Origin: Psammoneis japonica | Lineage: Eukaryota | DNA length: 64,000 nt | Direction of reading: 5' to 3' | NCBI GenBank assembly: GCA_008632985.1 | Contig: QPGO01000084.1 | Span: 1-64,000 of the forward strand | In this document: piece by piece, positions 1-64,000 of the stretch | Position numbering within the stretch: the stretch's first letter is position 1 | Layout of the letters: each line of letters opens with the position of its first letter | Translations under genes and position numbers: made by a program | Notes under the pieces: generated by a model | What the model was told of the DNA's origin: nothing | The model's input: the letters and a program-made list of their open reading frames with translations, nothing else | Databases searched by the model: none

Positions 1-1014
1 CCTGCTTCTTCTCTTGCAGTTTTGTAAGATTTGCACAGGCGCTCCACAATTTGGCACAATCCACTGATGTGACCCTCTCTGGATGCGTGCACTCCTGCAC
101 AGAATGCCCTCATTCCCAGCACATTTTGGTGAAATGCCAAGTCTCCGCTCACCAGAGGTGGGCAACATCCCTCCGCGAAAGGCCAGGGGACATCTGCACT
201 GGCATTGTGTTTGTCAAGACAAACCACGTCCAACCTGGTGTCTTCTCTTGTGGTTGCAGAATCTGCTCTGACAGGCGGCAGAGCACACATGACATGTGGG
301 AAGCGGCGCTCCATGTCATTTTTTTGGCAAGCCACCACGATTGCGCCAGGGATTTGCATCGCAAGGTGAGCCGGTGTCTCCACTTCAAAGTCAACCAAGT
401 CCAGTGTCAAAGTCACTTTGTCCATGTGTGTGTCGCAACGGATTCTGTTCTCTTGCACCCACCCCTTCAAACAAGGTTGCAAGCTGCACCTGCGCCGCGA
501 CACAACAATTGAATGCCCGAGAGTTGACGCACATTCTGCTTTTGTCCAGTTTTTTGTGCAAGCTGGATGTCTGGAATTCTCCCGCCCCAACATGGTCTGT
601 TTGCAAGTGTTGCGCTGGCCTTGCAATGCAATGTTGCCTCACCAAAGCATGTCTGGGATCGCCCAAGTCGCGTCTCTGCATTTGCAACATGTTGTCTTGC
701 TCCACTGTTTCTTGCAAAGCATTTGGCACATGTGGCCCAAACAGTTTGTGAACCCCATCCATTCTCAATGTCATTTTGCAGCTGAGGCAGGAAAACATGC
801 ATTCCAGGATGCCCTTTGTTGATGCAACGCATCCAAGGCCACCCACTGTGTTGTGCTGTTTGCAATTGGAGCACAACATGTTTGATGTCAGCCCCATGCA
901 TTTTTTGTTGTTGTTTGCTGATGCACAGATGGGGGGCTGTGATGGGCACAGCTGCTGCGTTGGGCAGTTTTCTGCACAGTCACCAAATCTCAAAATTTCA
1001 CAAGTTTGGCAATG

Positions 1015-1218
1015 GGCCGTGCACTCTCTCTCTTGAAATTTTTGGCATTTTGTTAAATGAAATGATCAAAGATTGTGTCTTTTGTGTGTCTCGTGCTCTT
1101 GAAAGAGATGACGAAATTTCAACGTTCTTTAGAAATGCTGTGGCAAGTGGGGCAACAGGCCGTGCATTCTTTCTCTTGAATTTTTTGTCATTTTGTTAAA
1201 TGAAATGATCAAAGATTG
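1015..1218 (+). repeat. ~60-bp imperfect direct repeat (1015-1075, 1158-1218)
   Basis: ggccgtgca..ctcttgaa..ttttg.cattttgttaaatgaaatgatcaaagattg occurs twice. Confidence 0.85.
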
Positions 1219-1250
1219 CATCTTTTGCACAACTTTTCCAGCAAAAAAAC

Positions 1251-1669
1251 CAGTGTTGACCAATTGCCAGGATCGGCTGCAATCATCCTCACTTTGGTTG
1301 CAATCGCAATTGCAAACTTGATTGCAATGACCTGATTGTCGGGAAAGAGCCGAGGTCACAATCACAGCCAACTGCTGCAATCGATTGCAATCAAAATTTG
1401 AGCTCTTTTTAAGCTGAAATCAGCAAAATGGCTCGATTTCTTTGCCTGCAGCAGGCTTTTCTCTTGCGCAGAGTGCGCTCTTGCGCAGAGAGTGCACCTG
1501 CATGGGGGGCACACCTGGCCGGCGGGGCGACTGCAACCACAATTGCAATCTGTTTGTCAGGCCGTGCAATCACTGTGCAGCTGCAATTGGCCAATTGCTG
1601 TTCCACAGCGATGCAATCGACTGATTGCAATCTGATTGCTGCAGAAAACTTTGCAGTTGGTCAACCCTG
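1251..1669. mobile_element. Non-autonomous hAT-like MITE (419 bp) with 8-bp target-site duplication
   Basis: TIRs cagtgttgaccaattgc and gcagttggtcaaccctg (15/17 match). Identical AAAAAAAC flanks at 1243-1250 and 1670-1677. Internal TTGCAATC/GATTGCAA repeats. Paralogous empty site at ~2879-2920. Confidence 0.85.
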
Positions 1670-1955
1670 AAAAAAACATTGATGAGAAATGGCAACTTTG
1701 CATTTTTCAACAGCTGTGAATTTGGCAACTTTCATTTGCCGGGTCACATTGCACCTCCCTGCTCCATGTTGTTGATTGGAAATGGCGGCATCTGTGCTGG
1801 TCTGTGTGGCCATCTCCACTTTGTGCAGATCCATTTCAGCTGCCTTGTGCACTGTGAATCTCTGTGTGATGTCATTGACTGTGTGCAATGCAGCTGAACT
1901 GGCGCAGAAGAAGAGACTTTTCCTGCCAGGTGTGCGGTGCACCAGGCTCAGTCAT

Positions 1956-2820
1956 CAAATGCAAAAACAATTGTGTCTGGGGGCAACTGTGGTCTCAGCA
2001 ACTTTCAAGCACTCAAAATCATTGTGCATTGACACTTTTTGCAGTGCAATGTTGTTGCTGACATGTTGCACCAAATGTAAAAACAATTGTGGCTGGTGGC
2101 AACTTTGGTCTCAGCAACTTTCAAGCACAAAGTCATTGCATTGATGCTTTTTGCACTGCAATGTTGTTGCTGACATGTTGCGCCAAATGCAAAAACAATG
2201 GTGGCTGGGGGCAACTTTGGTCTCAGCAACTTTCAAGCACAAAGTCACTGCATTGACACTTTTTGCACTGCAGCGTTGTTGCTGACATGTTGCGCCAAAT
2301 GCAAAAACAATTGTGGCTGGGGGCAACTTTGGTCTCAGCAACTTTCAAGCACAAAGTCATTGCATTGACACTTTTTGCACTGCAGTGTTGTTGCTGACAT
2401 GTTGCATCAAATGCAAAAACAATTGTCGCTGGGGGCAACTTTGGCCTCAGCAACTTTCAAGCACAAAGCCATTGCATTGACACTTTTTGCACTGCAATGT
2501 TGTTGCTGACATGTTGCACCAAATGCAAAAACAATTGTGGCTGGGGGCAACTTTGGTCTCAGCAACTTTCAAGCACAAAGTTGCTGCATTGACACTTTTT
2601 GCACTGCAATGTTGTTGCTGACATGTTGCGCCAAATGTAAAAACAATTGTGTCCAGGGGCAACCTTGGTCTCAGCAACTTTCAAGCACAAAGTCATTGCA
2701 TTGACACTTTTTGCACTGCAACATTGTTGCTGACATTCAGGAAGACATGTTGCACCAAATGTAAAAACAGTTGTGGCTGGGGCAACTTTGGTCTCAACAA
2801 CTTTCAAGCACAAAGTCATT
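1956..2820 (+). repeat. Tandem repeat, 112-bp unit, ~7.5 copies (partial copies to ~3140)
   Basis: caaatg(c/t)aaaaacaattgtggctgggggcaactttggtctcagcaactttcaagcacaaagtc recurs at 2072, 2184, 2296, 2408, 2520 and 2632. Confidence 0.95.
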
Positions 2821-3354
2821 TTGCAACCTGCTCTGAAATGTCCACACAAGACCAATGTTTGGCACCTGGTCCTGCCACTTTTCCAGCAAAAAAACGTTGG
2901 CAAGAAATGGCAACTTTGCACTTTTCAACAGCTGATCCACTTCAGCTGCCTTGTGCACTGACTCTCTGTGTGATGTCATTGGCTGTGTGTGATGCAGCTG
3001 AGCTGGCAGAAGAAGAGACTTTTCCTGCCAGGTGCACCATGATCAGCCATCAAATGCAAAAACAATTGTGGCTGGGGGCAACTCTGGTCTCAGCAACTTT
3101 CCAGTGCAAAGTCATTGCAAAACAATTGTGGCTGGGGGCAACTTCATTTGGCCAGCCCGCCACTCGCCAAAGCACAAAGCTCTTGCATGGCACAGGTTGC
3201 AGCTTGCAACTTGCAACCGAGAGGCTGGAGAGACTTTTTGTCCTGCAGGTGTTTCAAGAAGTGATGACAAATTGGGTCCACAGCCATTGACCAACCTTGC
3301 TCAGTGACACTGAAGGTGACCTCCTCACACTCAGGTGCGTGCGCACTGCGGTGG

Positions 3355-3545
3355 CTGCTCTCTGCAGCAGCCTCTGCTCTGCTGGTGGAGTGGCAGCCAG
3401 CTGGAGCAGCTGCTCTAGAGCTGGAGCAGCTAGAGCAGCTCTCTGCTCTCTAGAGCGAGAGCACAGCAGCAGAGAGCACAGTGGAGCAGCAGCTGCCACT
3501 CTCTTGGCAGAGAGCAGAGAGCTGCTCCAGCTGCTCTCCACTGCG
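3355..3545. repeat. Low-complexity CAG/CTG/AG tract
   Basis: Runs of gcagag, ctgctc and cagctg; the only TA left is in CTAG. Confidence 0.7.
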
Positions 3546-5513
3546 GCACTGCCGCACGCAGGAGCGAGGCAGTCTTCCCTGACTGCTGCACCGGTGCAAG
3601 AAGAAATCCAGTGTCAAACATCAAAACGCCATCAAGCATCAACTGTGCCATGAGAATCAACTTGTCTTCTGGCAGCAACAACAACAATGCAACGCACCTG
3701 GAGTGTTGACTTAGAGGGAAACAAACGCCAATATCCGAAGAATGTTGTGTTGGTGTCTGTTCATCCAACAACAAGGGAGTGGTGCACTGCAAGAGAACAA
3801 TTGAAGCAACCACTGGTTTTCCGAGGGTTCCATCAGAGGACAGCATCGTGGATGATGAATTGAATCCAGATGAACATCCACCTGACCCTGGCCACCCGAG
3901 CCAACATTTCTCACATGAGAACTCAACCAACGCTCAAAGATGTCAATTTCTGTCGGGCGGGGCCCATTTGTCAACACATTGTCCATGAATGGGAAATGAT
4001 GGGGCATGAAATCAAACTGTGCAATGAAGCACACGAAGAAATGTGCAAGCTGTCGGTTGGTGAACGGTGAAATCTGGCAGAGGTTGCCGTTTTAGATGAG
4101 GATGAAATGGAGGATGGATGCGGACACGTCGAAGAAGACATGCCAACATTTGCATGTCAGGCAATCCGCGCCAAACAAGTTTGCTTTTCCGTGGACACAT
4201 TGATCTGTGAAACTGGCCTTTGTCCGTACTTTCACGACAGTCATTTTCCCGAAATGAGCCACAAAACACGACAGCAATGCCAATGCTGGCATCACCGCTT
4301 GCTGCACGCCGATTCCAAGCATGAAAGCCATCGGCCCAAGCATTGCAAGATGAGGAGGGATGCTCTAAACTTGCATTTGCAGGTGTGTTTTGCAGCAATT
4401 TATTCTTTTGCGGTCATCTTCACAAACAAGCATCCAACTTCATTGGCCATTCCTTTGGTTGCACCAGAATGTCGCAGGAAATGACAACTCTCTGCTCTGG
4501 GCCTGGCAGGTGCAACCCCTTCCCCTGGATTTGATGTCACAAATCCTGCGAGCAGCTGGTTTGGTGTTGGGATGTTGTGGCAGCGATGGTGGCTTTCCCC
4601 AAGCACTTTTTTCACTGTGCCTGGGACGGGCTTGGTTGACCAGAGCAACAGCCCTCGGGTTCACAACCTCGGCCATGGTGGCCATGGTGCAAATGACGGC
4701 ACGTGTTGGAGAGCAAGTGCGTGCCACCGACAGCTCGCTTTGTGCAGTTTTTGGTGCAAAATCCACGACAACGGAAACGCAGTGTTCGCGGCCTCATTGG
4801 TCGGTGTTCGGAATGAGGCAATCGTGTGATGTGATTGGCTGCGAGGTGTGTCCAATCTCATGCAAATGACAATCATTGAAGGGAAAGTTGACGATGTTCG
4901 CGGCCGTCAGTGCCGGCACATTCTACACAAATGATGTCCACTGCTGCTCGTGAGTCGGTGTGTCTTAGACCACATCCTTGAAAGAGACAACGAAATTTTA
5001 ATGTTCTTCATCATGCTGAGGCATGGATTTCCCCTGTTTGGGACACAACTCCAAACACTGTCGCCAAAATGGGGATGATGTTTTGTGCCATTGTACAGAT
5101 TGATGATAAAATTTTTCACACTGTTGCCAAAACAGGCAAGACATTTTGTGCAATTCAATTTTCATTCCTGTGGACATTTGCAATGACATGACATGCAGTC
5201 CATGTGTGTGTGCTCCTCACACCAAAGCACTGTGTCACATTGATGCAACACATTGTTGTGTTTGGGAGACCGGCGGTCCGGACCGGCCCCGGTCCGGACT
5301 GGTGACACAGGGCCCCAAGTGATTTTGTAAAAACAATCCAATTCTTTTACAAGACCTGTGTGAATGATTGCAGTCATTTCACCAGGCTCAGCACGTGACA
5401 GTCATTGCATGCCACGCAGCGCCGGACATCAGGACTCCATCTCAGGGTTCCCTTTCAAGTGGCTTTGCTGCAACCACGCACAAGAAGAGCAACCACAACA
5501 ACAACGTTCCCAG

Positions 5514-8329
5514 ATGCCGAGAGACCCTGTTGTCAATTCCACAGCCACTCTTGGGATGGCTGCAACAATGGGTGCTTCCAATCAGCCCACCTCTGATGCT
5601 TTTGCTTGGCAGTCAAGATTGGTGCGTGCATGGCACGATGACCTGGGCGACAAAAACGACAACACGAAAAAAGCAATGAAGATGCAAGCTTCAATTAAAG
5701 CCTTGTCACACCTGCATTTTGACGATGTGTTTTAATTGAAGTTTTTGTCTGACCCTCCCCCCTGCTTTGATTGAACTGTTCTGGCAGACATGAGAGCCAG
5801 TTCTGTGCAATGTGCGACCACAAGCATGCCTCATTGGGAGACACCAAGCATTTGACTGATGAGCAAAAAGCCTTCATTTGCCTGTTCTGTTGTGCCTTTT
5901 GCCCACAAAAGAAGAGGGGCAGGGCAAACAAGGGAAAGACCAGGCCAGTCTTTGATGCTGAGCTCTTTGAAAGGGTGACAGCCAGCAATCCCTTGACTGA
6001 TGCAGCAGACGTTCCAAATGAGACCAAGTTGCTTGACCAGACAGAAGCTGGCATCAGTGAACCCAACAAGCTGTGCCAGTGGGATGTCGTCAGCCAGGCT
6101 TGTGCATCCCTCAGACGACTCTTTGTTTGTCAGCTTGAAGTGCATGGCAGAGATCCTGCTGTGTTGCTTCGTTGTGAAAATTCCAGCAGCATCAAACATC
6201 TTAAAAGGCTTGTCAAGTCCAGGAAAGCACAAGAGCAACAGAAGTGGATGGATGAGAAGGTGAGTCTCAACTGAAATGTGTTTCGCATGTTTGTTTAAAA
6301 CCGCCAACCTGTGCTGTGTTGTCCACCTCAACCCCGGTCAGGTTTCTGGCAACGTGTCACCCCACCTGGCCCATGAGCGTTTCCCAGAGTTGGAGGAGGG
6401 TTGCTGGGAAGATTTTCTGGGACATTGCCAAATCAAACAGCTGCTTTGAGCAACCGTTTCTTCATGCTACAAACAAAAGCAAGCCATTTCCCGTGGGGAG
6501 TCTCCCCTCAAGGCTGACCTGAGCAATCTTTGCAGCTTCAGCCATCAGGCAAAGAAGGAGGAACAGGCCTGCCTGATGCTCATCATGCAGATGTTCACAG
6601 GCCAAACCAATGGCAAAAGCATGCTGTTTGGCCATGTCACGTGACACAGAGATGTGAGAATGGACTCCATTGGTGCATTGGGTTTTCATCTGCTTGGCGC
6701 GCATCCAAACATGTCTGATTGTTTTGGCTTTACAAAACGTTTTAATTGAACAAACTGTTGCTGCAATCCTTTTGAATGCAGGATGCTTTGAGATCAGCAA
6801 GGAATGGGAGAAGATTGATCTCAAATGGAAGGAAACGTGGTGGAACATCAAGGTCCTTGTGGACTGTGGACGCTCAGAAGGCTGGCACATCCTCTGGAGA
6901 CAGTGCCGATTCACCCAACATGCAGCGCATGTCTCCGTCATCTTACACTGCTTGGTTTGATTGTTTGAAAGAACAGCTTGACCTGCTCATCAACTGCAGT
7001 TTGCACTTTGGACGTGTTGGAGGCACGGTTGAGTTAGAGTTGGAGGAGCTGGAGTCTTGTCTCATCAAAGCTCTTGGAAATTGGGACCCAAGTGTGTTTG
7101 ATGCTCGCTGCTCCACAAAGCTGCCCTCAAAGGTGAGTCAATGCACTTGCGGTGTGGCCTGTTTCACTTTTAATTAAAACTCACATTTTGTTTTAATTGA
7201 ACAATTCCAGGCAATGAGGGTTGCAGCTGGCTTCACAAAGGAGCCTGGAACCTGCTTTGTTTCTCGTGCCCTCTGTCAGCCTTCGATGAGTTGCAGAAGG
7301 AGATCTTTCCTTGGCTGGAAGGCATGGCGGAAGGAGTGACTTGCTGGGAGCACCCCATGGCACATGCCTTTGTTGGACTCTTGAAACAGTTGCGTGTTGT
7401 CATCCTCCAAGATGTGGCGGTGTTGATGCTGCTGGGCCGCACCCATGCCTTGTCTGAGCTTCCTGTTTTCATGTCAGCTGGATTTTTGTCATTTGAGGAT
7501 CAAACGAAGGTTTGCTTGGAAAAGGCACCCCCTTGCCCTGATGCTGGAGAGATCCGTGGGGTGTCAGAGCAGATTCAAAACTTGCACCAGGACAACCAAC
7601 ACAGCCACCAGGAGCTGTTGTCCGCAGTCAATGGGTCCATTGACTGCAACAGAATGATGATGAACAATTTTGCCTTTGCCATTAGAAATTCGCTGTGTGC
7701 AGCTGGAAACAAGCTCAACAATTTGACCCTGGAGTGGTCTCCTCCACTGACTGGGCAGCCATCACACCAGCCAGCAATTGGCGAGTGCTGCATGTCATGC
7801 TGTTTTAATTGAACGTGATTTTAAATGTTGTTTTGAACAAACATTGTTCTGACAAATTTGCGTGTTTAATTGGGGTCATTTGCAGCCACAGGCATGGTGC
7901 CGGCAGCAGGTGCACAGTCTCCCAGCACACAGTCTCCCAGTCCTGGTGTGATTGGCTTTTGACCCCCCAAGTTGAAGGACACAGATTTGGTTCAGATGTT
8001 TTTTTTTGAGGGAAATGCTCCTCCTTTCACTTCTGGCAATGGAGTCAGGCATTTGGAGGAGGACACATCATGGTGTTTGGCATGGGAGGAGAAGGACAAA
8101 AGGACCCTTTGTTGTTGAAAGCAGCTGATGGACATTGATTGTGGACAAAGTGCTGGTTGAGAACTCAGCACACCCTCAAGTTCTGGTCGTTGCCAAGTTG
8201 AATGCTTTTTGTGTCAAAGATTGCAACAAGGCATTGACGACTGCTTTGAAGAAGTTCCCTGAACAACAATGGCACTTTGTCACTCCAGCTGGCAACAGCA
8301 CAAATCAAGGGGAACTGACCAATGTTTAG
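5514..8329 (+). mobile_element. Degenerate Crypton-type tyrosine-recombinase transposon gene (Ndc10-II-like domain plus GCR1_C-like tail), intron-containing
   Basis: Motifs RGESxLKADLSNL, KTNG..LFG..HRD...IGALGFH, HFGRVGG..E...IKALGNWD..DARCSTKLP [intron ~7133-7210] AMRVAAGF, QKEIFPWLE..AFVGLLKQLRVVILQD..HAL.ELPVF, and LEE..W..W near 8070. Multiple stops and frameshifts. Confidence 0.8.
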
Positions 8330-8458
8330 AAGTTAATGTGTGTGTTGAGATTTGCTTGAGAGGCTGGTGACAGAATGGCAGAGTGCATGAAAGATGATCA
8401 CATTTGCTTTCTACGTCGTCCTCTTCTTGCATTTCAAACAAAACCCTTTGGCAACATT

Positions 8459-9730
8459 TTAAACAAAACCAACCACTGGATCAATTGAAACAACACCACT
8501 CTGAACACATTTGAACTCAATGCCAGTGTTGTTTAGAATGTCCGCCACTTTGACACAGATTTTGCCATCTGGCTTGCCTTGCCCATTCCAAATGTTGTCA
8601 TTGAGAATGTTGTGTTTGGCATGAGTGAACCATGTGGCATGTTGTGGGGCAACACCACCTGCAGAGCTTTTCTTTGCAACAAACAACTTGCCCGCCTTGT
8701 CAAATTTGTCATGGTCCTCCTGGCTGAGGGCCTTGGAAACCTTGGATGGGGGGCACTTCTGACACACTGCGATGTGCGCAAACAAGAAGCCCCTCACATT
8801 CTGTGGAATGTTGGGCAGTGCATTGCGGTTTTTCTTCACCTTGCCACCTTCCTCCCACGTGGTCTTGGGCCACTCAATGCTTTCCAGCTTTCTGAAACCA
8901 GCAAGAGCCAGATCTTTCTTGGGGGGCATGTTGAAGGTGCTTGCAGCAGCGCCAGTGGCAGCATTTTTGCTGCCCTTGCCAGCCTTGGCACTGCTTGCAG
9001 CACCAGCGGCAGCATTTTTGCCACCCTTGCCCTTGCCATCCGTGGCAGCATCCTCCTTGGCCTTGAGGCGTGCAGCATTGCAGGCACTCTTCCTTGTGGG
9101 CTCAACGGCAGCACGACAGGGTCTTGTCAGATTCTTTTTTCAGTCAGTCGTTGACTCGCTTCCGTCAAAAGCTGTTGGACATTGGCAATGTGTTTTTGCC
9201 TGTCGATTTGCAGATTGCCAAGTGTCTTTACAAAAACTGGGCTGTGGTTGGCAAAGTTTGGATTGTCAGATGCCTGCGCCGGGATCAGTGGGATGAAATG
9301 CCTCTCTTCCATCTCGCTGCAATTGCACCGCCAGTCTGTCATGGAAGGGAGGGAGACATGTTTGTTGGGTCTCTGGTGTCTGGCAGAACCATGTGGTCAA
9401 TGGCACACTGACCCACACAAGAGGTTGACAACAGCATCTTTTGGTTCTGGTGCATGCCAGGCATCATCAATGAGCTCATGAAAAGCTCCTCAATGATGGG
9501 GTGAGAACCACACAGATTGCTCAGGTGGTGTTTGGCAGCCTTGCTGCAGCAAGGGTGTGGCTGGAATGCCACAGCAATCTCAGCAAGGGTGTTGATGACA
9601 GCCTTTTTGGAAGCAAGGTGTGCCATGGTTCTGAGATCTGTGCAACTGCTTTTTTGATCAAAAATCACACAGAGTTCAGCGCTCTTCTTTTTTGTCCTGC
9701 AGCCCAAAAAATCATCTTTGGCACTGAGCA
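8459..9730 (-). pseudogene. Decayed ORF of unknown function, convergent with the Crypton gene
   Basis: Protein-like frames (MPPKKDLALAGFRKLESIEWPK..., Ala/Lys/Gly-rich linker) with no Tyr, broken by frameshifts. Confidence 0.35.
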
Positions 9731-11129
9731 ATTGTCTCTGCCAGGATCAAAAATGATGCTGGCTTGATTGGCTCACAAACCAAATGGGCCACAATGGGAT
9801 TTGCAATGCAGAAGAATTGAACCTTGCAAGGCCACCATGACCCGACACAAAAGAAAGAGCGAGATGGCCAAGAGCGACGACAAGCACATGAGGTGCAGAA
9901 CAACAGCGCTGCTGGAGAAAGAAACCAACTTGTCATTTGATGGCGCAGCTGTTGATGATGTTGGGTGACTTTGAATCAACAGGGGGACAATGCACAAGCC
10001 AAGATGATCACACAGATGTGTCAAAGGTCAGCGCACGATGTGCTGACGACAATCAAAGCAAAAAAAGATCATGTTGAGGCAGAGGAAAGCTCAGAATTCA
10101 ACAGCATGATGGTCGTCAAGTGAGCTTTCAGGAAAGACAAAGATGTGTGCATGGAACTTGTGCCAGAGTCTGTGGAGCAGAATGTGGTTGATGGTGGCAC
10201 TCTTTTGTTGGATGTGCCCAGCACCATCATTGGCTGAGACCAGTGGGACACGTGCTCGAGCGACCCATTTGCTGACTCTGCGTGCCCCAGTCAAAGCCAG
10301 AGGAAGCAACAAAAGAGCAACATGACCTGTCAGACACACAAGAAGACAGCCACGGCCATGGCAACTGTGCATCTATGAAACAAGTGAGAGGAGTCTCGTG
10401 GACTCGGTCTGCAGATCTGTGGGATGCGGGCCTCTGCTCTCGCCGGCGATAGCCAACGCAGGTCCGTCATTCATCAGCAGGTTTCCTCCCCACTGTCACA
10501 ATAACTCACAACAGCTGCGCACCAAAAAAACGAATTTTCTTTGACACAATGGCAGCACTCAATGGGAGTTGTTGTGTGGTGAGGACGTCATTTCATCAGT
10601 TGTTTAGGTGTTTACTTTTCATCAACAATTGCATCGAAAACGAAGAAAAAAACATCGCACATCATCTGCTCTTTCGACACACGATCGCCTAGTCTTTGCA
10701 CCAAGATCAAGGACCAAGGTCGCTAACTTTGCCCCTTATCGTCCATAGAAGTTGTTGATTGTTGATCATTGTTTATTCTTCGATAAAGTCTCTAAAACTT
10801 AGAAGAAGAAGAGCAAGTTTTTGTCCTCTTTTGCAGCTCGCAAAGCTCATGGTTTCATCACGCCAGAGAACATTGTGCAGAACAAGCATCGCGGTACTGC
10901 TTCTATCCGCGTAGTCACTCAAGGCTTGATGTATTCACCACAAACAATGGCTGGCTCAGCAAGAAGTATACCAAGCTGTTTTTCCGTGCATTTTCAGTGA
11001 GTAGAAGAAAACCCGTTTGCCGAGAAATCTGCGCTACAAACGTCTCGGCTCTACAGCGACACGCCCACTCAAAGTAGAGAAGGAGACGCCATTTACGAGC
11101 GTTCTGGATACAAGCTTCCCTCTGCAAAT

Positions 11130-11530
11130 TGGTATCCCAGTCACATTTCCAAGGCGGAACGTCAATTGGCGGAAACGCTACGAGCCGTGGATGTCGTTGT
11201 CGAAGCGCGGGATGCTCGTGCGGCACAAGCCACGTCTCATCCGCGTGTGGCAGAATGGTGTTCGGGCAAACCTCGTATTGTTTTATTGACCCATGCCGAT
11301 CAAGTGTCTCCGCTGTCCATTAGGTGTCGAGCGGTGGGATGGAGAGGTCAATGCACAAGTAGCCAATCAAGCACAGCAAGCAAAAGATCAACTAACCAAG
11401 GGCGGTAACTACAAGACACCAAACTCGAGTAGTTTGTCGCCGGTTCACTCGGTCTTCTCTGTCAACGCCAAACAGGGACAGGGGATTTTTGCCCTTGCAA
11501 AAGTCACTTACAAGGCGGGCGCTATGTTCA
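11130..11530 (+). pseudogene. RbgA/YlqF-like (DAR) circularly permuted GTPase, N-terminal fragment
   Basis: WYPSHISKAERQLAETLRAVDVVVEARDARA..TSHP...KPRIVLLTHAD, then a frameshift to VFSVNAKQGQG. No G1 motif follows. Confidence 0.8.
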
Positions 11531-12298
11531 GAAACGACGTCAACGACGTGGCCCGAGGAACGACCCTGCGAATCGTCATGGAGGACCAAGATGCAGCGTT
11601 AGTCTTGGCTTAGATGAAAAGCCGTTCAGATTTCAATATTATCCTAGGTTCTGGATAAGGCACAACCCATGCGCTCACATTTTTCCCGAGGACCGCGATC
11701 AATGCAATTCGGAGAGGCGCTACATTGGACTCATCATTTGAAATTTCTCTTCTCATACAACCATCGTGTACCTAATACCATGTTGGCTTTCCTTGAATTA
11801 CCCGAAGCACCTCCGGCGAGAAGGAACTCAAGCGCTCCGTCGCCGTTTGAGGAAAGACGAGCGCGTCCTCATTTCCTTGACGACGAAGCGCCTGTTGATT
11901 CGTAGCGTGTCGGGCAAAAGCACCCCGCGTCACATTAATTCGTGTGACATTGCCAAGGCCAAGGTTCCTGGTGACAGATGGCTCGGAAGTAGAAAGAAGG
12001 AAAGCGTGTGCAAGATTCACATCAAAATGGCGGACTCCGATGCCAAGCACGAGATTGTCTTTTCGCAGCCCGGAGTGTCTATTATGAATGCTACCGAGGA
12101 ACGCGACGACTTTTTGGAGCTTAGGCAGCAACACATGGTGGATGCGCAAGCTAGTTCGCCTGCCAAGGCGTAGTTGGTATTTTCGTGGGAGATCATAAAA
12201 TGTATTCATATTTATAGTAGGATGTCGCTCGTGACTCGTGGAGGATAGCAGAAGCATTGATTTGTGCAGCATGAGATAAGAGAAATATATATCTAGGC

Positions 12299-13641
12299 CT
12301 ACAGTATTAACTCTTTAGTTTGGGTGGCATAGAGGAGCGCATGACTAGGCCTTATCTGTATTGCTAGATAGTGCCAGTGTTCATTCGGCAGACTCACCGT
12401 ACCGGAACTGAGACGAAGTATTTCCCGCGGACTACAATACGAAGGCGCACAAGAACATGGATACTCCAGTAGAAGCAAACACAGAGAAACTAATGTATTG
12501 TAAACTGACACGCGAGAATGCAATCTCAAGGAGAGGGCGACAAGGGTCGCTTGGTCCCTCTTTTCTTTTCTTTGTATGCAAACGTCTGGATAATTCTTGA
12601 AGAACCAAAATACAAAGTCATCAGTGCTTCGCGTACTTGCCAATAGGTAGGGCCAAAGCGCCAGTGGCACGTCACGGCGACGAAACAGGCCTCGCCCAGC
12701 TTCGTTCATGGCACAGTAGCACTGCATTTCAACGTCTTGAGCGCTATTCTGGGCGGTCACGTCTGTCAGTGAATAGGAGGCGTTGCCAATGTCCACGGGC
12801 GTCGTTGTCAGGTTCTCGCATCCTGCCAAATAAAGACCCCGCAAATTTGGCAACTTAAGATTTCTGTAGGGATGCGAGTCAATTGCTGGCATCGCGAAAG
12901 GTCCACGCTTTCTAACTTTGCCAGCAAGCCGATTTCCACCGGCACTTCGGTGAGCCCGGAACAACCAGATAAATTCAAGGTTCTGAGACTCACCATGCGC
13001 TGACCAAACTCAAAGGGCAAAGTGATGAGATTCCTGCAATCAGCGACATACATGCAACCTAGCTCAGAACATGCACCAATATCGGGAGGCAGTCTTTTCA
13101 AAGCAGCTTATTCCGCAACCGTGAAAAGGAATAAGTTCTTCAGCTTCCCAATCTCCGATGGTATTTCGGTAAGCCTTTCACAGTTGCGCAGCGACAATTC
13201 TCGAAGCTGCGTTAGGTCGCCGATTTCAGGAGGCAATCGATCCATGATGTTGCAGCTGTGCACCAACAATGCCCGCAGCTTTTTCAACTTTCCCAATCTC
13301 CGATGGTATTTCGGTAAGCCTTTCACAGTTGCGCAGCGACAATTCTCGAAGCTGCGTCAGGTCGCCGATTTCAAGAGGCAACCGAACCATGATGTTGCAG
13401 CGGACTATCTTCAATGTCTGAAGCTTTCTCAGGAGTCCAATCTCACGAGGCAGCTGGATCAATCGTTCGCAATCCCGAAAAACGACATAACGGCGTTCTC
13501 ATATCCAGTTTCTAAATTCTGATGCAACATTCTGACAATGAGTCGATCAAATTCGGCCAAGTCTGTCATGAATTTCAAATCAAATTCTGATTTTCCGGTG
13601 GCCCGAGAAAGAGCTCTGAGAGTCTCTCGAGACTTATCCAT
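12299..13641 (-). pseudogene. Leucine-rich repeat protein, frameshifted
   Basis: LPxEIGxLxxLxxLxLxxCxxL repeats spread over several frames. Diatom-type C-terminus MNEAGR...PLALWPYLL. Internal duplication 13141-13400. Confidence 0.8.
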
Positions 13642-14039
13642 AGCTGCACAGTTGGCGAGAGCAGTTGGAAGAAGAAGGGGTCGAGATTGGATTCGCTTAC
13701 TGTGTCGTCGCTGTCCTAAAGCGTCATGGTCTTCTGCTACCTGCTACCTTCGACCTTCGACGACGTGCCGCGGGACTGCTCGAGCTCTCTAGCTAGAGAG
13801 AGCGCGCACAAAAATAGTGAGCATGCACTCCACTGGCGACAGACAGGCAGTTCGTAGAAACTTCATAGGCAGATAGGAATTTACGAGCTTTTTGTACTGA
13901 AATAAAAACTCTGGAGGCTACAGGATAGATCAGGATTTAGACAAGTCGAACCCCAGAGTAACCGTTCAACACATTCATTTTTATTCATGCCATTCATGCT
14001 GTTCATCCTAAGGAACCCCAAATTTCCAATTGACCGAGC

Positions 14040-16830
14040 GCAAGATCGATTCGAAGGTCATGCTTTTGTCTGCCCGTGTGCCCGTTTGTCTTCTTGGTTT
14101 AATGGGGTTGAGCAGTGTGTGTGGCGCAACAATGTGAGTGGCTTTGTTGGCCATGGCATTGTTGTTTTTCATGCAAAAATTCGGTGAGGGTCATTTTTGT
14201 TTTTGCACATGATTTTCAGAGTGTGCAAATGTGCTGACATCAAATCCCCTGGTTTTTGCTCAACCAAGCATCTGTGCCCCAACAATGAGATCAGCCACCA
14301 GCCCGGCCACTTGCTGAATCTCATTGCCTTGTCTTGGCGAGGCATTTCATTTGGGTTTCATTTGGGTTGGTTGGTGGCAGGAGCCCCATTTGCTGGAAAG
14401 GCAGGTTTGGGTGTCTTTGGCCACCACCTTCCTCAGCCCAGTGTGCCTTTTTTTGTTCTCATTGTGGCACTGCACACTCGCACGTCAAATGACTTGAAAC
14501 TTGGTCAGTGCACAGCCACGCTGGACAGACTCACAACAAAGCTGTGCACCAAGTGCCGTCTCACTCCTGCTGTGCCAACAGGCTTTTTCTGGACTTTGCC
14601 AGCAGCCAAAGTGGCCATCAAATGCTGCCACACATCATGATGCTGCATCAGGCCAACAAATGAAAGGAGACGTCATTTTGTCAAATGAAGCAAACAATGG
14701 CAGCTGCTGAGCTGCTGTTGCATGTGAGACATGTGGCACTTCCAAGGAGGTGCTGGTGGACATGGTTGTTTGTGGCAGAGAGTGCTCACAGCTGCAAGCT
14801 GTGCAATTCTGTGTGTGCCATTGTCCTTGCAAAAGCACTCATCCACTCTGAAGCCAGTGAGTTTGCACATGTCATTCCACAAATGTGGGTCCCCCCCCCC
14901 CAAACAGGAGCTGTCAAGAGTCAAAATGACTCTTGTTGCAGTCTTTGGGTCAGGCCACATGAGCTTCAGATGTGCTTGTGTGGAGCACAAAAATGCACTC
15001 TGTCCCGGTGGAAATGAGGCAAATTTGCCACAATGTTTGGGTGCTGTGTTGAAAAAGATGGTGGCTGCTTTAGAAATGAGAGAGCACTGATTGTAAATTT
15101 CAGTTCATTGTTGTGTCCAGAGTGCAGGCAAGAGGGTTGGCAGTTGGGTCATCTTTTCCTGTGGCACTGCAGCCCATTGGAAATTTGTCTGTTTTGTGAC
15201 ATTTGGGTGAGCTCACTTGGCATTTGGGACACAGGTGCTTCTCTTTGCCCTTTGTTGGCTGGGATGACGACAAACTGTGGTTTCAATTTCAGTGCTGCCT
15301 TTTTCCAGATGGCTTTGTTGCCTCCAATGACATGGGCATGTGTGCTGCACTTCACACAGTGCATCAGCTGCCAGATGGTCTTTCACAAATTGTTGGGGGG
15401 GAACAAATGATGGACAATGGGGTCAGGTCAGCAAAATGTGCCCCCACCCCATTTCCAAGCTGCTGTTGCAACAGCAGCACACAAATGCACATGCTTGCAC
15501 ATGGGTGTTCTGTGCATCAGATGTGTTTGTGTGCCAACTGGCTGTTGGCTGATTGCTGCAGTCATTTGGCAGTGCTGCTGTGTCATGTCATTGAGGTGCA
15601 GCCCAGCCAAGGTGACAGCAGGGAACAATCTTTGATTCTCCCAGCCAGAGGCAGCATGCAAAATGTGCTGCCAGTGTCTTTGCCTCAGGGCCAGATGTGG
15701 GCAAAATTTTGGCTGCACCCAGGGGGCTGTGTTGCTTGGCAAACTTGGCTGCACAAGGGTCTGTGGTTTTGTCAAGTTGCAACCAATCTGTGCTGTTGAG
15801 ATGGAGGCATCTGCTTCTCTGCTCTCTCCAGCTGCATGCAAAAACAACACACTGTGTCTGTTCACATGCAAAATTGACACCCTGCAATGCCTCCAGGGCT
15901 CATCTGGCCCAAGATGTGTTGTTTGTTGCCCACCAAAGAAACTGTGCATCCCAGCAACCACCCTGTGCTGCCCAAAGCACCCACTGTCAACACCCCATGG
16001 AAGGTTGTGATCACATCATCTTGAAGTGTCTGTGCAACAACAAACCACAGCACTGCTGTGCAAGCTCTCACACAGGGCACATTTGTGCCAAAAACACAAC
16101 AAGGCTCTCACTGTTCTGCCCTCATGGAATTTGCCTCATTTTGCTCTTGAATCTTGTTTTTGGGGTGAGCTGTTCTGTCCTCAAGATGCTCATCTTGGCA
16201 TCTCTGAGTTTTCACAAAATCATGGGAAACAAGAGCTGGTGGCAGCCAAAAATGACTTCTCAAGTTTGCAGAAAACAGTTCAGCAGCCTCGCACTTTCTT
16301 GACAGGTGTTTGTCTCCTGCCTCTTGTGGCATGGCATCTAGGCAGCTCAACTGGGCTGCTGCCGCAACTCCTGGAATTTTCATTTGAGTCCAACAGCGTG
16401 AAGAGCGGGGTGCTCACAATGATGCTTTTCATGGACACAACTCCTCAGAAAATGGAAAGTCTGCTCCAAATGGTGTGATGTGGAGGCAGAAGTCACTGCA
16501 ATTCCTTCCTGGGTGGATGGTCATTCAGCTCAGGACAGGGCTCCTTGGCTTGATTTTCTTGCAAATTGTCTTGCCCACTCTGCTCATTGATCATTGAGCT
16601 GGCTTGCTTTGATTGAGCCCATGTTTAAGATGAGCATCTGAGGCTTTTGATGGCTTGCTGTTTTCAAAGAATTTGAGCTGGTGTTTCCAGATCTGTTTTG
16701 GAGGCATCACTGGCCAATTTGTCACATGCCCCTGCTGCACTTTGGTGTGCTGGGGATGTGGGTTAGCTTGTTGCCAGAGTTGCCAGGTGGAAGAGTGGCA
16801 GCACCCAAAACACAGACTCTTTGTTTCTTC
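14040..16830. other. TpA-depleted domain II (unidentified decayed element)
   Basis: About 5 TA in 14102-16800 by eye (15071, 15094, 16339, 16626, 16764) and few CpG. Both flanks have normal TA. Confidence 0.9.
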
Positions 16831-17001
16831 TTATGTGCCAGGCCCTTAAGTGTTGTTCCAGTCCCCTACATGGGCTGTGGGGCGACCCCAATTGTGCGTT
16901 GTCGTTAGCTTAAGTTAGCTGCTGACTTGAGAAACCTAGTGCCATGTGTTGTTATTTTTATGTTTAACCGTTTTAATCAAAGGACAGCATTACTGAGTCT
17001 C

Positions 17002-18489
17002 TCAGGGAGTGGCAAAGGCGCTGCAAAACGTTTGCCATTCAGGTTGAGCCAGAATTGTCTTAGAATCAATCCAACAGTAGATTTTGCTGTCAACCTTCTT
17101 GTCAAAACGCTTCCGAAGTTTTTCTGGACGTTTCGGATCTGACGCTCCCACCAATTCAGCAACGTAGCGTTGATCCAATGCCAGTGATTTTTCAAATAAG
17201 TCGTTGAGAATGCCGTCTTCTGGACAAAGCATAGGCAAATCCAAAGCAGTTTGATTCAATTCTTCTTGATGCTTCATGATGGCATTGGTAATATTCGGTC
17301 GACTCCACAATGTGGCATCAATCAGCCCCGCCCGATTGGCGTCCATCGCCAAACCGCTGTAGTACAGCAAATGAATATTGCCCTTGTTTTCAAGAGATTT
17401 TGAGCCTTCTTCAGCGTTACGTCGCATACTTTCCTTGCATGAAGCGGGAGCAGCACCCTCAAGCATGTCGCACACAAATGCTGAAAGCAATCCCTTGGGG
17501 TTATGCAAGTCAAGAACTTTGACAGGGAAATGCTTGGAAGCCATTTCCACTATAGAATCAGTGAAGCAGTTGAGCTCCGAGATCCAACCGGTGTATTTGC
17601 CCCAATCGTTGTTCTTGTCTGGAAACAGTGGATCCACATAAAGTTTTTCGCCCTTGTCGTTTGTCCACGGAAACCTTTCATCATAGCTTAGCTCATGCCA
17701 AGAAGATTGCCACCAAAGAGAGGGCACCCATTCAAAATATGGTCGATAGCCACTAACAATGCTGACGTCCCAGTCCTCCTTGGTAATTTGATATAGTTTT
17801 TCGTACTGTCTTTCATCTTGCAACGAGAATGAATAATCTTCCACAGACACAAGGACATTCCTTCCGTAGGGTTTAAGATGGCCTAACTCTTTCGCCCAAA
17901 TGTCAAAAAAGTTGGGATCATCAACAGGAATGCGAAACAATTCATCACCCATGACTGTGCCATCCTGAAACGTGTGTGGTTGATTCACATAGTGCCAATT
18001 GTCTTGTTCCAAGAACCCATGGTAAGCCAATCCGGTCAATCCAGTTTGGACTGTAGTAGTTCCCGTTTTCAGAGGTCCAACGTGTAAAACAAGTCGTTGT
18101 TTTCTTTCGGATTGTGCGACTTCAGCCTTGTCACTTGTCTCAAAAGATTGTTCATCCTGAGTTGGAGTTGTAGGTTGCGTTGTTGCATTTGGCCTCAAAT
18201 CGTTTCGCCCTTCCTTTTGACCGTTCTCGTCGGCTATCATCTCTGACGGTTCCGCACCAGGAGCTGTTTTAGTAGAAGTTGGTGGATCAAGGGGGGTATC
18301 GCCAATTGAAGCGAAAAGCTCTCCGGTCTTTTCTGTGGGACGTAGGCAGGGAAATGTAGGCAACGTTGGGGCTCGAGCTTGTCGAACCAACAACTGAGAG
18401 TGCAGGATGATGTGCAGTACTGCACCTGCATATAACGCCAAATATAGAATGTGTTTCGACAAAAGTCGGCCTGTTGTTTGAAATGTCAT
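17002..18489 (-). CDS. Membrane-anchored sulfotransferase-like (P-loop) protein
   Basis: Intact ORF; N-terminal TM helix (ILYLALYAGAVLHII); LVLHVGPLKTGTTTVQ motif; start placed at MTFQ. Confidence 0.75.
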   Translation of the reverse strand: MTFQTTGRLLSKHILYLALYAGAVLHIILHSQLLVRQARAPTLPTFPCLRPTEKTGELFASIGDTPLDPPTSTKTAPGAEPSEMIADENGQKEGRNDLRPNATTQPTTPTQDEQSFETSDKAEVAQSERKQRLVLHVGPLKTGTTTVQTGLTGLAYHGFLEQDNWHYVNQPHTFQDGTVMGDELFRIPVDDPNFFDIWAKELGHLKPYGRNVLVSVEDYSFSLQDERQYEKLYQITKEDWDVSIVSGYRPYFEWVPSLWWQSSWHELSYDERFPWTNDKGEKLYVDPLFPDKNNDWGKYTGWISELNCFTDSIVEMASKHFPVKVLDLHNPKGLLSAFVCDMLEGAAPASCKESMRRNAEEGSKSLENKGNIHLLYYSGLAMDANRAGLIDATLWSRPNITNAIMKHQEELNQTALDLPMLCPEDGILNDLFEKSLALDQRYVAELVGASDPKRPEKLRKRFDKKVDSKIYCWIDSKTILAQPEWQTFCSAFATP

Positions 18490-18718
18490 GGCTGAACAAG
18501 AGGCGTTGACGACAAGAACTCTGCTTCGCAGTTTTCCAACTTGTGCGGTCGGGTGTTCACACCGTACATACCGTTCATGGAAAATCATCGCAGAAATCAG
18601 TTTACGGCTGCAGATTAACGGCTATCATACCCAGCTACTGTCTGTATGATAGCTATTATTCTGTATGTCGTTTTGAAACAAATATTTGTATAAGTATGTA
18701 TATATCTTTTGAAAGTTA

Positions 18719-19025
18719 CTACGAATTGCAAGACAATTGCGCGATTCACGTGCCCGAAGGTGGAATATCGTTGCCCGAAGCAACATTCTCCCTTCGCGCA
18801 GATGTCATTTCTACGTATGATGTGGTATCAAAATTTTCATTTTGGTCGTCTAAATCGTCCCAGTCATTTCATCAAATGACCTTGTGGTACTCTCCTACGT
18901 GATCTACGCAAATCGGAGCTTCGGGCTGGCTGGTACATTTTCTACAGGCTCTACGTGCGCGAAGCTCGAATTTCAACAATCACCCTTCGGGCACGTGAAT
19001 CGCGCAATTGTCTTGCAATTCGTAG
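18719..19025. mobile_element. Tc1/mariner-type MITE (307 bp) with perfect 42-bp TIRs and TA TSD
   Basis: ctacgaattgcaagacaattgcgcgattcacgtgcccgaagg at 18719 and its exact reverse complement ending at 19025. TA at 18717-18718 and 19026-19027. Confidence 0.9.
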
Positions 19026-19793
19026 TATGTGATTGTGTGTCTCATAGTGCCTACCGTGTTTTTGGATATTTTCGATGACTTTGAAACTGTGGAACACTTG
19101 GGGGTCGCGATTTGGAGTTTTTGACCCCCAGACCTATTTTAATGCACGCCCACATGTCTGTAGAATGCATTAAAATACCAACGGTCCAAATCAGGTCGTG
19201 TTTAGCATGTCAAAAGTGTTCCACAATTTCGGTTGCTCGCCAATCAAAGAAATTCGGCACAACATTAATTATTTTAATAATTATATATATTTCAATGATC
19301 ACACCCAAAACTCATACCTCATCTTCCGAAAAAACCGCCAGAGCTTACCCCCCCATTCCCCCCCCACGGAATGAGCAGACTCTCAGCTTTCCATCGATGT
19401 ATCGCATGTGGGGTAACTGTGCGTACAAAATTTCAACTCATCATAAATACTCAAGTGCACGGTACATACAGCACCGCTATGCACGTTCTTTTACTGTAGC
19501 AAGCTAAATAGATGTAAAATAATACAGGGAAAATCAATATATTAGGTGTTGGATGAAAACATTATATCCAAAATGGGGGGCTGGCTGGGCTGGCCGGACC
19601 CTATACTACCGTACAAAAATTTCCGTAGATTCCTACACGAATTTGGAATTTTTGAAGGCCTTGATGTGCTTGCGTGCAATCGACGAGGAACGAACGACGA
19701 CTCACTCCTCGTTCACTCATTCACTCTCTCGCTGCCAAGATATAGTAAGAGAGTTAGGGCCCTAGTTAAAAGGCTTTCACTACAGTTACCACC

Positions 19794-21172
19794 ATGGGCT
19801 GTGCTTCCTCTACAGCCACTGCCAAAGATGAGGTTGTCCATAGTACATCTACACCCAAAGCTCTTCACGAGAGTAGAGAAAAGAGTATCACGGCTGGCAC
19901 AGAAGCCATGACGAATCATGTTCATCTTGACAGCAACGTTCTGAGCGACGCGTCTTTTACTACAAACGAGACTAAAGCACCAACAAGCAAATCTGCCATA
20001 CTGGGCGGTAGCCTCCATGTACGATATGCCTGCATGAGTCGTAAAGGACGAGATCCGGAGAATCTGTCGAAACCCAATCAAGATGCATATTCCGTCCACG
20101 AAGGATTTTACAAGGATGCTGACTTTTTCGGTGTCTACGACGGCCACGGACCCGAGGGCCAGGAATGCTCGCAGTTTGTTCGACGACGTCTGCCTGAACT
20201 TGTTCGATGCAAATTAAAGGAGAATTCTCAGGATTTGTACAACATGTCATTGCATGATGCGCACGTGGAATGCAATGAGGAATTGCGTTCCTGCTCGGCC
20301 ATTAATGATTTGTATTCGGGAACGACCTGTATTACGCTCTACGTGCACGGTCAAGACAGTGGTAAACTTTCCATTTGCAATCTGGGAGACAGTCGCGCCA
20401 TTATGGGGACACCCATTGCTTCTTCAACCTCATTGCGGGCGGTGCCCTTGTCCAACGACCAAACGCCCAAGCGAGCGGACGAGGCGGCACGATGCAAACG
20501 ATCCGGTGCGAGAATTCTATCCTTTGGTGAAATCGATCCATCTACCAAAGAGGACGACGATGATGTAGAGGATCCGCCCCGTGTTTGGAGTAAAAAGGGA
20601 AACTACCCCGGCGTTGCATTTACACGATCCATTGGTGACGGTACGTTTTTTGTGACCCTACCCAAAAAAGATATCTGTATGGAACCAAATTCTATCTCTA
20701 CCGGTAACCTTACTCCCGCTTATGTATAGCCGTTGCTGAAAAACTAGGCGTCTTTGCGGAACCCGAACAGTTAACTTTGAAGCTTTCTCCCCATGAAGTT
20801 AAAATTATTGTCCTTGCGACCGATGGGGTTTTCGACGTCATGTCGGATCAAGAAGTGATTGATTTGTGCCATCGGCATTATAGGCAAGACCCGATGCAAG
20901 CGTGTAGGGCCGTTATCGAAAAAAGTCACAGGGAGTGGCTGAACAATGATGACTGCTGTATAAATGAGGAAACGGCGAATTATGATGACATGACAATGAT
21001 ATGCATCTTTATTGATAGTGATCAACAGATTGTTGGTGCGACAGCGGATACTCCTGAAAAGGACAATGCCCGACTCTCAGCGGCCTCAGAACCTGCACAA
21101 CCGAAACAGAAACGAGTCAGGCACAAGCAAAAAACTCTTCAGAATCTAGAGGAGATGGGGATTCAACAATAG
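19794..21172 (+). CDS. Protein phosphatase 2C (PPM family), one intron 20641-20729
   Basis: MGCASS myristoylation-type start; NQD, GVYDGHG, NLGDSRA, AFTRSIGD|AVAEKLG, LATDGVFD and DDMT motifs. The GT-AG intron restores the frame. Confidence 0.93.
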
Positions 21173-21404
21173 CTGAAATTATTGACAGATGTGGTGCTAA
21201 GGTGCGTTTTCTAAGTCCCGCGATCAAGTAGATATTTCAGCAAACTGCGCTCACAACCTTTGGGTTCTCAAATCGATTCATAAATTCAACTAAGTAAAAG
21301 TTTAATATATGCGTAATACAGATATCATCGAGATCTGCTCGTTTGTTTTCTTCATTAGCCCCGTGAAAGCCAATCAGCGTCCATCAGTGCCTGAAGAGAC
21401 TCTT

Positions 21405-23733
21405 TCAAGTTTCGTTCGTTCTGTTTTTTTCGTTCGAAGCAATGGGAAGTGCACGGCGCCCTGTGGCTTCTCTAACTTCAAACTTGAGTTCTATGCTCAA
21501 TAGAAAATTGCCCTGAAGATTGTCCCGGGCAAAAAAGTGCACGCTCAAACCGTAGTATCCCGGCACCAAATCACGACCCCGATTCATGTCAAAAACAGTG
21601 TAAGGAACAGAGTTGTCCACAGTGGTGACTTGATCCGTAGCTCCGTAGTTAAAAGGGAACTCGTATAGTTCCAAAATGGCACTTTCCTCCCCTAGGCAAA
21701 ATGGACGAGCCTCAATGTTCACTTCATAGCTGGGCAGCGTAAGAACACCGTTACCCAGTTGATCTTCAATAAGGCCGATGGCACTGTTGGTATCAGCGTT
21801 CCAAAGAATAAGCTTCACATTTTCCGTCTCAATCTGAAACTTGATTTCAGCACTGGCCAACCATTCGCCCTTGTTGTTGTCTTTGGCGTAAATGTGGGCG
21901 CAGATTGAGTAGTGGCCGGGTATCAAAGTGCGGCCGAAGACGATATCCGTGGCGCTACCTCCAAAGGCAGTGTAGGGGACCTTGTTTTCAATAGCAGTCA
22001 GGGTATCCACCATACCTGCAGAGTTCAAACAAACTGTGAGACATGTAATTGTAGATTCATCATCATCGCCAGTAGAGCTACGCAAGAAAGAGACTTACCA
22101 TTGTTAAATGGGAACATATATGTCTCTAGGAGAGCACTCTCTTCGTCGCAAGAATGTGTGGGTCTAGCCTCGAAGCTGACTTGATAATTGGGCAAACAGA
22201 GAACACCATTGACCAAGTGATCTTTCAGCTTGCCGACCTCGGTATTGGTGTCGGCATTCCACAGGTAAAACTCGACCTTGCAATCGCAACCGTCTTCAGC
22301 GGCGGTCTTGAATTTGGTCTCAGCACTGGCCAACCATTCGCCCTTGTTGTCGTCCTTAGCGTAAATGTGAGCGCAGATTGAGTAGTGGCCGGGTACCAAA
22401 GTGCGCCCGAAGACGATATCCGTGGCGCTACCTCCAAAGGCAGTGTAGGGGACTTTGTTTTCAACAGCAGTCAGGGTATCCACCATACCTGCAAAGTTCA
22501 AACAAACTGTGAGACATACAATTGTAGATTCATCATCATCGCCAGTAGAGCTACGCAAGAAAGAGACTTACCATTGTTAAATGGGAACATATATGTCTCC
22601 ACGAGTGCACTCTCTTCACCGCAAGAATGTGTGGCTCTAGCCTCGAAGCTGACTTGAAAATTGGGCAAACAGAGAACACCATTAACCAAGTGATCTTTCA
22701 GCTTGCCGACCTCGGTATTGGTGTCGGCATTCCACAGGTAAAACTCGATCTTGCAATCGCAATCGTCTGTAGCGGAGGTCTTGAATTTGGTCTCAGCACT
22801 GGCCAACCATTCGCCCTTGTTGTCGTCCTTAGCGTAAATGTGAGCGAAGAGTGAGTAGTGGCCGGGTACCAAAGTGCGGCCGAAGACGATATCCGTGGCG
22901 CTACCACCAAAGGCAGTGTAGGGGACTTTGTTTTCAACAGCAGTCAGGGTATCCACCATACCTGCAAAGTTCAAACAAAGTGTGAGACACGCAATATTGT
23001 AGATTCGCCATCATCGTCATTAGAGCTACGCAAGAGACTTACCATTGTTAAACGCGAATATATGTGTCTCTACGAGAGCACTCTCTTCGTTGCAAGACTG
23101 TGTTGCTCTAGCCTCGAAGCTGACTTGATAATTGGGCAAACAGAGAACACCATTAACCAAGTGATCTTCCAGCCTGCCGACCTCAACATTGGTGTCGGCG
23201 TTCCACAAATAAAAATCGACATCGCATTTCGACTCAGTGGGTGAAGGTGGTGGTGGTGACGGTGTCTTTCCCTTCCCTTTCCCCTTCCCTTTCCCCTTCG
23301 CCTTTGATTTTGGCTTGAATTGCGATCTAGACGCGGGCGCTTCTGCTTTTAATTTTGATTTAACTTTTGGCGCTGGTCCCTTTGGTTTTGATTTAGATGT
23401 ACCTTCAGAGGTGTCACTAGTACTGGGTGCAAGTGGTGGTGGTGACGGTGACGGTGATTTCCCCTTCACCTTTGATTTTGGCTTGGGTTGCGATCCAGGC
23501 GATGGCGCTGCTGCCTTTGAATGTGATTTAGCTTTTGGCGCTGGTCCCTTAGGTTCTGATTTAGCAGTATCTTCAGAGGTGTTGCTAGTACTTGTCATAC
23601 CCTCCAAAGCATCCGCTTCCACGGCGGAGATCGATGAGGGGGCCGACAAAAAGACGGCAACCGCAAGTACGGCCATCAACAAAATGACAACCGTAAGAAC
23701 CAAGGTGGCCTTTTTGCAAGAACGAGAGAACAT
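21405..23733 (-). CDS. Secreted or membrane-anchored protein with a Lys/Pro-rich region and four ~130-aa repeats; introns 22016-22098, 22489-22571, 22962-23042
   Basis: Hydrophobic N-terminus, KPKSK/PSPPP region and repeats beginning FYLWNADTN. 473-bp tandem units each carry a GTAAGT...TGCAG intron, giving an in-frame FNNG|MVD junction. Confidence 0.85.
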
Positions 23734-24257
23734 GTACAGTATCTTGTTGGTTTCGTTTGTGTCGGCAAGGACGGTGTGGATGGATGGAAAGCAGTTTGGG
23801 ATGCATTAAATGAACTTAAAGAAAGCGGGAAATAGCCGCCCATACACCTGGTAGAACGTCGACTCCCTCTGTTTTGGTGAAAGCACCTCTGTGAGCGATG
23901 ATCGAGCTCGTGAGCGATAAGGGGAAAATGTGAGCGAGCCTTGAGATCGCTGACGATTTGTGGGAGCCCCTTATATTTTATTTGTGAATTATGAATATAT
24001 GAAATCTTAATAACGGCACAAATAAAAGACTTAGGACGAATGGAAAAGAAACTTGAAGTAAGGACCTAATTATAAGTCATTACGGTTAAACCGACGTTAT
24101 ATCAGAAACTCTGGAAACGACTAGTTGGCATCGCTCACAATTTATCTCCCAGAAAGGTATGCCTCAAACAAAAACTAATGTGGAAGCTCACAACTTTCAA
24201 ACAGTCAGATCCGTCAATCAGGCTCTATTATTTATCTCGATCATCACCGTCATCGCA

Positions 24258-27200
24258 ATGACCGCGGGGAAGGTTGTTGAAAGTTCCGCTTCGATGCGGC
24301 TCTTGCAGTCGTTTATGCTGAGTTTCGTGGTATTCGGAAGTCTCTTTTATCACAAAGATACTCTCAAGGTGCGTATTTTATTATATCATGGCCACTGTTA
24401 TCACATCTTTTCCATTGGTCGGTGGCTCGCGTTGTCACTTCACAAGTATAATCTCACTGCTCCGCTGCAAAATATATTATTCTATAGACAAAGCTGTTTT
24501 CCTATGATGATGCTGCAAGTTCTACTCTCCGCCCTGGTCGCAACCTCAAGCAACTAGACTCTGTACCTATTGTTCTGATATCCAATCGAGTCGATGGTAT
24601 TCTTACCTCCGTTGGGAGCATTGTCGAATCATCGCATGCACCAGTTGACCTCTTGTTGATTGGAGACCCCAAAATCAACGAGAAAGTCCGTCAGCACTTC
24701 GGTTCTCGTCTAGGCTCCTTTGTTTCTATGACCTTGGAGGATATTACTGATGACCTTGTGTCTCAAGGTCAAAAGCCAATATGGACCTGGAATGAATGGC
24801 ACTCTTCGAGCTCTCCAAATTGGAAGAACAACAATACCATTCATGTTGCCGACTGGGATGATTTGCATACCCATGACCACGAGTTAAATCATGTGCGGTT
24901 TTACATACCTCACTTGAGTCTGTTGAAAGACTTGGAAGCGGTCTATTTCATCGACGATGATATCCTGGTGCAGAAGGACCTTAGCAACTTAATGAAGACT
25001 ACCATCGAAAAGCTAGATTCTTCCAAGGGACTTGTTACTCCTTGCAACGTTTGGCAGTGGTCGGAGGATTGCCACATCTTTGAATTCCACAGTCAGCTTG
25101 AGACTATCCTAGAGACCCCACCTCTCTATGGGCGAGAGCCAGTCTGCAAGAGTGCAGAAGAAGTGCAATGTGTTCCAGAAAACTACGAAGATTTCCTTGA
25201 CAACGTCATTCCTCAAGGAGGCAAGAATCAGCTCGCCTGGAATTTTGGTTTCTCTCTATTTGACTTTGAGAACTGGAAGGAGCTCCAGTTAACCAATAAG
25301 TACGAACAAGTCATGAAGGAATCCTACAAGATGCATGTCTTTCCAGAAACTTCGCTTGCCTTTGGGCTTGGAGTGGCGTACATTGCGTTTGCTGGAGCGG
25401 TTGAGTGCTGGGCAGAAGATTCATTCAAGGTTCGAGACGGGTTCGGTTTTATTGATTGGGAGAGGTATCAAGCCACATTTGGGGGTGATTTTTTCTCCTC
25501 CGTTGACGTAGTCCACTACACCGGCCCCAAAAAGCCCTTTGCTCCTTATTCTACTATTGAAGCTGTTTCCATGCAGCCGTGGCTAGATATGATGGAGCAC
25601 GAGAATTTGACGGTGCCTTCTCAGCTTCCAGAAGAGCCAACGAAGAACGTGTTTAGCATTCTTACTTCACACGACTCTGGCTCGGAAATGCTCATGCAGT
25701 TGCTAGACCAGCATCCTCAACTCTGTGCTTCAGGTGAAGGCAGCAGGCCAGAAACAGGTTTTCCTACGGAGTCGCTGACTTTCTACGGCGCACCATGGCA
25801 TCCTCAATGCTCTGTTAAAATTGGTTGTACTTTTCGGTTTATTCGAGACAACGTAAGGGAGCTAACGGCTGATATGGTTTCCAAGGACGAGGTTCCTCCT
25901 CGATGCGCCGCCAATTATGATGCAGGCGATGATGATCTTGTTGATCATCTTGAAAGGCTTTGCAAATTTATTAGCCAGCTGGGTGGCGACTACACCGTCG
26001 AAGCAATTATCCGTTTATGGGTCGACGCCTTCGTTGAAGAGGACCACGACCTTCTTGGATGCGGATGCCCAAGAGGATCGTACATGAAGGGGATGAGCAT
26101 CAAGGCTGATGACATTGCTAGCGGGCTCTATCTGAGTCCAAGCATTCCGAATCTGCACGAGACCCAGTTTCGTGGATCCAAGGTTATTCGTCTCAAGCGC
26201 CAGAATCTTTGGGCCCGGTACAAGTTGTACCTCACCCACGCCAACAATGAAGGCAAGCTTCATGTTGCGACTAACGAAATGTTAAGCCACTTGCGCTGGA
26301 TGCAGAAGATCGACAAGTCGGGTGACGAGTGGGCAGAGAAGCATGGATCAGAAGTTCTAAATGTCGAGTATGATGACCTACTGAACGATCCTTCTGCGAT
26401 CCTGGAGGACGTCGCCAATTTTTTGGGTGTGGATTCATCAAAATACGAGTTGACCAAAAAGGACTATTCACTTCTGCCTACCAATGCAGATGTTGATGAT
26501 ACCTTTGATGACATTGAAAACAAGGATGAGGTTGTCGAAGCGCTTCTATCGAACGGCATGGGCAAGGATGCTGGACTTGGTGAAGAGTACAATGAGATAC
26601 AGCTTCTTGTGTACGAAACAGACCCGATCCGTAAATCAAGGAGCATTGACCTGGTCCGCCACGCGTCGCAGCTGGCAGGCATCAACGTTGTAGTCTTTGG
26701 ACAAGACCAGGAATTTGCGGGCTATGGTTCCAAGTATTCAGCTGTTATTCCAAAATTGAAGAATATTCCCGCGAAAAGTCTAGTTGTGCTCCTAGATGGT
26801 CGTGATGTTCATTTGAACGTTCACTCCAGCAAGGAGCATCTCTACTCTGCTTTGGCTGACTTCCGAAAGAAATACCATGATTATACCCACGATCATCCTG
26901 GTGCCGTGATTGTTTCGGCAGAGTCAGAGTGCTGCGTTACGGCGTTGTCTCGCGCTGCGCCTGGAGATTTCTTCAACGACGACGGGAGCCGCAACAAGCA
27001 TACGTGTGCATTTGACAACCCAGGCTGCACTTGGGGTGGAGACGACAAAGCCTTTCCATGGAAAGATTTACAGGAAATGCGTGCTGACGATGAAATGGGA
27101 GAAGGTCATGGAGTTCAAGATATCTACCTTAATGCAGGCTTGATGGCAGGAATGGCTGGGGATCTCATGGAGCTAGTCAAAAAAGCATCCATTGATGAGT

Positions 27201-28957
27201 ATGAAGATGATCAAGCAGTTTTGACGGACTTTATGATCCACAACCCCAATTCAATTGTTTTGGATTATCGTCAGGAAATGTTTGGAAGCAATAGGTTCAG
27301 TCGAGGCATGTCAGATGGTGGTTGCATGTTTGTTTCGGACAAAGCGAATGAAGCCGGCCAGCGTTTAGTGCACCCCGAGACAAAGACAAGACCTCTGTTT
27401 CTCCATAGCTATGGCGACTTCTTCGAATGCCACGATGCCATTGCTAAGGCACTTGGAATCAAAACAAGGGAGTGGTTAGGGTCGGAACGAAGGCTCGCAA
27501 TAGAGCAGAGTCGACCTGAACCTCAAAATGAAGACTTCGTGGGCGTCAACTTGGATCAGGCAGGCCAGCGTACACTAAAGGGGGGCGGTGGCGTCCCTGG
27601 AGGCAGACTCGATAACACGCGCCTATTCAGTCACAAGCTTCAGTATGCTGGATATTCGAGAGCGGGATCAGACCGGGCCCTTGATGGGAAGGAACTCCCA
27701 GGCGGTGCACTGGTTAATACGCATATATTCAGTCACAAGCTTCAGTATACTGGATATTCGCGAGCGGGATCAGACCGGGCCCTTGCAGGGCAAGAGCTTA
27801 GCCATCCTATACATTCGGCAGTGGAGTCGCCGATTACGGACATTGGCGGCCGCAAACTCAACCCTGCCTTTGATGGCACCTCCAAGGCAGGTATTGGAGA
27901 GTACAGCGACCACTACCTCGACGCAGGAAACTTGATGCTCCTCAAGTGGGATGCAAATGGTACTCTCGCAATAAACCAAATGGAAGACACTATTTCATCG
28001 CTGTATGATCATTTTCGGAAAGGGTTGTTCGCCAATGTCCTTAAGTACGTGAATCATACCAAGCCATCTCCTAGAGGGCGGGTTGCCCTCTTGCTCAACT
28101 CAGATGTAACACACTTGTTGGACTGGAACAGAACACCTCCAGTTCCCGTCCTTTCATACTCGCAGCCACAAATAGCTGCAAACAAGCATAACTTCTTGTT
28201 GCTTCCGAATCCTTATGACGCTAGCAATCTGAATGAAGATTGTGTCAATAACGCGTCCTCGGTGACCTTGTCATTTGGGGAGAAGATAAACAAGGTTATG
28301 TGGCGCGGTTCACTTCACGGAGATGATCCAGAGCCGGCACGCTTGAAGGTACTCGAGATGGCAACGAATGAGTCGACGAACACATGGCTAGACGCTAAGG
28401 AGTCGAAGAATAGCTTCAGGACAATTCAGGAGATGGCTCATTACCGATATCAACTGGAGCTTTACGGAGTTTCGGGCACAACGTGGGGAGGCTTGCGCTG
28501 GAAGATGTGTGGCGGAATGCTGGTGTTCAAAGTAGATTCTCCGACTAAAGCCAAGGGTAAGAAACAGGATGAACTTGGATGTTATCTAACACCGGTCGCT
28601 GACGATCGTTGCGTTAAGAAAGTTTTGTAACTCACCATTTGCTTGTTTTCCTTAACTTTTCATTTCGCAGATTGGTGGCACGACGAACTCGTTCCATGGA
28701 AGCATTATGTTCCCATCAGGCAAGACTTGAGCGACTTGTATGAGAAATGGATATGGGCTGAGAACAACCCGAACGCTGCGAAGAGCATTGCTGAAACCGG
28801 TTCTGAGCAATGCTTAGTGAGCATGAAGAAAGAGAACGTTGCTGCACGGTTCCAGAGTGTCTTGAATTCAATCCCCGAAGCAACCGAAGAACAAATTCTT
28901 GAAACCAATGCAATTTTGGATGGGTTTGTGGATGCGGTCAAACTGGTTGGACTGTGA
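24258..28957 (+). CDS. Multidomain glycan-modifying protein: GT8-like + sulfotransferase-like + PLOD-like GT + CAP10/GT90; introns 24369-24487 and 28557-28670
   Basis: N-terminal TM. GT8-like: NHVRFYIP..FIDDDILVQ..HYTGPKKP. Sulfotransferase-like: SGSEMLMQLLDQHP and IRLKRQN. PLOD-like: GYGSKY..DGRDV..SAE..YLNAG. GT90: WRGS..YRYQ..WWHDELVPWKHYVPI. Confidence 0.85.
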
Positions 28958-29099
28958 AACAGCAGCCCTGTTGTAAGATAGCGTGTTTTCTGCCATTTTC
29001 ATAGAAAAGAGACATTGCTGGTGTAGTGTATAAAATAACAAATTTTGATGAATGAATTAAAAACGCTATTCAGCAACGCTTAGGTACTTGGTCGAAGTG

Positions 29100-30837
29100 A
29101 GGTCGGTGAGATTGTCTTGTCCAGAGGATTGGGCGTCATTGGGATAGTAATGCTGCTTGCACTCATAGCTGCGCCAAAGCTACGCAGACTACGAAAACAT
29201 CGAAAAGTTTTTCTTATCTCTTTTTGGTGTTGGATTGGGAGTACCTGAATCATCGCAAGGGATGCTCAGATCCTCAACTCCTGCCTGGTTGCTCGAAGTA
29301 CCTGTACCGGTGGAAGACGTAGTTGACGGTGCCAGCGTTGGTGCTGGTGTCGGATTCAATGTCGGCTTTGGTGTAGAGGTCCCAGTAAGCAATGGCGTGG
29401 GTGCTATCGTCAGTGCAGAAGGAGGTGTCGGTGTCGGTGTCGGAACTTAAGTACCTGAACCGATGGGCGGAGGAGGGATTATCAACTCCACAACTCCTGC
29501 CGGTCCCTTCGAAAACTTGATTGGATTGCTTGCGCGTAGGCACGACTTGAGCTTAAACGAGATGGTTAGCGAGCCCAAACATTCCAAATGTTGAGCTTAC
29601 ATTTTAAGAAAATCAAATGTCGATGTATCCCCCTGCCCAACAAAGTTTTCAACACCAACAAGGTGACATCGTATCCATCCCGTTACAAGCGAGCGATACC
29701 GATAGGGGATAATAGAAAAATGGAGCCACACCGATCTGTTCGATTTCTACAGATACATCAACCAAATCATTCTGACTCACAGTGACTTCCATCCTGCTAA
29801 CAAGAAATGAATAACCCATGTGGTTGCTTGCGGCCTTGGCTCTCACCAAATCATTGTACTCGTATCCCGGAAAATTCGAATCAAAAGCGTAGTTCCCACG
29901 CATGTAGGTAGAGCATGTGTGGTGTCAACGCAGCAAGTAAATTCTTGTTGGTATTCATCATACGGATTGGGAAAGGTATCTGAAAAGGCAATCTTTTGTA
30001 GGGGAGGAGCTAGCTCGCCACCCATGACGTTGTCTCTCCAAAAGTCGGTGGCATCGGTGAGTTCTACCGTCGGCCAAAACCAATACGACGCTCCCGTCCT
30101 GTTTGATAATGTGAAGCGCGCAAAGGAGTCGTCGTGAAAGCCAATGCGACCCTTTTTAGCATCCACTGGATACCTAATCTGCAAGTGCGTAGTTTGAAAC
30201 GCAGATTGGTAGCACGATACGACTGCGTTGGAAGGTATGCCACTACCCCCAGTACCCCAACAAACCGGCTGGAACGAACGCCAACGAGGATCACCGTTGT
30301 ACTGCTCACCAATTGCTGCAGAGCTGCAAGAAGCAATGGGCTTGCGTAGTCAGGAGATTGGCCGCCGCCATACGTGCCGTAATTTTGGAGCCCGAGCCCA
30401 TTGTCAATGAGAAACTGAGGCACGCAGTTTCAAGTTGCCTCTTTTGGGGTAGTTTAGAATGAATCTTAGAATGACGTGCCTGTTCCTATTCAAATACCCT
30501 ACAAACAGAATGAGAACATTTGGTGCAAGCGCAGCAGTTTCATATGAGCAACGCACTACGCACTCACTCCAATCAAAGGCGTTGTTACCCGTCATGGTGG
30601 TGTTTAGCCCAACGTTGTAGAATTCTGGAGAAGAAGGAATATCCGTGCGCTCCTTTGCTGGATCAGCCCAGACCGGGCTTGTCAAAAAGCCTTTGAACGG
30701 ATTTCGGATTGCCTGGCGGCGGCGTCTGAGGCAAATCCGCGGACGTCAAAACGTAAAACGTGATGAGGCCGCGCAAAGATACGACCGACACAAAGAATCA
30801 AGGTCGACGCAACGTGGCGGTACAACATCTTGGTCAT
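29100..30837 (-). pseudogene. Secreted DUF4832-like glycoside-hydrolase-related protein with a Pro/Thr tail, frameshifted
   Basis: Signal peptide; HVILRFILNYP, SPDY, IGFHDDSFA, MGGE..P, HMGY and GVAPFxY motifs split across frames. Confidence 0.65.
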
Positions 30838-31095
30838 GGCGTTTGGCTTCAGTTGCCGATCCAAAAATTGCAATCTAAATTGTTCGAGGTGCCGGTACAC
30901 AAAGACACGTCGTCTCATTTCTTTTCTTTTTTTGCGCGCGAGTTGAAGAACGGCATTTGGTGTCGGGTTGAGCAGTACGGGCGCAGATGTGACGCACGAA
31001 AAAATTTTGAGGGACATCCACGACTAAAACTCGTTTTTGCGTGCCTCCACTCCGTACTTTTGCACATCACTTCACGATACCTCGACACATCGACG

Positions 31096-32150
31096 ATGGG
31101 AATTAGCGACCTGTGGGTCAAAGCCCTCGGCAATGTCAACAAAGTACAGTCTGCATCATTTTCTGAGGCCAGTGGAAAAAGAATTGGGATCGATGTGTCG
31201 ATGTGGCTTCATTAAACATGCCACAAAGATGCCACCGCTCAGTGCCTCCTGTCACAGCCACCGCATCCACCAAAGAGTTTGTTGGCAGTGCTTAAGTCCA
31301 TGCATAATAAGCTTGTCTCAGCTGGGGTATCTCCTGTGATTTTTTTGATGGGGCAAGGCATCCAATGAAGAGTGCAGCGAGGACCACTTGAAACAACAAG
31401 ATGGCGAAAGCAGAGGCATGGATGGACGACTGCACAAAGAAAGGCAAAGCAGGTGACGTGATTGCTGAGGTCGACCGACACCAATCATTACAAAGAGTAA
31501 GAGATTTGTCTAATCCTTCACCCGACATTGTTGCTTGTGTGGTCAAAGAATGGATGATTGGCAATGGAATCCAATGTGAATGCGCTCCGTGTGAGGCCGA
31601 GCACCAACTCGTCAAAATGGAGGCAGACGGTCGCATCGATGGTGTCATGATGGAGGACGGTGACGCCATTGTTCTGGGGGCTAAGGTTGTCCATTTTAAG
31701 GTTGACATGCGGTTTGGCACATGGAAAGTGCACGAAAGGGACTCGTTGCCCGCTCATTGTCCCATCGGCGCGCTTGTGACTTCAAACACTGGGCGGCAAC
31801 AGCAAATCTTCTTGGCTCCGACCACAACCAATGAACAGAAAACATGGGGTTCTCAAGAATCTTCAAGAGCATCCTTCCGAGGCTTGCTGGCACAGATTGG
31901 CCTGGGGACACTGCAGCCAGAGTGGTTGAGAAAGCGTTTCGACGGGCTGCAATCCCAGCGGGCTGTGCAAAGAACTTTGACAAAGCTGCAGCGCTGTCCA
32001 TGCACTGCCCGGTCCTTGACAATGATGACAATCTGGTTCCACTGAATCCATTGGAAGGAAATGCAGGAGACTGTCCTGGTCTGTCTTGGGGAGGTGTCAT
32101 TGGCTTCAATCTTCTTGAGCTGCTCCCCGATGTTGTCACAGTGAGCCATT
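31096..32150 (+). pseudogene. XPG/Exo1/FEN1-family 5' nuclease, decayed
   Basis: MGISDLW..GKRIGIDVSMWLH, a PV..FDG-like segment, APCEAEHQL (family APYEA), EDGDAIVLG. Confidence 0.8.
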
Positions 32151-33629
32151 GATTGAGAAATTTTCGGCTCCTCTGTACAATGCATCTGAGAATGAGAAAT
32201 TTGTTGGGAAGGAGCCACCTTCACATGCTTGGCTTAATTTTGAAACCCTGCCCATTCCATGTGTGCAAACAAATGGCCAATTTGGCAAGATTCCCTGTTT
32301 GCACAATTTCATTTCTCCACACACAAACCAGCTCATAATTTTCACGTCAACACAGTTGCAAAACATCTGCATTTTTCTTGCCTGTTGCATGCATGGGGCA
32401 ATTCTTCCATTTTGGTCTCAACAGTGCATCTCCCTCTCCCAACCACTCCCTGAGTGACAATGGTGCCTCCACCTCCCTTGATGCATTGGGGCCTCTCCAC
32501 CATTCCCTTGGTTCAAGCACCAAAGGGTCAATGTCCCTGTCTCTCCAGAATGGCAATTTGTTGCACCATTTTCCATTTCATCCCTCTGGCAATCAATCCT
32601 CCACCCAGGGTGACATGTGCCATTTTGGCAGTGCAGCAACCACAATCATGTGCAGAAGTGCACTGGCTTCATGTGCTTTGTCACATGCCCCTCTCCCTTG
32701 ACCGCATCATCTTCTTCTTTGTTTGGCTGTGCTCTCATTGTGTCGTCAGAGAGCTTGCTGACAGAAACATCTTCTGACAGGCCTTTTCATTTCCATGTCT
32801 TTGTCAGCAGCTCTCAGAGCCAGGCAATGAGGAGGTCTGGGTTCCAATGGGTGCAGCATGTGATGTTGCAATCCAAAGGATTGCCCTGAAAAACTGCCCA
32901 GTGGTCAAAAACAGAATGCACCATGGCTTGTCCTTGTGCAAAGGTTTGAAGATCAGTCTCTGGCACAGAACCATGCAGGACAGGAATGAAGCCTTTGACA
33001 ACATGAAGTGTTGACCCCAGTGTCAGTTTGCGTTGAATGACACATCCTCTTCATTTGGTCAAAAGACGTGGTTGAGTGGCATCCACAATTTCACCGGGGA
33101 GCTGGACTTGCAATCTGTGTGCCAGCTCCATGAGTCACAGAGTTGCAGCAAGAAGTGATGAATGAATGGCACACCTCAAGGTTGGGATCATCTGACCACT
33201 GCCATGATGAATGGGTTTGTCTGCCAAAACTGCATCTAGAGTCTTGATTTTGGCACCTCGGACTCGCTTTTCACACAAGGGAACATCCCATGTTGCCCAA
33301 TGGAACCTTGAACAATGATGTTGGAACAACACAAGCTCAACATTGAGATTTTTTGCAATGCTTTGGCAGTTCAGTCTTGCACATGAAAGCGCTCCCCAAG
33401 CAAATGGCGGTCAAACCACATGTGCAAAATCCCTGCAGGTTGGGTTGCACAATGTCCAGAATGACCCACAGCTTGTCATGTGATCTTCTTGTGAGGCCAA
33501 CCTTGTTGGTCTCCACTTCATCAATTGCTGGACCCTTCTTGTTGGACGCAGCAGAGCCGAGCCCTCCTCTCGTCAGGCTCTGCAAGTCCAAGTGCACAGG
33601 GCGCACACCACTTGCAAAACTGCTTCATG

Positions 33630-33950
33630 TTGACAGCGCACAAGAGCTGGACTTGGAACTTGACAAAACAACTCTGGAGTGACTTTCATGGAATGATTGT
33701 GGAGTTCTGTTGTGTGTTTGAGTCATCTGTTGTGATGCGCCCTTGCAGTTGAGCATCGATCTCATGGTTTGGCGTCTCATTCTCGTGGTTGGGTGCACAG
33801 GAACCTCTTCACATTGACAGTGCACGAGAGCTGGATGTGGAACTCAACAAAATGACCTGGAATGACTTTTGTGGAGCGGAACGATTGTGGAGTGCTGTTG
33901 TGCATTTGAATCATCTGTCAATGTGTCCTTGCAGTTGAGCGTCGATCTCG
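33630..33950 (+). repeat. Imperfect direct repeat, ~185-bp period
   Basis: gagctgga..tggaact..acaaaa...gattgtggagt.ctgttgtg..tttga.tcatctgt...ccttgcagttgagc.tcgatctc occurs twice. Confidence 0.75.
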
Positions 33951-34217
33951 CGGTGATGCGCGCTCCTGGTGCAACGTGAGACTCCTCATGTGGAAATCTG
34001 CAAATCTGGGGGGGGGGGGCGTCTTTGTGAGATTGTCAAAGGCGGTTTGATTGCCAGTGTGGCCAGATGAACAGGGATGAACTGACAGAAAAAGAACACA
34101 ATGTGCATCAAAGTGCAAGACATGCGGCCACGGGCATCGCTGCAAATTGTGATCGTGACACAGAATCTCTGCCCCAATGTGCAGGGCAGTCAACCAGAGC
34201 TGACACACTGAGTGATT

Positions 34218-36529
34218 TCAAGGGGAGGTGCTGTGTTCGTGGCGTCCCAGGCACGCATCCGTTTGCATGGCTTGGACTTCTGTCAAGGCTTTCGCCGCCG
34301 TGATGCGACTCTCCACATCAAAGACAAGCACGTGCTTGCACAGGTCAACAAGGGGCTTCCAGTCCTCATCATCATTGTGAAGATCTTTGAGAATCTCAAG
34401 CAATGCTTGCTCACTGACACGAGCTTTTAGTTTTTCGCCTCCTGTCATGAGCTCATAGAAGACTGCCCCCAGAGACCACACGTCTGCAGCGTGCTTGCAG
34501 TCACAGGAAAGAAAGACTTCAGGCGCCTGCAGGTGCGGACGAAGAAGCAAGCTGGTGAGAAGAGAATCCACGTGCTGCACAGTTCAGTTTCACATTGCGT
34601 CACTCTAGAAACAACCCACCATGTGTCCAAAGGTTCCTCTTTGCTTGGTGTTCCCTTTGTCTGAGGGCACCTTTGCCTCTTCGAAATCGGCAAGTTTGCA
34701 TGTGCCGTCCTTGATGAGAATGTTCTTCGGCTTCAAATCGCGATGCATGATTCCCGCTTCGTGGCACTTCACCACTCCAGTCAAGCAACCACACATGACC
34801 TCCTTTACCCACGCGATGTGTTCTTTCTTGGAAATGATGTCATTTTCTAGATTTTCCCGCATCTCATTGATCTTGTCAGAGAGATCGCAATCACAGCGTT
34901 CCACAATGAGACTCGTCAAGTGCAAATTGAATTCTTCGATGCGCTTGAGACTGTGCGCGCACACGGTCGCCACATTCTCCTCATGGTGCACTAAAGTGTG
35001 GCATTGTAAGGACTGGCAAAAACCATCAACAACTTGGTTCTCCTTGGTTTCCTTGATCTTCACCGCCACTTCATGTTCCGGGTGTGTTCAGCAGGGTGAG
35101 CCGCAAAGGCGGCACCAAATGTTCCTGCGCCAAGGAAGGCGTGAAGATTGAAATTCTCCAACTGCCACCGATCGCCGTAGAGGCTCACTTGCAATGGAGT
35201 TTCCGCTTCGGTCATCTCCCTTGTGTCCGGATCAGTGGTCGCATTCAGGCCGTCCGTGATGCTTTGTCTCAAAAGGTCGTTGGTGCAGTCGTGTTTGTGA
35301 CGAACGCTTCCATGAGAGGACGGATCTCCTTGTTTTGGGCCATGTCATTGTAGTCAAAGACACATGGCTTTCCCGAGTCGATGAATTCTTGACCGTGAAA
35401 GAGAGATCCCGGATGCTGTGTGGCTTTGACTGATGCTTCCACAACAGAAGCAGGGGACATGTTGCCAGATGTGGCGCCGACTTCTTGGTGGATCGGTGCA
35501 AACTGGCAGTCGGGATGATCTGCAAGGAGTTGGCCCGTCATTGCTTCAATGAAAGCCTGCTCCAAATTGCATCCTGGGCATTTCTCATCTAGATCTTGCA
35601 ACAAACGGCAGAGATTTCGAGTCGACGGATCATGCACAATGGAAAGCATCTGCTTCATAAAGACGTCAGACAATGCAATGACACTGTCGGCGGTGGCCTC
35701 GGCGGCCACGTCGTCGTTGCTTGTCGCCGTGTCGGGGGCTTTGTTGGCGCACATGTCGGCCTTGGGGATGCCACAAAGAAAAAAGAAAACAAGGTCTTCT
35801 GGCATCTTGGTGACGCTGGGGCAATGCAAACACATTTTCCTGTCAGCCGCCTTGACCAAATTCGGGAAGGGTTTGGCTTCGTCACTCTTAAAGTGCTCGA
35901 CAAAAGCCTTCAAAGCAGTCAACCCACTTGCAGGCGATGTCCTTGCCGACACCCATGATGTGAGCGAGGACACATGTGCGGGTGTTGCGGCGGGCAACAG
36001 CCTTGTCGAAGAGTTTTGTGGCACCTTGGAGTGTGGACAACGCTTCCTGATGATGTTCCTTGCCACACACGCAGGGAATGACAGACCGAAGCAAGCAGAT
36101 GGAAACAGCGCTCCTGTGCTCCAGTGCAATGCTGCTCAAATGACAAAGATGACAGAGAGCAAAAAGGAGGTCCGTCAAGCAGGCTTGAGCATCTTTGGGC
36201 ATCCATCGTTTTGAAGGGGGGACGACTGCCCACTTGAGCACTTTGGCCACATTCCGTTCCGAGGGAGAGGGCTGGGACATCCGGGAAAAGTCGCTCAGCT
36301 TTTCTTTCATAAATTCTCCGAAAGAAGTTGAAAGGAGAGAGTCAATTCGACCTTTCTTGAGGGAATGATGTGACTTTTCTTTGTTCGCGAAGTCGCCTTT
36401 GCCATCGGACGTCATGCATTGAACGAGTTCACCATTGCATTCAGTGATGCCCTCCGCCTTGGGTGCTTTCTCTGGGTTCTGGATCATGGGGTTCTTGATG
36501 CTGGGAGTTTCGACTCTCTTTCCGCTCAT
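34218..36529 (-). pseudogene. Ser/Thr protein kinase with long N-terminal region, intron 34527-34619
   Basis: LGAGTFG, VAVK, HRDLKPKNIL, LADF, GTFGHM|APE and DVWSLG motifs; a few frameshifts. Confidence 0.85.
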
Positions 36530-37699
36530 GGCAGGCGTGAGTTGTTTGGAAGTGACAGCAAGAACGGCAAGAGACAGCAGACAGCAATGCACTTGATTTG
36601 ATTGTGTTGCGAGTTGCGTTTTATGACGTGGCGGAGAGGGCGAGTTTTACATTGCATGCAAGCGCAATGGAATCTCCAAAATTCTTCCCGGAATGGGCGA
36701 TTTTCAAGGGACATTTTTCTGATTTCAACATAATTTCTGGTCACGCCTCGCATTGCTTTTTGTCACACATTTTTTTAAAAAGGATGAAAAATGTTTTTTT
36801 TCGTTTTTTTATCAGTTGTGACGCAATCATGGAAAAAATGCCCACATCGAATTCTGCACCGTTAGCGAACTTTTATTGCTGAATGCACCGATGTGGCTGG
36901 AATTGATTTTTAGAAATTTGGAGTAGATTTCTGCGTGCTAAGTTGAAGTTCATTTTGTTGGACTCCTCTCCTGTCATCAAAGATGTTCAATGTCAATGTC
37001 AATCCTCTCATGTTGTTGTGTGAATGGTGTTGTGAACGAGAAACAAAAGTGGTGTGAATCATCATCACCTTGTCGGATGCTTCTTCTGCTGTTCACGAGT
37101 TCCCAGCCAACAACAACAAAAGCGACAAGAAAAAAAAAAAAGAGAATGAGCAAAATGCCATTTGCGTCGGGGAACAACAAGCCACACAAAAATCAAATGG
37201 GATGGTGTGCAATGTGGCTGATGCTGCTGCTTCCCAAGGATCACCAATCACTGGTTCGGCAACTCACCAGGAATGAACTGACGCTGTGTTTGGACCATTG
37301 TTTTTCCCTTCAAACTTCGACTCGGATCATTCTCCACCACGACGGGGAACGGGGCCATCCAATGTTGCTCACTGTGTCTCGTGTGAGGCTCAAATCCTGC
37401 CGCGCTCTTCTTCTGCAAAACACAGCGATGATGACCACAAAGTTGGTGTTGCGCTGTCCAAACTTGCCTTGGGGCTTTGTGCGAAGCAAGCAGCTGTGGG
37501 ATCGGGAGCACACGCCGCAGGTGTCAAGGAGGGTCCATGCTGGTGGATGTCAATGGGGTTGGAATGTTGGCAGAACCATCCAAGCAAGCTTTGGGACGAA
37601 TGTGGCAATGCGGAGGAATCCCCGACAATGCAGGCGCAGACAGCAAAGAAGACTTTCTGATCAAGTTTCTGACACTCATCAAGGATGGCACAGTGATCA

Positions 37700-38055
37700 T
37701 CATAGAAAATCTGTGGCACAGATTTGGGGTTCAGATTTCTCACAGATTTTCAAGGGGTCCGCAGAAACAGTTGCAGATTTTTAAAAAGCACAGGTTTTCA
37801 ATTGTTTGGCTAAAACTGGGGCCAGTTTTTTCCAAAATTCACCAAATCATGCGATCTTTGAAGAACCCTTCTGCAGACCCGGCGCGGTGAAAGCAGGCCC
37901 GGTGCAGTCCATGCACACCCTGCGCACATCATTTGTGCCACTGAGGGGGGAAGACAGATGGGGTCAGATTCCAGATTTTCCGTTCTAAAATCTCACAGAT
38001 TTCATTTGGCCCCTCAAATGATCTTGCAGATTTTCAAATCAACACAGATTTTCTG
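37700..38055 (+). repeat. Cluster of about ten CAGATT(T) motifs, possible subterminal repeats of a DNA transposon
   Basis: cacagattt, ttcagattt and gcagatttt repeated in two groups around a GC-rich core at ~37876-37910. Confidence 0.5.
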
Positions 38056-41000
38056 TGATGATCAGGGTGCATGAGTTTTGCTTGTCAGCCTCTGCTGGTG
38101 TCTTGTGCCTTGTGCACATGCCTCCCATGTGGCATTGGCGGCTCACAGTTTACACAGCCAGAAGTGAACAACAGAAGGTTCTGCCTGTGCAGCAACTGTG
38201 GTGTGGTTGTTGTTCGCTGCCACTCTCCATTGGCACGGCTGCAGCTGGAATGCAGAAAAAGATGTCTGGGGCTTTTCAGCTGCCCTTGGGCGGGCACACC
38301 ACTTGTCTCCACTCTGTGGGCATTTTTGCACTCTGAAAACAAGTGCATTTTTGTTTGACATCACGTCTGACAACAGCAAGAGCATCAGTGTGTGAGACGT
38401 CAACAAGGCTTTTGGAAAGCTCTGGCAAAGGTGCTGCCACAGAAGGGCAGAGAGCTGCGCTGCCTCTAGTTTTTTTTGTCAAATTATTTCAAACTTTTTG
38501 CTGTGGCCCTGTGCTCCTTTTTCTGCCTTGGGGTGTGCTTTGGAGTGGCGCGCGCTTTTGTCATTGTGCTTGCCCTTTTTCCAAAGCACTGCCTGGCCAT
38601 TTCTTTGTTCTGTTGTCAGGCCTCTGAAAGGTCTCTCCAGCACCTTGCTTGGCAAAGCATGTGTGCTCTTTTCTTGTTGGTAAAGGTCACAGACTTTTGA
38701 AAAAAAAAATTGGTTGTGCCTTTTTGTTTGGGAAGAGTTGGAGGAAAAAAACAAAGCAAAGCACTCAGCACAAATCAGCACGCACACCATGATCATCAGC
38801 CAAGCAGCAATGGCAGCCAGAGCATTTTTTGGCACATCATTTTTGCTGCATCTGTGGCCACAAAAGGAGCAGCAAAATCTGGGTGATTGGTCATGTGATT
38901 TTGCTTTGTGTCATCTTTGCTGCAACAACTGTGTGCTGCATCACTTTGACAACAATGCTTTTGTGCATCTGCGCCCCAAGTGACCAGCTGAGCATGTCTT
39001 GACAAAAGCTGTGTTGAAGCCCATGCTCCACAATGAGTTGCAAAATTTTCCATGCACTCTGCAAATTGTTGAGGCTGGGCTCCATTTCTCCTTCCCAGCT
39101 GTGCGCACAATCTTTGAATGCCTGCCTCACTTTTTTCAGCTCATTTGCTGCTGACTTGATGCCTGGTGCACCATTTCAGCAAGTGCAAGTGACTCACACC
39201 AACAAAGTCCCATGACCACAAAATGGCTTTAAACAACATAAAAGGGAACTGTGTTTTCCTTTTGCTGCCAACTTGCTTTGCCCCTCCCCCCACTGATGAG
39301 CCAAAGAGAGACTTTGCTCATCTTGTCATTGTCTCTGAGTGCTGTTCTCATTCCTCATTGTGCAAGCTCTAAGAAGCTGGGGCACTCATTGTGATTGTTG
39401 ACATTGCCAGTGAGAAAAACAGCAGGCAAATTTTGTTCTTCCTGGCAGCCAGCAACACATGTGAGATTCCAAAACTTCACAACTGCCCCCACTTGGTGCA
39501 AAGGGGGGTGGCAGCATTGTCAGCTTGGACAAACCAAAAGAGCATCAAGAGCCAAGCAGGTTGTCCACATCAAGACATTGTTGAGCATCAAATTTGATTT
39601 CGGTTGATCACAAAAAATGCCAGGCTTTTCAGATCTCACTTCATGTCACTCTTTGTTGTGCACCTGAAGTGGTGCAAGATGAACCATGGCCACAACAGCA
39701 ATGCAGCCTGGCCTTGCAACAGCAATGCTTGGGCCTTCTGTCCAAACCAAGCATGTCAGTCTCAGTGACATTGAGCTTCAAGCCATCATAAAAGCTCTTG
39801 AAATGAGGAAATGCAGGAACAAAAAGATTGGACAGCATCTCAAAAGAACAGGGAAAATCAAGTGTGTCAACATGACAGATCTTTGCATTTGTGCCTGTTT
39901 GGGTTGGTCATGAAAGAAGTGCCTTGGCTGGCAAGCAGCAACTCCAGCCAATCAAAATGATGCTTTCTTTTGGGGCTCTCAAACTTGGAACTGAGTGAAA
40001 AGTTGAGCCTGTGCATCAGCGGGGCAGAGTTGTGACCCATCTCACAATTTTTGGAGATTTTTTTCATGTGTTGCTTCCAGTCCAAGTTGGGGCTGTGTGT
40101 GACATTGGCCCTGCAGAATTTTGTGCACAAGCTCAGCAGCAAAATCACAAACAAGGCAACAAATAATGTGCAAATGATTGCCAATGGAAAAAGAGGCAAT
40201 TTTGCTGCTGTGAGCCTTTTCCTCCTCAACACTTGCTGTGCATCATTTTCATTTTACCTGGGCATGCTCTTCAGACATTAAAGAACATGCCCAGCCTGTT
40301 TTTGTTCTCACAAATGAAGAAAAAATGAAAAGCCTTTGGCTTTGCAAAACAGGGAGAGTGTGAATTTCATAAGATCACACATGGAAATGCATGTGCGCTG
40401 CACACAGAGCACACTCAAAAGCTTTCATGTCACAGCACAGCAGTGTGAGGTCCCTCACCCAGAGCTGGAGTGCATCTTTGTCCCAATCTTGACATTAACG
40501 GGTTAGTTTGTCACATGTGGTTTGGACACAACATGATGGTCTGCACACATGTTTTGCCAGAGCAAGTTGTGAATTTTTCAATGATGCTTCAATGGCATCA
40601 CTGAAGAGAGCAAATGGAGATCATCAGCTTGAGTTTTTTTTTAAAATGTGCAGTCAGCTGTGCTGCCTGTCACAAGTTCAAGTCACAGATTTTGCAGCAG
40701 GGCAGCAATTGCAAGAAGCCCTGGCACACAGCTCAGACACCACTGAAGCTGGCAACACCACCAAGAGCAGCCACAGCTCTACAAAAAATGGCCCAAAGAC
40801 ATGGCAGCAGACATTTTTAGACTGCAGTCATCTGTGCAGCCTGTCAGCCACCACACACACTTGTCAACAAAAACTGGGCAGCTGGACAATGCTGCCGGCT
40901 GAGCAAACAGCTGTTTCTTTGTGAAAGCTTCTGGGCTGGCTTTCTGCTGTCTCAATGAGTGTGTCTTGTGTCTCAAGCAGCAGAGCAGCACATGCCTGCT

Positions 41001-42699
41001 TGGCTGAGCAGCCAGCTGCTGCACCACTCTTTTTTGCAACAAACTTTGCAGCAAAAAACACTCCAAGGCTCTCTGGCCCAGCTTTGGTTGGAAAGAAGAG
41101 CTGACAACACATGTGAAAGGAACAGCAGACAGAGGTTCTGCATGTGGTTGAAAAATTTGGTTCAAAAATTGTTGCCTGTTTCCATGACTTGCAAAGTGGC
41201 ACATTTTCAACTTGTGCCCAGCTCTCACAGGATGGCTCCTTGGCTGTGCATGTCTGCTTTGGGGGTCTCTCATCACACCATGTGTGCTTGCTTGCACACC
41301 ACCAGTGTGGGTGATGGTCAGGTGTGCTGTTGCCCTTTTGTGCACACATGGTGCTGAGCCAAAAAAGTGCAACAACATGCCACCAACACACTCCAGCTCC
41401 AGGTGTGATCTTGCACTGCTGAGCTGCAAAACTGATGTTTTTATTGCCCATTTCTGACAATGTCAGTTGGCCTGTTGTGCTCTTTGATGTCTGAAGAATG
41501 TGGCCAAGGGCAAGAAAGAAACTGCACACGTCAAAAATGGGGGGGGCATGATCACAAAGCTGCCCCTTTTTCTGCAGGTGATGATCAATTTTTTCATCAT
41601 CCAACACAGCATTGCAAGTCAAAGCGCAACATGTCCTGAAAAGTCTCTTGAGAGCAGAGGGCCTTGGCTGGTGGTCTTTTCCATGATTGTCATTTGGCTG
41701 GCCATCAAAAGGGGTGTGACTCACACCGCTGTCAGAGACAGACAGGCAGCTGCAAGCATGCTTTGTTCTGGGCCATGTGGTGTCACAGAGAGTTGTTGTC
41801 AAGAGGTCATGCAGCGCTTCTTTCCTTTGCCCCTGTGTTGTGAGTTGAAAACGCTTGATGTTGGAAGAAGGAAGATTTTCCAATTTGAAAGTTACAAGGA
41901 CAAGTGGCACTGATCAAAAAGTGCAGCAGCATTGCTTTTGTTTTTGTTTTGTTGGTTGGGGAGAACTGTCCAGTGTGCCCGCCCATGAGAAGTTTGTGAG
42001 CAATGTCATCCAGCAGCACAGGGGAACAGCAGATGTGAAGCAGGGGCGGAACTGAGTCATGTCGGCAGTTGGGGCTGTGCTTTGGTGGAGCAGCGAGCAA
42101 GTTGGTCAGCCAAGGGCATGGCAATCTCAAAGCTGAGGCTCTGCAGGCCCCAGCAAGGTGGTGGAGTGGCAGTGTGGTGAGGAGTGAGACCAAAGCAGGC
42201 GGCAGAGGCAGCTCACCTTGCAGCCAGTGGTGGCTCTGCAGGTCTGCAGGGAAGATTGCAGAAGACAACATGCCAACAGCTGGGCACAGATGCAGACAGC
42301 ATGAGCAGCTGGGTGTTAAAAACAAGACTTGTTGCCCACTGAGGAGGTGGATGGAGTGGTGGGATTTGAAGCGGCACAACACAGGTTGCAGTGATCAATC
42401 TCCGCAGGCACCCATGGTGCACACTTTTGTTCTTCATTCATGTTGCCCATCTTCAACCTGTGTGAGTGCTGTTTGAAGCCATTTGACCATCATGTTGGAT
42501 GCTGGCCAATTGCTTTGCTCACTCTTTTCCAGCCAGCAGGAGCAGCAGCCAGCCCTGGCTGCATCAGCTGCAGTGTCAGCAGATCAGTGTGTGGAGAGCA
42601 CCTGTCAGCTGGCACATTGCTTTGTGACAGTTTTCTCTTTTGGGGTTGACTGCTCTCAAAATGACCAAATTTACAAGTGGTCTTTGTGCACAAAATTGC

Positions 42700-43900
42700 A
42701 CCCAATGACTTTCAAAGGCCATGGGACATGAGTTCCTTCATGCAAATGCATTGGACAGGTTGAGTTTGGAGTTGCTCCAGTCATTTTTTGGTTGGAAAAT
42801 GATTGACTCCTGGCCACAGTTGATTGGCTGTTTTTTATTTTGAGGTCATTGATGTTGAATGTTAAACAACAAACAAATGCCCATTGTTTTGTCATGTGAT
42901 TGTTCACCTGAATCTGAACATGATGCACAAACTGTTGTCCACTGAGAATGATCTGCATGATCTGGTTTCTTCTTGGTGGGTTTTAGAGCTTGTGCTTTTT
43001 TGTTGGCATGCATGAAACAACTCCTCAACTCTCTTGATGATGCATGCCCAGATTTCTGTCGTGTGGTTGAAACTTGATGTTTGCAAGAATGACAATCCTC
43101 GTGCGTGCTGCTGTTTTGCATGGTCATCTGCAGCAGGAACCTGAGAACCTTCTTGGAGCCCTCTTGCACACCTGAAATGACAAAGGAGCTCTCACTCTCA
43201 ATGCCAATGACGTGCCCTTGTTTGTTTTCCTGCCATCAAACTTCTTCCTCAGATGAGTGCCCTTTCTTGTTTTGTCTCTGGACAGAACCACACAAACCCA
43301 ATTGTCTTTGCAGACAAAGTTGTTGACAACCAGGCACACTGAGTGCCCTCCTTTGATTTTTTGTGAGTGCTGCCAGCAGAAAATGAAGATGCACACTGGT
43401 TGATTTGTGCCATGCCAGCCATTGCCAGCTCTGCTTTGTTCAGGTCTTGCAACACTTTGGGGCTTTTTCCCTTGCCAATCCCAAACACATTTCACTTTTT
43501 GGTGGCTTGTTTGAATCTTTCTTCACTTGGTTCAACCCTTTGGAAGATGAGCTGCAGCAACCAAGAGCTTCTTCATTCCCTTTCTTTGTTGCATGGGATT
43601 TTGGAGAAAGAGAAGTGAGCTGGACAGGAAATGAAATCTTCTGACTCTTGACAATGAGAAGTGCAGTGGCAGGATGAGCTGTGTGAGAGCAGCAACAACA
43701 TTTTCCAAGTTCACTTTAAAAATGTTTTCAGATCTTTCAGTGTTGCACTTCATTCTTTCTCGTGGTCAATCATCAGGTGGTTGCACACCAAGCACACTCA
43801 AGCAAAGTGTTTGTTGCCTTCCTTGTGGGCAAGATGGTCTGATGTGGCTTTTGAGCTTCTGTCTGCTGCTTCAGCAATTCTGGTGTCAGTGACAAGCATG
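42700..43900 (-). mobile_element. Possible Helitron-associated (DUF6570-like) coding relic
   Basis: Fragments VCLVCNH, IGK..PKVLQDLNKAELAM, SFSAG..HK/KIKGGH and VCVVL resemble the region upstream of Helitron Rep. Heavily decayed. Confidence 0.3.
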
Positions 43901-45089
43901 GAGACAGCCAGGACAAGCATGTTGTTGTCAGTTTTTGAGCACTCATCTTTCAAGAAGATTGTGTTGTGTCATGTCAAGAGCAAATGATCAAAGGTGCAGT
44001 GCAAGAAATGTGGAGAGGTTGGATGCAAATTTGATTGACGTGCACACATTCATTGGAGATGACACAAAACCAACTTTGGCTGGACAGTGAGGGAAAGTCA
44101 AAAAATGTCATTTTTCATTTTGTCCAATCAAATTCTTGCTGTCTCACTTTGTTTCTGGTTGTTTGTTGACAAACATCAATGCCCAGCAATGCACAAGACT
44201 CTTGACATCACTCTGACATCATCAGTGCATTTCTCCAGCAAGGGGTTTTCTGAAATTGTGTCGTTGTTGACACTTGTCAATGACTGGCTCAAATGCCCAC
44301 AAAACATTTTCAAAAATTTGAAAAACAAACCAGTGTGAAAGGCAAAGACATCATGAGGAACAAGAGCCGTGTGCTTTCATTTTGCTCTGTCAGACTGTCT
44401 CACAACTTTTTTTTTGTCACCAACATCATGATTTTTGCAGTGGGGGTGCATTCAGTTCTCGTTTCCTTGCCACCATCACTGCTCTTGACAAAGAAGGGAA
44501 CAAGAACAAGACTGCCACACAAAGAAACCAAGCCCCCTGAGAAGAAAACAGAAGGAAAGGCAGACTCCATGTCCGAGAAAAAGAAGCCTTCTCTTTGCTT
44601 TCAAATGGCTGGCACTTCAGTGGATGACAAGAGTCAGTCAGCACTCATCTGGTTGTGATGAATGGAAACATGGCCAAGCCACATTTTTTTCAACTTGTTC
44701 ATCATTTCATCAAGAACTGGGTGACAGATCACAAGGACAACAAGTGGTGCAAGAAAAAGCACCTTGTTGATGATGATGAAACATGCGATGTTCTTCATTC
44801 TCCACTCATCATGCCGGATCATCATTTGTGAACTGCAGGTGCCATTGTCAAGTGGACAAAGTGGATGTTGTGCAGCCAATGTGCAGTTGCACAAGCAAGG
44901 GGTGGTTGTCACGTGCAGTTTTTGCAGGCTGTGCGCACAAAATTTGAATTGATTTTGGCACCGTGCCAAGCACGATGGTGGTTTTTGTTGTCTTCCAGTG
45001 GGCAAGACATTGATGGTCTCTGTGGGTGACAGGTTGGTGTGCTGTCCGGATGGGTGGGGATTGATTGACTGAGCAGGGGTTCTTCAGTG

Positions 45090-46355
45090 TCTGTGAGAAG
45101 GGACAGACCTGCACCATCTTCCCACTGGGGTCATCTGGAGCTGATCTGAGATGAGGGAATGCTGGATCCCCTGAGGCAACAGTGAGCCACCCAAGCTGTG
45201 GTGATGCTCATTCTCACATTGACACAACCACATGCTTCAGAGTGTGGCTTTTGTCACTTGTTTGACAGCTTTGACGCTGTCTTGCACAGCATCACCTTGG
45301 CTTCCTTGCCAAGTGGTCCATTGCATGACACAACAAAGGGCATGAAATGATGGTGCTGATCAAGACAGGGCTTGAGGCACTTGTTCTTTTTCTCACATTT
45401 GTTTCTTGCTGGGACTTCTTCTGGTGTTTTGGACAGGTGTGACTTCGCATCCGTGTCAGGGATTCAAACATCCATCACCATGTCTGTCATTTTCCATTCC
45501 AAAATCTCACGCCAAGAAGGTCTCCATGATTGCTGTCACTGGACTTGTTGGAGTTGGCATTTCCTGGGGAACTGTCAGACAAGATGCTTGGGCTTCCCGA
45601 GATGGCACAACCAGTGGGGTTAATTTGAGGTTCGTTGCATGCGCAGGAAGGTTTGCAAGCCTTGCCAATTTGGTCACCCAGGTTGTCATGTGCTTCGTCA
45701 TGTCATGAGATGACTGGGCCACCTTTCTTGCACTTGAGGGTGTGGTCAACAGAGAATTTGCATTCACATCCATCACAGCACTCCGGGAGGTCTGGCAGAG
45801 TGCTGCCACACTGCAAGAAGAGCGCATCACGGAACTCTTGGCATGAGAGTTCTGTGCCGCTCAGCATCGAAGGGCATGCTGACAGCCGTGTGCTGGTCTT
45901 GGTGCTGCACTTGACAGCTCTGGCCTGAATGTTGGGCAGGGCATCCTGAGGATCATTCTGAGGATCTCCCCATGTGCTTTGACTTTTTGATTGGCTGCTT
46001 CTTGTTTCACTTTGCATGTGGTGTCCACGTTTGTCAATCACGTGGGAGCACGTAAGAGTGCTTGCTTCACAGTTGTGAGCCATGGGCTCTGTTGGACGAG
46101 TGATGGGCAGTCCCAAAAATTTGATTGGGAGGATGGACACGGCCAGTCTCGGGTCATTTTTTGGCAAGCAGGGTCTCACAGGGTCTCACCGATCAGCGCC
46201 GGCAGAAAATTGTGCTGCATCGCATGCTCCATGTCGGCAAAGAATTTGCCACAGTCCTTTGCTGCACGCTGGACACATTGCCGCTGGTGTTGTGGGGACT
46301 TCTGTAGACCGGCGCAGGCGGTCTGAGGGTGGTGAATCGCGATCTTGGCGAGTCC
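45090..46355 (-). mobile_element. 5'-truncated CRE-like (restriction-like endonuclease) non-LTR retrotransposon, copy 1
   Basis: HPQTACAGLQKS, LPIKFLGL, EFRDAL...CDGC..FSVDHTLKCKKGG, DV*IPDTDAKS, KKNKCLKPCL...FMPFVVS..GKEAK, PQWEDGAGL. Confidence 0.85.
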
Positions 46356-46723
46356 CTGTCAAGTTGGAGAGGCGCACGAAGATGACGATGAGACAAAGTC
46401 TTGGTTTGCCGCAGATCTCTACGAGACTGACATGTAACATCCACTTTTCTAACACGTGCAACAATGTCATGACTGTCAGTTTGATTGTTTTCTTTTATTT
46501 TTATAGTAAAATTTTAAAAGACAACGACACACAGCCGTTCAAACAAGAACTGTGTAGAATCACCGATGTTACCTCGCCACTTTTTAGGCTGTCAACGGGA
46601 AAGCACCGACCTTCTCTTTCTGCCCGCTCAGAGTACGGTACCGAAAGTACGCGGCACTCATAACATCTCAGGAATAAAAACACGACGTGCTTTTAGTTGA
46701 GCATTACGTCGTGCGTACTGCAC

Positions 46724-49127
46724 ATGGTGCTGCGACACCGTCTTATCCTTGTCATCCACGTTGTGGTGACGGTAGTAGCAAGACAAAGTCCTTGCCATCC
46801 TAAAACATTAAGGAACAAGATGGCTTGTGCTTTAAAGAGATGGCTTGTGCTTTAAAGTAGAAATACCAACAGGCTTTTGTTCGGCCTGTAGAATTGGCGA
46901 GTTCGAGCAGAATGGCGACTTGACGGACTGCGTCCGTGCGTCAGGACTCGAGATTCGTGATGTAAATGATCAGTTTGTACCAAACCCTCAGTGTCTTGAT
47001 GCTCTCGCTACCTATGTGTCAATCAATGCCTGTGACGAGCTCCGAGCTGCAGCTCTCAATAATTACCTTTCGGATGTCGACAAAGAGAACGCCAGAATGA
47101 CTCTCGACTTCTTTGCATCTGCCATATGTGAATCAGCATGCGATTGCGTTCCTCTCCATGGTGCGGACCGAGACAAGCCTTCCTACAGCCTGGAGCGTGG
47201 AAACTGCCAGGCCCACGTCTTTTACGACATCTGCAATGTCTTGCCCCATGTCGAGCTTATCTATCGTGAGAGAACTCCCCACAATGTAAGCCTTCCTCAA
47301 GCCTGTCCCTTGCTTACAGACTGGTTCAACGGCCTTGAAAGTGAGTGGCATGGTAGAAACGTTAGCGTCGGAGATGATGTTGCATATTTTCTCGAGAGAC
47401 TCATCGATGCCACCGGGGTTACTCGGGACTTGAGCTTCTGGAAAACTTGCTTTGATTTTGAGCATGCCCAGGGTTTTACCAAGGACGAAGTCACGTCGTA
47501 TCCAGGAGGGGCTCCGGCAATTCCTACACTAGTTCCATCCGTGGAGAGCATTACTAGATTGATGTTGGTCAATGCAGACACCAACACCGACATTGGCGTT
47601 TTGAATGATGGCGACACTATTGTCATTGGCGTCACTTAGCAACTCATGGCCCAATGTGAATGTACGTGCCGATGTGACACCGTCGTTACCTCCTAATGAA
47701 TGCAACAGACTGGTTGGGAGTGTTGTCTTCACAGTTAACGGAACAGTTTTCAGGACCGAGAATGCTTGCCCTATGCATTGGCGGGAAATTCTGGCCCAGA
47801 TTACACATCTTGGAGTCCCGTTCAAGGTGTCTACAAGATCAAGGCTACACCGTATTCAGGTTCATCTGGGACGGGAAGTGTAGGCAATTCCTTGAGTGTG
47901 ACCATTACCATTATCAAGGAGACGAATCAGGCCCGAGATCCATCTTCTATATCTGAGGGACTCTGGGTTGAGATCGATGCCAACGCTCAAATTGACAAAC
48001 GCCATGAAGCGTGCTTTGTGATGGTTGACAACATCGTTGTTGGAAGGAAGGCGTATCTGGTCGGTGGTAGGGGCCTCAAGGATCTCGATATTTTCGATCC
48101 AGTAACACGCTCCTGGACCACAGGCAAGCGACCGCCAATTGAAATTCACCACATGCATTGTGTCGAAGCGCGAGGATTGCTTTGGGTCATGAGTGCGTGG
48201 ACGGGATCCTTCCCCAGAGAGAAATATGCCGCAAGTGTCTACGTATATGATCCAGCCGCCGATAGTTGGAACGAGAGGACAGCAATGCCGGTGGAGAGGA
48301 GGCGCAGCTGCAGTTGCCGTGTCAGAAGACCAAGCAAAAATATACGTGGCACAAGGAAATAGCGGAGGACATGAAGTACCTGGTGACGGCGTAGTTCCCG
48401 TACAGAGAGGATATCTTGACGAATACGACATAAGTCATGATTCTTGGACGGAAATATCTAGCAATGCTCCAAATCCTCGTGATCATACTTGTAAGTGCAC
48501 GCAGTGTGGAGGAGCAACAGCTCCACAACTTCTTCAACGACATCTTACCCTTCCTTCATACTTTGTTCGCCTTTCTCCAAAAAAAAAAAAACGATAGGCG
48601 GAGGAATGATCAAGGGAAAACTTTGTGTGGCTTCTGGTCAAGATGGTAGTGTTCCTGGCTGGCCAGTGGTGGCCCAAACCGATTGCTACAATTTCAAAAC
48701 TAAAGAATGGGAAGTCAAAGCCAGCATCCCACAACCGCGCTCCGGGGCATCTTGTGGAACAACCTGCGATGGCAAACTAATTGTAGCTGGAGGAGAAGGA
48801 AGTGGCAAAGCATGGACCGACGTCTCTATATTTGACGGTGAGAGTTGGACAGCGCTTGCCGAACTAAATGTGGGTCGACACGGAAGCGGGCTAGCTGTGG
48901 ACTGTGTCTGCAACCAGATTATTATTGCGAGCGGGTAAGTCACGATGTTTTCATTCACACGACATATGCACCATTCTATGCTCAACGGCATCAAGCTTAC
49001 AATGGTACCTATTCATTTGGCTTGCTCTGCAATCTTCAGATCTGCTGGTCAGGGTGGAGGTCCTGAAGTGCAAAGCGTGGAAGTTTTCTTTCCCGATGGT
49101 GTGCAAGAAGAATGTGTGGTAAAGTAG
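46724..49127 (+). pseudogene. Secreted protein: Cys-rich domain + NADTN domain + Kelch repeats; frameshifted, introns ~48491-48596 and ~48935-49039
   Basis: Signal peptide; LMLVNADTN...PYALAG...ATPYSG; RHEACFVMV, YLVGGRG, EIHH, GRHGSGLAV. Frame breaks near 46840, 47637, 47766 and 48300. Confidence 0.75.
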
Positions 49128-49199
49128 CCTGATACAGAAGAATATCCTCCCTAAGGCTCGCCTGAGGTAGAGTCTGTAGGGGAGCGAGGTCATTGGGGA

Positions 49200-50589
49200 G
49201 AGGTGGTTAACTTCACCATCATCCCATTCCACGTCACGACGTTACCTGACGGGATTGTAGTTTTGCCCACGGCGCGTCGACAGAGGGAAAATAGTTTTGC
49301 AGCGAGGGTCATTATGAAGCCTGGTACACCGACTCTGGTGATCATGGCCTTGGAGAGAACCATGCCCGGTATTTGTACGGTACACATATGAGAGCAATGT
49401 CAATATCTTCTGCGCGCCGCTGTCGATAGATTTAGCAATTGGAACATTTTGATTCTTGGTGGCGTAGCGAGTGCAGCAAACAGATCTGGAGAAGAAGTGA
49501 AAACAATCAGGTCGCATGGTCACAACGACGTTTTAGAGTTCACTGTTGGCACCCGCGAGATTCGCAGGGACAGGCGAGGAAACATGACCTATCAGCCTTC
49601 CAGATGAAAGCTTTTTGCGGGGGGCACGTCATGCCAAAAGTTGCAACGATTCCTGAACTCTGGAACCCTGTACATGGTTTGCGAGCTTAAGCAGGAGCAG
49701 CAATACTTCCCATGAGCAAAACGGAGGCCGAGCAAGAGAACTTAGAGGATGCTTGGTGGTATCCTCACGTTTCTGAAGCAGAGATTCTTGTCATGATTGC
49801 GGACGAATATGACGACGAGATTTATGTCGTATGGGAGTGCAAGGCGATGGATTGATTGAAAAGGTGGGAACCAGACCTTTCAAGGGCCACAAGCTGGCTC
49901 CTTCCATTATGTACGACGTGGATAAAGTCACAGTGATGGATGCCGAAGATGGAAGGATATGGTCGTGGAATATTACCGATGCCTCCAATTCTACTTACGC
50001 GCCGAAAACGCCTCTATTAGCGCTGTCATGATGATGCTACCAGATGGTCGAGTCATGATCAATGGTGGTTCCGGAGTTTGGGACGGCCAAGATATAGGTT
50101 CTAACGAATATGCCTTTCATCGCAATGTGAAATATGTTGAAATATGGGATCGTGTTGCGAACACCGTGGTTAAGGGTCCAGAGCAAGATATACCGCGCCT
50201 TCACCATTCTTCTGGGCTCATTATGCCCGACGGGTCGTTTTTTTCGGCAGGTCCGGCCGGCACCCAGGAGTTCTTACCTCACCAAATGGCCAGGTCTAAA
50301 TCTTACGTCTGACATGAGTATTTCAATTACTGGTAGCGGTGATCCAATGGGTGTTGAGAAGGTAACGGCCACCAATCCTGGTTCCATGACGCATGCCCGT
50401 AATGGCGACGCTCGGTGGCTCTATCTTGCATCTTGCCTCCATGCTGCAAAAGGAACGGCGATCACCATTTCCTTGTCAGATCAGCACATAGCAGCACCTG
50501 GTGTATGGTACCTCAATGTCATCGATAAGCAAGGAGTGCCATCCCTTGCAAGTCTCTTCATGTTGCGCAAGCCAGAACAAGAAAGTTAA
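49200..50589 (+). pseudogene. Galactose/glyoxal oxidase-like (AA5) relic with DUF1929-type C-terminus
   Basis: TLPDG, PELWNP, WYPH, MLPDGRVMINGG, RLHHS..IMPDG..FSAG, GSMTH, APGVWYL..GVPS; many deletions. Confidence 0.75.
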
Positions 50590-50744
50590 ACTGCGTTCGG
50601 TAGGCCCTGGCCCTAACAGAGAGCTTCAATCAGTGGCAAAAATGCGCAGAAAATAGACCAAATAGTCAATCCCACTCGAATTTTGGAGAATCAAAAAAAA
50701 TAGCCAACTTCCAATTTGAACTAATAGGGCTAGAGGGAGGGGCC

Positions 50745-50812
50745 TCTACTCTACTGTAGCTAGAAGTACGGTAGCTAGCTACTGTTTGGATATAGTAGAG
50801 AGTAGCTACTGG
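50745..50812. repeat. Low-complexity TAG/CTA/AG tract
   Basis: ctctactctactgtagctagaagtacggtagctagctactg...agtagagagtagctactgg. Confidence 0.6.
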
Positions 50813-51278
50813 AAAGCCAACGCAACGCAAAACATCTCATGGCAGCGCACAACCAAAGAACGAAGGGAGCAGGCAGGACGGGCAGGAGACGTCCTCTACT
50901 CTGTGATGAAGTCTGAGTAATTATTCATCCATGTATAAGTCAAATGACATTTTGAAAGATTTCTCCACTTCCGATTGGTTCGTTGTGACGCGATAGTTGA
51001 AGCAAGAAGTCTCAAAGCGCGACCTGCCTGTTGCAAAAGCGGCTTGCCGAAGACATCACAATGTTGTGGCAAAGACACAGCAAAACAAGACGAGCTACAT
51101 TGAACATCATTAATCGTTAGAAAAGCCAGCGATTTGCTTTCAGCAATCACAGCTCTATCAGAACCAAATAATCAAATCTGTCCATTAGCCTTCATCAATG
51201 GTAGAGTCTGCCAGCACTGTGACAAGCCAATTTACAAATCATCCAATATCATCAGCTCGTGGATCTTTAGTCATCAGC

Positions 51279-51845
51279 ATGACAAATACGAACTGCCTAT
51301 TGCTGTTACTAGCTTTGCGGTGTTTGCCTCTAACAGTTGGCTACAAATACCAGTACTATCCTCCTCACTGCACTGTAAGGTTCTATGAGGGAAGCCAGTG
51401 CGTCGAGTGGAATGCAATGGGAGAAAGCACGCAAAGAGTGTATGGAGAGCACTATGCTTTATTGTGTGGCAAGGATACCAAGTGTGTGTCGGAAGAAACT
51501 GTGGAGTGTTGTATCCAGGCCGACGCATTGCGTGACTCGGATGATATTCCCGGGGAATCCTTGCTAATGCCGGTACCCGAAAATGCCAGGAAAGCGCATG
51601 TCAGCTGCGAAATGGGACCGCGAAAGTGCCAACAAGCAAGCAAGAGCAACTCATCATCAAGTAGGCTTCAGCAGACACTTCCAGTTTTTTTACCGGTCAC
51701 CGTTGCTATTGTTGCCTTTTTGGCATTCGTCCTGGGATCTTGGTTGATGAGGAAACTACAGCAAAGGGTCGGCGATGACAGTGGAGATACGGTCAAGATG
51801 AACGAAGACGATTTGTCTAGGGATACCTCTGAAGAAAATATTTAA
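51279..51845 (+). CDS. Small type-I membrane protein of unknown function
   Basis: Signal peptide, Cys-rich ectodomain, TM helix (VTVAIVAFLAFVLGSWLM), acidic tail. Confidence 0.7.
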   Translation: MTNTNCLLLLLALRCLPLTVGYKYQYYPPHCTVRFYEGSQCVEWNAMGESTQRVYGEHYALLCGKDTKCVSEETVECCIQADALRDSDDIPGESLLMPVPENARKAHVSCEMGPRKCQQASKSNSSSSRLQQTLPVFLPVTVAIVAFLAFVLGSWLMRKLQQRVGDDSGDTVKMNEDDLSRDTSEENI

Positions 51846-52631
51846 AAGCTCGGTGGCTTTTGCTGACGACGATTTTGCCTCGTTAATACGATAATTCGTA
51901 GCAACATATATCTCTATTAAGCTTCGAACGTCACCGAGAGAATTGTTTTGAGTCTAGCCCTAGAGAGAGCTGGCTTGCCTCATCCCAAAATGCCAGATCG
52001 TCCCCCATTCCTTAACTTTTTCTTCGGACATCTCTTCCTTCGAATCACATTGTCAGATCAGTCCTCGTTTTCTTAAATTCAATTTGCCTTGTATCGCTAC
52101 GAGTTCCAATTCACTGAGTATGTATGTCTTCGCATCCAGGTACTATAGTGTTTTCACCCTCTGCTCTTTTGTAGAAGAACCTACCAGCACCGGCAGCTGG
52201 TACTAGAGTAGGCTGCATTTCACACGAGTGCACCCCGGAATACAGTACTGGCCATACGAATCGTCACTCACTTTCGGAGAGTACATCATGGCTCCGTTGG
52301 TACATGCCACAAGTTTTCCTTCCAGTAAGACTTGGACTCTCTTGGAGCACTGTAAATCAAGTGGAGACAGAGAGTTTGAGGAACCGATGTGATGCTAGTT
52401 TGCAACTTTTTCATAAAACGCCCGTAATAAACAGTTGCGCTTGATCAAACGGGGAATAATATGCATCTCTTGTTTATATAAAACTTATTCCTCTAAAACA
52501 TATCATTGTACTAAATCGCTTGACATGACTATTGACCCAGCAAAATTGCCATCTAACAACACTGAAGAAAAAATGGTTGTAGCTGTTGTTCTCGAATGAT
52601 GACAGGACTAGCTCACTCCCATTATATGCTT

Positions 52632-53720
52632 TTAAGCATGACGGAGCTGCTGGTTGTTTGCAGCGTGCTCGTCATCGACAAGCTCCCGAGATCCGTGGGC
52701 GTATAGATCATCGTTCATGTTGTCGGCCTGGGCCCTCATGTCCTTGCACATCTTGTCAAAGCTCGAGGCGGAAATGAGGTGGCACTTGCGGTCCACCTGC
52801 CAGGTAATGGGAGTAAAGGGAGAGCAGATTTCATTGTTACGGGCGGTACCGGTAGTGGAGCCAGTGTACTTGGCAATGTCGGTTCCCATTTCACCATCGA
52901 CAATCATACCGCGGAAGAGGTCTGGGTAGTAGTAGTCTTCGTCGTTGACAACGGTAAATACTTGGGACTGGACACCAATCTGCTGAGCAGTGTTGGTGAT
53001 GACGTCGTCACGGCAGAAAACACCGTCATAAAAGGGAGTCTGGTACTGGAAGGGGGTACCGCAGGCACCGGCAGCAGAGTGTGGCCAGTGAACTTCGTAG
53101 GTTTGGCCAACCATCATTCCGATGCAGTGCTGCCAGTTGAAGGGAGTGTTGAACTTGGGGTCGTTCTCGTCGTAGTATCTGCACTGGAATCCCTGACGGC
53201 CTTCGTGGAAATCGAGGGGACCGGTACCAATCTCGTCAAACTCGCCAGCGGAGTAGTGCTCGGCCCCAAGATGCCAGTGAACATTGACAGGGCACAGGCC
53301 GGCTTCGAAGTAGGAGGTAGTGATGGGTTCGGCGTCGGTCTCGCGGTCGCCATTGTATCCCTTCGTGACGTTGGCCCCGGATTGTTCTCCGGTTTGGGTC
53401 ATCTCGTCAATGATACAGGCAACATTGGGAAGATCGGGACGCTTGCCCTGGCACGGGTTGGGTCCTTGAACTGTAGAGACCTCAACCTCCTTGTTCTTGC
53501 TCTTCTCGTTGTCGCGGTCGACAGCGAGGTAGATGGTGGAGATGAGGAGACCGATGACACATGCTCCCAAAAATGCCATGAGAAGCTTCATGCGCTTGAG
53601 AGCAACGTTGGGCATGACAGTGACGCCGGAAGAAGCGCGGCTGCTGGCAGCGGTGGCATCATCTTGGGGAGTCTTATCGACGGGAGCTCCGGATTCAATT
53701 TCCGTGGTTTCCTTGCACAT
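52632..53720 (-). CDS. Delta-class carbonic anhydrase, membrane-anchored
   Basis: CPVNVHWHLGAEH, TYEVHWPHSAAG, YQTPFYDGVFC, GSTTG and WQVDRKCH motifs; N-terminal TM helix; strong codon bias. Confidence 0.93.
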   Translation of the reverse strand: MCKETTEIESGAPVDKTPQDDATAASSRASSGVTVMPNVALKRMKLLMAFLGACVIGLLISTIYLAVDRDNEKSKNKEVEVSTVQGPNPCQGKRPDLPNVACIIDEMTQTGEQSGANVTKGYNGDRETDAEPITTSYFEAGLCPVNVHWHLGAEHYSAGEFDEIGTGPLDFHEGRQGFQCRYYDENDPKFNTPFNWQHCIGMMVGQTYEVHWPHSAAGACGTPFQYQTPFYDGVFCRDDVITNTAQQIGVQSQVFTVVNDEDYYYPDLFRGMIVDGEMGTDIAKYTGSTTGTARNNEICSPFTPITWQVDRKCHLISASSFDKMCKDMRAQADNMNDDLYAHGSRELVDDEHAANNQQLRHA

Positions 53721-53897
53721 GTTGTTGCTCTTTACAAAGAGTTGAAACAAAAAATTGTGAGAAGTGCGATCGGTTTTTCTGCTGTCGCTGTGTTGGCTGT
53801 GGTGAGAAAGGTGACACGTGACAAAAAGGATTCGCTTGAAGATTGAATGCCGTGCCACATCAGTGTGAACGCACCAATCAGAATGGACGATCGCTCA

Positions 53898-54255
53898 ACG
53901 TCAACAAACAATATGGTATCAAAAATGAAGCATGACGTTTCGTCGAATGATTTATTTAACATATGAACGTCATAATTACGTCTTCGACGCTGTAATATTT
54001 AACGAAAATTCGTGACGTGTCTGGAATGTGACGTTGATCGCTGGTGTGAACTTTGTACCGTAGGCGCGAATACTGTACAATATCCGTCCAGCCAGCTGCT
54101 TCTCGATGATGCAGTGGGCGAAGCTGCCAGATGCGACGCAATGATCACGTCTGAATGCTTAAGTGCAGTTGCGTCGAAATGACGTTCGATACGAATCATG
54201 TTAAGTGCATCTTCCGTCACAAATCCGACACGTAAGATCGACGCAAACCTGACGT
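53898..54255. promoter_or_regulatory. Cluster of seven TGACGT/ACGTCA (CCRE-like) motifs upstream of delta-CA
   Basis: Motifs at 53898, 53933, 53967, 54013, 54029, 54180 and 54250. Confidence 0.7.
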
Positions 54256-54329
54256 TGGCTGCTTCCGCTCCCCCCCCCCCCCGCACAAATGATGCACGGT
54301 CGTGGAGCTGCTTCTCTCAAGTAAAAAAA

Positions 54330-57300
54330 AAAAATGGGTGTGCTTCTCTGTCAACGCTCCTGAAAAGTTGCCTCTCTGCTTGGACAAAGAAAAAAAGAAG
54401 CGGGGCCCTGGTCTCTCTCCTGGTCTGGTGGCACTTTTTCTGCGCGTGCTTCTTTCTTGTGATGCTGTGCTGTGTGCCAGCTGCACCTGTGGCCTGACAA
54501 GGGTGTGTCTGCGCGCGTCAATGAAAGTCAATGAAAAAAATGCTTTTTGAGATTTGGTTGCAAAACCAGCTCCTCCAAAAACAAGGGGAGCTGCCCTGAG
54601 TTCCTTGCATGATCTCATCTTTCTTCTCTCCTTGACAGAGAGCACCCTTCTCCAAATGACCACACAAGGGAAATGTGGGTGCCAGCCAAAACCAAGAGGC
54701 ACAGCTCAGCTCAATTGTGAAGTTGGAAAAGCTCACATTGCAAAGATGTGCAGGTGCAGAGCTTGCAGCTGTGTTGCTGTGGAGAGAAGAGAGAGAGAGA
54801 GAAAGAGGAAAAAATGGGCAGAAAAGTTTGTGGCAGCTGCCTCGGCCAGCCATTTGGTTTTTCCTCAAATGAGAGGGCTTGATGGGATGCTCCAAAAGGG
54901 CACATTGGTGCTGCAAGAGCTGAGAGCATGATGCACCCATGAAAACAGCTGCAGGCATTGGCAAAAACTGCAAAGATCCAGGCGAGCTGCTTGAGTCATG
55001 CCCAGAGCAAGCAATGTGACGTGTGATGCTGGCTGGGGTGCAGCAGGCATCTGGGCTTGTTGTGCTGAGATGCAAGCTTGCAATTGCTCAACTTGCTTCA
55101 ACCAATGCTTGCTCAACATTTTGCAGCAGCTGTCTGATGACCCTGGTGACTGGCAACTCTGCCATCAGCAACTTTGTGTTGAGACTGAGTGCTCTTTTGT
55201 CAACATTGTGAAAAAGTGGGTGTCACGCAGTCAGCGCAGCAGTGCAGTTTTTGTCATTCATGCACATGAAAATTTGAGCAGGTTCTGGCGCCACAACAAA
55301 TGCATTGGTGGGGTTCTTTGGTCATCTTCTTGTTGGCATGGTGTCAGCAGTGTCTGAAGACAGGCAGCAAGCACTTTGTCTTGATGGGCAGAGCCTGGCT
55401 GGATCACCCAGCATCTGCAAAGGGACAGATCAGAATGGTCCTCCCACTGGGGATGCCTGGAGCTGATCTGAAACAAAGGGGCACAAGATCCCCCAAGGCA
55501 ACAATGGGCCACCTGGGCCATTGCAACACTCATTCTCGAGTTGACACAGCCACATGCTCAAGAGCGTGGTTTTTGCCCCTTGTTGGCTGGCCACAATGAA
55601 GGGAGCAGAATGACAACATTGCTCAAGGCTCAAGGCTCAAGGCAGGGCTTGAAATCCTTGTTCTTTGTCTTGTGGCTTGATCTTGACAATGGCTGCCCTT
55701 GAGCTTGTTGAAGAAGAAGCATCTCTGTGTTCTTGCCTGGGGATCCATGTCATCAGAGTTGTCTGGTCTTCCTGAGATGCAACTGACAGGGTTGATGAGA
55801 GGTTTGTCAGGCACACAAGAAGGCTTGCAAGACTTTTCAATGGGGTCACCTGGGTTGCCACACATTTTATCATGTTGTGAGAAGACTGGGCCACTCTCCT
55901 TGCACTGAAGGGCATGGTGTGGCTGATGGAGACACCACAGCCATGTCCATCTCACAATGTTTGGGGAGGTCTTCAGGTGGAGTGCAGCTGCGCTGCAAAT
56001 GGAGCACACCATGGAACTCTTGGCATGAGAGTTCTGTGCCATTCAGCATCAATGGGTGTGCTGACAGCCATGCTCCAGTTTTGGCATGGTGCTGACATGC
56101 ACTTGTGGCTTCATTTTTACAACCATGTGTGAGTGTTTGAAAAGTGCGCATGATGTGATTCACAGAATTCTCCAACAATGCATGAAGACCTCGGGCAATG
56201 ACAATGTTGTTTGCAGTCTTCAGGAAAGGAAAAATCTGAGTGCACACTGATGGATGTTGACTTTGCACAGGTCAACTCACATGATTGAAATTCACAACCT
56301 GTGTGGTGACCAGTGCCCACATGACACACATTGATGCCTTCAGTGCTCTCTGGACTCCAAGCCAGCAAGGAGCAGAGAGAACCTCCCACAGTGGTTTTGA
56401 CATGCATTTCAGGGCAAACTTTTAAAATGTGCTCATCACCCATCTCTCCTTCCTCACTGACTGGGGCCTTGCGGTGCAGTGCAGAGTTGCATGATGGCAC
56501 CAGAGGGAGTGGAGAGAGAATGGAAATGGTTGCAGCACTGCCATTGATGCACCTCATTGTGTCCTGGCAGCAACCTGTGTGCAAATGGTGCATCAATGTG
56601 CTGGTTCTTCTGATCAAATGAAAAAATGGAGACATCTTCTTAAAACAAAGAAAAGATGAAGAGAGTTGAAGTGCCACTTAGAAACAGCTTTTCCACAACA
56701 GTTCAAGGCACCTTTCAATGAATCTCACACAGAATTGACATGCTGGTTAAAAAAGAAAACTGGAAAGGAGCTTTGACAGATGCTGGATGGGAGTCCTGAG
56801 AAGGCACACCATGTCATGTGTTTGCCATTCACTCAAGGCATGCATCGCATTGAAGCAGACATGGATCATGCAATGGCACAGCAGCTCCCAGTTGCCCCAT
56901 CCTCCTTTGTGACTCCAGCCACCAGGTCAAGGAATGGAAGCTTGATTTTAAGTTTGCTGGTGAGAAGCACATTGAAAAGTTTGCTCCACTTGCCAAAAAG
57001 AAAAAGATGGCCACCATGTGTCCCATGGTTTGCTTCAGGAGGGGGAGAAGCAGCACACTCATTGAGGTTCCCTCTCTTGCCTTCTTCCTCACCCACATTG
57101 TGCATGTTGGCTTGTCAAAAGATCTGCAGGATGAAGAAAAAGATCATCATTGTGTGAAGTGATCTGTCCTTCAAGATGTCAGGAATGATCGCACCATGAC
57201 AATCAAGCCGAGTTTGCTGCCGACTGAGATTGACAAACTTGGTGCCAATGCAGACTGTTTTAAGTGGCAACAGCAATGATTTGTTTCTCAACAGGCTGAG

Positions 57301-58000
57301 CTGAAAGCCAAGGCATTGTTGCATGGTGACAAAAAGCATGAAAGTGGCTCATCTCCAGAAGGACAACTGTCACATTCTTTGCACACAGAATTCTGCACAG
57401 ACAAACTGGGTGGGCAAGACTCTGTCTGGCATTGTCAACCACATCAACAACAATGACATGAAAACATCTTGTGCAGAGCAAAAATGACACATTGCCTCCA
57501 CAACACCATGAACAACATCACACCTCATTTTTTCCTCAGTGTCAGCAGAACAAATCATTTTTGTGTGTGGTGGCAGGTGGTGTTTTCCATGATTGGAGGA
57601 GTCCAAAGTTCCCAACTCCTTTTTTGTGTGACACATCCAAACAATTTTTACACAGACAAACAGGCTTGCCGTTCTTGCACTGAAATTGCTGTGAGTTTGA
57701 GTCCCTGTGTGACTGTGGTCACATTCGGCACTGCACAGGTCCTGTGCAGATGCTTTGCGCAAAGCGTGCCACACATGTGCAATGGCCAGTTGTGCCCCAC
57801 ATCTTGGTTGCACGGAACTCCTGCAGCCTGTTGCAGGTCTCACAGAACCAGGAGCTATATTTTCCACTGTGTGCTTCTGTGGGATCAGCATCATCATGGA
57901 CAGCCTCCTGCACAGATGCAGGAAAGCCGCACCAACAATGGCGGGATGCAGCAGGCATTCCCTTTCACTCGTCCCTGTGAAGCATCGCGATTCGCTGATG
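54330..58000. other. TpA-depleted domain IV
   Basis: TA is nearly absent (survivors mostly TTTA/TTAA/TTAG) and the core is CpG-poor. Normal genes lie on both sides. Confidence 0.9.
55400..56110 (-). mobile_element. CRE-like non-LTR retrotransposon 3' fragment, copy 2 (more decayed)
   Basis: TGAWLSAHPLMLNGTELSCQEF, CKPSCVPDKPLINP, MSVAMAQVAHCCLGGS...QISSRHPQWED; homologous to 45.1-45.9 kb. Confidence 0.8.
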
Positions 58001-58354
58001 CATCTTGCTTGGAATTACTCTTTTTGGAAGAGTTCTTTTTCTTACCACTGGCTCCTCCAAAGAGGGCGTCGCGGTTGGCGGCGGCGTTTTGTTTATGGCT
58101 CATCGTGTTGCGTTTGTTGTGTTGTGTTTTTGTTGCGTCGTACATCGCGTGTTGTGTGTCGCGCAAGCAATGACCGATCTTTGATTCAATCGACTTAAAT
58201 CGTTTTAACGGATGGATTTTATCTAATTTATGTAGACGCTTATACTATATTTATCCACCTAACGCTTTTCCAACGGTTGGCGACCCGAGCTCACATTTTC
58301 ATCGCCAAGCTCACTCAAAAAAAATGTGCGAAACTCCCACCACAAAAATCAACC

Positions 58355-60080
58355 ATGATGATGAGTGACAACAACGTACCATGTACAAAGAAACGAAAAA
58401 TATCAAGACAGCAATCGTCCATTGTGGCTGTTCAAGACCATAGTACACTCGACACGATTCTTCAAGACTTGTCCATTCGCAACGACAACAAAAAACGTAT
58501 TGGTGTGCTCGAGATTCTATTGACGCAACTACAACGTCCGGGCGGCATACTACCAATTTCAACAGCACAATCCATTCAAAATGTGCTCTTGATACATTTG
58601 GGGTACTGCATATATACTACGACTGGAGACGAACAAGTCATCGATCTAGCTTGTCATTGTCTTGCGCAATTGTACGAGACTTCCAATTATCAACAACAAT
58701 ACATGGAATTGGACGAGTACAAGGAGGTGTTGCAGATATTGAGTCTAGTACTGAAAAGTCAACGATCCTATACTGTCCAACGGTATTGTTTACAAATTCC
58801 TTGGCTCTTGGCAAGACACGACCAATATCGACAAGAATTGGCCAAAACGACTAGCCTGCTCAAGTGTCTTGTGCGACTGCTGGTTGGTCGACAAGGACGA
58901 CAAGAACAAAAACAAATGACAACTATGGTACTGCAAATACTCGAGCCTTTGGCTCATTCAAGCAGAAACACAGCAACAACGATATACGCTGCCGCTTGTG
59001 TCATTGCGAAAACAATGCCGAAGATTCACAAGTACAGTTTCTTGGCTCAACAGCTACTCTGTGGCAAACAAGACGAAATCGATTGGAGCAACCTATTTGT
59101 CAATGCGCATTCAACCCGAGATTTGCTCTTCTTTGTGGAATGCCTCTGCTACTCAACCGAAATGGCGAGACGACTCGTCGGGTGCACACAACTTGTAAAT
59201 ACACTGCACACTCTTGCCACGAAGAATAGTCGTGCCGACATTGCAAGGGACGCCTCGACGTGTCTCACGGAAATGGCAAGGAATTGCAGTGTTGTTTGTC
59301 ACACGCTACTTTTGTTGAAAGCTCTTGTCGATATCATGTGCAGCTTCTCCGTACGACAGTACGCAATTGACGGATTGCTTGCATTGACGCGCGTCGGTGT
59401 CAAACCGCTCATGCAACACGTGCCGCCCGACAAGGTTGATGAACTACTCGAGTCTCTGGAGGAACTTGTGCTGGACAAGCAAAGCGATGTAAAAGAAAAT
59501 GCTACTATATGCTTGGAAGCGACACAGTTGGTTGCAAACATCTTTTTCTTCATGTGCAACAATGGGTTTTCTTCGCAACACATCATTCACGCGCTCGAAA
59601 GTCTGGCAGCCATGATGTTTTGCAACAATCAAGAGGTTGTTGCTGTGACTGTCCGTACTGTTTCAGAATATGTAGAGAACGAACAAGATTTTCTGCTACA
59701 AGAGCGAATCTGCAGTAACGAAATACTAGTGGCATTGAGTCACGTGGCATCCAACGAATTTTCAACACGAGAAACAAAGTTGCGGGTGGTGCAAACCTTT
59801 TGGTAGCTAGCACTGTCACGAGAGCTATTGACAATCTTGGTTCGCACACCCCATGGACAACATTGACCAAGTCCGCCGAAAAAACATTGACCAAGTCCGC
59901 CGGTTGGCTGTCAAGACCTTGATGTGTCTTTCTACCCCCGTATGCAATCAACGCGTCTTGGCGAAACAGACGGGTCTCTTGTCGTGTCTGATTCGATTCG
60001 TACGTTCCCTGCCTCAAGACGACGTGTTCGACAAAGACAAGCTCAAGGAACGGATATTGAAGCTAGCTGTGTTGTTGTAA
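58355..60080 (+). CDS. Armadillo/HEAT-like helical protein, disrupted near the C-terminus (possible pseudogene)
   Basis: Long Leu-rich ORF to a TAG at 59804-59806. A 20-bp duplication (59859/59883) follows, and the C-terminus NQRVLAKQTGLLSCLIRF is in another frame. Confidence 0.55.
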
Positions 60081-60243
60081 AAGGAATAGTTCATTACCTA
60101 AGACATGCATGGTAATTTGAGATGGGGGCATGATTTGAACTTGACACTACAGTAGCGCTATAACAAATGTTGGTTCTTGATGCAACATACGTCTCCCAAT
60201 ACACTCTCCCCTATTTCAAGTACTAAATGAGCTCCCGCCCTCA

Positions 60244-62399
60244 TCAATCGTCGGTCTTGTACGCCTGCATGTAGTACAAATTGTCCAGATCGAACTTATC
60301 CATGGTGGCGTTCAAATACTCACGAGACTTCTTCTCGAGATTCCAGGCGTCCGAGAGTCGTCCTGGTACCCCGTTGGGAGGGTTTTCTTTGTTTTCAATT
60401 TCTTCCCGGACTTGATCACGGCAATGCCTGGCCAGCGGGAATTCAAAATCCATGAAGTTGTCAAACCACCACATGGAAGCCGTGACATCGCCGTCGAGGT
60501 TGTAATCAGAAGGGACAATCACTGCAACGTCGTCCATCCCGTCATAGCCTCCGGTTCTCCCATGGATAACCTGCTCTGTGACATCCGTACAACTGTCTTG
60601 CTCACCTCTTAAAGAGTCAATGTTACGAATGCCATCGGATGAGCGATTGCGCGAGCGCTCAATTTCAAACGATACTTTCAACAGCCTCGCCAATCCCTTG
60701 AGATTACAAAGATCCGAGCGGCGGATTCGGTCGTAGTTGATGCGCGTCTGATCCAGAGTCCTGGAACAGCAACAGCAAAACCACGATAAGCGTACTTGGC
60801 CAAGCGCAGCTCATGGGAAGGTTTGTTTGGCCACGCATGGAGTGGGTTCAAGATATTGACGCCGTGTTGAACAGCATGGAGCCATCTTGGGGTCACCCAT
60901 ACGGATGTTCCGTCGTATAGGCAGCAGCAACAGTCGCAATCAAAACCCAGAAGGACCTCGGCAGGAGACTGATACAGCCGAAGAACGATTTGAAGCGTCT
61001 GCATTTTCCTGCTATGCACCCAGTCATGGATGGTGATAACTCCACGACTTCGTACAGTCACCTACGCTTCATTGTCCCCCGTCAATGCGTACCAGATGCG
61101 TCGCGCAATTCGATTGGCCTCTTCCACGTTGCTGCAGTGTAGGAACATGTCAATGTCACTTTTGTTGCCCCACCAATTGGCCGTGCAAATGCCAGAACTG
61201 GAGGTGAGACCACGAAGCACCGCTCCACCAGCAATCACGACAGGCTCCTCACGAAGCACTTCCGATAGCCTATGGAGCATATTTGGATGCTCACGATTGA
61301 AGTTTGTCTCAAACTTGCTGAGTTCTCCTACCGTGACTGGTGTGTTGTCCGTTGCTTCGTCCATGCGAAGGTTTTTCATGAGCAAGCAGTGAATTTCACT
61401 CGAATGGCTTTCTGGTTGATAGGTCAACGGCAGGGATGGAGGTCCGTCATCTGGACAAAAGAGAGGAATTAGTCCCCTATGAGGATCAAAAACGGCAGCT
61501 GATCCAGCTGCAAAGGCCTCACGAAGTACATCCTCCTCCTTGCGAATCTTGATAGTCTCCTCGTCGAGGAAATCGTCGATATCAATCTTGGGGCAGGTGA
61601 TTGCTCGGACAAGCTCGTCAAGACCATAGAAATCAGCTTCAACGACAAGAGCCTCTCGGGCCGCGGCTTCTTTCGGGAGAGTCACTACAGTTCCGACGCG
61701 GAGAAAGTTGAGGATGTGCGGAAAGTGCGTACCGTCGCGACAAATAAAGTAGGCGCCTTCCTTGTCTTTGCAGGCCGGGTTGAGGTGCCGTCCAGAAACT
61801 AGACTCTCCAAAAACGACCCTGGAAATCTTGAAAGCGTGTCACGAGAAGCGGTAAATTTGTTGCCTCCAACGTTGAGAGCAACGACAGAGTCAAGCTCCA
61901 TTATCGATTTAACGTTCTTGTCGTCCGATACACAAGCCGATGGTGCTTGTTCAGCCTTGACAAACTTGACCAGATCCCGATAGCGGCTAAATCCGTCAAT
62001 CGACCCACCGTTTCGAATAAAGTCAATCACGTGAAGGAGTTTTCGTACAGAAACGGGAGAAATCGATGAGAGACGCTCGAAATCTTTCTCTTCCAAAAGT
62101 CCAAGATCATCGACCGTCTCAACCCCGAGCTCTGAAAACAGAATCGAGAGCTCCGCAGCGTCAGTAGATTCAAAACGAATTCCAAGAAAAGAAAACAGAT
62201 TCATGAATGGAGTGGATTCGGTAGGAGACGACTCCGGCGTTGAGTCCGAGCTATCGTTCTCCTCAAACTGATGACGATTCGCATCGGAATACTTGGAGGT
62301 GGGAGTCACAAGAGCGGCAGTCATATTTCCCTCTCTGCTTTCTTCCGTGGGAGCGGTCAAGGATGGTGCTGAGACGTTCGTTGGGATTGGAGTAGTCAT
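60244..62399 (-). pseudogene. SAM-like + KCTD-type BTB/POZ + nucleotidyltransferase-like protein with an internal stop and a frameshift
   Basis: LNVGG..FTASRDTL..FICRDGTHF..ILNFLR..EADFYGL; IAGGAVL..SDIDMFL; LQIVLRLY.SPAEVLLGFD.DC; RLAKYA.RGF. In-frame TAG at 61062-61064 and a frameshift near 60750. Confidence 0.75.
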
Positions 62400-62809
62400 T
62401 ATGATTCGACAGCGCGTCCGCAGTACGCTATCAACAAAGCCGAAACAAGCAAGACGCAACTCGAAAGTGTAAGTATAAGAGAACTAACATCTCAAGTCAC
62501 TATTGAATCAAGTCTTACATTTACCAATCGATAGCTACAGAGAGGGAACCTATGGTATTGTTGCGTCGCGTTGGAGTTTTGATGCAACACAGAAATGACA
62601 ACAACAACACTCAACACGCTCTACAGTACAGTACCTATCTGCGGCGGGCGGCGGCTCGTCGTGTTGCGTGTGCGCGCCATATTTTGGGCGCCGTAGAACC
62701 GTATGTACTGTCGCACCATAGAGTTGGAACACAGTCGCCAACGACGGATAGAGCATGATGCTTCCTCTACCACTCTCTCTGCTCTAGCTGCTTCCTCCGG
62801 TGAGCGATA

Positions 62810-64000
62810 ATTGTCCACGAGCAAACACCGTGTTGTCATTTTTGGGCCGCACATCTTGGTGCTGCTTCTGCTCAAAATGGCTCGGAGGGAAAAGCATCCA
62901 CGACCCACGTCAAAACTGACGTGCAATTTGTCACTGTGCAGTGCAGCACCAGCACCTTGTTTTCGAAAGCCGATTCCTTTGAACAAGCACAGGAGCCAAG
63001 GCCATTCGTGCCCCACTTGCTGTGCTGGTGCCGAGAACTGTCTGCTTTAATGTTGTTGGGCAGTTGTCATTTACATTGCTGACACAATGAATCACTTTGC
63101 CGACGAAGATCAACAGACTCAACATGTCGTGAGTGACATCATGGGCAAGACGAGATGGGAAAAGACTGACCAAGACTTCTGCAACAAGTTGAAGAATGGA
63201 GCAAACGAGCTGACATCCTTTCCGAACACGATTTGCACCCATTCTTTATAAATCAGGTTTTCGGCAAGCCAAGGAGGTTGTCATCAAAACCGATCGCAAC
63301 TGCGTTTTCTGGTTCCATCCTTTTTCGACGATGCTGTGATTTCTCACGATGAAGCCACATCCATCAAAGTTGTCCGAAAAAAGTCCCAGTCCAGCATGCC
63401 ACCATTGGCTGTGAATGGACAAGATTGCAGGAGTGGCAGAAGTGGGAGGCTGACATTGTTGCCAAGTGGAACGACTGCAAAGGGGAACACAACGCAGTGC
63501 TGACGGAGCAATCCGACTGGCAAGCCATGGAAGTGAGAGCTCATGCAAAGGGAGCTGCCACTGTCAAGACTCGCTCTGAGGCTGACACATGCAATCAGGA
63601 GCTGCTCACCATGGCAACCTTGCCTGATGAGGAGAAGTCGTGCACTGCCAAGTCAAAGGAGGAACTCCAAGCAGTTGTTGGAGCCTCAAGTGCTGCTGAG
63701 CTCAAAGATGTGAGAGTGCTCGACATCTCACCAGTTGCACGCATGATTTCAAGAACAATGGCATTGGTGCAAACCTTGACATTTGTGGTGACACCCACGC
63801 ATTTTACCTTGGTGAAAACAAAGGACGGAAAGCTCAATTTGCTCCATGTTCTGGAGGCATTCGGCTTCAATGTCACTTTGGAGGCAGCGGAGTCAGAGCT
63901 CTTTGGCACAGACGGACAAGGTCAAGAAGCTGCTCTGTCTCTCTGCTCTCTCTGGCTGGAGGGCCTGCTGCACTCAATGAGGTTGTGACTGCCAACGTTT
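62810..64000. other. TpA-depleted domain V (continues beyond the window), with a decayed + strand ORF
   Basis: TA survives only at tttaat, tttaca and tttataaa/ttttac, while CpG is retained near the edge. Tyr-free protein-like ORF at 63425-63988. Confidence 0.85.

What the first reader, a model, noticed from the sequence alone, without database searches (positions are those of the whole stretch)
1..64000. Candidate new genome-defence system: domain-restricted TpA->TpG/CpA (A-to-G) hypermutation of transposon regions in a diatom
Seen: five sharply bounded domains, about half the window, have lost almost all TpA (about 5 in 14102-16800, versus typically a few per 60-bp line in the gene islands) and are rich in TG/CA. 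Most recognisable TE relics lie inside them; intact host genes lie outside. Conserved motifs give the direction: TAY->TGY or CAY, CTA->CCA, ATA->ACA, GTA->GCA. Because TpA is palindromic, this is one event (A->G in 5'-TA) on either strand. Established: fungal RIP and 5mC decay are C->T processes, and RIP creates TpA, so this is the opposite chemistry. Inference: a near-saturating process targeted to silenced repeat chromatin. Candidate mechanisms are a DNA adenine deaminase, modification of A or T followed by miscoding, or Pol-eta-like error-prone synthesis (known A->G bias at WA). I know of no description of this in diatoms but could not search the literature.
Basis: partly seen in the sequence, partly recalled or inferred. 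Interest (0 to 1): 0.96.

Follow-up and report, generated by a model that had tools for sequence, protein, structure and literature searches.

The report
TpA-erasing hypermutation domains in a diatom-like alga
About half of this stretch of a probably diatom genome lies in sharply bounded blocks of dead DNA where nearly every TA step has become TG or CA; this signature has so far been reported only in one unrelated alga, and its enzyme is unknown.

Summary
Five blocks (33,154 nt, 52% of the window) hold 133 TpA against about 1,390 expected (O/E 0.06 vs 0.61 in the gene islands), and the edges are steps less than 250 bp wide. CpG is also depleted there (0.33 vs 0.94). Lost TA+CG (0.072) equals gained TG+CA (0.070). 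The direction is supported: at 15 Tyr positions conserved in homologues, the relics carry Cys/His at 9 and Tyr at 1, and paralogous copies differ mainly by CA<->TG. A read-derived contig reproduces one whole block and both of its borders exactly, at single-copy depth, so an artefact is unlikely. Non-coding island DNA keeps its TA, so the loss is targeted. The loss is strictly TpA (ApA is untouched), strand-symmetric and unclustered, and prefers 5'-TAY. It runs about 7 times faster than CpG decay. The contents are only partly transposons: one Crypton relic, a satellite and fragments of cellular genes (EXO1-like, Snu114, CDK-like kinase). No reverse transcriptase was found. A high-copy MITE in an island is untouched. 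The kind is not new: a 2026 preprint shows TpA-only hypermutation of integrated viruses in Bigelowiella natans by mutation accumulation. This is a second, far more saturated case in another lineage. The enzyme is unknown.

The parts
1..10600 (.). TA-depleted block D1. It runs off the left end of the window and is multi-copy in the source reads.
   Evidence: 49 TpA, TA O/E 0.07, CG O/E 0.37, TG/CA O/E 1.76. X1 k-mer depth is 78-1096 against about 65 for flanking genes.
1956..2820 (.). 112-bp tandem satellite inside D1. Its consensus is already TA-free, so it was amplified after the TA loss.
   Evidence: TRF gives 7.6 copies at 91% match. The unit alignment shows CA<->TG flips and a new GTAA in 2 of 7 units. 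TA O/E 0.04, TG/CA O/E 2.16.
6300..7809 (+). Relic of a Crypton-type (tyrosine-recombinase) DNA transposon protein.
   Evidence: 58 homologues at E<=1e-3. All 12 of 12 tested carry Pfam NDC10_II and 3 also carry GCR1_C. tblastn HSPs fall at 6300-7500. At 6 Tyr columns the relic reads C2 H2 Y1 F1. TA O/E 0.11.
14010..16800 (.). TA-depleted block D2. It is the cleanest case and is single-copy by k-mer depth.
   Evidence: 6 TpA, TA O/E 0.03, CG O/E 0.12. One X1 contig of 4,132 nt at depth 64.8 covers 13328-17459 with 0 differences and 0 gaps.
31500..46400 (.). TA-depleted block D3, a mosaic of sub-blocks with different degrees of CpG decay.
   Evidence: 62 TpA, TA O/E 0.06, CG O/E 0.36. CpG O/E ranges from 0.02 to 0.85 along the block.
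31174..32045 (+). EXO1/XPG-like nuclease pseudogene. The left edge of D3 lies inside it.
   Evidence: Pfam XPG_I at 1.7e-9. Human EXO1 structures match at E 8e-4, with an APY->APC change. An MGI... N-terminus stands in another frame. TA O/E is 0.48 in 31174-31330 and 0.12 in 31331-32045.
32817..33410 (-). C-terminal fragment of a Snu114/EFTUD2 (U5 snRNP GTPase) pseudogene with two in-frame stops.
   Evidence: PDB 6qw6_5C matches at E 8e-34. The five human Tyr positions read H3, A1, Q1. Arg positions read H, C, Q and stop (x2). Nothing was found upstream in the same frame.
34221..35087 (-). CDK/CMGC-like protein kinase pseudogene with three in-frame stops.
   Evidence: Pfam Pkinase at 6.5e-15 and 1.5e-9. 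PDB CDK2-like structures match at 9e-12. Homologues reach only 36% identity or less, mostly 25-32%. TA O/E 0.13, CG O/E 0.73.
33501..37500 (.). Sub-block where TpA is nearly gone but CpG is largely kept. It gives the relative rate of the two decays.
   Evidence: TA O/E 0.09 and CG O/E 0.73. The ratio of -ln(survival) is 7.5.
45078..45920 (.). Diverged paralogue of 55400-56100 (about 70% identity).
   Evidence: blastn. In the alignment the commonest dinucleotide difference is CA<->TG (36 times), with 166 transitions against 80 transversions.
54330..58000 (.). TA-depleted block D4.
   Evidence: 11 TpA, TA O/E 0.05, CG O/E 0.16. Six-frame Pfam read-through found no family.
62810..64000 (.). TA-depleted block D5. 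It runs off the right end of the window.
   Evidence: 5 TpA, TA O/E 0.07, CG O/E 0.54.
18717..19027 (.). Negative control: a MITE-like element with 44-nt perfect terminal inverted repeats. It is high-copy, lies in a gene island and is not hypermutated.
   Evidence: The inverted repeat is 100% over 44 nt and is visible in the sequence. The X1 depth bin 18677-19343 is 3,558 against about 65. TA O/E 0.69, CG O/E 1.49.

Best explanation
These blocks are the long-term footprint of a real, heritable, locally targeted mutation process. It converts T:A to C:G specifically at the palindromic TpA step, giving TpG when one strand is hit and CpA when the other is. It acts on silenced, non-functional DNA next to normal genes.

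The process hits single sites independently on both strands. It prefers 5'-TAY (equivalently RTA on the other strand) and leaves TTAA until last. It is several-fold faster than the ordinary methyl-CpG decay that runs in the same blocks. It stops within about 250 bp of the neighbouring genes.

It is the same kind of process that mutation-accumulation lines demonstrated in Bigelowiella natans. Here it is seen close to saturation, in a probably diatom genome. The DNA it hit includes a DNA transposon relic, a satellite and duplicated fragments of cellular genes.

Shown: the signature, its direction, its localisation, its sequence context, and its independence from coding constraint.

Inferred: that it acts in place on chromosomal DNA guided by a chromatin or epigenetic mark, and that it serves as a defence.

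Inferred chemistry (my odds about 45%): an adenine deaminase flips out A at the weakly stacked TpA step of duplex DNA, and the resulting hypoxanthine is copied as G.
For: Depletion and bimodality.

Mass balance: the frequency lost as TA+CG is 0.0719 and the frequency gained as TG+CA is 0.0704. Converting 90% of TA and 63% of CG in island sequence reproduces the TA, CG, TG and CA frequencies and the GC content of the blocks; AT, GC, TT, CT and GA stay about 0.01 off.

Direction:
- At 15 positions where homologues have Tyr, the relics have Cys/His at 9, Tyr at 1 and something else at 5 (Crypton 6; kinase 2; EXO1 2; Snu114 5).
- Tyr is retained at 1 of 15 positions and Phe at 13 of 24 (Fisher p 0.005).
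- The 56 Crypton homologues outside the two multi-stretch hits P0121 and P0124 mostly have 1-3% Tyr (range 0-3.6%).
- All 22 of 22 related metagenomic loci have TA O/E 0.41-1.32.

Copies diverged by the same route. CA<->TG is the commonest difference between the two paralogues (36 times). It also recurs in variant contigs of D1, as 9 adjacent double changes among the 40 rows shown of 302.

Real bases: a 4,132-nt read-derived contig at the depth of the flanking genes matches 13328-17459 with 0 differences.

Targeted, not genome-wide: island DNA outside ORFs (5,178 nt) has TA O/E 0.71, and the edges are steps.

Specificity: ApA O/E is 1.28 in blocks against 1.14 in islands. Among survivors TTAA accounts for 38 of 133, against 71 of 1,292 in islands (Fisher 7e-15). 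A model with rates set by the base 3' of A (T 2.08, C 1.89, G 1.16, A 0.29) beats a uniform rate (LRT 150.8, p 2e-32) and fits the counts (X2 16.7, about 12 df).

Independence of events: the order of TG and CA along the blocks is random (runs z from -1.9 to +1.0, as in the islands).

Precedent: in B. natans 231 of 302 de novo mutations fell in two integrated viral regions. 230 of these 231 were A->G or T->C, and all of those were at TpA, measured with Illumina.
Against: - No whole genome, no second strain and no time series were available. Ongoing activity and the in-place mode of action are therefore inferred, not observed.
- The library type of run X1 is not on record, and X1 is probably the sample behind the assembly. 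It is not independent support.
- The Tyr test rests on only 15 positions, taken from homologues of 25-50% identity.
- The ancestral composition of the blocks is assumed to equal that of the islands. This assumption enters the mass balance, the context model and the rate ratio.
- In the 112-bp satellite a new TpA (GTAA, in 2 of 7 units) has persisted. This is not expected if every TpA is removed quickly.
- D1 sequence that is already TA-free is multi-copy with shared exact 31-mers. Mutated copies have therefore been duplicated, which also fits mutation outside the chromosome or before insertion.
- The chemistry cannot be told from sequence, because TpA is its own reverse complement.
- Nothing here shows a benefit to the host.
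Confidence: 0.65

Rival explanations
1. The same targeted process, but the chemistry starts on thymine. A TET/JBP-type thymine dioxygenase marks T in TpA of silenced DNA (5-hydroxymethyl- or 5-formyl-uracil), and miscoding or faulty repair turns T into C.
For: The signature is strand-symmetric, so T->C at RTA fits exactly as well as A->G at TAY. In dinoflagellates a TET/JBP enzyme makes 5hmU that silences transposons. The same paper cites older work in which 5hmU replaces T preferentially in TA and TC (PMC11572971, passages read).
Against: TpC is only slightly lower in the blocks (O/E 0.97 vs 1.11), and CpC does not rise (0.85 vs 0.90). No such base is known to me in diatoms (recalled, not searched). 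5hmU pairs with A, so a high T->C yield would need an extra step.
Confidence: 0.17
2. The DNA was hypermutated before or during insertion, as a mobile or viral intermediate (as APOBEC3 edits retroviral cDNA), and not in place. The sharp edges are then simply insertion boundaries.
For: The edges are steps under 250 bp with no leakage into the flanks. TA-free sequence is multi-copy with shared 31-mers, and the satellite was amplified after the TA loss.
Against: The left edge of D3 lies inside an EXO1-like gene whose first 157 nt keep TpA (O/E 0.48 vs 0.12 for the rest). The blocks hold fragments of cellular genes and no replication or integration genes apart from one Crypton relic. Diverged paralogues differ by CA<->TG, which means change after duplication. 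In B. natans the mutations arise in integrated DNA.
Confidence: 0.1
3. Neutral decay under a genome-wide TpA and CpG mutation bias. The blocks are simply unconstrained junk, and the islands keep TpA by selection.
For: All the recognisable block contents are dead genes.
Against: Non-ORF DNA in the islands has TA O/E 0.71, higher than the ORFs at 0.59. A MITE-like repeat in an island keeps TA 0.69 and CG 1.49. The window distribution is bimodal with an empty class between the modes. In four of five host ORFs TpA across codon boundaries is at least as common as within codons.
Confidence: 0.03
4. A sequencing, base-calling or assembly artefact caused by a modified base at TpA.
For: The library type of the only holder run is not on record, and that run is probably the sample behind the assembly.
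Against: A k-mer contig of 4,132 nt at depth 64.8 agrees at every base across D2 and both borders. Uncorrected long reads would not give this. The relics carry frame breaks, stops, truncations and CpG-type changes as well. Paralogues carry stable and different TG/CA choices. The B. natans mutations were called from Illumina data.
Confidence: 0.03
5. RNA-level A-to-I editing (ADAR-like) of retroelement transcripts fixed by reverse transcription, or error-prone Pol-eta synthesis at WA.
For: Both are known to give A->G, with a 5' U/T or W preference (recalled; the ADAR preference is also stated in the preprint's Discussion).
Against: No reverse transcriptase or integrase was found in any block. 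TG and CA are near-equal and randomly interleaved, so both strands are hit. ApA is not depleted, which is against WA. The targets include a DNA transposon, a satellite and gene fragments.
Confidence: 0.02

Closest known systems
TpA-restricted hypermutation of integrated NCLDV and virophage DNA in Bigelowiella natans (Mettrop et al., bioRxiv 10.64898/2026.01.13.699255; abstract, Results and Discussion read; supplements closed)
   Same: The changes are T/A->C/G only at TpA, giving TpG or CpA. They are confined to discrete regions while the rest of the genome is normal. The long-term footprint is TpA-poor, CpA+TpG-rich clusters. The targets are non-host or decayed DNA, including single-copy regions. 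The enzyme is unknown, with an ADAT2-like deaminase proposed.
   Different: The lineage differs (probably a diatom, against a chlorarachniophyte). The depletion here is close to saturation (TA O/E 0.03-0.07, against Rho 0.45 for their NCLDV region) and covers half of a 64-kb stretch. No viral hallmark gene was found here. The contents are a Crypton relic, a satellite and fragments of cellular genes. Strong nested CpG decay, a TAY context preference and step-like edges are shown here and are not mentioned in the text I read. De novo events are shown there and not here.
Repeat-induced point mutation (RIP) of ascomycete fungi
   Same: Both are domain-wise, near-saturating transition hypermutation that kills duplicated or mobile DNA next to intact genes, and both are recognisable from dinucleotide indices.
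   Different: The direction is opposite. RIP is C->T, mostly at CpA, and it creates TpA; here TpA is destroyed and GC content is unchanged (0.487 vs 0.476). Dependence on duplication is not shown here, and a high-copy MITE is untouched. The RID/DIM-2 machinery could not be tested.
Methyl-CpG decay of silenced repeats (5mC deamination)
   Same: CpG O/E falls to 0.02-0.4 in most of the blocks, with a gain in TG/CA. The CpG-poor windows are found only in or at the edge of the TA-poor blocks.
   Different: It cannot remove TpA. It is about 7 times slower in block 33501-37500. It fades towards the block edges (CG O/E 0.60 within 250 bp of an edge), while the TpA loss does not.
5-hydroxymethyluracil marking of transposons in dinoflagellates (PMC11572971; abstract start and passages read)
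   Same: It is a mark on silenced transposons in a marine alga, with a reported preference for T in TA.
   Different: It is a base modification, not a mutation. No TA->CA/TG footprint is described in the passages I read. The presence of such a mark in this organism is untested.

Membership tests
TpA-targeted hypermutation of the B. natans type | Changes restricted to TpA, giving TpG/CpA (A->G or T->C) | tested here: met
   Lost TA+CG frequency is 0.0719 and gained TG+CA is 0.0704. ApA is not depleted. Conserved Tyr positions read Cys/His at 9 of 15. CA<->TG occurs 36 times between the paralogues.
TpA-targeted hypermutation of the B. natans type | Confined to discrete regions, with the remaining genome normal | tested here: met
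   The 500-bp windows are bimodal. The edges are steps. Non-coding island DNA has TA O/E 0.71. This holds for this window only, because no whole genome is held.
TpA-targeted hypermutation of the B. natans type | Targets are integrated viral or other foreign DNA | tested here: inconclusive
   One Crypton transposon relic was found. No viral hallmark family turned up in ORFs of 62 aa or more, or in the six-frame read-through of D1 and D4. Three relics are fragments of cellular-type genes. Most of the blocks have no recognisable content.
TpA-targeted hypermutation of the B. natans type | De novo events at a roughly 1000-fold raised rate in mutation-accumulation lines | not testable with these tools
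   One sample only. Variant contigs of D1 are paralogues, not time points.
RIP | C->T at CpA (or CpG) that raises TpA and lowers GC | tested here: not met
   TpA O/E is 0.06 and GC is 0.487 against 0.476 in the islands.
RIP | Triggered by sequence duplication | tested here: inconclusive
   D1 is multi-copy and D2 is single-copy by 31-mers, but diverged copies would look single-copy. A MITE at about 55 times the single-copy depth is untouched.
Methyl-CpG decay | CpG loss with TpG/CpA gain and no other dinucleotide lost | tested here: not met
   CpG loss is present (O/E 0.33), but TpA loss is larger and partly independent of it. Ten 500-bp windows have TA below 0.2 with CG at or above 0.6. CpG decay co-occurs with the TpA loss but does not explain it.
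ADAR-type editing fixed through retrotransposition | A->G on the transcript strand of retroelements only | tested here: not met
   The blocks hold 3,760 TG and 3,468 CA, and their order is random. No reverse transcriptase was found.
Pol-eta WA signature | A->G at both TA and AA | tested here: not met
   ApA O/E is 1.28 in the blocks against 1.14 in the islands.
Modified-base calling artefact | Bases not reproduced by read data of another kind | tested here: inconclusive
   A read-derived contig is identical over 4,132 nt at depth 64.8, which argues strongly against an artefact. The library type is not on record, however, and the sample is probably the same one.

The most novel reading that the evidence does not exclude
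A diatom and a chlorarachniophyte share an old, SAR-wide genome defence. Its core would be a natural enzyme that edits duplex DNA at the TpA step (best at TAY), directed by the marks of silent chromatin. It is efficient enough to erase nearly every TpA from a block, and with it every Tyr codon and two of the three stop codons. It would be a counterpart of fungal RIP with the opposite chemistry, and a source of much of the unannotatable 'dark' repeat DNA of these algae.
Probability: 0.3. Interest if true: 0.9.

Novelty: new member of a known kind. Interest (0 to 1): 0.72.

Why it matters
If this holds genome-wide, TpA hypermutation is not a peculiarity of one chlorarachniophyte. It would be a recurrent way in which SAR algae inactivate resident DNA.

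- Finding the enzyme. Two distant lineages with the signature, together with relatives that lack it, allow phylogenetic profiling for the enzyme (ADAT2/TadA-like deaminases, TET/JBP dioxygenases). An enzyme that edits TA in duplex DNA would interest base-editor engineering.
- Practical consequences for annotation. The process hides transposons and pseudogenes from homology searches. In the blocks only a few relics were recognisable.
- Practical consequences for gene prediction. The process leaves TGA as almost the only stop (TAA 66, TAG 33, TGA 808 in the blocks). Gene predictors will therefore see long false ORFs.
- What the window adds. It supplies details not in the text of the only published account that I read: a TAY preference, no strand-coordinated clusters, step-like edges, and a rate several-fold above the CpG decay nested in the same blocks.

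Tried and rejected
Data that were not available
- No whole genome is held, so there is no genome-wide scan and no search for candidate enzymes.
- No RNA holder is listed.
- Runs X2 and X3 gave no cover inside D1 or D2. This is not used as evidence.

Searches without a result
- ORF 40867-41913(-), 349 aa: no homologue.
- EXO1-like ORF against longer proteins: none.
- PDB searches of 14188-14637, 35272-36135, 8462-9139, 63353-63985 and 33411-34220: none.
- Metagenome scan with the Crypton relic itself: none.
- Exact look-up of 9 island proteins: none in the collection.
- Atlas search with the 1,380-aa glycosyl/sulfotransferase: uninformative on taxon.
- Earlier findings of this scan: nothing on this genome. 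The word hits were phage cases that do not bear on this one.
- Rfam and tRNA scans: 0 matches.

Calls that failed
It was replaced by all ORFs of 62 aa or more, so shorter relics in D2, D3 and D5 could have been missed.
- The first Crypton alignment was too diverse for a scan.

Ideas tested and dropped
- Strand-coordinated (kataegis-like) clusters: the runs test is null.
- Spreading of the TA loss into flanking genes: none. The apparent gradients were an effect of window overlap.
- Terminal repeats that would define D2 as one element: only chance matches in TG/CA-rich sequence.
- Amino-acid composition (no Tyr, much Cys/His) as evidence of direction: dropped as circular, because any frame of TA-free, TG/CA-rich DNA shows it.
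- The kinase alone as a test of direction: only 2 conserved Tyr columns.

Full report
**Observation**

Sliding windows, TpA maps and block totals show five blocks: 1-10600, 14010-16800, 31500-46400, 54330-58000 and 62810-64000. Together they are 33,154 nt, or 52% of the window. They hold 133 TpA, against about 1,392 expected at the island frequency. TA O/E is 0.03-0.07 per block and 0.55-0.65 in the four gene islands.

Of 128 windows of 500 bp, 63 have TA O/E below 0.15, none lies between 0.15 and 0.2, and 2 lie between 0.2 and 0.3. The edges are steps. TA O/E is 0.64 in the first 250 bp on the island side and 0.11 in the first 250 bp on the block side.

CpG is depleted in the same blocks (O/E 0.33 vs 0.94). 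The frequency lost as TA (0.038) plus CG (0.034) is 0.0719. The frequency gained as TG plus CA is 0.0704. GC content hardly changes (0.487 vs 0.476). Converting 90% of TA and 63% of CG in island sequence to TG or CA reproduces the TA, CG, TG and CA frequencies and the GC content of the blocks; AT, GC, TT, CT and GA stay about 0.01 off. So about half of the TG/CA excess is ordinary CpG decay.

The two losses are nested. Only 1 window, at a block edge, has CG below 0.5 with normal TA. Ten windows have TA below 0.2 with CG at or above 0.6. In 33501-37500, TA O/E is 0.09 while CG O/E is 0.73. If the starting composition was island-like, TpA is lost about 7.5 times faster per site. CpG decay fades towards the block edges (0.60, 0.34, 0.23, 0.13 with increasing distance from the edge), whereas the TpA loss is complete right up to the edge.

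**Are the bases real?**

It is probably the sample behind the assembly, and its library type is not on record. One of its read-derived contigs is 4,132 nt long at k-mer depth 64.8. It covers 13328-17459, which is the whole of block 2 and both borders, with 0 differences and 0 gaps. Its depth equals that of the flanking genes. Raw error-prone long reads would not give this.

The relics also carry frame breaks, truncations and in-frame stops. I therefore rate an artefact as unlikely. An independent read type is still wanted.

**Is it targeted?**

Island DNA outside ORFs of 100 aa or more (5,178 nt in 14 segments) has TA O/E 0.71, which is higher than inside the ORFs (0.59). A genome-wide bias that is masked by selection in genes is therefore rejected.

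**Direction**

I used positions where homologues have Tyr.
- Crypton relic against 56 homologues placed by tblastn: 6 majority-Tyr columns read Cys 2 (TGC), His 2 (CAT), Tyr 1, Phe 1. Of 17 Phe columns, 11 stay Phe.
- Kinase relic against 120 homologues: 2 Tyr columns read Cys 1, Leu 1.
- EXO1-like relic against human EXO1: 2 Tyr read Cys 1, Lys 1.
- Snu114 fragment against human Snu114 (E 8e-34): 5 Tyr read His 3, Ala 1, Gln 1. In the same alignment, Arg reads His, Cys, Gln and stop (twice), which is the CpG route.

Together the 15 Tyr positions read Cys/His at 9, Tyr at 1 and something else at 5. Tyr is retained at 1 of 15 positions and Phe at 13 of 24 (p 0.005).

The family is not TA-free elsewhere. 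The 56 homologues outside the two multi-stretch hits P0121 and P0124 mostly have 1-3% Tyr (range 0-3.6%). All 22 of 22 related metagenomic loci have TA O/E 0.41-1.32. That scan required an intact motif, so it could not have found heavily mutated copies.

Copies inside the genome diverged by the same route. Between the paralogous segments 55400-56100 and 45078-45920 (about 70% identity), the commonest aligned dinucleotide difference is CA<->TG (36 times), with 166 transitions against 80 transversions. Variant contigs over block 1 differ mainly by transitions (A>G 57, C>T 60, G>A 50, T>C 60, against 3-13 for each transversion type). Among the 40 rows shown of 302, there are 9 adjacent CA<->TG double changes.

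**Properties of the process**

- It is strictly TpA. ApA O/E is 1.28 in the blocks against 1.14 in the islands, which argues against a WA (Pol-eta) signature.
- It hits both strands. The blocks hold 3,760 TG and 3,468 CA. The order of TG and CA along each block is random (runs z from -1.9 to +1.0, like the islands). There are therefore no strand-coordinated clusters of the kind left by processive single-strand deaminases.
- The surviving TpA are not a random sample. TTAA accounts for 38 of 133 survivors, against 71 of 1,292 in the islands (Fisher 7e-15).
- A model in which each strand's rate depends only on the base 3' of the A fits the 16 contexts (X2 16.7, about 12 df). It beats a uniform rate (LRT 150.8, p 2e-32). 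The rates are T 2.08, C 1.89, G 1.16, A 0.29.
- The preferred site is therefore 5'-TAY, or equally 5'-RTA if T is the target. The text of the B. natans preprint that I searched contains no 'trinucleotide', 'flanking' or 'context'.

**What is inside the blocks**

Pfam was run on all 148 ORFs of 93 aa or more in the blocks, on six-frame read-through of blocks 1 and 4, and on the 98 ORFs of 62-92 aa in blocks 2, 3 and 5. No reverse transcriptase, integrase or viral hallmark was found. The recognisable content is:
- A Crypton-type transposon protein relic at about 6300-7809(+). It has 58 homologues; all 12 of 12 tested carry NDC10_II and 3 also carry GCR1_C.
- A 112-bp satellite whose consensus is already TA-free.
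- An EXO1/XPG-like pseudogene at 31174-32045(+).
- A C-terminal Snu114 fragment at 32817-33410(-).
- A CDK-like kinase pseudogene at 34221-35087(-).

The longest ORF in the blocks (349 aa) has no homologue. The left edge of block 3 falls inside the EXO1-like gene: TA O/E is 0.48 in its first 157 nt and 0.12 afterwards.

The islands hold PP2C, a glycosyl/sulfotransferase, a Kelch/galactose-oxidase-like gene, a delta carbonic anhydrase, a V-ATPase-H-like gene and a BTB gene, and no TE domains. One island also holds a 311-nt MITE-like element with 44-nt perfect terminal inverted repeats. Its depth bin is 3,558 against about 65, yet it keeps TA O/E 0.69 and CG O/E 1.49. High copy number alone is therefore not the trigger, or the element is too short or too young.

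**Comparison with what is known**

Five full-text searches found one account of this signature: bioRxiv 10.64898/2026.01.13.699255. I read its abstract, Results and Discussion.
- In B. natans mutation-accumulation lines, 231 of 302 nuclear single-nucleotide mutations fell in an integrated NCLDV and a virophage region.
- 230 of those 231 were A->G or T->C, and all of those were at TpA.
- The rate was about 1000-fold above background, and this occurred only in some lines.
- The genome has 124 TpA-poor, CpA+TpG-rich clusters.
- An ADAT2-like deaminase is proposed.

Nothing was found for diatoms. The kind is therefore known, very recently and in one lineage.

This window adds a second lineage. It is probably a diatom, because the delta-CA's two nearest Atlas clusters (scores 0.94 and 0.93) are mostly Bacillariophyta. 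The long uninterrupted ORFs are unlike what I recall of B. natans genes; this last point is recall, not a test. The window also adds near-saturation, the co-localised CpG decay, the TAY preference, the step edges, the lack of clustering, and cellular gene fragments among the targets.

It is not RIP, which runs in the opposite direction. It is not explained by CpG decay. It does not fit ADAR-plus-retrotransposition or Pol eta.

**Mechanism**

Shown: the signature, its direction, its localisation and its context.

Inferred:
- The process acts in place on silent chromatin. The arguments are the CpG decay in the same blocks, the edge inside a gene, the changes after duplication, and the B. natans precedent.
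- An enzyme flips a base out of duplex DNA at the weakly stacked TpA step.
- The chemistry is either adenine deamination to hypoxanthine, which is read as G (my odds about 45%), or thymine oxidation of the TET/JBP type followed by T->C (about 17%). In dinoflagellates 5hmU marks silenced transposons and is reported to favour TA and TC (PMC11572971, passages read).
- I recall, without a call, that the natural substrate of bacterial TadA is the U-A-C of a tRNA anticodon loop, and that early adenine base editors preferred YAC. That would fit TAY.

Points against a simple continuous in-place model:
- A new GTAA has persisted in 2 of 7 satellite units.
- TA-free sequence has itself been duplicated.

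**Limits**

- There is one window, one sample and no genome.
- The Tyr test rests on 15 positions from distant homologues.
- The ancestral composition of the blocks is assumed to be island-like.
- Expression and chromatin state were not measured.

Noticed in passing
window 18717-19027 (and a second small inverted-repeat element about 19089-19228): A MITE-like element of 311 nt with 44-nt perfect terminal inverted repeats lies in a gene island. The X1 k-mer depth of its bin is 3,558 against about 65 for unique DNA. It has normal TpA (0.69) and high CpG (1.49), so an abundant repeat has escaped both decays.
   Followed up: partly
window 21847-23220 (also 23290-23592 and 13145-13431): A 473-bp tandem repeat (2.9 copies, 92% match) lies inside minus-strand ORFs without a Pfam family, in a TA-normal island. 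It looks like a repeat-domain host gene.
   Followed up: no
all five blocks: TG exceeds CA on the + strand in four of the five blocks (3,760 vs 3,468 in total, skew 0.040, binomial p 0.0006). The islands show none (2,280 vs 2,275). This is a small strand asymmetry that could reflect the direction of replication.
   Followed up: partly
all five blocks: Because TAA and TAG are almost gone (66 and 33 occurrences, against 808 TGA), the blocks are full of long open frames. 148 ORFs of 93 aa or more overlap them, and almost all are without homologues. Gene predictors would over-call here.
   Followed up: partly
window 10500-13700 and 18700-20000: Run X2 is labelled 'DNA?' but covers only parts of the gene islands, at very uneven depth (8-118). 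It behaves like transcript-derived data.
   Followed up: no
window 31174-31330 versus 31331-32045: The left edge of block 3 falls inside an EXO1-like reading frame, not at the end of an element. The first 157 nt keep TpA and the rest has lost it.
   Followed up: partly
window 33623-33949: An internal direct repeat of about 140 nt (79% identity) lies between the Snu114 fragment and the kinase relic.
   Followed up: no

Follow-up and report, generated by a model that had tools for sequence, protein, structure and literature searches.

The stretch of DNA analyzed here (the window, 64,000 nucleotides of Psammoneis japonica contig QPGO01000084.1) contains one Crypton copy. It is very probably a dead, intron-bearing copy encoding a tyrosine recombinase of the NDC10_II type, whose tyrosines were lost to a process that turns TA into TG or CA. 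The locus is a Crypton member by descent and, to judge from its sequence, would encode no active recombinase. Coordinates of all features are collected in Table 1.

Homology and Gene Structure

Among 1.84 billion representatives, a full HMMER search with the 120-residue recombinase piece encoded at 6776-7135 returned 28 proteins with E ≤ 1e-3, led by P0001 (E 5.1e-13). All 25 relatives that were scanned match Pfam NDC10_II (best 1.3e-31), and the window itself matches this model at 7201-7809 with 25.7 bits, just below the cut-off of 26.3. The first-pass annotation, made from the letters alone, had called the gene a Crypton recombinase, and these results place it in the NDC10_II family of tyrosine recombinases. 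They also rule out chance resemblance as the source of DARCSTKLP, which translation locates at 7100-7126 (GATGCTCGCTGCTCCACAAAGCTGCCC); the other motifs that had been listed, HFGR (7004-7015), GNW (7076-7084) and ALGFHL (6675-6692, with His as CAT at 6687-6689), likewise lie where they were reported. Word-indexed protein searches with exons 6776-7135 and 7201-7809 returned nothing at E ≤ 0.01. A PDB sequence search with exon 7201-7809 gave two chance-level rows only (E 0.4 and 0.92), and one with the profile of alignment A2 gave nothing at E ≤ 10.

Protein-to-DNA alignments of P0001, P0029-P0032 and the intact relative L001 run through the window from 5786/5810 to 8246-8444. They give no support to the first exon proposed earlier at 5514..5732 (+), a piece in which Pfam found no match; the relatives begin at the ATG at 5810 (MCD...). 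In the rest of that gene model, the coding region is broken in several places that went unmentioned, by five frameshifts and by in-frame TGA codons at three positions (6642, 7960, 8116). A search of 4800-9300 for terminal repeats yielded no convincing candidate. L001, the one locus found with the narrower alignment A3 (A2 being too diverse for locus finding), shares no non-coding similarity with the window, and their sole blastn match is 36 bases within the coding region.

Table 1. Features of the Crypton locus in the window, with the evidence for each.
Feature	Position	Strand	Evidence
TA-depleted (hypermutated) block around the element	1..10300	.	TA observed/expected per kb
Dead Crypton-type tyrosine-recombinase coding region, interrupted by introns, frameshifts and in-frame stops	5810..8329	+	Protein-to-DNA alignments; NDC10_II at 7201-7809
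Predicted intron GTGAGT...CAG, 82 nt	6260..6341	+	Gap relative to relatives' continuous frames
Frameshift of +2 near 6412-6415, compensated by +1 at 6476	6412..6476	+	Protein-to-DNA alignments
First catalytic Arg (RGES), CGT, kept	6492..6494	+	Arg in 9/9 occupied A2 rows
Gln (CAA) replacing Lys of GKTN	6603..6605	+	Lys in 14/14 occupied A2 rows
In-frame TGA in family Arg column	6642..6644	+	L001 has CGT
His (CAT) of ALGFHL in conserved Tyr column	6687..6689	+	Close relatives; A2; L001 has TAC
Predicted intron of 85 nt, the best GT..AG candidate in frame, ends uncertain	6713..6797	+	Alignment puts gap at 6702-6786
Frameshift of +1 at 6862-6865, paired with +2 at 7284-7287	6865..7287	+	Protein-to-DNA alignments
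Sole family Tyr column to retain Tyr (TAC, with T before it)	6944..6946	+	Close-family count; L001 comparison
HFGR, catalytic His and second Arg (7013), both kept	7004..7015	+	His 25/25 and Arg 25/25 in A2
Trp of GNW (His/Trp-III position), kept	7082..7084	+	Trp in 25/25 rows
TGC (Cys) in nucleophile Tyr column, nine residues past Trp	7109..7111	+	Homologues; L001; Cre spacing
Predicted intron GTGAGT...CAG, 78 nt, immediately 3' of catalytic segment	7133..7210	+	Protein-to-DNA alignments
Predicted intron, approximate ends	7785..7885	+	Alignments put gap between 7768 and 7881
In-frame TGA in family Arg column	7960..7962	+	L001 has CGT
In-frame TGA (8116-8118) and frameshift, +1 at 8134	8116..8134	+	Alignments; L001 comparison

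The Nucleophile Column and the Active Site

The window copy retains Arg (6492), His (7004) and Arg (7013) of the R-H-R-Y tetrad but has Cys in the tyrosine column, which leaves the tetrad incomplete. In 26 of 27 homologues that column holds Tyr, and in L001 it is TAC, in agreement with the earlier claim that the catalytic tyrosine is here read as cysteine. Neither Cys nor His is the normal state there in intact homologues, as the lone His belongs to P0015, a protein itself nearly free of tyrosine. Likewise, the ALGF-Y column, where the window has His, is Tyr in five of five close relatives and in 17 of 19 occupied A2 rows. Alignment A1 left out P0027, a protein of 1849 residues that matches the query at 13-61 only.

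The Cys codon might instead descend from CGC (Arg) or another codon, with TGC arising through CpG deamination. A C does precede the codon (cgc TGC), and in the window four further Cys codons occupy columns that are Arg in the family, which shows that CpG decay yields Cys here. No homologue, however, has Arg in the nucleophile column, the near-uniform Tyr and the TAC of the intact relative point to a tyrosine codon, and an active recombinase requires Tyr (PMC2943603). Moreover, TAC → TGC is one TpA edit in a susceptible context, and we regard the CpG origin as very improbable.

A tyrosine-recombinase fold is predicted from a structure model of the relative P0001, rather than of the window copy (mean pLDDT 73.4), which matches Ndc10 (Z 21.1, 280 aligned, rmsd 3.8), Flp (Z 15.0, 248 aligned), Cre/Tre (Z 11.6, 169 aligned) and lambda integrase (Z 7.9). 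P0001 residues H204, R207, W230 and Y239 each lie 85 below Cre H289, R292, W315 and Y324 (residues named as in PMC2943603), and the structural alignments stop at model position 232, equal to Cre 317, which is consistent with this offset. Because pLDDT falls below 50 in segment 228-240, which includes the tyrosine, its equation with Cre Tyr324 rests on motif spacing and the alignment ends, not on residue superposition. In Cre, 0 of 19 substitutions of Tyr324 were active (PMC2943603). A second active-site residue has possibly been lost as well, at the Lys of GKTN, which lies between strands 94-101 and 112-117 of the P0001 model and is replaced by Gln in the window.

Loss of Tyrosine Across the Gene

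Tyrosine columns were counted against five close relatives, dropping those covered by fewer than three of the five, which left 695 of 772; P0033, P0002 and P0015, whose alignments to the DNA were fragmentary, stayed outside this close-family count. Ancestral states were inferred from conservation in distant relatives, which is not the same as a true ancestor. Tyrosine loss outpaces other change, as the first-pass reading required: Tyr columns are kept in 1 of 20 cases, compared to 253 of 545 for the others (Fisher p=1.2e-4), and the disparity persists among invariant columns (1/14 vs. 212/386, p=4.5e-4). The 20 columns in which Tyr is the majority residue now read Cys and His five times each, Phe three times, Leu twice, Met, Gln, Pro and Ile once each, and Tyr once. 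Cys or His accounts for 10 of the 19 changed Tyr columns and for 21 of the 292 changed columns of other kinds (p=1.1e-6), while no column with Cys or His in L001 reads Tyr in the window. A single TA edit is insufficient for the nine of 19 lost tyrosines that are neither Cys nor His, and these may reflect divergence between lineages or changes that came later.

The frame-corrected window product (739 codons) has 1 Tyr, 32 Cys and 25 His, where L001 has 25, 10 and 19. The two are identical at 287 of 739 residues, and the window copy matches its relatives at roughly 39-45% of residues. Tyr makes up 1.7-3.3% of the residues in six host-gene frames of the window.

Depletion of TA and the Direction of Change

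TA observed/expected is 0.02-0.13 per kb over positions 1-10000 and 0.27-0.79 beyond. The block that holds the element has values of 0.05-0.10 for TA and 1.7-1.9 for TG and CA, and CG is also low (0.34-0.44). The gene-bearing stretches of the window, which have Pfam hits to PP2C, GT8 glycosyltransferase, delta carbonic anhydrase and a BTB protein, retain TA at 0.4-0.8 (host genes 0.5-0.8). TA depletion with an excess of TG and CA is local, and neighboring genes are spared. Six of the 22 long frames have Pfam hits, all to host-type genes; the hypermutated frames matched no family, and no RT or HUH domain, protein types to which the first-pass annotation had extended its argument, was found by Pfam among these 22 frames.

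The change runs from TA to TG or CA. Out of 70 TA sites of L001, 1 is kept in the window, 16 are TG there and 15 are CA, compared to 19-38% retention for other L001 dinucleotides. Survival also depends on context. Relative to normal DNA it is 0.65 for TTAA, while ATAC occurs 0 times against 149, and survival is ≤0.05 in five of ten contexts, those with no A after TA on either strand, save CTAG (0.21). TA followed by A is spared by the mutation process. This sparing and the tyrosine counts are what is new here.

It had also been argued that TpA editing would disable such proteins without creating stops. The arithmetic bears this out for the 778-codon frame of L001, which spans 648-2981: none of 152 single TA edits creates a stop there, and 50 of the 152 strike Tyr.

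Ordinary neutral decay of an old pseudogene, in which Tyr → Cys would be one random substitution needing no special process, fits the five frameshifts, the three in-frame stops and the low match to relatives. It does not fit the near-complete loss of Tyr columns (1/20 vs. 253/545), the composition of the block, the survival of 1 of 70 TA sites where other dinucleotides are kept at 19-38%, or the TA (0.5-0.8) and Tyr (1.7-3.3%) content of host genes in the same window, and it is highly improbable.

Frame Damage and Possible Other Copies

Because frameshifts and TGA stops are also present, the change of the catalytic tyrosine cannot be named as the killing lesion. The damage does bear on a further explanation, that the gene is a domesticated, Crypton-derived host gene of the Ndc10/Cbf2 or DUF3504 type, which lost its tyrosine under selection for non-catalytic DNA binding. 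Crypton-derived genes that lack the catalytic Tyr are known (PMC3212892), and Ndc10 is the nearest solved fold. Domestication is nonetheless highly improbable, as an intact, conserved open reading frame is what the locus does not have. Besides the five indels that break the frame and the three in-frame TGA codons, one frameshift pair (6865..7287) sets the entire HFGR-GNW-Cys segment out of its neighbors' frame, loss extends across all Tyr columns beyond the active site, and the gene lies within a 10-kb hypermutated block.

DNA run X1 contributes 152 short contigs that align to 5500-8400 at 90-100% identity (67 at ≥99%, 41 at 95-99% and 44 at 90-95%). This spread would fit several diverged Crypton copies, though alleles or strains may be among the contigs too. 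Among the differences listed between these contigs and the window, 80 of 98 are transitions. At least seven are adjacent CA/TG swaps, one of them at the Tyr column at 6543, which reads CAT in the window and TGT in another contig. The differences listed also include some at the lesions or near them: one contig has C at 6642, four have an extra C behind 6414, one has an extra A behind 7284, and two lack 4 bases at 8134.

A second Crypton, P0065, comes from environmental data and has an open frame of 872 residues with 2 Tyr and 70 Cys plus His. None of its 11 Tyr columns is kept (5 are His and 2 Cys), and the catalytic column holds His. P0065 is an independent case, with TA depletion there suggested by its amino-acid composition; a metagenome scan for its DNA found no locus.

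Proposed Mechanism

With targeting to repeats and an order of lesions that we infer, the copy would have inserted and then sat in repeat DNA exposed to dinucleotide-specific mutation. The process would be an A:T → G:C change at TpA on either strand, giving TG or CA, with CG decaying to TG or CA in parallel. Tyrosine codons are always targets because each consists of TA plus a pyrimidine and only TA before A is spared. An edit of the coding strand would turn Tyr into Cys (TGY) and one of the other strand would turn it into His (CAY); the nucleophile codon would have gone from TAC to TGC. Stops would be beyond the reach of such a process, and all stops present are TGA, two of the three at family Arg columns (CGT in L001).

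As to the chemistry, we lean, short of even confidence, toward adenine deamination on DNA. A route through thymine, for instance a modified or mispaired T at TpA changing to C, would give the same TG/CA outcome because TA is its own complement. The strand symmetry (16 TG vs. 15 CA, 5 Cys vs. 5 His) suits this route, and the context can be read equally as A without a following A or as T without a preceding T. The only published account, however, proposes adenine deamination, though without proof (bioRxiv 10.64898/2026.01.13.699255), and we consider the thymine route rather unlikely.

Comparison With Known Systems

Cryptons, including the CryptonF and CryptonS groups, have a single tyrosine-recombinase gene with an R-H-R-Y tetrad, in which introns are allowed, and have been reported in a diatom among other stramenopiles (Kojima and Jurka 2011, PMC3212892). 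The GCR1_C domain found in 2 of 25 relatives of the window copy is a likeness to CryptonF. Unlike Cryptons so described, the window copy has Cys for Tyr, frameshifts and stops, and its subgroup could be either F or S. Ndc10/Cbf2 and DUF3504 belong to the same fold family (PDB 4aco for the Ndc10 match of P0001) and also lack the nucleophile Tyr (PMC3212892). These are intact, conserved host genes, whereas the window copy is a pseudogene whose tyrosine would have been lost by mutation, not selection.

The closest parallel in process comes from Bigelowiella natans, in which integrated viral DNA undergoes hypermutation at TpA (Mettrop et al., bioRxiv 10.64898/2026.01.13.699255). Nearly all changes there are T/A → C/G transitions, at TpA only and restricted to foreign or repeat DNA, and TpA-depleted coding sequences are rich in transposon domains (bioRxiv 10.64898/2026.01.13.699255). 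The TpA-specific transitions are the same in the window, but the host is of a different, diatom-like lineage, the target is a DNA transposon, and CpG decay joins the loss of TA. The words "tyrosine", "stop codon", "trinucleotide", "TTAA" and "flanking" do not occur in the main text of that preprint (bioRxiv 10.64898/2026.01.13.699255). Judged by their titles and abstracts, the papers returned by a literature search on the consequences of TpA hypermutation for tyrosine in transposable elements had no bearing on the question.

In ascomycete fungi, repeat-induced point mutation (RIP) changes CpA to TpA, disables repeated elements and creates stops. Both are DNA-level, dinucleotide-specific transition processes that disable repeats, but they are opposite in direction: the window process destroys TpA, removing TAG and most TAA as well as Tyr while making no stops in 152 edits, whereas RIP-type edits of the L001 frame create stops in 50 of 195 and 11 of 196 cases. 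Fungal-type RIP (C → T at CpA, raising TpA) was rejected as the process acting here, as TA is depleted instead and the direction is TA to TG or CA. RIP is mentioned in the discussion of the B. natans preprint (bioRxiv 10.64898/2026.01.13.699255).

Implications

TpA hypermutation has already been described in one 2026 preprint on another alga (bioRxiv 10.64898/2026.01.13.699255), and the locus is a clean worked example. The counts show what a TpA mutator does at the protein level, removing tyrosine and the recombinase nucleophile while frames stay open, the opposite of fungal RIP, and the sparing of TA before A limits the candidate enzymes. Annotation will list hypermutated transposon genes as proteins, and word-based homology searches will miss them, two having failed here; such genes are recognizable by near-zero Tyr and an excess of Cys and His.

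We suggest, tentatively and as something that may well turn out otherwise, that a mutator hitting every TAY, tending to leave TAA and never making stops produces long, open, transposon-derived frames that are free of Tyr, rich in Cys and His, and called as proteins, of which P0065 would be one. If this is true, a Tyr-poor, Cys/His-rich composition would be a protein-level fingerprint of the process across uncultured eukaryotes for which DNA is lacking, and open, catalytically dead recombinase folds could feed domestication as DNA-binding proteins like Ndc10 and DUF3504.

Identity of the recombinase gene

The gene is a dead member of the Crypton family by descent. Among seven translated pieces, only 7201-7809 gave a Pfam match, to NDC10_II (E 7.5e-6; 25.7 bits, just under the 26.3 cut-off). 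Word-indexed protein searches with the pieces 6776-7135 and 7201-7809 found no relatives; a full HMMER search of 1.84 billion representatives with 6776-7135 brought up 28 proteins at E<=1e-3, headed by P0001 (E 5.1e-13, 51% identity). P0029-P0032 are close relatives of P0001, and the more distant P0033 additionally carries GCR1_C. All 25 relatives scanned contain NDC10_II, and two contain GCR1_C. The AlphaFold model of P0001 (mean pLDDT 73.4) matches the structures of Ndc10 (Z 21.1, 280 aligned, rmsd 3.8), Flp (Z 15.0), Cre/Tre (Z 11.6), Xer recombinases, lambda integrase (Z 7.9) and type IB topoisomerases (about Z 6-7). The relatives are of the same tyrosine-recombinase kind as the Cryptons of Kojima and Jurka (PMC3212892), whose text gives an R-H-R-Y tetrad and lists elements from oomycetes and one diatom.

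The nucleophile column

The first-pass annotation read the presumed catalytic tyrosine as cysteine, and translation bears out the motifs on which that reading drew (see table). In an alignment of 27 of the 28 HMMER matches (P0027 was left out), the homologues have Tyr at this column in 26 cases and His in one. A second alignment, numbered on P0001, has H204, G206, R207, G228, N229 and W230 invariant and Y239 nearly so. H204, R207, W230 and Y239 each equal Cre His289, Arg292, Trp315 and Tyr324 (residue names from Gibb et al., 2010, PMC2943603) minus exactly 85, an offset with which the structural alignments of the model to Cre agree, stopping at model residue 232 (chain 317) or 229 (chain 314). 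Because the Tyr-bearing segment, residues 228-240, is poorly modelled (pLDDT below 50), the cysteine column is equated with Cre Tyr324 by spacing and conservation rather than by superposing individual residues. Gibb et al. (2010) report 19 substitutions of Tyr324, none of them active, and name cysteine among the alternatives considered.

An intact relative on a metagenome contig, L001 (778-codon open frame; TA observed/expected 0.53), reads TAC where the window reads TGC. Its frame (648-2981) is continuous and without introns, against four introns in the window copy; perhaps the contig derives from a transcript, or perhaps only the window's lineage has these introns.

Features of the window copy and its surroundings. 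Introns are relative to the relatives' continuous frames; swaps are at least this many among the 40 differences listed.
Feature	Position	Strand	Remark
Intron	6260-6341	+	
Intron	about 6713-6797	+	approximate
Intron	7133-7210	+	
Intron	about 7785-7885	+	approximate
Frameshift	near 6412-6415	+	+2
Frameshift	6476	+	+1
Frameshift	6862-6865	+	+1
Frameshift	7284-7287	+	+2
Frameshift	8134	+	+1
ALGFHL	6675-6692		His CAT, 6687-6689
HFGR	7004-7015		
GNW	7076-7084		
DARCSTKLP	7100-7126		Cys TGC, 7109-7111
GKTN Lys column	6603-6605		reads Gln
GTTTTAATTGAAC motif	5723-5741	+	
GTTTTAATTGAAC motif	6733-6751	+	
GTTTTAATTGAAC motif	7184-7202	+	
GTTTTAATTGAAC motif	7796-7814	+	
Swap, at least 6	6006/7, 6025/6, 6042/3, 6052/3, 6543/4, 6614/5		CA in window, TG elsewhere
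Swap, at least 1	6622/3		TG in window, CA elsewhere
Open frame, 226 residues	8459-9139	-	just downstream of the gene
Carbonic anhydrase host gene	52632-53891	-	delta domain (CA_like, E 9.7e-49); in keeping with a diatom-like marine alga

State of the window copy

The frameshifts at 6862-6865 and 7284-7287 leave the entire HFGR-GNW-Cys segment in a different frame from the sequence on either side. Gln replaces the GKTN lysine, which is invariant in the family (14/14) and, since the P0001 model puts it between two strands, may correspond to the hairpin lysine. Several positions differ in other contigs of the one public DNA run that covers the window (X1): there is an additional C after 6414 and an additional A after 7284, four bases are missing at 8134, and 6642 is C; at least some of the lesions are therefore private to this copy. 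The change from Tyr to Cys is one lesion among several and cannot be called the killing event.

The window contains just four copies of a 13-19 base motif with a GTTTTAATTGAAC core, all in + orientation; three fall within introns of the gene and one upstream of its start. It holds TTAA, a spared context (see below), yet the exact 11-base repeat exceeds what survival alone would leave. The opposite-strand frame at 8459-9139 has no Pfam match and includes an Ala/Gly/Lys-rich stretch from 51-base direct repeats (8946-9065).

TA depletion and direction of change

Across 1-8000, the observed/expected ratio is 0.05-0.10 for TA, 1.7-1.9 for TG and CA and 0.34-0.44 for CG; per kb, the TA ratio is 0.02-0.13 up to 10000 and 0.27-0.79 thereafter. 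In the codon alignment with L001, 70 TA sites of L001 can be read in the window, where one remains TA, 16 are TG and 15 CA; for other dinucleotides the share kept is 19-38%. Of 70 CG sites of L001, 10 persist in the window, 12 read CA and 11 TG.

In X1, 152 short contigs match 5500-8400 at 90-100% identity, differing by 80 transitions and 18 transversions; they may be paralogues, alleles or strains. At least seven adjacent two-base swaps occur among the 40 differences listed, and such CA/TG pairs are what would be left by independent opposite-strand edits of one ancestral TA. One such site is a family Tyr column, 6543-6545, which reads CAT (His) in the window and TGT (Cys) in a further contig.

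Further blocks with TA observed/expected of at most about 0.16 lie at 14001-16000, 32001-46000, 54001-58000 and 63001-64000, with sharp edges against gene-bearing DNA at 0.4-0.8; CG drops to 0.09 in 40001-44000.

Sequence context of the surviving TA sites

TA survival was taken as the ratio of hypermutated DNA (22 kb: 1-10000 and 32001-44000) to normal DNA (30 kb: 11001-31000, 47001-52000 and 59001-64000) by neighbouring bases, with reverse complements pooled. It was 0.65 for TTAA, 0.29 for CTAA/TTAG, 0.21 for CTAG, 0.20 for GTAA/TTAC, 0.17 for ATAA/TTAT, 0.05 or less for CTAC, GTAC, ATAG and ATAT, and 0 for ATAC (0 against 149). What TA is left is mostly TTAA, or has A after TA on one strand, a half-protected state with survival of 0.17-0.29; the process appears largely to spare an A with another A directly after it. 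Tyrosine codons are TA followed by C or T, so their coding-strand A is always in a susceptible context.

Loss of tyrosine columns

Five close relatives were aligned to the window DNA with a purpose-written dynamic programme that matches protein to DNA and tolerates frameshifts and introns, and 695 of 772 codon columns, each covered by at least three relatives, were used. Of the invariant columns 213/400 are kept, with 1/14 for Tyr and 212/386 for the rest (Fisher p 4.5e-4); of majority columns (at least 60%) 254/565, with 1/20 and 253/545 (p 1.2e-4). Tyr is lost far more often than other residues, contrary to a refuting condition set by the first-pass annotation. Five of the 19 lost majority Tyr columns now hold His and five Cys, three hold Phe and two Leu, and Met, Gln, Pro and Ile take one apiece; a change to Cys or His thus accounts for 10/19, against 21/292 among other changed columns (p=1.1e-6). 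A single TA edit fails to explain the other nine, which may be lineage differences, given that only 287 of 739 residues are identical to L001. The one surviving family Tyr, at 6944, has a T before its codon that shields the opposite strand.

Along the 739-codon path aligned to L001, the window has 1 Tyr, 32 Cys and 25 His, and L001 has 25, 10 and 19; in no case is a Cys or His of L001 a Tyr in the window. For comparison, Tyr makes up 1.7-3.3% of six frames of host type in other parts of the window.

Stop codons and open frames

Of the 76 TA sites in the L001 frame, 25 fall within Tyr codons. Its 152 possible single TA edits are non-synonymous in 103 cases, synonymous in 49 and create no stop; conversion of all sites leaves no Tyr and no stop, with 45-58 residues altered. 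RIP-type edits to TA, the reverse of the window's signature, give stops at 50/195 and 11/196 sites. All three in-frame stops of the window copy are TGA; at 6642 and 7960 L001 reads CGT and the family column is Arg, which fits CpG decay rather than TA editing.

Many long overlapping open frames occur on both strands of hypermutated blocks (e.g., 5771-6337, 8459-9296, 35269-36646), because TAA and TAG are erased and TGA alone is left as a stop. Pfam searches of 22 of the 70 long window frames gave no family for those in hypermutated DNA.

A second Crypton and comparison with other systems

The environmental protein P0015 is the only homologue lacking Tyr at the nucleophile column; P0065 is its cluster mate. 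P0015 (open frame of 592 residues) has 1 Tyr and 53 Cys plus His, and P0065 (one open frame, 872 residues) has 2 and 70, so that Cys plus His make up 8-9% of each. Against 14 relatives, P0065 keeps 131/323 columns overall and 0/11 Tyr-majority columns (p=0.0036), of which five are now His and two Cys; at the three Tyr columns conserved in every relative it has His for the nucleophile and Cys in the other two. A metagenome scan found no DNA locus for P0065. Apparently, judging by composition, the pair represents a hypermutated Crypton-family element reported as protein by a gene caller.

The mutational signature seen here matches the one report of TpA hypermutation, in integrated viral DNA of Bigelowiella natans (bioRxiv 10.64898/2026.01.13.699255); the main text of that preprint nowhere uses 'tyrosine', 'stop codon', 'TTAA', 'trinucleotide' or 'flanking'. 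Added here are a case in which a defined nucleophile column was tested, counts of Tyr columns kept and lost, a second Crypton, from elsewhere, with Tyr loss, the zero-stop arithmetic for TA edits, and the TAA-sparing context of the mutation process.

Follow-up and report, generated by a model that had tools for sequence, protein, structure and literature searches.

A kinase gene relic in the diatom Psammoneis japonica lies in a TpA-depleted segment that keeps its CpG and probably records RTAY-preferring hypermutation

We analyzed a 64,000-nucleotide (nt) stretch of Psammoneis japonica DNA from contig QPGO01000084.1, referred to below as the window. The locus under study, positions 34218-36529 (2312 nt), holds on its minus strand a lineage-specific gene that joins an N-terminal domain to a kinase domain of the Ser/Thr type. 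Its parts, in the direction of transcription, are as follows.

35903..36529, minus strand: frame 1, with ATG at 36529; N-terminal domain ending in ...WVDCFEGF, aligned to residues 89-242 of the homologue P0012, where the end reads WVDAFEGW
35899..35906, minus strand: frameshift 1, located in a run of T (TTTTG) that separates ...FEGF from EHFKSDEAK; both frames are collinear with P0012, with no space for an intron
35272..35898, minus strand: frame 2, middle domain with no assigned function; BLASTP match to P0012 residues 302-431 (E 3e-11)
35272..35344, minus strand: frameshift 2, placed only to this interval, where the frames overlap, by the frame translations and the P0012 alignment
35093..35344, minus strand: frame 3, linker and kinase subdomain I (GAGTFGAA), aligned to P0012 residues 421-497 (DAGSFGCVFKSHP)
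35075..35095, minus strand: frameshift 3, near a CCC run inside the kinase domain, between GxGxxG and VAVK (frames ...FAAHPAEH and THPEHEVAVK); the spacing excludes an intron
34620..35087, minus strand: frame 4, kinase core with VAVK, HRDLKPKN, DFE (replacing DFG) and GTFGHM; Pfam Pkinase E 6.5e-15; 36% identity to P0012 residues 495-656
34623..34625, minus strand: activation-segment His codon CAC; the residue is Tyr in P0012 and P0014 and Phe in P0016
34527..34619, minus strand: intron of 93 nt (GTGGGT...CTGCAG) with one TA (CTAG); the P0012 gene model reads through at the equivalent position
34218..34526, minus strand: last exon (APEVF...DVWSLG...), stop TGA at 34220-34218; Pfam Pkinase E 1.5e-9, profile positions 155-259

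As in eukaryotic protein kinases (PF00069), a Pkinase domain is present, here spread over two exons that score 55.7 and 38.1 bits against the Pfam cut-off of 31.7; the N-terminal ~480 residues and the intron position are shared with P0012. On the minus strand, the exon junction reads GGA ACC TTT GGA CAC ATG / GTGGGT, which encodes G T F G H M up to the splice donor, and the downstream exon contributes GCG CCT GAA (A P E). A first-pass annotation, made from the sequence alone, had read this segment as GTFGH(CAC)MAPE with a GTGGGT donor, and we recovered both on the minus strand, with CAC at 34625-34623 and the intron at 34619-34527. The consensus of the kinase activation segment is GTxxYxAPE. 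Unlike an intact kinase, the gene has three frameshifts, reads DFE for DFG, and shows GTFGHMAPE, with its His, where GT..Y.APE is expected. The frameshifts make it a pseudogene; with DFG->DFE and the activation-loop Tyr->His in addition, the gene is dead. It is present at single-copy read depth. The annotation had ascribed the destruction of the gene to base editing; this is only one possibility, because the three frameshifts, which are beyond the reach of such editing, also disable the gene and may have come before or after it.

Relatives of this kinase are scarce. When the 288-aa middle piece was compared by HMMER with a set of 1.84 billion representatives, three matches resulted, among which P0012 is the sole true relative. 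P0010 and P0011, the two others, were rejected as repeat proteins (Big_13, WSK). No closer homologue was found with the kinase piece, which returned nine weak generic kinases (at most 42 bits) in a search at near lengths and only three generic kinases at longer lengths. When P0012 was used as the query, only P0012 itself was recovered among 8000 candidates scored. Two scans of metagenome contigs for related DNA yielded 241 and 246 pattern matches, none of which was confirmed.

The dinucleotide content of the locus is unusual. Expected counts were taken from the dinucleotide densities of normal blocks in the window, 30,204 nt in all, and they presume that the ancestral locus resembled these present-day blocks. 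TA occurs 13 times where 96.4 were expected (o/e, 0.097; Poisson P = 1.6e-26). The palindromic context RTAY is absent from the full list of the 13 TA contexts (0 versus 30.5 expected; P = 5.9e-14), mixed contexts account for 7 (48.5 expected), and YTAR accounts for 6 (17.4 expected). CG was counted 118 times versus 123.2 expected (o/e, 0.77; P(<=118) = 0.34), showing no detectable CG loss at the kinase locus. The counts thus agree with the first-pass estimate by eye (about 13 TA, none in RTAY, abundant CG) and with its view that CpG deamination was not substantial. TG and CA together reach 406 versus 341 expected (+65) and are nearly equal (TG 207, CA 199), without strand bias. GC content is 51.8% in windows 34001-36000 versus ~47.6% in normal blocks. 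The balance at the locus is only approximate, with +65 for TG+CA set against -88 for TA+CG.

The reading frames carry a matching signature. Only 3 of 731 codons in the relic encode Tyr, versus 112 of 3672 in six normal neighboring open reading frames (ORFs) (P = 2.8e-6), and His and Cys together take 66 of 731 versus 205 of 3672 codons (P = 7e-4); this corresponds to a deficit of ~19 Tyr and an excess of ~25 His+Cys. All three surviving Tyr codons are preceded by C. At the nine aligned Tyr sites of P0012, the relic has His three times, Cys once, Tyr never and other residues five times. The activation-loop site is among those that differ: it is Tyr in P0012 (GTPEYM), the closest homologue found, and His in the relic, contrary to the shared His or Cys that would have told against the annotation. 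Together, the dinucleotide balance, the drop in Tyr offset by a rise in His+Cys, and the P0012 comparison support the view that the missing TA were lost by mutation of formerly normal DNA, TA becoming TG or CA, as the annotation had proposed. The codon phases of the surviving TA (3/6/3 in the relic versus 117/111/168 in normal genes) are not enriched at the Tyr phase and give no sign of selection for Tyr retention. P0012 is a distant comparator, with 25-36% identity, and at five of its nine Tyr sites the relic has a residue other than His or Cys.

The depletion extends beyond the gene, and two nested intervals are relevant.

33500..37700, no strand: TA-poor segment of 4.2 kb with CpG kept; TA o/e 0.00-0.24 and CG o/e 0.51-0.99 in 500-nt windows
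31500..46100, no strand: complete TA-poor block of 14.6 kb around the gene; between 38000 and 45000, almost every 500-nt window has a CG o/e of 0.00-0.25

The window contains five TA-poor blocks, most with sharp borders (250-500 nt) and some with graded ones. Around the kinase relic, the flanks (33500-34217 and 36530-37700) are as TA depleted as the gene, and the retained intron has 1 TA in 93 nt. This uniformity, together with the similar TG and CA counts, indicates a regional process at the DNA level. CG behaves differently. The locus, with a YTAR survival of 0.35, has a CG density 0.96 times the normal one, whereas other TA-poor sub-blocks that received a similar TA dose (YTAR survival 0.07-0.73) retained only 0.05-0.85, and neighboring ones are down to 0.05-0.36. 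The survival of TA was not significantly correlated with that of CG over the 16 sub-blocks (rho 0.33, p 0.21). At the edge 46000-46400, RTAY is gone (0 versus 5.6 expected) and CG is kept (22 versus 20.9). Thus, TA loss is separate from CpG loss and is not a by-product of CpG decay. Elsewhere in the block, where the CG->TG/CA loss to 0.05 of normal resembles 5-methylcytosine (5mC)-driven decay, deamination of 5mC is the most likely cause, given what is known of diatom methylation.

The nearest recognizable neighbors of the kinase relic are other decayed genes of cellular type (XPG-like and EF-G-like). Pfam scans of 224 ORFs from the TA-poor blocks (135 with 90 aa or more and 89 with 55-89 aa) detected no transposase, reverse transcriptase, integrase, capsid, packaging ATPase or polymerase; the only matches were weak ones to NDC10_II, EFG_IV, EFG_C, DUF7492 and AMG1_III. 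No terminal repeats were found around the kinase gene. Read depth in the flanks 33800-34013 and 36796-37000 exceeds that of the gene by a factor of 2 to 5.6 and is the sole pointer to repeats around it. The placement of the gene in transposable-element chromatin, part of the first-pass interpretation, is not demonstrated by these results; that interpretation as a whole is partly supported.

The context rule seen at the locus holds throughout the window. Taken together, the TA-poor blocks retain 4 RTAY versus 398 in normal blocks of similar size, and 72 YTAR versus 227 (Fisher P = 1.9e-24 for the contrast). The survival of the 16 NTAN words was fitted, by our own arithmetic, as a product of per-strand factors in which the base after T-A is ranked T > C > G > A. 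In partly edited edges, RTAY was lost first (0 versus 11.1 expected at 10000-10800; 0 versus 8.3 at 16400-17000).

Several explanations other than DNA hypermutation of a host gene were weighed. Modified bases can cause motif-specific base-calling errors in long reads, and the pattern could in principle be a sequencing or assembly artefact of this kind, systematic miscalls at modified bases for instance. This is hardly credible. The contigs of sequencing run X1 (657,387 records, 140.7 Mb, depth 62.8) cover 34014-36795 with 0 indels and 2 substitutions relative to the window and reproduce all three frameshifts without an indel at those sites, an agreement that is not certainly independent, as X1 may be the assembly's own source sample; runs X2 and X3 had no match to the stretch. 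The Tyr->His/Cys pattern also fits real mutations, as does a pair of repeat copies at 45.1-45.9 kb and 55.4-56.1 kb. These are 70% identical, with 93 transitions and 38 transversions, and their commonest dinucleotide difference is a double one, CA versus TG (19 cases), which supports the idea that the repeats were probably edited in situ. We consider it similarly far-fetched that the TA-free composition was shaped by selection on a functional gene or by its codon preference, or that it arose from ADAR-like RNA editing followed by retro-copying. Most kinase motifs are indeed legible (GAGTFG, VAVK, HRDLKPKN, APE, DVWSLG), but the frameshifts speak against a working gene, as does the loss of Tyr itself, with no enrichment of surviving TA at its codon phase. 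An edited and retro-copied transcript is contradicted by the intron, which is kept and depleted, by the equal depletion of the intergenic flanks, and by the lack of strand bias. Fungal repeat-induced point mutation (RIP) offers a known parallel for dinucleotide-specific transition hypermutation, in blocks with sharp or graded edges and with degraded genes in or beside them. RIP converts C to T (CpA->TpA), enriches TA and AT, and creates stop codons. Here, the direction is the opposite, A:T->G:C: TA is removed (o/e 0.10), GC is raised (51.8% versus ~47.6%), TAA and TAG cannot arise, and the kinase gene is at single-copy depth.

The closest known system is that of the chlorarachniophyte Bigelowiella natans, the subject of the only publication on TpA hypermutation that we found; the search returned nothing for diatoms. 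In mutation-accumulation lines of this alga, two hypermutable regions gathered 231 single-nucleotide mutations, of which 230 were A->G or T->C, and each of these 230 fell on TpA; the rate was ~6e-7 per site per generation, ~1000-fold over background, the targets were integrated NCLDV and virophage, and an adenine deaminase of ADAT2/TadA type was proposed as the enzyme (main text of Mettrop et al., bioRxiv 10.64898/2026.01.13.699255). Both systems show TpA->TpG/CpA changes with a GC-ward outcome, known there from measured mutations and here from the footprint alone, and both show regional, clustered stretches that are TA poor and TG/CA rich, with distinct borders. They differ in host (Rhizaria versus diatom) and in target, which here is an intron-bearing kinase relic that has XPG-like and EF-G-like relics as neighbors; the 224 ORFs scanned gave no viral or transposable-element domain. 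Depletion is far deeper here (o/e 0.0-0.15 versus a Rho of 0.45 for NCLDV); the TpA frequency is 0.0018 in the TA-poor coding sequences of B. natans versus 0.0056 in the relic and 0.0041 in all TA-poor blocks of the window. In a term search of the main text of the preprint, CpG, context, flanking, diatom and pseudogene had 0 occurrences.

The viral targets in B. natans lend some weight to the idea that the kinase, XPG-like and EF-G-like relics came in as cargo with an integrated giant virus or another large mobile element and that hypermutation was aimed at foreign DNA. Ser/Thr kinases and XPG/FEN-type nucleases are common in giant viruses, the flanks have raised read depth, and the kinase family is nearly missing from protein databases, P0012 alone having been found. 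Against this stand the canonical 93-nt GT-AG spliceosomal intron, at a position where the P0012 model also reads through, the lack of any viral or mobile-element hallmark domain in the 224 ORFs, and one IMG/VR scan with patterns of the N-terminal domain, in which none of 141 pattern matches was confirmed as a relative. We regard foreign cargo as unlikely. A single enzyme with both A- and C-deaminase activity behind the TA and CG losses, its C activity needing an extra condition that is missing here and 5mC decay playing no part, appears more improbable still. TA and CG losses do co-localize in most TA-poor blocks, both ending in TG/CA, and the main text of the preprint (bioRxiv 10.64898/2026.01.13.699255) refers to ADAT2 enzymes with activity on both A and C in DNA. 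The kinase locus, however, took a full TA dose without CG loss, as did the edge 46000-46400, and TA and CG survival are uncorrelated. Moreover, the B. natans mutations in the hypermutable regions are, with one exception in 231, A->G or T->C, and diatom repeats are known to carry CpG methylation (PMC5124317, PMC9998398); passages of these two articles speak of CpG methylation and of the kinship of DNMT4 to RID, with no mention of TA depletion.

The reading that we prefer, and consider likely, is that the locus preserves what is left of a single-copy, intron-bearing, lineage-specific kinase gene in a 14.6-kb domain that was hit by regional, DNA-level, TpA-directed hypermutation, which prefers RTAY and is separate from CpG loss. 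The process would be A:T->G:C hypermutation aimed at TpA, TpA->TpG on one strand being TpA->CpA on the other, with a strong preference for the palindrome. It would have removed ~87% of TA from exons, intron and flanks alike and, in the coding frame, turned Tyr codons into those for His and Cys. CpG loss would be a second process, heavy in adjoining parts of the domain and absent from the 4.2-kb segment. In this scheme, the signature, the context rule, the independence of TA loss from CpG loss and the dead state of the gene are established by the data, whereas the targeting signal and the methylation state are what we infer. Following the proposal for B. natans, the enzyme may be an adenine deaminase of ADAT2/TadA type.

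A broader reading is tentative, although quite possible: the TpA hypermutation of B. natans may also act in diatoms and hence be widespread in the SAR supergroup, with the RTAY palindrome pointing to an enzyme that reads T-A-Y on a single strand (an ADAT2/TadA-like adenine deaminase, for example), with chromatin domains marked independently of cytosine methylation, and with single-copy host-type genes engulfed in addition to viral insertions. If the process is the same, this TA-directed, GC-ward hypermutation defense is not confined to one species and extends to a second, ecologically dominant algal lineage. Three points go beyond the main text of the preprint. The extended target context, with RTAY far above YTAR, constrains the enzyme; the way TA loss is cleanly set apart from CpG loss suggests that two pathways of silencing or decay work independently within these domains; and the process can also catch a single-copy gene that has an intron. 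If the diatom reading is true, the relic provides a natural case in which ancestral states are readable from protein homology and TA editing is separable from CpG decay.

Such editing makes no new stops, because TAA and TAG are removed or TAA becomes TGA, so relics stay open and risk being misannotated as His- and Cys-rich, Tyr-free proteins. The long open frames that the first-pass annotation had predicted were found in part: the mean stop-free run increased from 26.7 to 37 codons, a modest effect.

The window is eukaryotic, with long open reading frames (ORFs) and few introns. Its recognizable genes encode PP2C, a 1380-amino acid (aa) GT8/sulfotransferase protein, a delta carbonic anhydrase, a BTB protein and an XPG-family protein. 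In Atlas look-alike searches with the delta carbonic anhydrase and with a 539-aa ORF lacking any Pfam family, the nearest clusters (scores of 0.94 to 0.96) belong to groups in which Bacillariophyta is the most frequent known phylum, a lead suggesting that the organism is probably a diatom. The window is a mosaic in which TA-poor blocks alternate with gene blocks.

The five TA-poor blocks (TA observed/expected [o/e] ratio mostly 0.00 to 0.15)
1-10200
14000-16500
31500-46100
54200-57700
62800-64000

In these blocks, the o/e ratios of TG and CA are about 1.6 to 2.1 and that of CG is widely spread (0.00 to 0.99). The intervening gene blocks show TA at 0.4 to 0.9 and CG at 0.7 to 1.3, and the base composition of the two kinds of block is nearly alike. 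Arithmetic on the dinucleotide counts showed that the TA and CG lost from the TA-poor blocks approximately equal the TG and CA gained, the balance expected from transitions at the two palindromic dinucleotides. Tandem arrays are located at 1953-2820 in a TA-poor block (period of ~113 nucleotides [nt], units ~90% identical) and at 21838-23226 in a normal block (period of ~473 nt, 89 to 93% identical).

For the kinase gene at 34218-36529, expected counts were calculated from the dinucleotide densities of the window's own normal blocks.

Dinucleotide counts at 34218-36529 (R, A/G; Y, C/T; mixed, TA flanks neither RTAY nor YTAR)
All TA: observed 13, expected 96.4 (Poisson P = 1.6e-26)
RTAY: observed 0, expected 30.5 (Poisson P = 5.9e-14)
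Mixed contexts: observed 7, expected 48.5
YTAR: observed 6, expected 17.4
CG: observed 118, expected 123.2 (Poisson P = 0.34)
TG+CA: observed 406 (TG 207, CA 199), expected 341

The first-pass annotation had described this gene as poor in TA but not in CG, with none of the 13 surviving TA in RTAY context. Its counts were correct, and the TA and RTAY deficits are highly significant and far beyond chance, with CG kept.

The gene is located on the minus strand and runs through four frames in succession.

Parts of the kinase gene (all minus strand)
36529 (ATG) to 35903: N-terminal domain, first frame
Near 35899-35906: frameshift 1, in a T run
35898-35272: middle domain, second frame
Within 35272-35344: frameshift 2
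35344-35093: linker and glycine loop GAGTFG, third frame
35075-35095: frameshift 3, at the glycine loop/VAVK boundary, near a CCC run
35087-34620: kinase core with VAVK, HRDLKPKN, DFE and GTFGHM, fourth frame
34619-34527: intron of 93 nt, GTGGGT...CTGCAG
After the intron: last exon with APEVF... and DVWSLG, stop codon TGA at 34220-34218

Both kinase pieces score above the threshold for Pfam Pkinase. Using the middle piece as query, HMMER (1.84 billion representatives searched) retrieved P0012 (673 aa), the only true relative found, which is encoded on a 2168-nt contig in a public assembly. P0012 shares this architecture and aligns collinearly with each of the four frames (25 to 36% identity). 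Since its alignments cross the three frame changes without break, these are frameshifts and not introns. The P0012 model reads GTPEYM and then continues into non-kinase sequence exactly at the intron point of the kinase gene, which suggests a common intron position.

Contigs from the sequencing run X1 (depth 62.8) span 33800-36921 and contain no indel in the gene, and therefore the frameshifts are present in the reads too; X1 is perhaps from the same sample as the assembly, so that its independence is uncertain. Two substitutions in the gene distinguish the contigs from the window: 35642 G>A and 36369 T>C. The second of these is a TG/CG difference. In addition, the contigs have one G fewer in a G run near 34008. 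These differences are possibly allelic. Read depth across the gene, a pseudogene, is single-copy; the flanks at 33800-34013 and 36796-37000 reach 2 to 5.6 times that value. The proposal that editing destroyed the gene was not supported, since TA editing can produce neither frameshifts nor new stop codons. The long open frames attributed to editing amount to a modest gain (mean stop-free run of 37 versus 26.7 codons).

Codon composition provides strong evidence that a once-normal kinase gene was mutated. Tyr accounts for 3 of 731 codons, whereas six of the window's normal ORFs have 112 of 3672 (Fisher P = 2.8e-6). For His and Cys together, the counts are 66 of 731 and 205 of 3672 (P = 7e-4), an excess (~25) similar in size to the Tyr deficit (~19). 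All three surviving Tyr codons are preceded by C and are hence not in RTAY. The comparison with P0012, a distant homologue offering few sites, is suggestive of the same: none of its nine aligned Tyr sites is Tyr in the kinase gene, three being His (CAC, CAT, CAC), one Cys (TGT) and the remaining five Glu, Val, Pro, Pro and Ile. At one of the His sites, in the activation segment, Tyr is present in P0012 (GTPEYM) and in another kinase, P0014 (GTPGYVAPE), and Phe in a third, P0016 (GTAGFIAPE). By codon phase, the surviving TA are distributed 3/6/3, versus 117/111/168 in normal genes, without enrichment of the Tyr phase; nothing suggests selection against the change.

One TA remains in the 93-nt intron, and depletion in the intergenic DNA to either side of the gene equals that in the exons. 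Together with the near equality of TG and CA, this shows that the process acted on genomic DNA, regionally and without transcript-strand bias. Editing of mRNA followed by retro-copying is excluded by the same observations. TA loss follows a strong context rule: across all TA-poor blocks, 4 RTAY survive versus 398 in normal blocks, and 72 YTAR versus 227 (P = 1.9e-24). According to arithmetic on the counts, the survival rates of the 16 NTAN words can be fitted by multiplying two factors, one for each strand, each set by the base 3' of A (T, ~0.09; C, 0.16; G, 0.39; A, 0.74). At the partly edited edges 10000-10800 and 16400-17000, RTAY was lost first (0 versus 11.1 and 0 versus 8.3 expected). 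RTAY-first loss was not seen at the edges 30300-31500 (12 versus 16.7), 53200-54200 (12 versus 13.9) and 62500-63000 (6 versus 7.0). The 5' part of the delta carbonic anhydrase gene (53200-54200), which adjoins the border at 54200, has a TA o/e ratio of 0.34 to 0.36 and 76 CG versus 52 expected; this lowered TA may be editing leakage or else ordinary composition. Two TA-poor blocks have a repeat family in common (45098-45890 and 55420-56072, ~70% identical). Its copies differ by 93 transitions and 38 transversions. Included are 19 CA-versus-TG double differences, the outcome to be expected had the two copies been hit on opposite strands at an ancestral TA or CG.

The TA dose of the kinase segment (34218-36529) is about equal to that of other sub-blocks: YTAR survival is 0.35 (sub-block range, 0.07 to 0.73) and mixed-context survival 0.14 (range, 0.00 to 0.20). 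Its CG density is 0.96 of normal, versus 0.05 to 0.85 in other sub-blocks, where the values 0.84 and 0.85 belong to the two containing the kinase gene. TA and CG survival showed no significant correlation across the 16 sub-blocks (rho 0.33, p 0.21), and at the partly edited edge 46000-46400, RTAY is absent (0 versus 5.6 expected) with CG fully kept (22 versus 20.9). The two depletions are therefore separable, and these results support the core of the earlier claim: in a now-dead kinase gene, TA sites were converted to TG/CA independently of CpG loss. CpG loss elsewhere in the TA-poor blocks may represent 5mC decay, since diatom repeats carry CpG methylation (PMC5124317; PMC9998398). A tandem duplication at 33690-33960 (period of ~187 nt, 2 to 2.6 times the gene's depth) contains a 34-nt repeat family, D1, in which all five copy differences are CG versus TG/CA; this fits ongoing CpG transitions.

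Full-text literature searches yielded one directly relevant paper, a preprint on Bigelowiella natans (10.64898/2026.01.13.699255). Of the 302 nuclear single-nucleotide mutations recorded in its mutation-accumulation lines, 231 were located in integrated NCLDV and virophage, and 230 of the 231 were A->G or T->C, each on TpA, at ~6e-7 per site per generation. The B. natans genome also contains 124 TA-poor clusters and 324 CDS whose TpA frequency is 0.0018. An ADAT2-like adenine deaminase is the enzyme proposed by the authors. In the preprint's main text, a term search returned no CpG, flanking, context, diatom or pseudogene. This kind of process has one precedent, the 2026 preprint on another alga, to which the window adds informative details. 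The mutation type is the same, but the footprint in the window is probably in a different supergroup lineage, the TA depletion is much deeper, and an intron-bearing host-type gene is among the victims; an extended context rule and a demonstrable separation from CpG loss are added. Fungal RIP is alike in outline, but its defining chemistry does not apply, because in the window TA is removed, not made.

Relics of cellular-type genes neighbour the kinase gene.

Neighbouring relics
31097-32045, plus strand: XPG/Rad2-family nuclease relic, straddling the left border of the TA-poor block
33138-33410, minus strand: EFG_IV match of an EF-G-like relic (E 1.3e-4, below the Pfam cut-off)
32817-33050, minus strand: EFG_C match of the same (E 1.4e-4, below the Pfam cut-off)

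In the XPG relic, XPG_N (positions 1-38) is interrupted by an in-frame TAA at 31213-31215, and a T7 run near 31340 contains an apparent frameshift. Its XPG_I (E 1.7e-9) reads APCEAE, with Cys where Tyr is usual in the consensus. The EFG_IV and EFG_C matches are collinear, just downstream of the kinase gene in TA-poor and CG-poor DNA, and point to a relic of the C-terminal region of an EF-G-like gene. The first-pass annotation had placed the kinase gene in TE chromatin. This setting found no support: none of the 224 ORFs scanned from the TA-poor blocks had a transposase, reverse transcriptase, integrase or viral hallmark, and the recognizable neighbours are decayed cellular-type genes. That the kinase, XPG-like and EF-G-like relics are all of viral or mobile-cargo origin is unlikely. 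The only TE-like hint found comes from NDC10_II, a domain with ties to tyrosine-recombinase (Crypton-like) elements: a weak match on the plus strand at 7201-7809, within the first TA-poor block, has an E of 7.5e-6 and narrowly misses the cut-off.

Follow-up and report, generated by a model that had tools for sequence, protein, structure and literature searches.

TpA erasure and CpG decay in a dead R2-like retroelement tail suggest a DNA-level mutator in a probable diatom

Introduction

In repeat-induced point mutation (RIP), described in Neurospora and other fungi, C is changed to T, mainly turning CpA into TpA, and the DNA becomes AT-rich. Among the enzymes that edit A, the TadA/ADAT tRNA deaminases have as their natural target an A preceded by U, and ADARs prefer a G after the edited A. 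The closest described counterpart of the pattern analyzed here comes from Bigelowiella natans, for which Mettrop et al. 2026 (bioRxiv 10.64898/2026.01.13.699255) describe a hypermutation specific to TpA in the integrated DNA of giant viruses and virophages. In the mutation-accumulation lines reported there, 230 of 231 hypermutations in integrated viral DNA were A>G or T>C, all of those falling at TpA, and reverse-transcriptase and transposase domains were enriched among TpA-poor genes. This preprint alone surfaced in a full-text literature search, which returned no description of TpA erasure in diatoms.

Here we describe a locus that has lost nearly all of its TA dinucleotides. It lies in a window of 64,000 nucleotides, the whole stretch of DNA that was analyzed. 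We put the probability at roughly 80% that the locus records TA erasure by a DNA-level mutator acting after insertion, together with CpG decay, in the dead tail of a retroelement.

Results

The element and its copies

The minus strand at 45095-46355 belongs to a multicopy R2-like non-LTR retroelement with a restriction-like endonuclease, of which it holds a dead tail truncated at the 5' end. The tail represents the C-terminal 42% of the open reading frame (ORF), spread over three frames by two frameshifts and interrupted by stops of a single type, TGA; with frameshifts and stops in it, the ORF is no longer under selection. The element, its pieces and a second copy in the window are as follows.

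45095..46355, minus strand: 5'-truncated dead copy of an R2-like non-LTR retroelement, matched in three pieces by hmmsearch with a 13-seed profile
46176..46358, minus strand: first frame piece with HPQTACAGLQKSP, where the family columns 41, 46 and 53 (Y, Y and L) read CAC, TGC and CCA
45487..46185, minus strand: second frame piece with the conserved EFRD motif and a CCHC knuckle (45730-45777); in-frame TGA at 45703-45705 in place of a family Arg
45095..45490, minus strand: third frame piece, the endonuclease part with KSHL, EEVPAR, KNKCL, NGPLG and KPHSEACGCV, placed by minus-strand frames and profile match
55431..56211, minus strand: second copy of the same family (copy B), 5'-truncated, more degraded, ~70% identical in nucleotides and located in another TA-poor domain

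The 13-seed profile matched the three pieces with E-values of 7.7e-18, 1.7e-43 and 4.6e-40. Together they span positions 26-457 of the 459 in that profile. With a full-length family profile the match was restricted to positions 555-976 of 988, and the same profile found no reverse transcriptase (RT) part of the element anywhere in the window. At the 5' end, homology becomes convincing at 46352-46355. None of the element's five frame pieces matched a family in Pfam. In the second piece, the knuckle columns 232, 235, 243 and 247 (C, C, H, C) are all retained. The third piece carries TGA stops at 45464-45466, 45254-45256 and 45131-45133; its first four motifs all lie in the stop-to-stop frame 45254..45463 and KPHSEACGCV in 45131..45253, both on the minus strand. 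The summed contig depth was 500-2300 across 45003-46338, compared to 58 in the unique flank.

Family placement

Intact relatives are ~1000-1130 residues long and comprise a central RT, an R2-like C-terminal thumb/linker, a CCHC knuckle and a restriction-like endonuclease. RVT_1 was present in six of ten long relatives, while the window copy lacks the RT owing to its truncation. The best PDB matches of the relatives' RT profile were R2 proteins (E 3.4e-14). A structure model of the relative P0004 had a pLDDT of 91.1, and in a Foldseek search of the PDB with the C-terminal 446-residue model the top seven matches were all R2, with E-values from 1.6e-8 to 1.6e-6, a probability of 1.00 and ~440 aligned columns. 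As modeled, the C-terminal 446 residues of the relative fold like the thumb/linker, zinc knuckle and endonuclease of R2. A profile search for a sequence match to the R2 endonuclease gave none, the RT alone being matched.

The family thus combines the two defining parts of the R2/CRE/NeSL group, a non-LTR reverse transcriptase, seen in the relatives only, and a C-terminal zinc knuckle with a restriction-like endonuclease. It shares with this group an RT nearest to R2, a conserved CX2CX7HX3C knuckle and the 5' truncation of both window copies; it differs from R2 in an endonuclease without a profile-level sequence match and in that nothing points to site-specific insertion. A preliminary description of the locus had called the element a CRE-like retroelement. 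The RT nearest to R2 and the R2-like C-terminal fold carry this label as far as the R2/CRE-type group, whose members are non-LTR elements that encode a restriction-like endonuclease. The CRE clade proper (CRE1, CRE2, SLACS and CZAR), marked by its place in RT phylogeny and by insertion into spliced-leader genes, would be a narrower assignment. In the available portion of PMC3491386, "CRE-like" denotes a recombinase, different from the retroelement family discussed here, and the available portion of PMC5029228 does not place the family.

Codon evidence for the direction of change

The preliminary description had quoted peptides from the element, named Tyr, Leu or Val as the family residues at the changed positions, and explained each change as a single TA->CA or TA->TG step. 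All of these peptides (HPQTACAGLQKSP, KSHL, EEVPAR, KNKCL, NGPLG and KPHSEACGCV) occur in minus-strand stop-to-stop frames, and the claimed codons are, in the same order, CAC, TGC, CCA; CAC; CCA; TGC; CCA; and CAC, GCA, TGT. These residues agree with the family profile of 13 seed proteins, to which the best 150 of 1581 relatives were aligned.

Column 41: Y in 12 of 32, plurality only
Column 46: Y in 24 of 32
Column 53: L in 29 of 33
Column 343: Y in 27 of 52
Column 352: L in 37 of 45
Column 363: Y in 32 of 39
Column 384: L in 13 of 34, plurality only
Column 408: Y in 27 of 32
Column 411: V in 20 of 32
Column 414: Y in 13 of 32 (F in 12)

Across the nine columns where Tyr is the commonest residue, the window has no Tyr, showing five Cys, three His and one Leu; column 221 in the second piece (Y in 114 of 150) reads TGT. 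Among 200 well-conserved columns, Tyr was retained at 0 of 5, compared to 131 of 195 for the other residues (Fisher p=0.0044). At codon position 2, T>C was found in 7 of the 8 codons in which A follows and in none of the 39 others (p=1.3e-7), the ancestral codons being taken from the protein-family consensus rather than from an unmutated DNA copy, with A assumed as the third base of Leu and Val. Copy B showed the same dependence (4 of 4 if the next base is A, 1 of 20 otherwise). The Leu-to-Pro changes at conserved columns are all CCA (3/3) and the Val-to-Ala changes all GCA (4/4). Scoring by dinucleotide context therefore bears out the proposed direction.

On the coding strand, nine of the 14 TA-type changes at conserved columns are TA>CA and five are TA>TG. 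The balance of TG and CA in 300-bp bins had a z variance of 1.49 and 0.90 in TA-poor domains and of 1.31 and 1.02 in normal DNA, no greater imbalance in the former than in the latter, and a strand-patch analysis found no long one-strand runs of change. The changes run from TA to CA or TG on both strands. The loss exponents estimated from surviving TA sites, by the base after A, were 2.19 for T, 1.84 for C, 1.17 for G and 0.32 for A, which points to a mutator that prefers a pyrimidine after A. A by-eye search for a flanking-base rule that separates CA from TG outcomes showed that C-TA-C had yielded both (columns 41 and 46).

The copy has decayed in ordinary ways as well. Out of 69 changed columns, 14 are TA-type and 15 CpG-type, counts that are upper bounds because TA and CpG routes were given priority where several ancestral codons were possible; the other 40 comprise 11 other transitions, 13 transversions and 16 multi-step replacements. 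A few changes fall outside strict TpA: CGG stands at two conserved Trp of this copy, and CGC at two conserved Tyr of copy B.

Direct comparison of the two copies revealed 19 pairs of CA-versus-TG double differences, with five in the next class, a contrast in which ancestral TA and CG are not separable; in at least one such case, the pair 45796/45797 compared with sister copies, the difference goes back to CCG as the ancestral triplet. Of the 40 differences from sister-copy contigs with the best support, only one, at 45736, clearly restores a TA, which is compatible with copies mutated independently as well as with copies multiplied after mutation. These repeat contigs are ~120-220 bases long and do not phase individual copies.

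One could suppose that composition or codon choice simply keeps TA low in this genome's members of the family and that the differences represent ordinary divergence, since sister-copy contigs at >=85% identity are mostly TA-less as well. We find this scarcely credible. Tyr, which has only TAY codons, is replaced at eight of nine Tyr columns by residues one TA-step away, the Leu-to-Pro and Val-to-Ala changes use only codons ending in CA, the ORF is broken and free of selection, and unrelated sequence of the same block is equally TA-deficient.

CpG decay as a separate component

The element contains 33 CG dinucleotides, compared to 85.2 expected from base composition, and conserved Arg is retained at 5 of 18 columns. 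The family Arg columns 256 (R in 105 of 145) and 334 (R in 35 of 57) read TGA in the window, and sister-copy contigs carry the base that restores CGA at 45705 (15 contigs) and at 45133 (20 contigs). The further suggestion that separate CpG hits had turned CGA into TGA stops is thereby confirmed. Per 200 bp, the last ~400 bp of the element near the border hold 14 and 8 CG, compared to 1-5 deeper inside. The CpG component is distinct from the TA component and accounts for the CGA-to-TGA stops.

The TA-poor domain and its border

The element forms the right-hand end of a long TA-poor block and adjoins DNA of normal composition.

31700..46400, no strand: TA-poor, CA/TG-rich and CpG-poor domain with the element at its right-hand end (TA 59 versus 978.7 expected; CG 307 versus 856.5 expected)
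46356..46419, no strand: junction zone of 64 bp, with 0 TA by position and, by eye, 10 CA+TG and 4 CG
46420..54322, no strand: neighboring normal-TA DNA with host genes identified by Pfam matches (TA 343 versus 528.9 expected, counted over 46401-54329)
start at ~46836, plus strand: galactose-oxidase-like Kelch gene (Pfam match)
52635-53894, minus strand: delta carbonic anhydrase (Pfam), with its best named relatives in Corethron, Seminavis and Thalassiosira

A homology search with a host ORF of 539 residues returned four unnamed matches. Within the element, 3 TA were counted where 71.0 are expected from base composition. Towards the border, the counts per 200 bp are 0, 0, 0, 0, 1, 0, 1 and 1 up to 46399, followed by 11, 11, 9, 6 and 8. 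The first TA beyond the element lies at 46420, 65 bp outside the 5' junction, with normal density thereafter, in line with the earlier statement that normal TA resumes within ~100 bp of the element's 5' end. The contig depth places the end of the repeat within the 46339-46505 bin. A stretch as long as the junction zone would hold ~2.6 TA at the 41 per kb seen in normal regions. As this zone has no excess of CA and TG and has kept its CpGs, any spill-over of mutation reaches 64 bp at most. The preliminary description had further taken the 5' truncation to mark the domain border: the TA-poor domain does end at the element's 5' end, while the truncation need not be the cause.

The block at 31.7-46.4 kb has a TA observed/expected ratio of 0.01-0.15, compared to 0.5-0.8 in neighboring genes. 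It is one of five such blocks in the window (TA 0.01-0.15, CA+TG 1.3-2.1), between which the ratios are 0.4-0.8 and ~1.1-1.3, respectively. Its 14.7 kb consist of heterogeneous degraded repeat DNA that includes a protein-kinase pseudogene with a TA ratio of ~0.1. Only seven of its 89 long stop-to-stop frames had any Pfam match at E<=0.01, and two kinase frames alone exceeded the cut-off. The flank 3' of the element (43500-45095) is as free of TA as the element itself and near single copy, with a depth of ~69. The left border of the domain also falls at a sequence break, where an XPG-like gene fragment breaks off at position 47 of the 89 in its Pfam profile. Elsewhere in the window, a tandem 473-bp host repeat (21838-23226) with units 89-93% identical has 114 TA versus 176.6 expected (observed/expected 0.65), and TA-type differences make up 13 of the 40 transitions between its copies, against a rough chance estimate of ~10. 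As this repeat keeps normal TA, duplication alone is no trigger for TA erasure.

Assemblies made from nanopore reads alone are known to carry systematic miscalls where motifs are modified, and a modification at TpA in repeats could make the sequencer read A as G, which would render the TA deficit an artefact. The three sequencing runs found all come from one sample, possibly the assembly's own, and therefore do not confirm the base calls independently. We nevertheless regard this explanation as very improbable. Exact contigs of 31-letter words, at a word depth of ~58-71, show 0 differences from the window over most of the stretch, a result that error-prone raw reads would not yield and that argues against a base-calling artefact. 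Moreover, each TA would require a consistent miscall on one strand only, and miscalls create neither frameshifts nor CpG decay nor the 29 transversions and multi-step replacements.

A border at the edge of an insert would be expected if the element had been edited before insertion, by ADAR-like A to I editing of its RNA or by a deaminase acting on first-strand cDNA, and the TA-free state indeed ends <=65 bp from its 5' end. The preference of ADARs for U before the edited A, as stated in the B. natans preprint (bioRxiv 10.64898/2026.01.13.699255), fits this scenario as well. Editing of the sense RNA would, on the other hand, yield TA>TG only, yet nine of the 14 changes are TA>CA and three of the eight changed Tyr columns became His. 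The near-single-copy DNA on the 3' side is just as free of TA, the kinase pseudogene in the same block shares the deficit, and the changes in B. natans arise in resident DNA. Editing before insertion is thus improbable here.

A different origin of the border would follow if the mutator tracked a chromatin domain, such as heterochromatin or methylated DNA, whose boundary was set by the promoter of the neighboring gene and coincided with the element's end by chance. The entire block is affected, even where it is by now almost single-copy, and the tandem host repeat keeps its TA despite being duplicated, both of which speak for such a domain. Against it, TA changes in a step of <=65 bp without a gradient, with 11 TA in the first 200 bp outside, whereas CpG loss, by which methylation should be readable, declines gradually along the final ~400 bp of the element; the two marks do not have a common boundary. 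The left border likewise lies at a break in sequence. Overall, we consider a domain-following mutator unlikely, though it retains real weight.

Discussion

Proposed mechanism

In the reading that we favor, a mutator acting on DNA would have converted nearly every TpA of the element to CpA or TpG (A:T to G:C) on both strands, close to saturation, and this erasure would have halted at the junction with unique DNA. We infer that the changes postdate insertion. In a second process, ordinary decay of methylated CpG to TpG or CpA would have produced the CGA-to-TGA stops, remaining incomplete and fading towards the border. The chemistry of the mutator may be adenine deamination by a TadA/ADAT-like enzyme, by analogy with what has been put forward for B. 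natans.

A more far-reaching idea, to which we give somewhat less than even odds, is that diatoms carry a transposon-directed defense that deaminates adenine in DNA, is related to TadA/ADAT, recognizes the inserted element by small RNA or by copy pairing, and stops at the junction. With a defense that recognizes the element, editing would stop within tens of bases of the junction, independently of CpG methylation and more sharply. If this is true, the presence of the same TpA rule in a chlorarachniophyte would make it an old and widespread eukaryotic counterpart of fungal RIP, with the opposite chemical direction.

Significance

The locus illustrates how a conserved protein family can reveal the direction of mutation without an unmutated copy: the direction is readable because Tyr codons all contain TA and their replacements sit one TA-step away. 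It lends support to the view that a second algal lineage, one of major ecological weight, has a targeted A:T-to-G:C mutator. Transposon erasure has been so thorough that most of the block matches no protein family, with consequences for the annotation of repeats and the dating of transposons, and since TGA is nearly the sole stop codon left in such blocks, gene prediction is affected too. The sharp TA step (~65 bases) next to a gradual loss of CpG suggests a targeting distinct from DNA methylation and narrows the search for a mechanism. A natural editor of DNA adenine with a TAY preference might also have practical interest.

Comparison with known mutators

Like the process at this locus, RIP is a dinucleotide-specific transition mutator that ruins repeats and transposons and leaves sharply bounded blocks of odd composition. 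Its direction is the reverse of that found here, where TpA is lost and CpA and TpG are gained. RIP would mutate a 913-bp tandem repeat of 93% identity; the host repeat in the window (913 bp, 92.9% identity) is untouched and has no excess of TA-type differences (13/40 transitions). With TpA lost rather than gained and a long duplication left unmutated at a TA ratio of 0.65, RIP was rejected.

ADAR hyper-editing likewise proceeds from A to G, via inosine, with U preferred before A, according to the B. natans preprint (bioRxiv 10.64898/2026.01.13.699255). ADAR acts on RNA, whereas both DNA strands carry changes here, and the base preferred after A is a pyrimidine (loss exponents T 2.19 and C 1.84, compared to G 1.17 and A 0.32). 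Hyper-editing of this type, fixed by reverse transcription, should leave A to G changes confined to the transcribed strand, and it was rejected with nine of 14 changes being T to C on the coding strand.

The likeness is closest to the hypermutation of B. natans. In the preprint (bioRxiv 10.64898/2026.01.13.699255), that process makes only A:T to G:C changes at TpA, with TpG or CpA as the product depending on the strand, and is restricted to foreign or repeat DNA adjoining normal genes. Judged from sequence, the same change at TpA appears here in the conversion of Tyr to Cys or His at eight of nine columns, with few non-TpA exceptions, and mobile DNA appears as the target in the two R2-like copies that lie in TA-poor blocks. 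The differences are that the host, judging by the best named relatives of its delta carbonic anhydrase, is probably a diatom, from another eukaryotic supergroup; that the loss is near saturation, with observed/expected ratios of 0.01-0.15 compared to a Rho of 0.45 for the viral region of B. natans; and that the target consists of retroelement debris, not of a viral insert, with CpG decay alongside and a sequence pattern in place of a measured rate. In its sequence pattern, the process at this locus matches the TpA hypermutation of B. natans, in a saturated form and in a probable diatom.

TA-poor blocks and other features of the window

A dinucleotide table compiled per kb over the whole window revealed five TA-poor blocks with sharp edges.

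TA-poor blocks and their composition (observed/expected)
Block 1: about 1-10370
Block 2: 14100-16830
Block 3: 31700-46400, with retroelement copy A at its right end
Block 4: 54330-58000
Block 5: 63250 to the window end
Within blocks: TA 0.00-0.16; CA+TG 1.3-2.1; CpG mostly low
Between blocks: TA 0.4-0.8; CA+TG about 1.1-1.3; CpG near 1

Almost the only stop codon remaining in these blocks is TGA, and they therefore carry many spurious open frames of 110-350 codons. Of 89 frames of at least 110 codons, 82 had no Pfam match at E ≤ 0.01, a pitfall for gene prediction. Further features of the window are as follows.

1953-2820: tandem array of ~115 bp units, 88-91% identical, in a TA-poor, very CpG-poor stretch
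7201-7809, plus strand: frame in block 1 with a weak NDC10_II match (E = 7.5e-6, slightly under the Pfam cut-off)
21838-23226: tandem host repeat of three 473-bp units, 89-93% identical, in a gene with ~170-residue repeated modules
30757-32045, plus strand: XPG/FEN1-like nuclease gene fragment
34221-35087, minus strand: protein-kinase pseudogene in block 3, split over two frames (Pkinase, E = 1.5e-9 and 6.5e-15)
45095-46355, minus strand: copy A, an R2-like retroelement in three frame pieces
52635-53894, minus strand: intact delta-class carbonic anhydrase gene (PF10563, E = 9.8e-49)
55431-56211, minus strand: copy B, of the same family as copy A

The NDC10_II domain is found in Crypton-type DNA transposons; if the match is real, a DNA transposon has been TA-erased as well. 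The kinase pseudogene part of block 3 has TA of about 0.1, yet CpG observed/expected is 0.7-0.8, above the rest of the block. The carbonic anhydrase gene, whose best named relatives come from the diatoms Corethron, Seminavis and Thalassiosira, lies only about 400 bp away from the next TA-poor block.

Two copies of an R2-like retroelement

The copy A region (45090-46355, 1266 bases) contains 3 TA and 33 CG, against 71.0 and 85.2 expected from its base composition. A search of 1.84 billion representatives with the middle of the three frame pieces (45490-46185, its one TGA entered as X) retrieved 1581 proteins at E ≤ 0.001, 275 of them at E ≤ 1e-10; proteins of the diatom Attheya fall in one cluster of close relatives. 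The long relatives span ~840-1130 residues, with a central RVT_1 match in six of ten tested, mostly slightly under the Pfam cut-off. Searched against the PDB, a profile of nine long relatives matched best to R2 retrotransposon proteins, with the match confined to the RT (E = 3.4e-14 to 6.4e-12). We also predicted the structure of a 446-residue relative comprising the C-terminal region alone (mean pLDDT 91.1), for which the top seven Foldseek matches were all R2 structures (~440 columns aligned, E = 1.6e-8 to 1.6e-6), followed by weak matches to PD-(D/E)xK cap-snatching endonucleases. Together, the R2 matches of the RT profile and of the C-terminal model identify the family as a non-LTR retroelement, named here to the level of the R2/CRE/NeSL group, with a restriction-like endonuclease, a CCHC knuckle and a thumb/linker.

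Copy A was matched in three frames (E = 7.7e-18, 1.7e-43 and 4.6e-40) by a C-terminal profile built from 13 seeds, covering positions 26-457 of 459. The full-length profile (988 positions) matched it at positions 555-976 only, matched the more decayed copy B at about 55.4-56.2 kb at positions 696-974, and found no RT or N-terminal part in the 64 kb. Both copies are 5'-truncated, as is usual for non-LTR elements of this type. Summed contig depth in a same-sample sequencing run (all runs being from one sample) is 500-2300 over 45003-46338, versus 58 in the unique flank; the element is therefore multicopy in the host genome.

Direction of the TA changes

Copy A and the best 150 of the 1581 relatives were aligned to the seed profile and the window codon was read for each column. 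Ancestral states were taken from the protein consensus, and the counts leave out the columns in which frames overlap at the two joints. The strict set comprised 200 columns with at least 20 relatives and a consensus of at least 50%. A preliminary description had quoted peptides from a CRE-like element in which TA would have become CA or TG; all of them were found in the minus-strand frames, with the codons it gave read off in the profile alignment.

Tyr is the commonest residue in nine columns, at which copy A has no Tyr, five Cys (TGY), three His (CAC) and one Leu. Among the strict columns, Tyr was kept in 0 of 5, versus 131 of 195 for other residues (Fisher p = 0.0044). The sharpest contrast came from conserved columns for Leu, Val, Ile, Met and Phe, where the change of the second-position T depended on the third base.

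Second-position T>C, split by third base
Copy A: 7/8 with A (three Leu to CCA, four Val to GCA); 0/39 with C, G or T; Fisher p = 1.3e-7
Copy B: 4/4 with A; 1/20 with C, G or T; Fisher p = 4.7e-4

Second-position A had changed to G in 3/5 cases after T, 1/10 after C, 1/14 after A and 0/19 after G; the remaining two of the five Tyr had lost the T instead. Because the relatives span many organisms and TAY codons are the only ones for Tyr, these codons indicate a direction from TA to CA or TG, as first proposed, and not the reverse. Both products occur on the coding strand, intermixed along copy A. Changes that are neither TA-type nor CpG-type make up 40 of the 69 changed columns.

Changed strict columns (n = 69; the figures for TA and CpG are maxima, those routes being favoured where several ancestral codons are possible)
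TA>CA: 9
TA>TG: 5
CpG-type: 15
Other transitions: 11
Transversions: 13
More than one step: 16

In a few cases, change from A:T to G:C was also seen outside TpA: two nearly invariant Trp columns of the family, at 46281-46283 (32/33) and 45886-45888 (105/128) of copy A, both read CGG on the minus strand, a T to C change before G that created new CpGs. In copy B, CGC (Arg) stands at two Tyr columns, 221 and 408, that are strongly conserved in the family. As both TA bases are altered there, A to G or T to C change may have continued at CpA/TpG after the first mutation.

CpG decay and the borders of block 3

Conserved Arg was kept in 5 of 18 columns of copy A, the replacements being Cys, His, Gln, Trp or TGA. 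The stop codon TGA stands at Arg columns 256 and 334, and sister-copy contigs carry the CGA-restoring base at 45705 (15 contigs) and 45133 (20 contigs), which lends direct support to the CGA to TGA stops suggested earlier. CpG loss is uneven: the 5'-most 400 bp of copy A hold 14 and 8 CG per 200 bp, as outside, and the deeper bins 1-5. TA is nearly absent throughout.

Homology of copy A is convincing from 46352-46355. A weak local alignment extends it to 46376-46397, where the nearly invariant Trp of the family (28/30) is unmatched. By contig depth, the repeat ends in bin 46339-46505 (mean 112, between 668 and 58). The first TA beyond the element lies at 46420, within the ~100 bp previously estimated, and is followed straightaway by normal counts of 11, 11, 9, 6 and 8 per 200 bp. 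The intervening 64 bases contain no TA, versus about 2.6 expected at 41 per kb, and their CA+TG and CpG content, read by eye, is ordinary, which limits mutation spill-over to about 65 bp at most. The sharp TA step, set against the gradually fading CpG loss, speaks against a TA mutator that simply tracks methylation.

The left border also falls at a sequence break, in the XPG/FEN1-like fragment. Its XPG_N-like start lies near 31100, and its XPG_I match (31566-31706) reaches no further than position 47 of the 89 in the profile. The final two TAs before the block are at 31682 and 31697, and TA disappears at ~31700, where the XPG_I match stops. The frame continues past this point by chance, in stop-poor DNA.

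Flanking bases and a repeat control

TAs surviving in the blocks (n = 122) differ in context from those in normal DNA (n = 1304; chi-square p = 1e-26). Survival is highest for TTAA (ratio 0.47) and lowest for ATAC, ATAT, ATAG and GTAC (0-0.03). A two-strand additive model fits, with loss exponents of 2.19, 1.84, 1.17 and 0.32 for T, C, G and A after the target A. This TAY preference is unlike that of ADARs, which prefer G after the target A, and is reminiscent of the tRNA substrate of TadA, in which the context is U-A-C.

For a mutator set off by repeats, the tandem host repeat offers a useful negative control. Its TA content is normal and its differences (913 bp at 92.9% identity) show no TA-type excess; duplication by itself is therefore not the trigger of TA loss.

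Timing of the changes and comparison with Bigelowiella natans

The changes in copy A most likely represent DNA-level damage after insertion, since both strands are affected, with no one-strand patches at the 300-bp scale in the TA-poor blocks, and since the nearly single-copy DNA 3' of the element and the kinase pseudogene are TA-poor too. The sister-copy contigs are also mostly TA-less. Among the 40 best-supported sister-copy differences (a further 121 lie beyond these), the sisters kept CG in 14 and the reverse held in 4; two were adjacent CA/TG swaps and only one was a clear TA restoration. The retroelement copies may thus have been duplicated after mutation.

The host is probably a diatom and not B. 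natans, given the diatom relatives of the carbonic anhydrase. The host genes of the window are also long frames without interruption; genes of B. natans are rich in introns. A full-text literature search found no description of a TpA-loss process in diatoms. TpA hypermutation is already in print for one unrelated alga, B. natans, in a 2026 preprint (bioRxiv 10.64898/2026.01.13.699255). To this, copy A adds clean codon-level proof of the mutation direction in an R2-like element, the location of the TA step at the insertion junction, and distinct spatial profiles for TA erasure and CpG decay.

That preprint records 231 mutations in two viral regions integrated in the DNA of mutation-accumulation lines; 230 were A>G or T>C, and these lay without exception at TpA, with a rate of about 6e-7 per site per generation. 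It also describes 124 clusters in the genome that are poor in TpA, rich in CpA+TpG and enriched for domains of RT and transposase, and puts forward an ADAT2-like enzyme that would deaminate adenine (bioRxiv 10.64898/2026.01.13.699255). The signature reported for B. natans is the one found in the window, TA to CA or TG.
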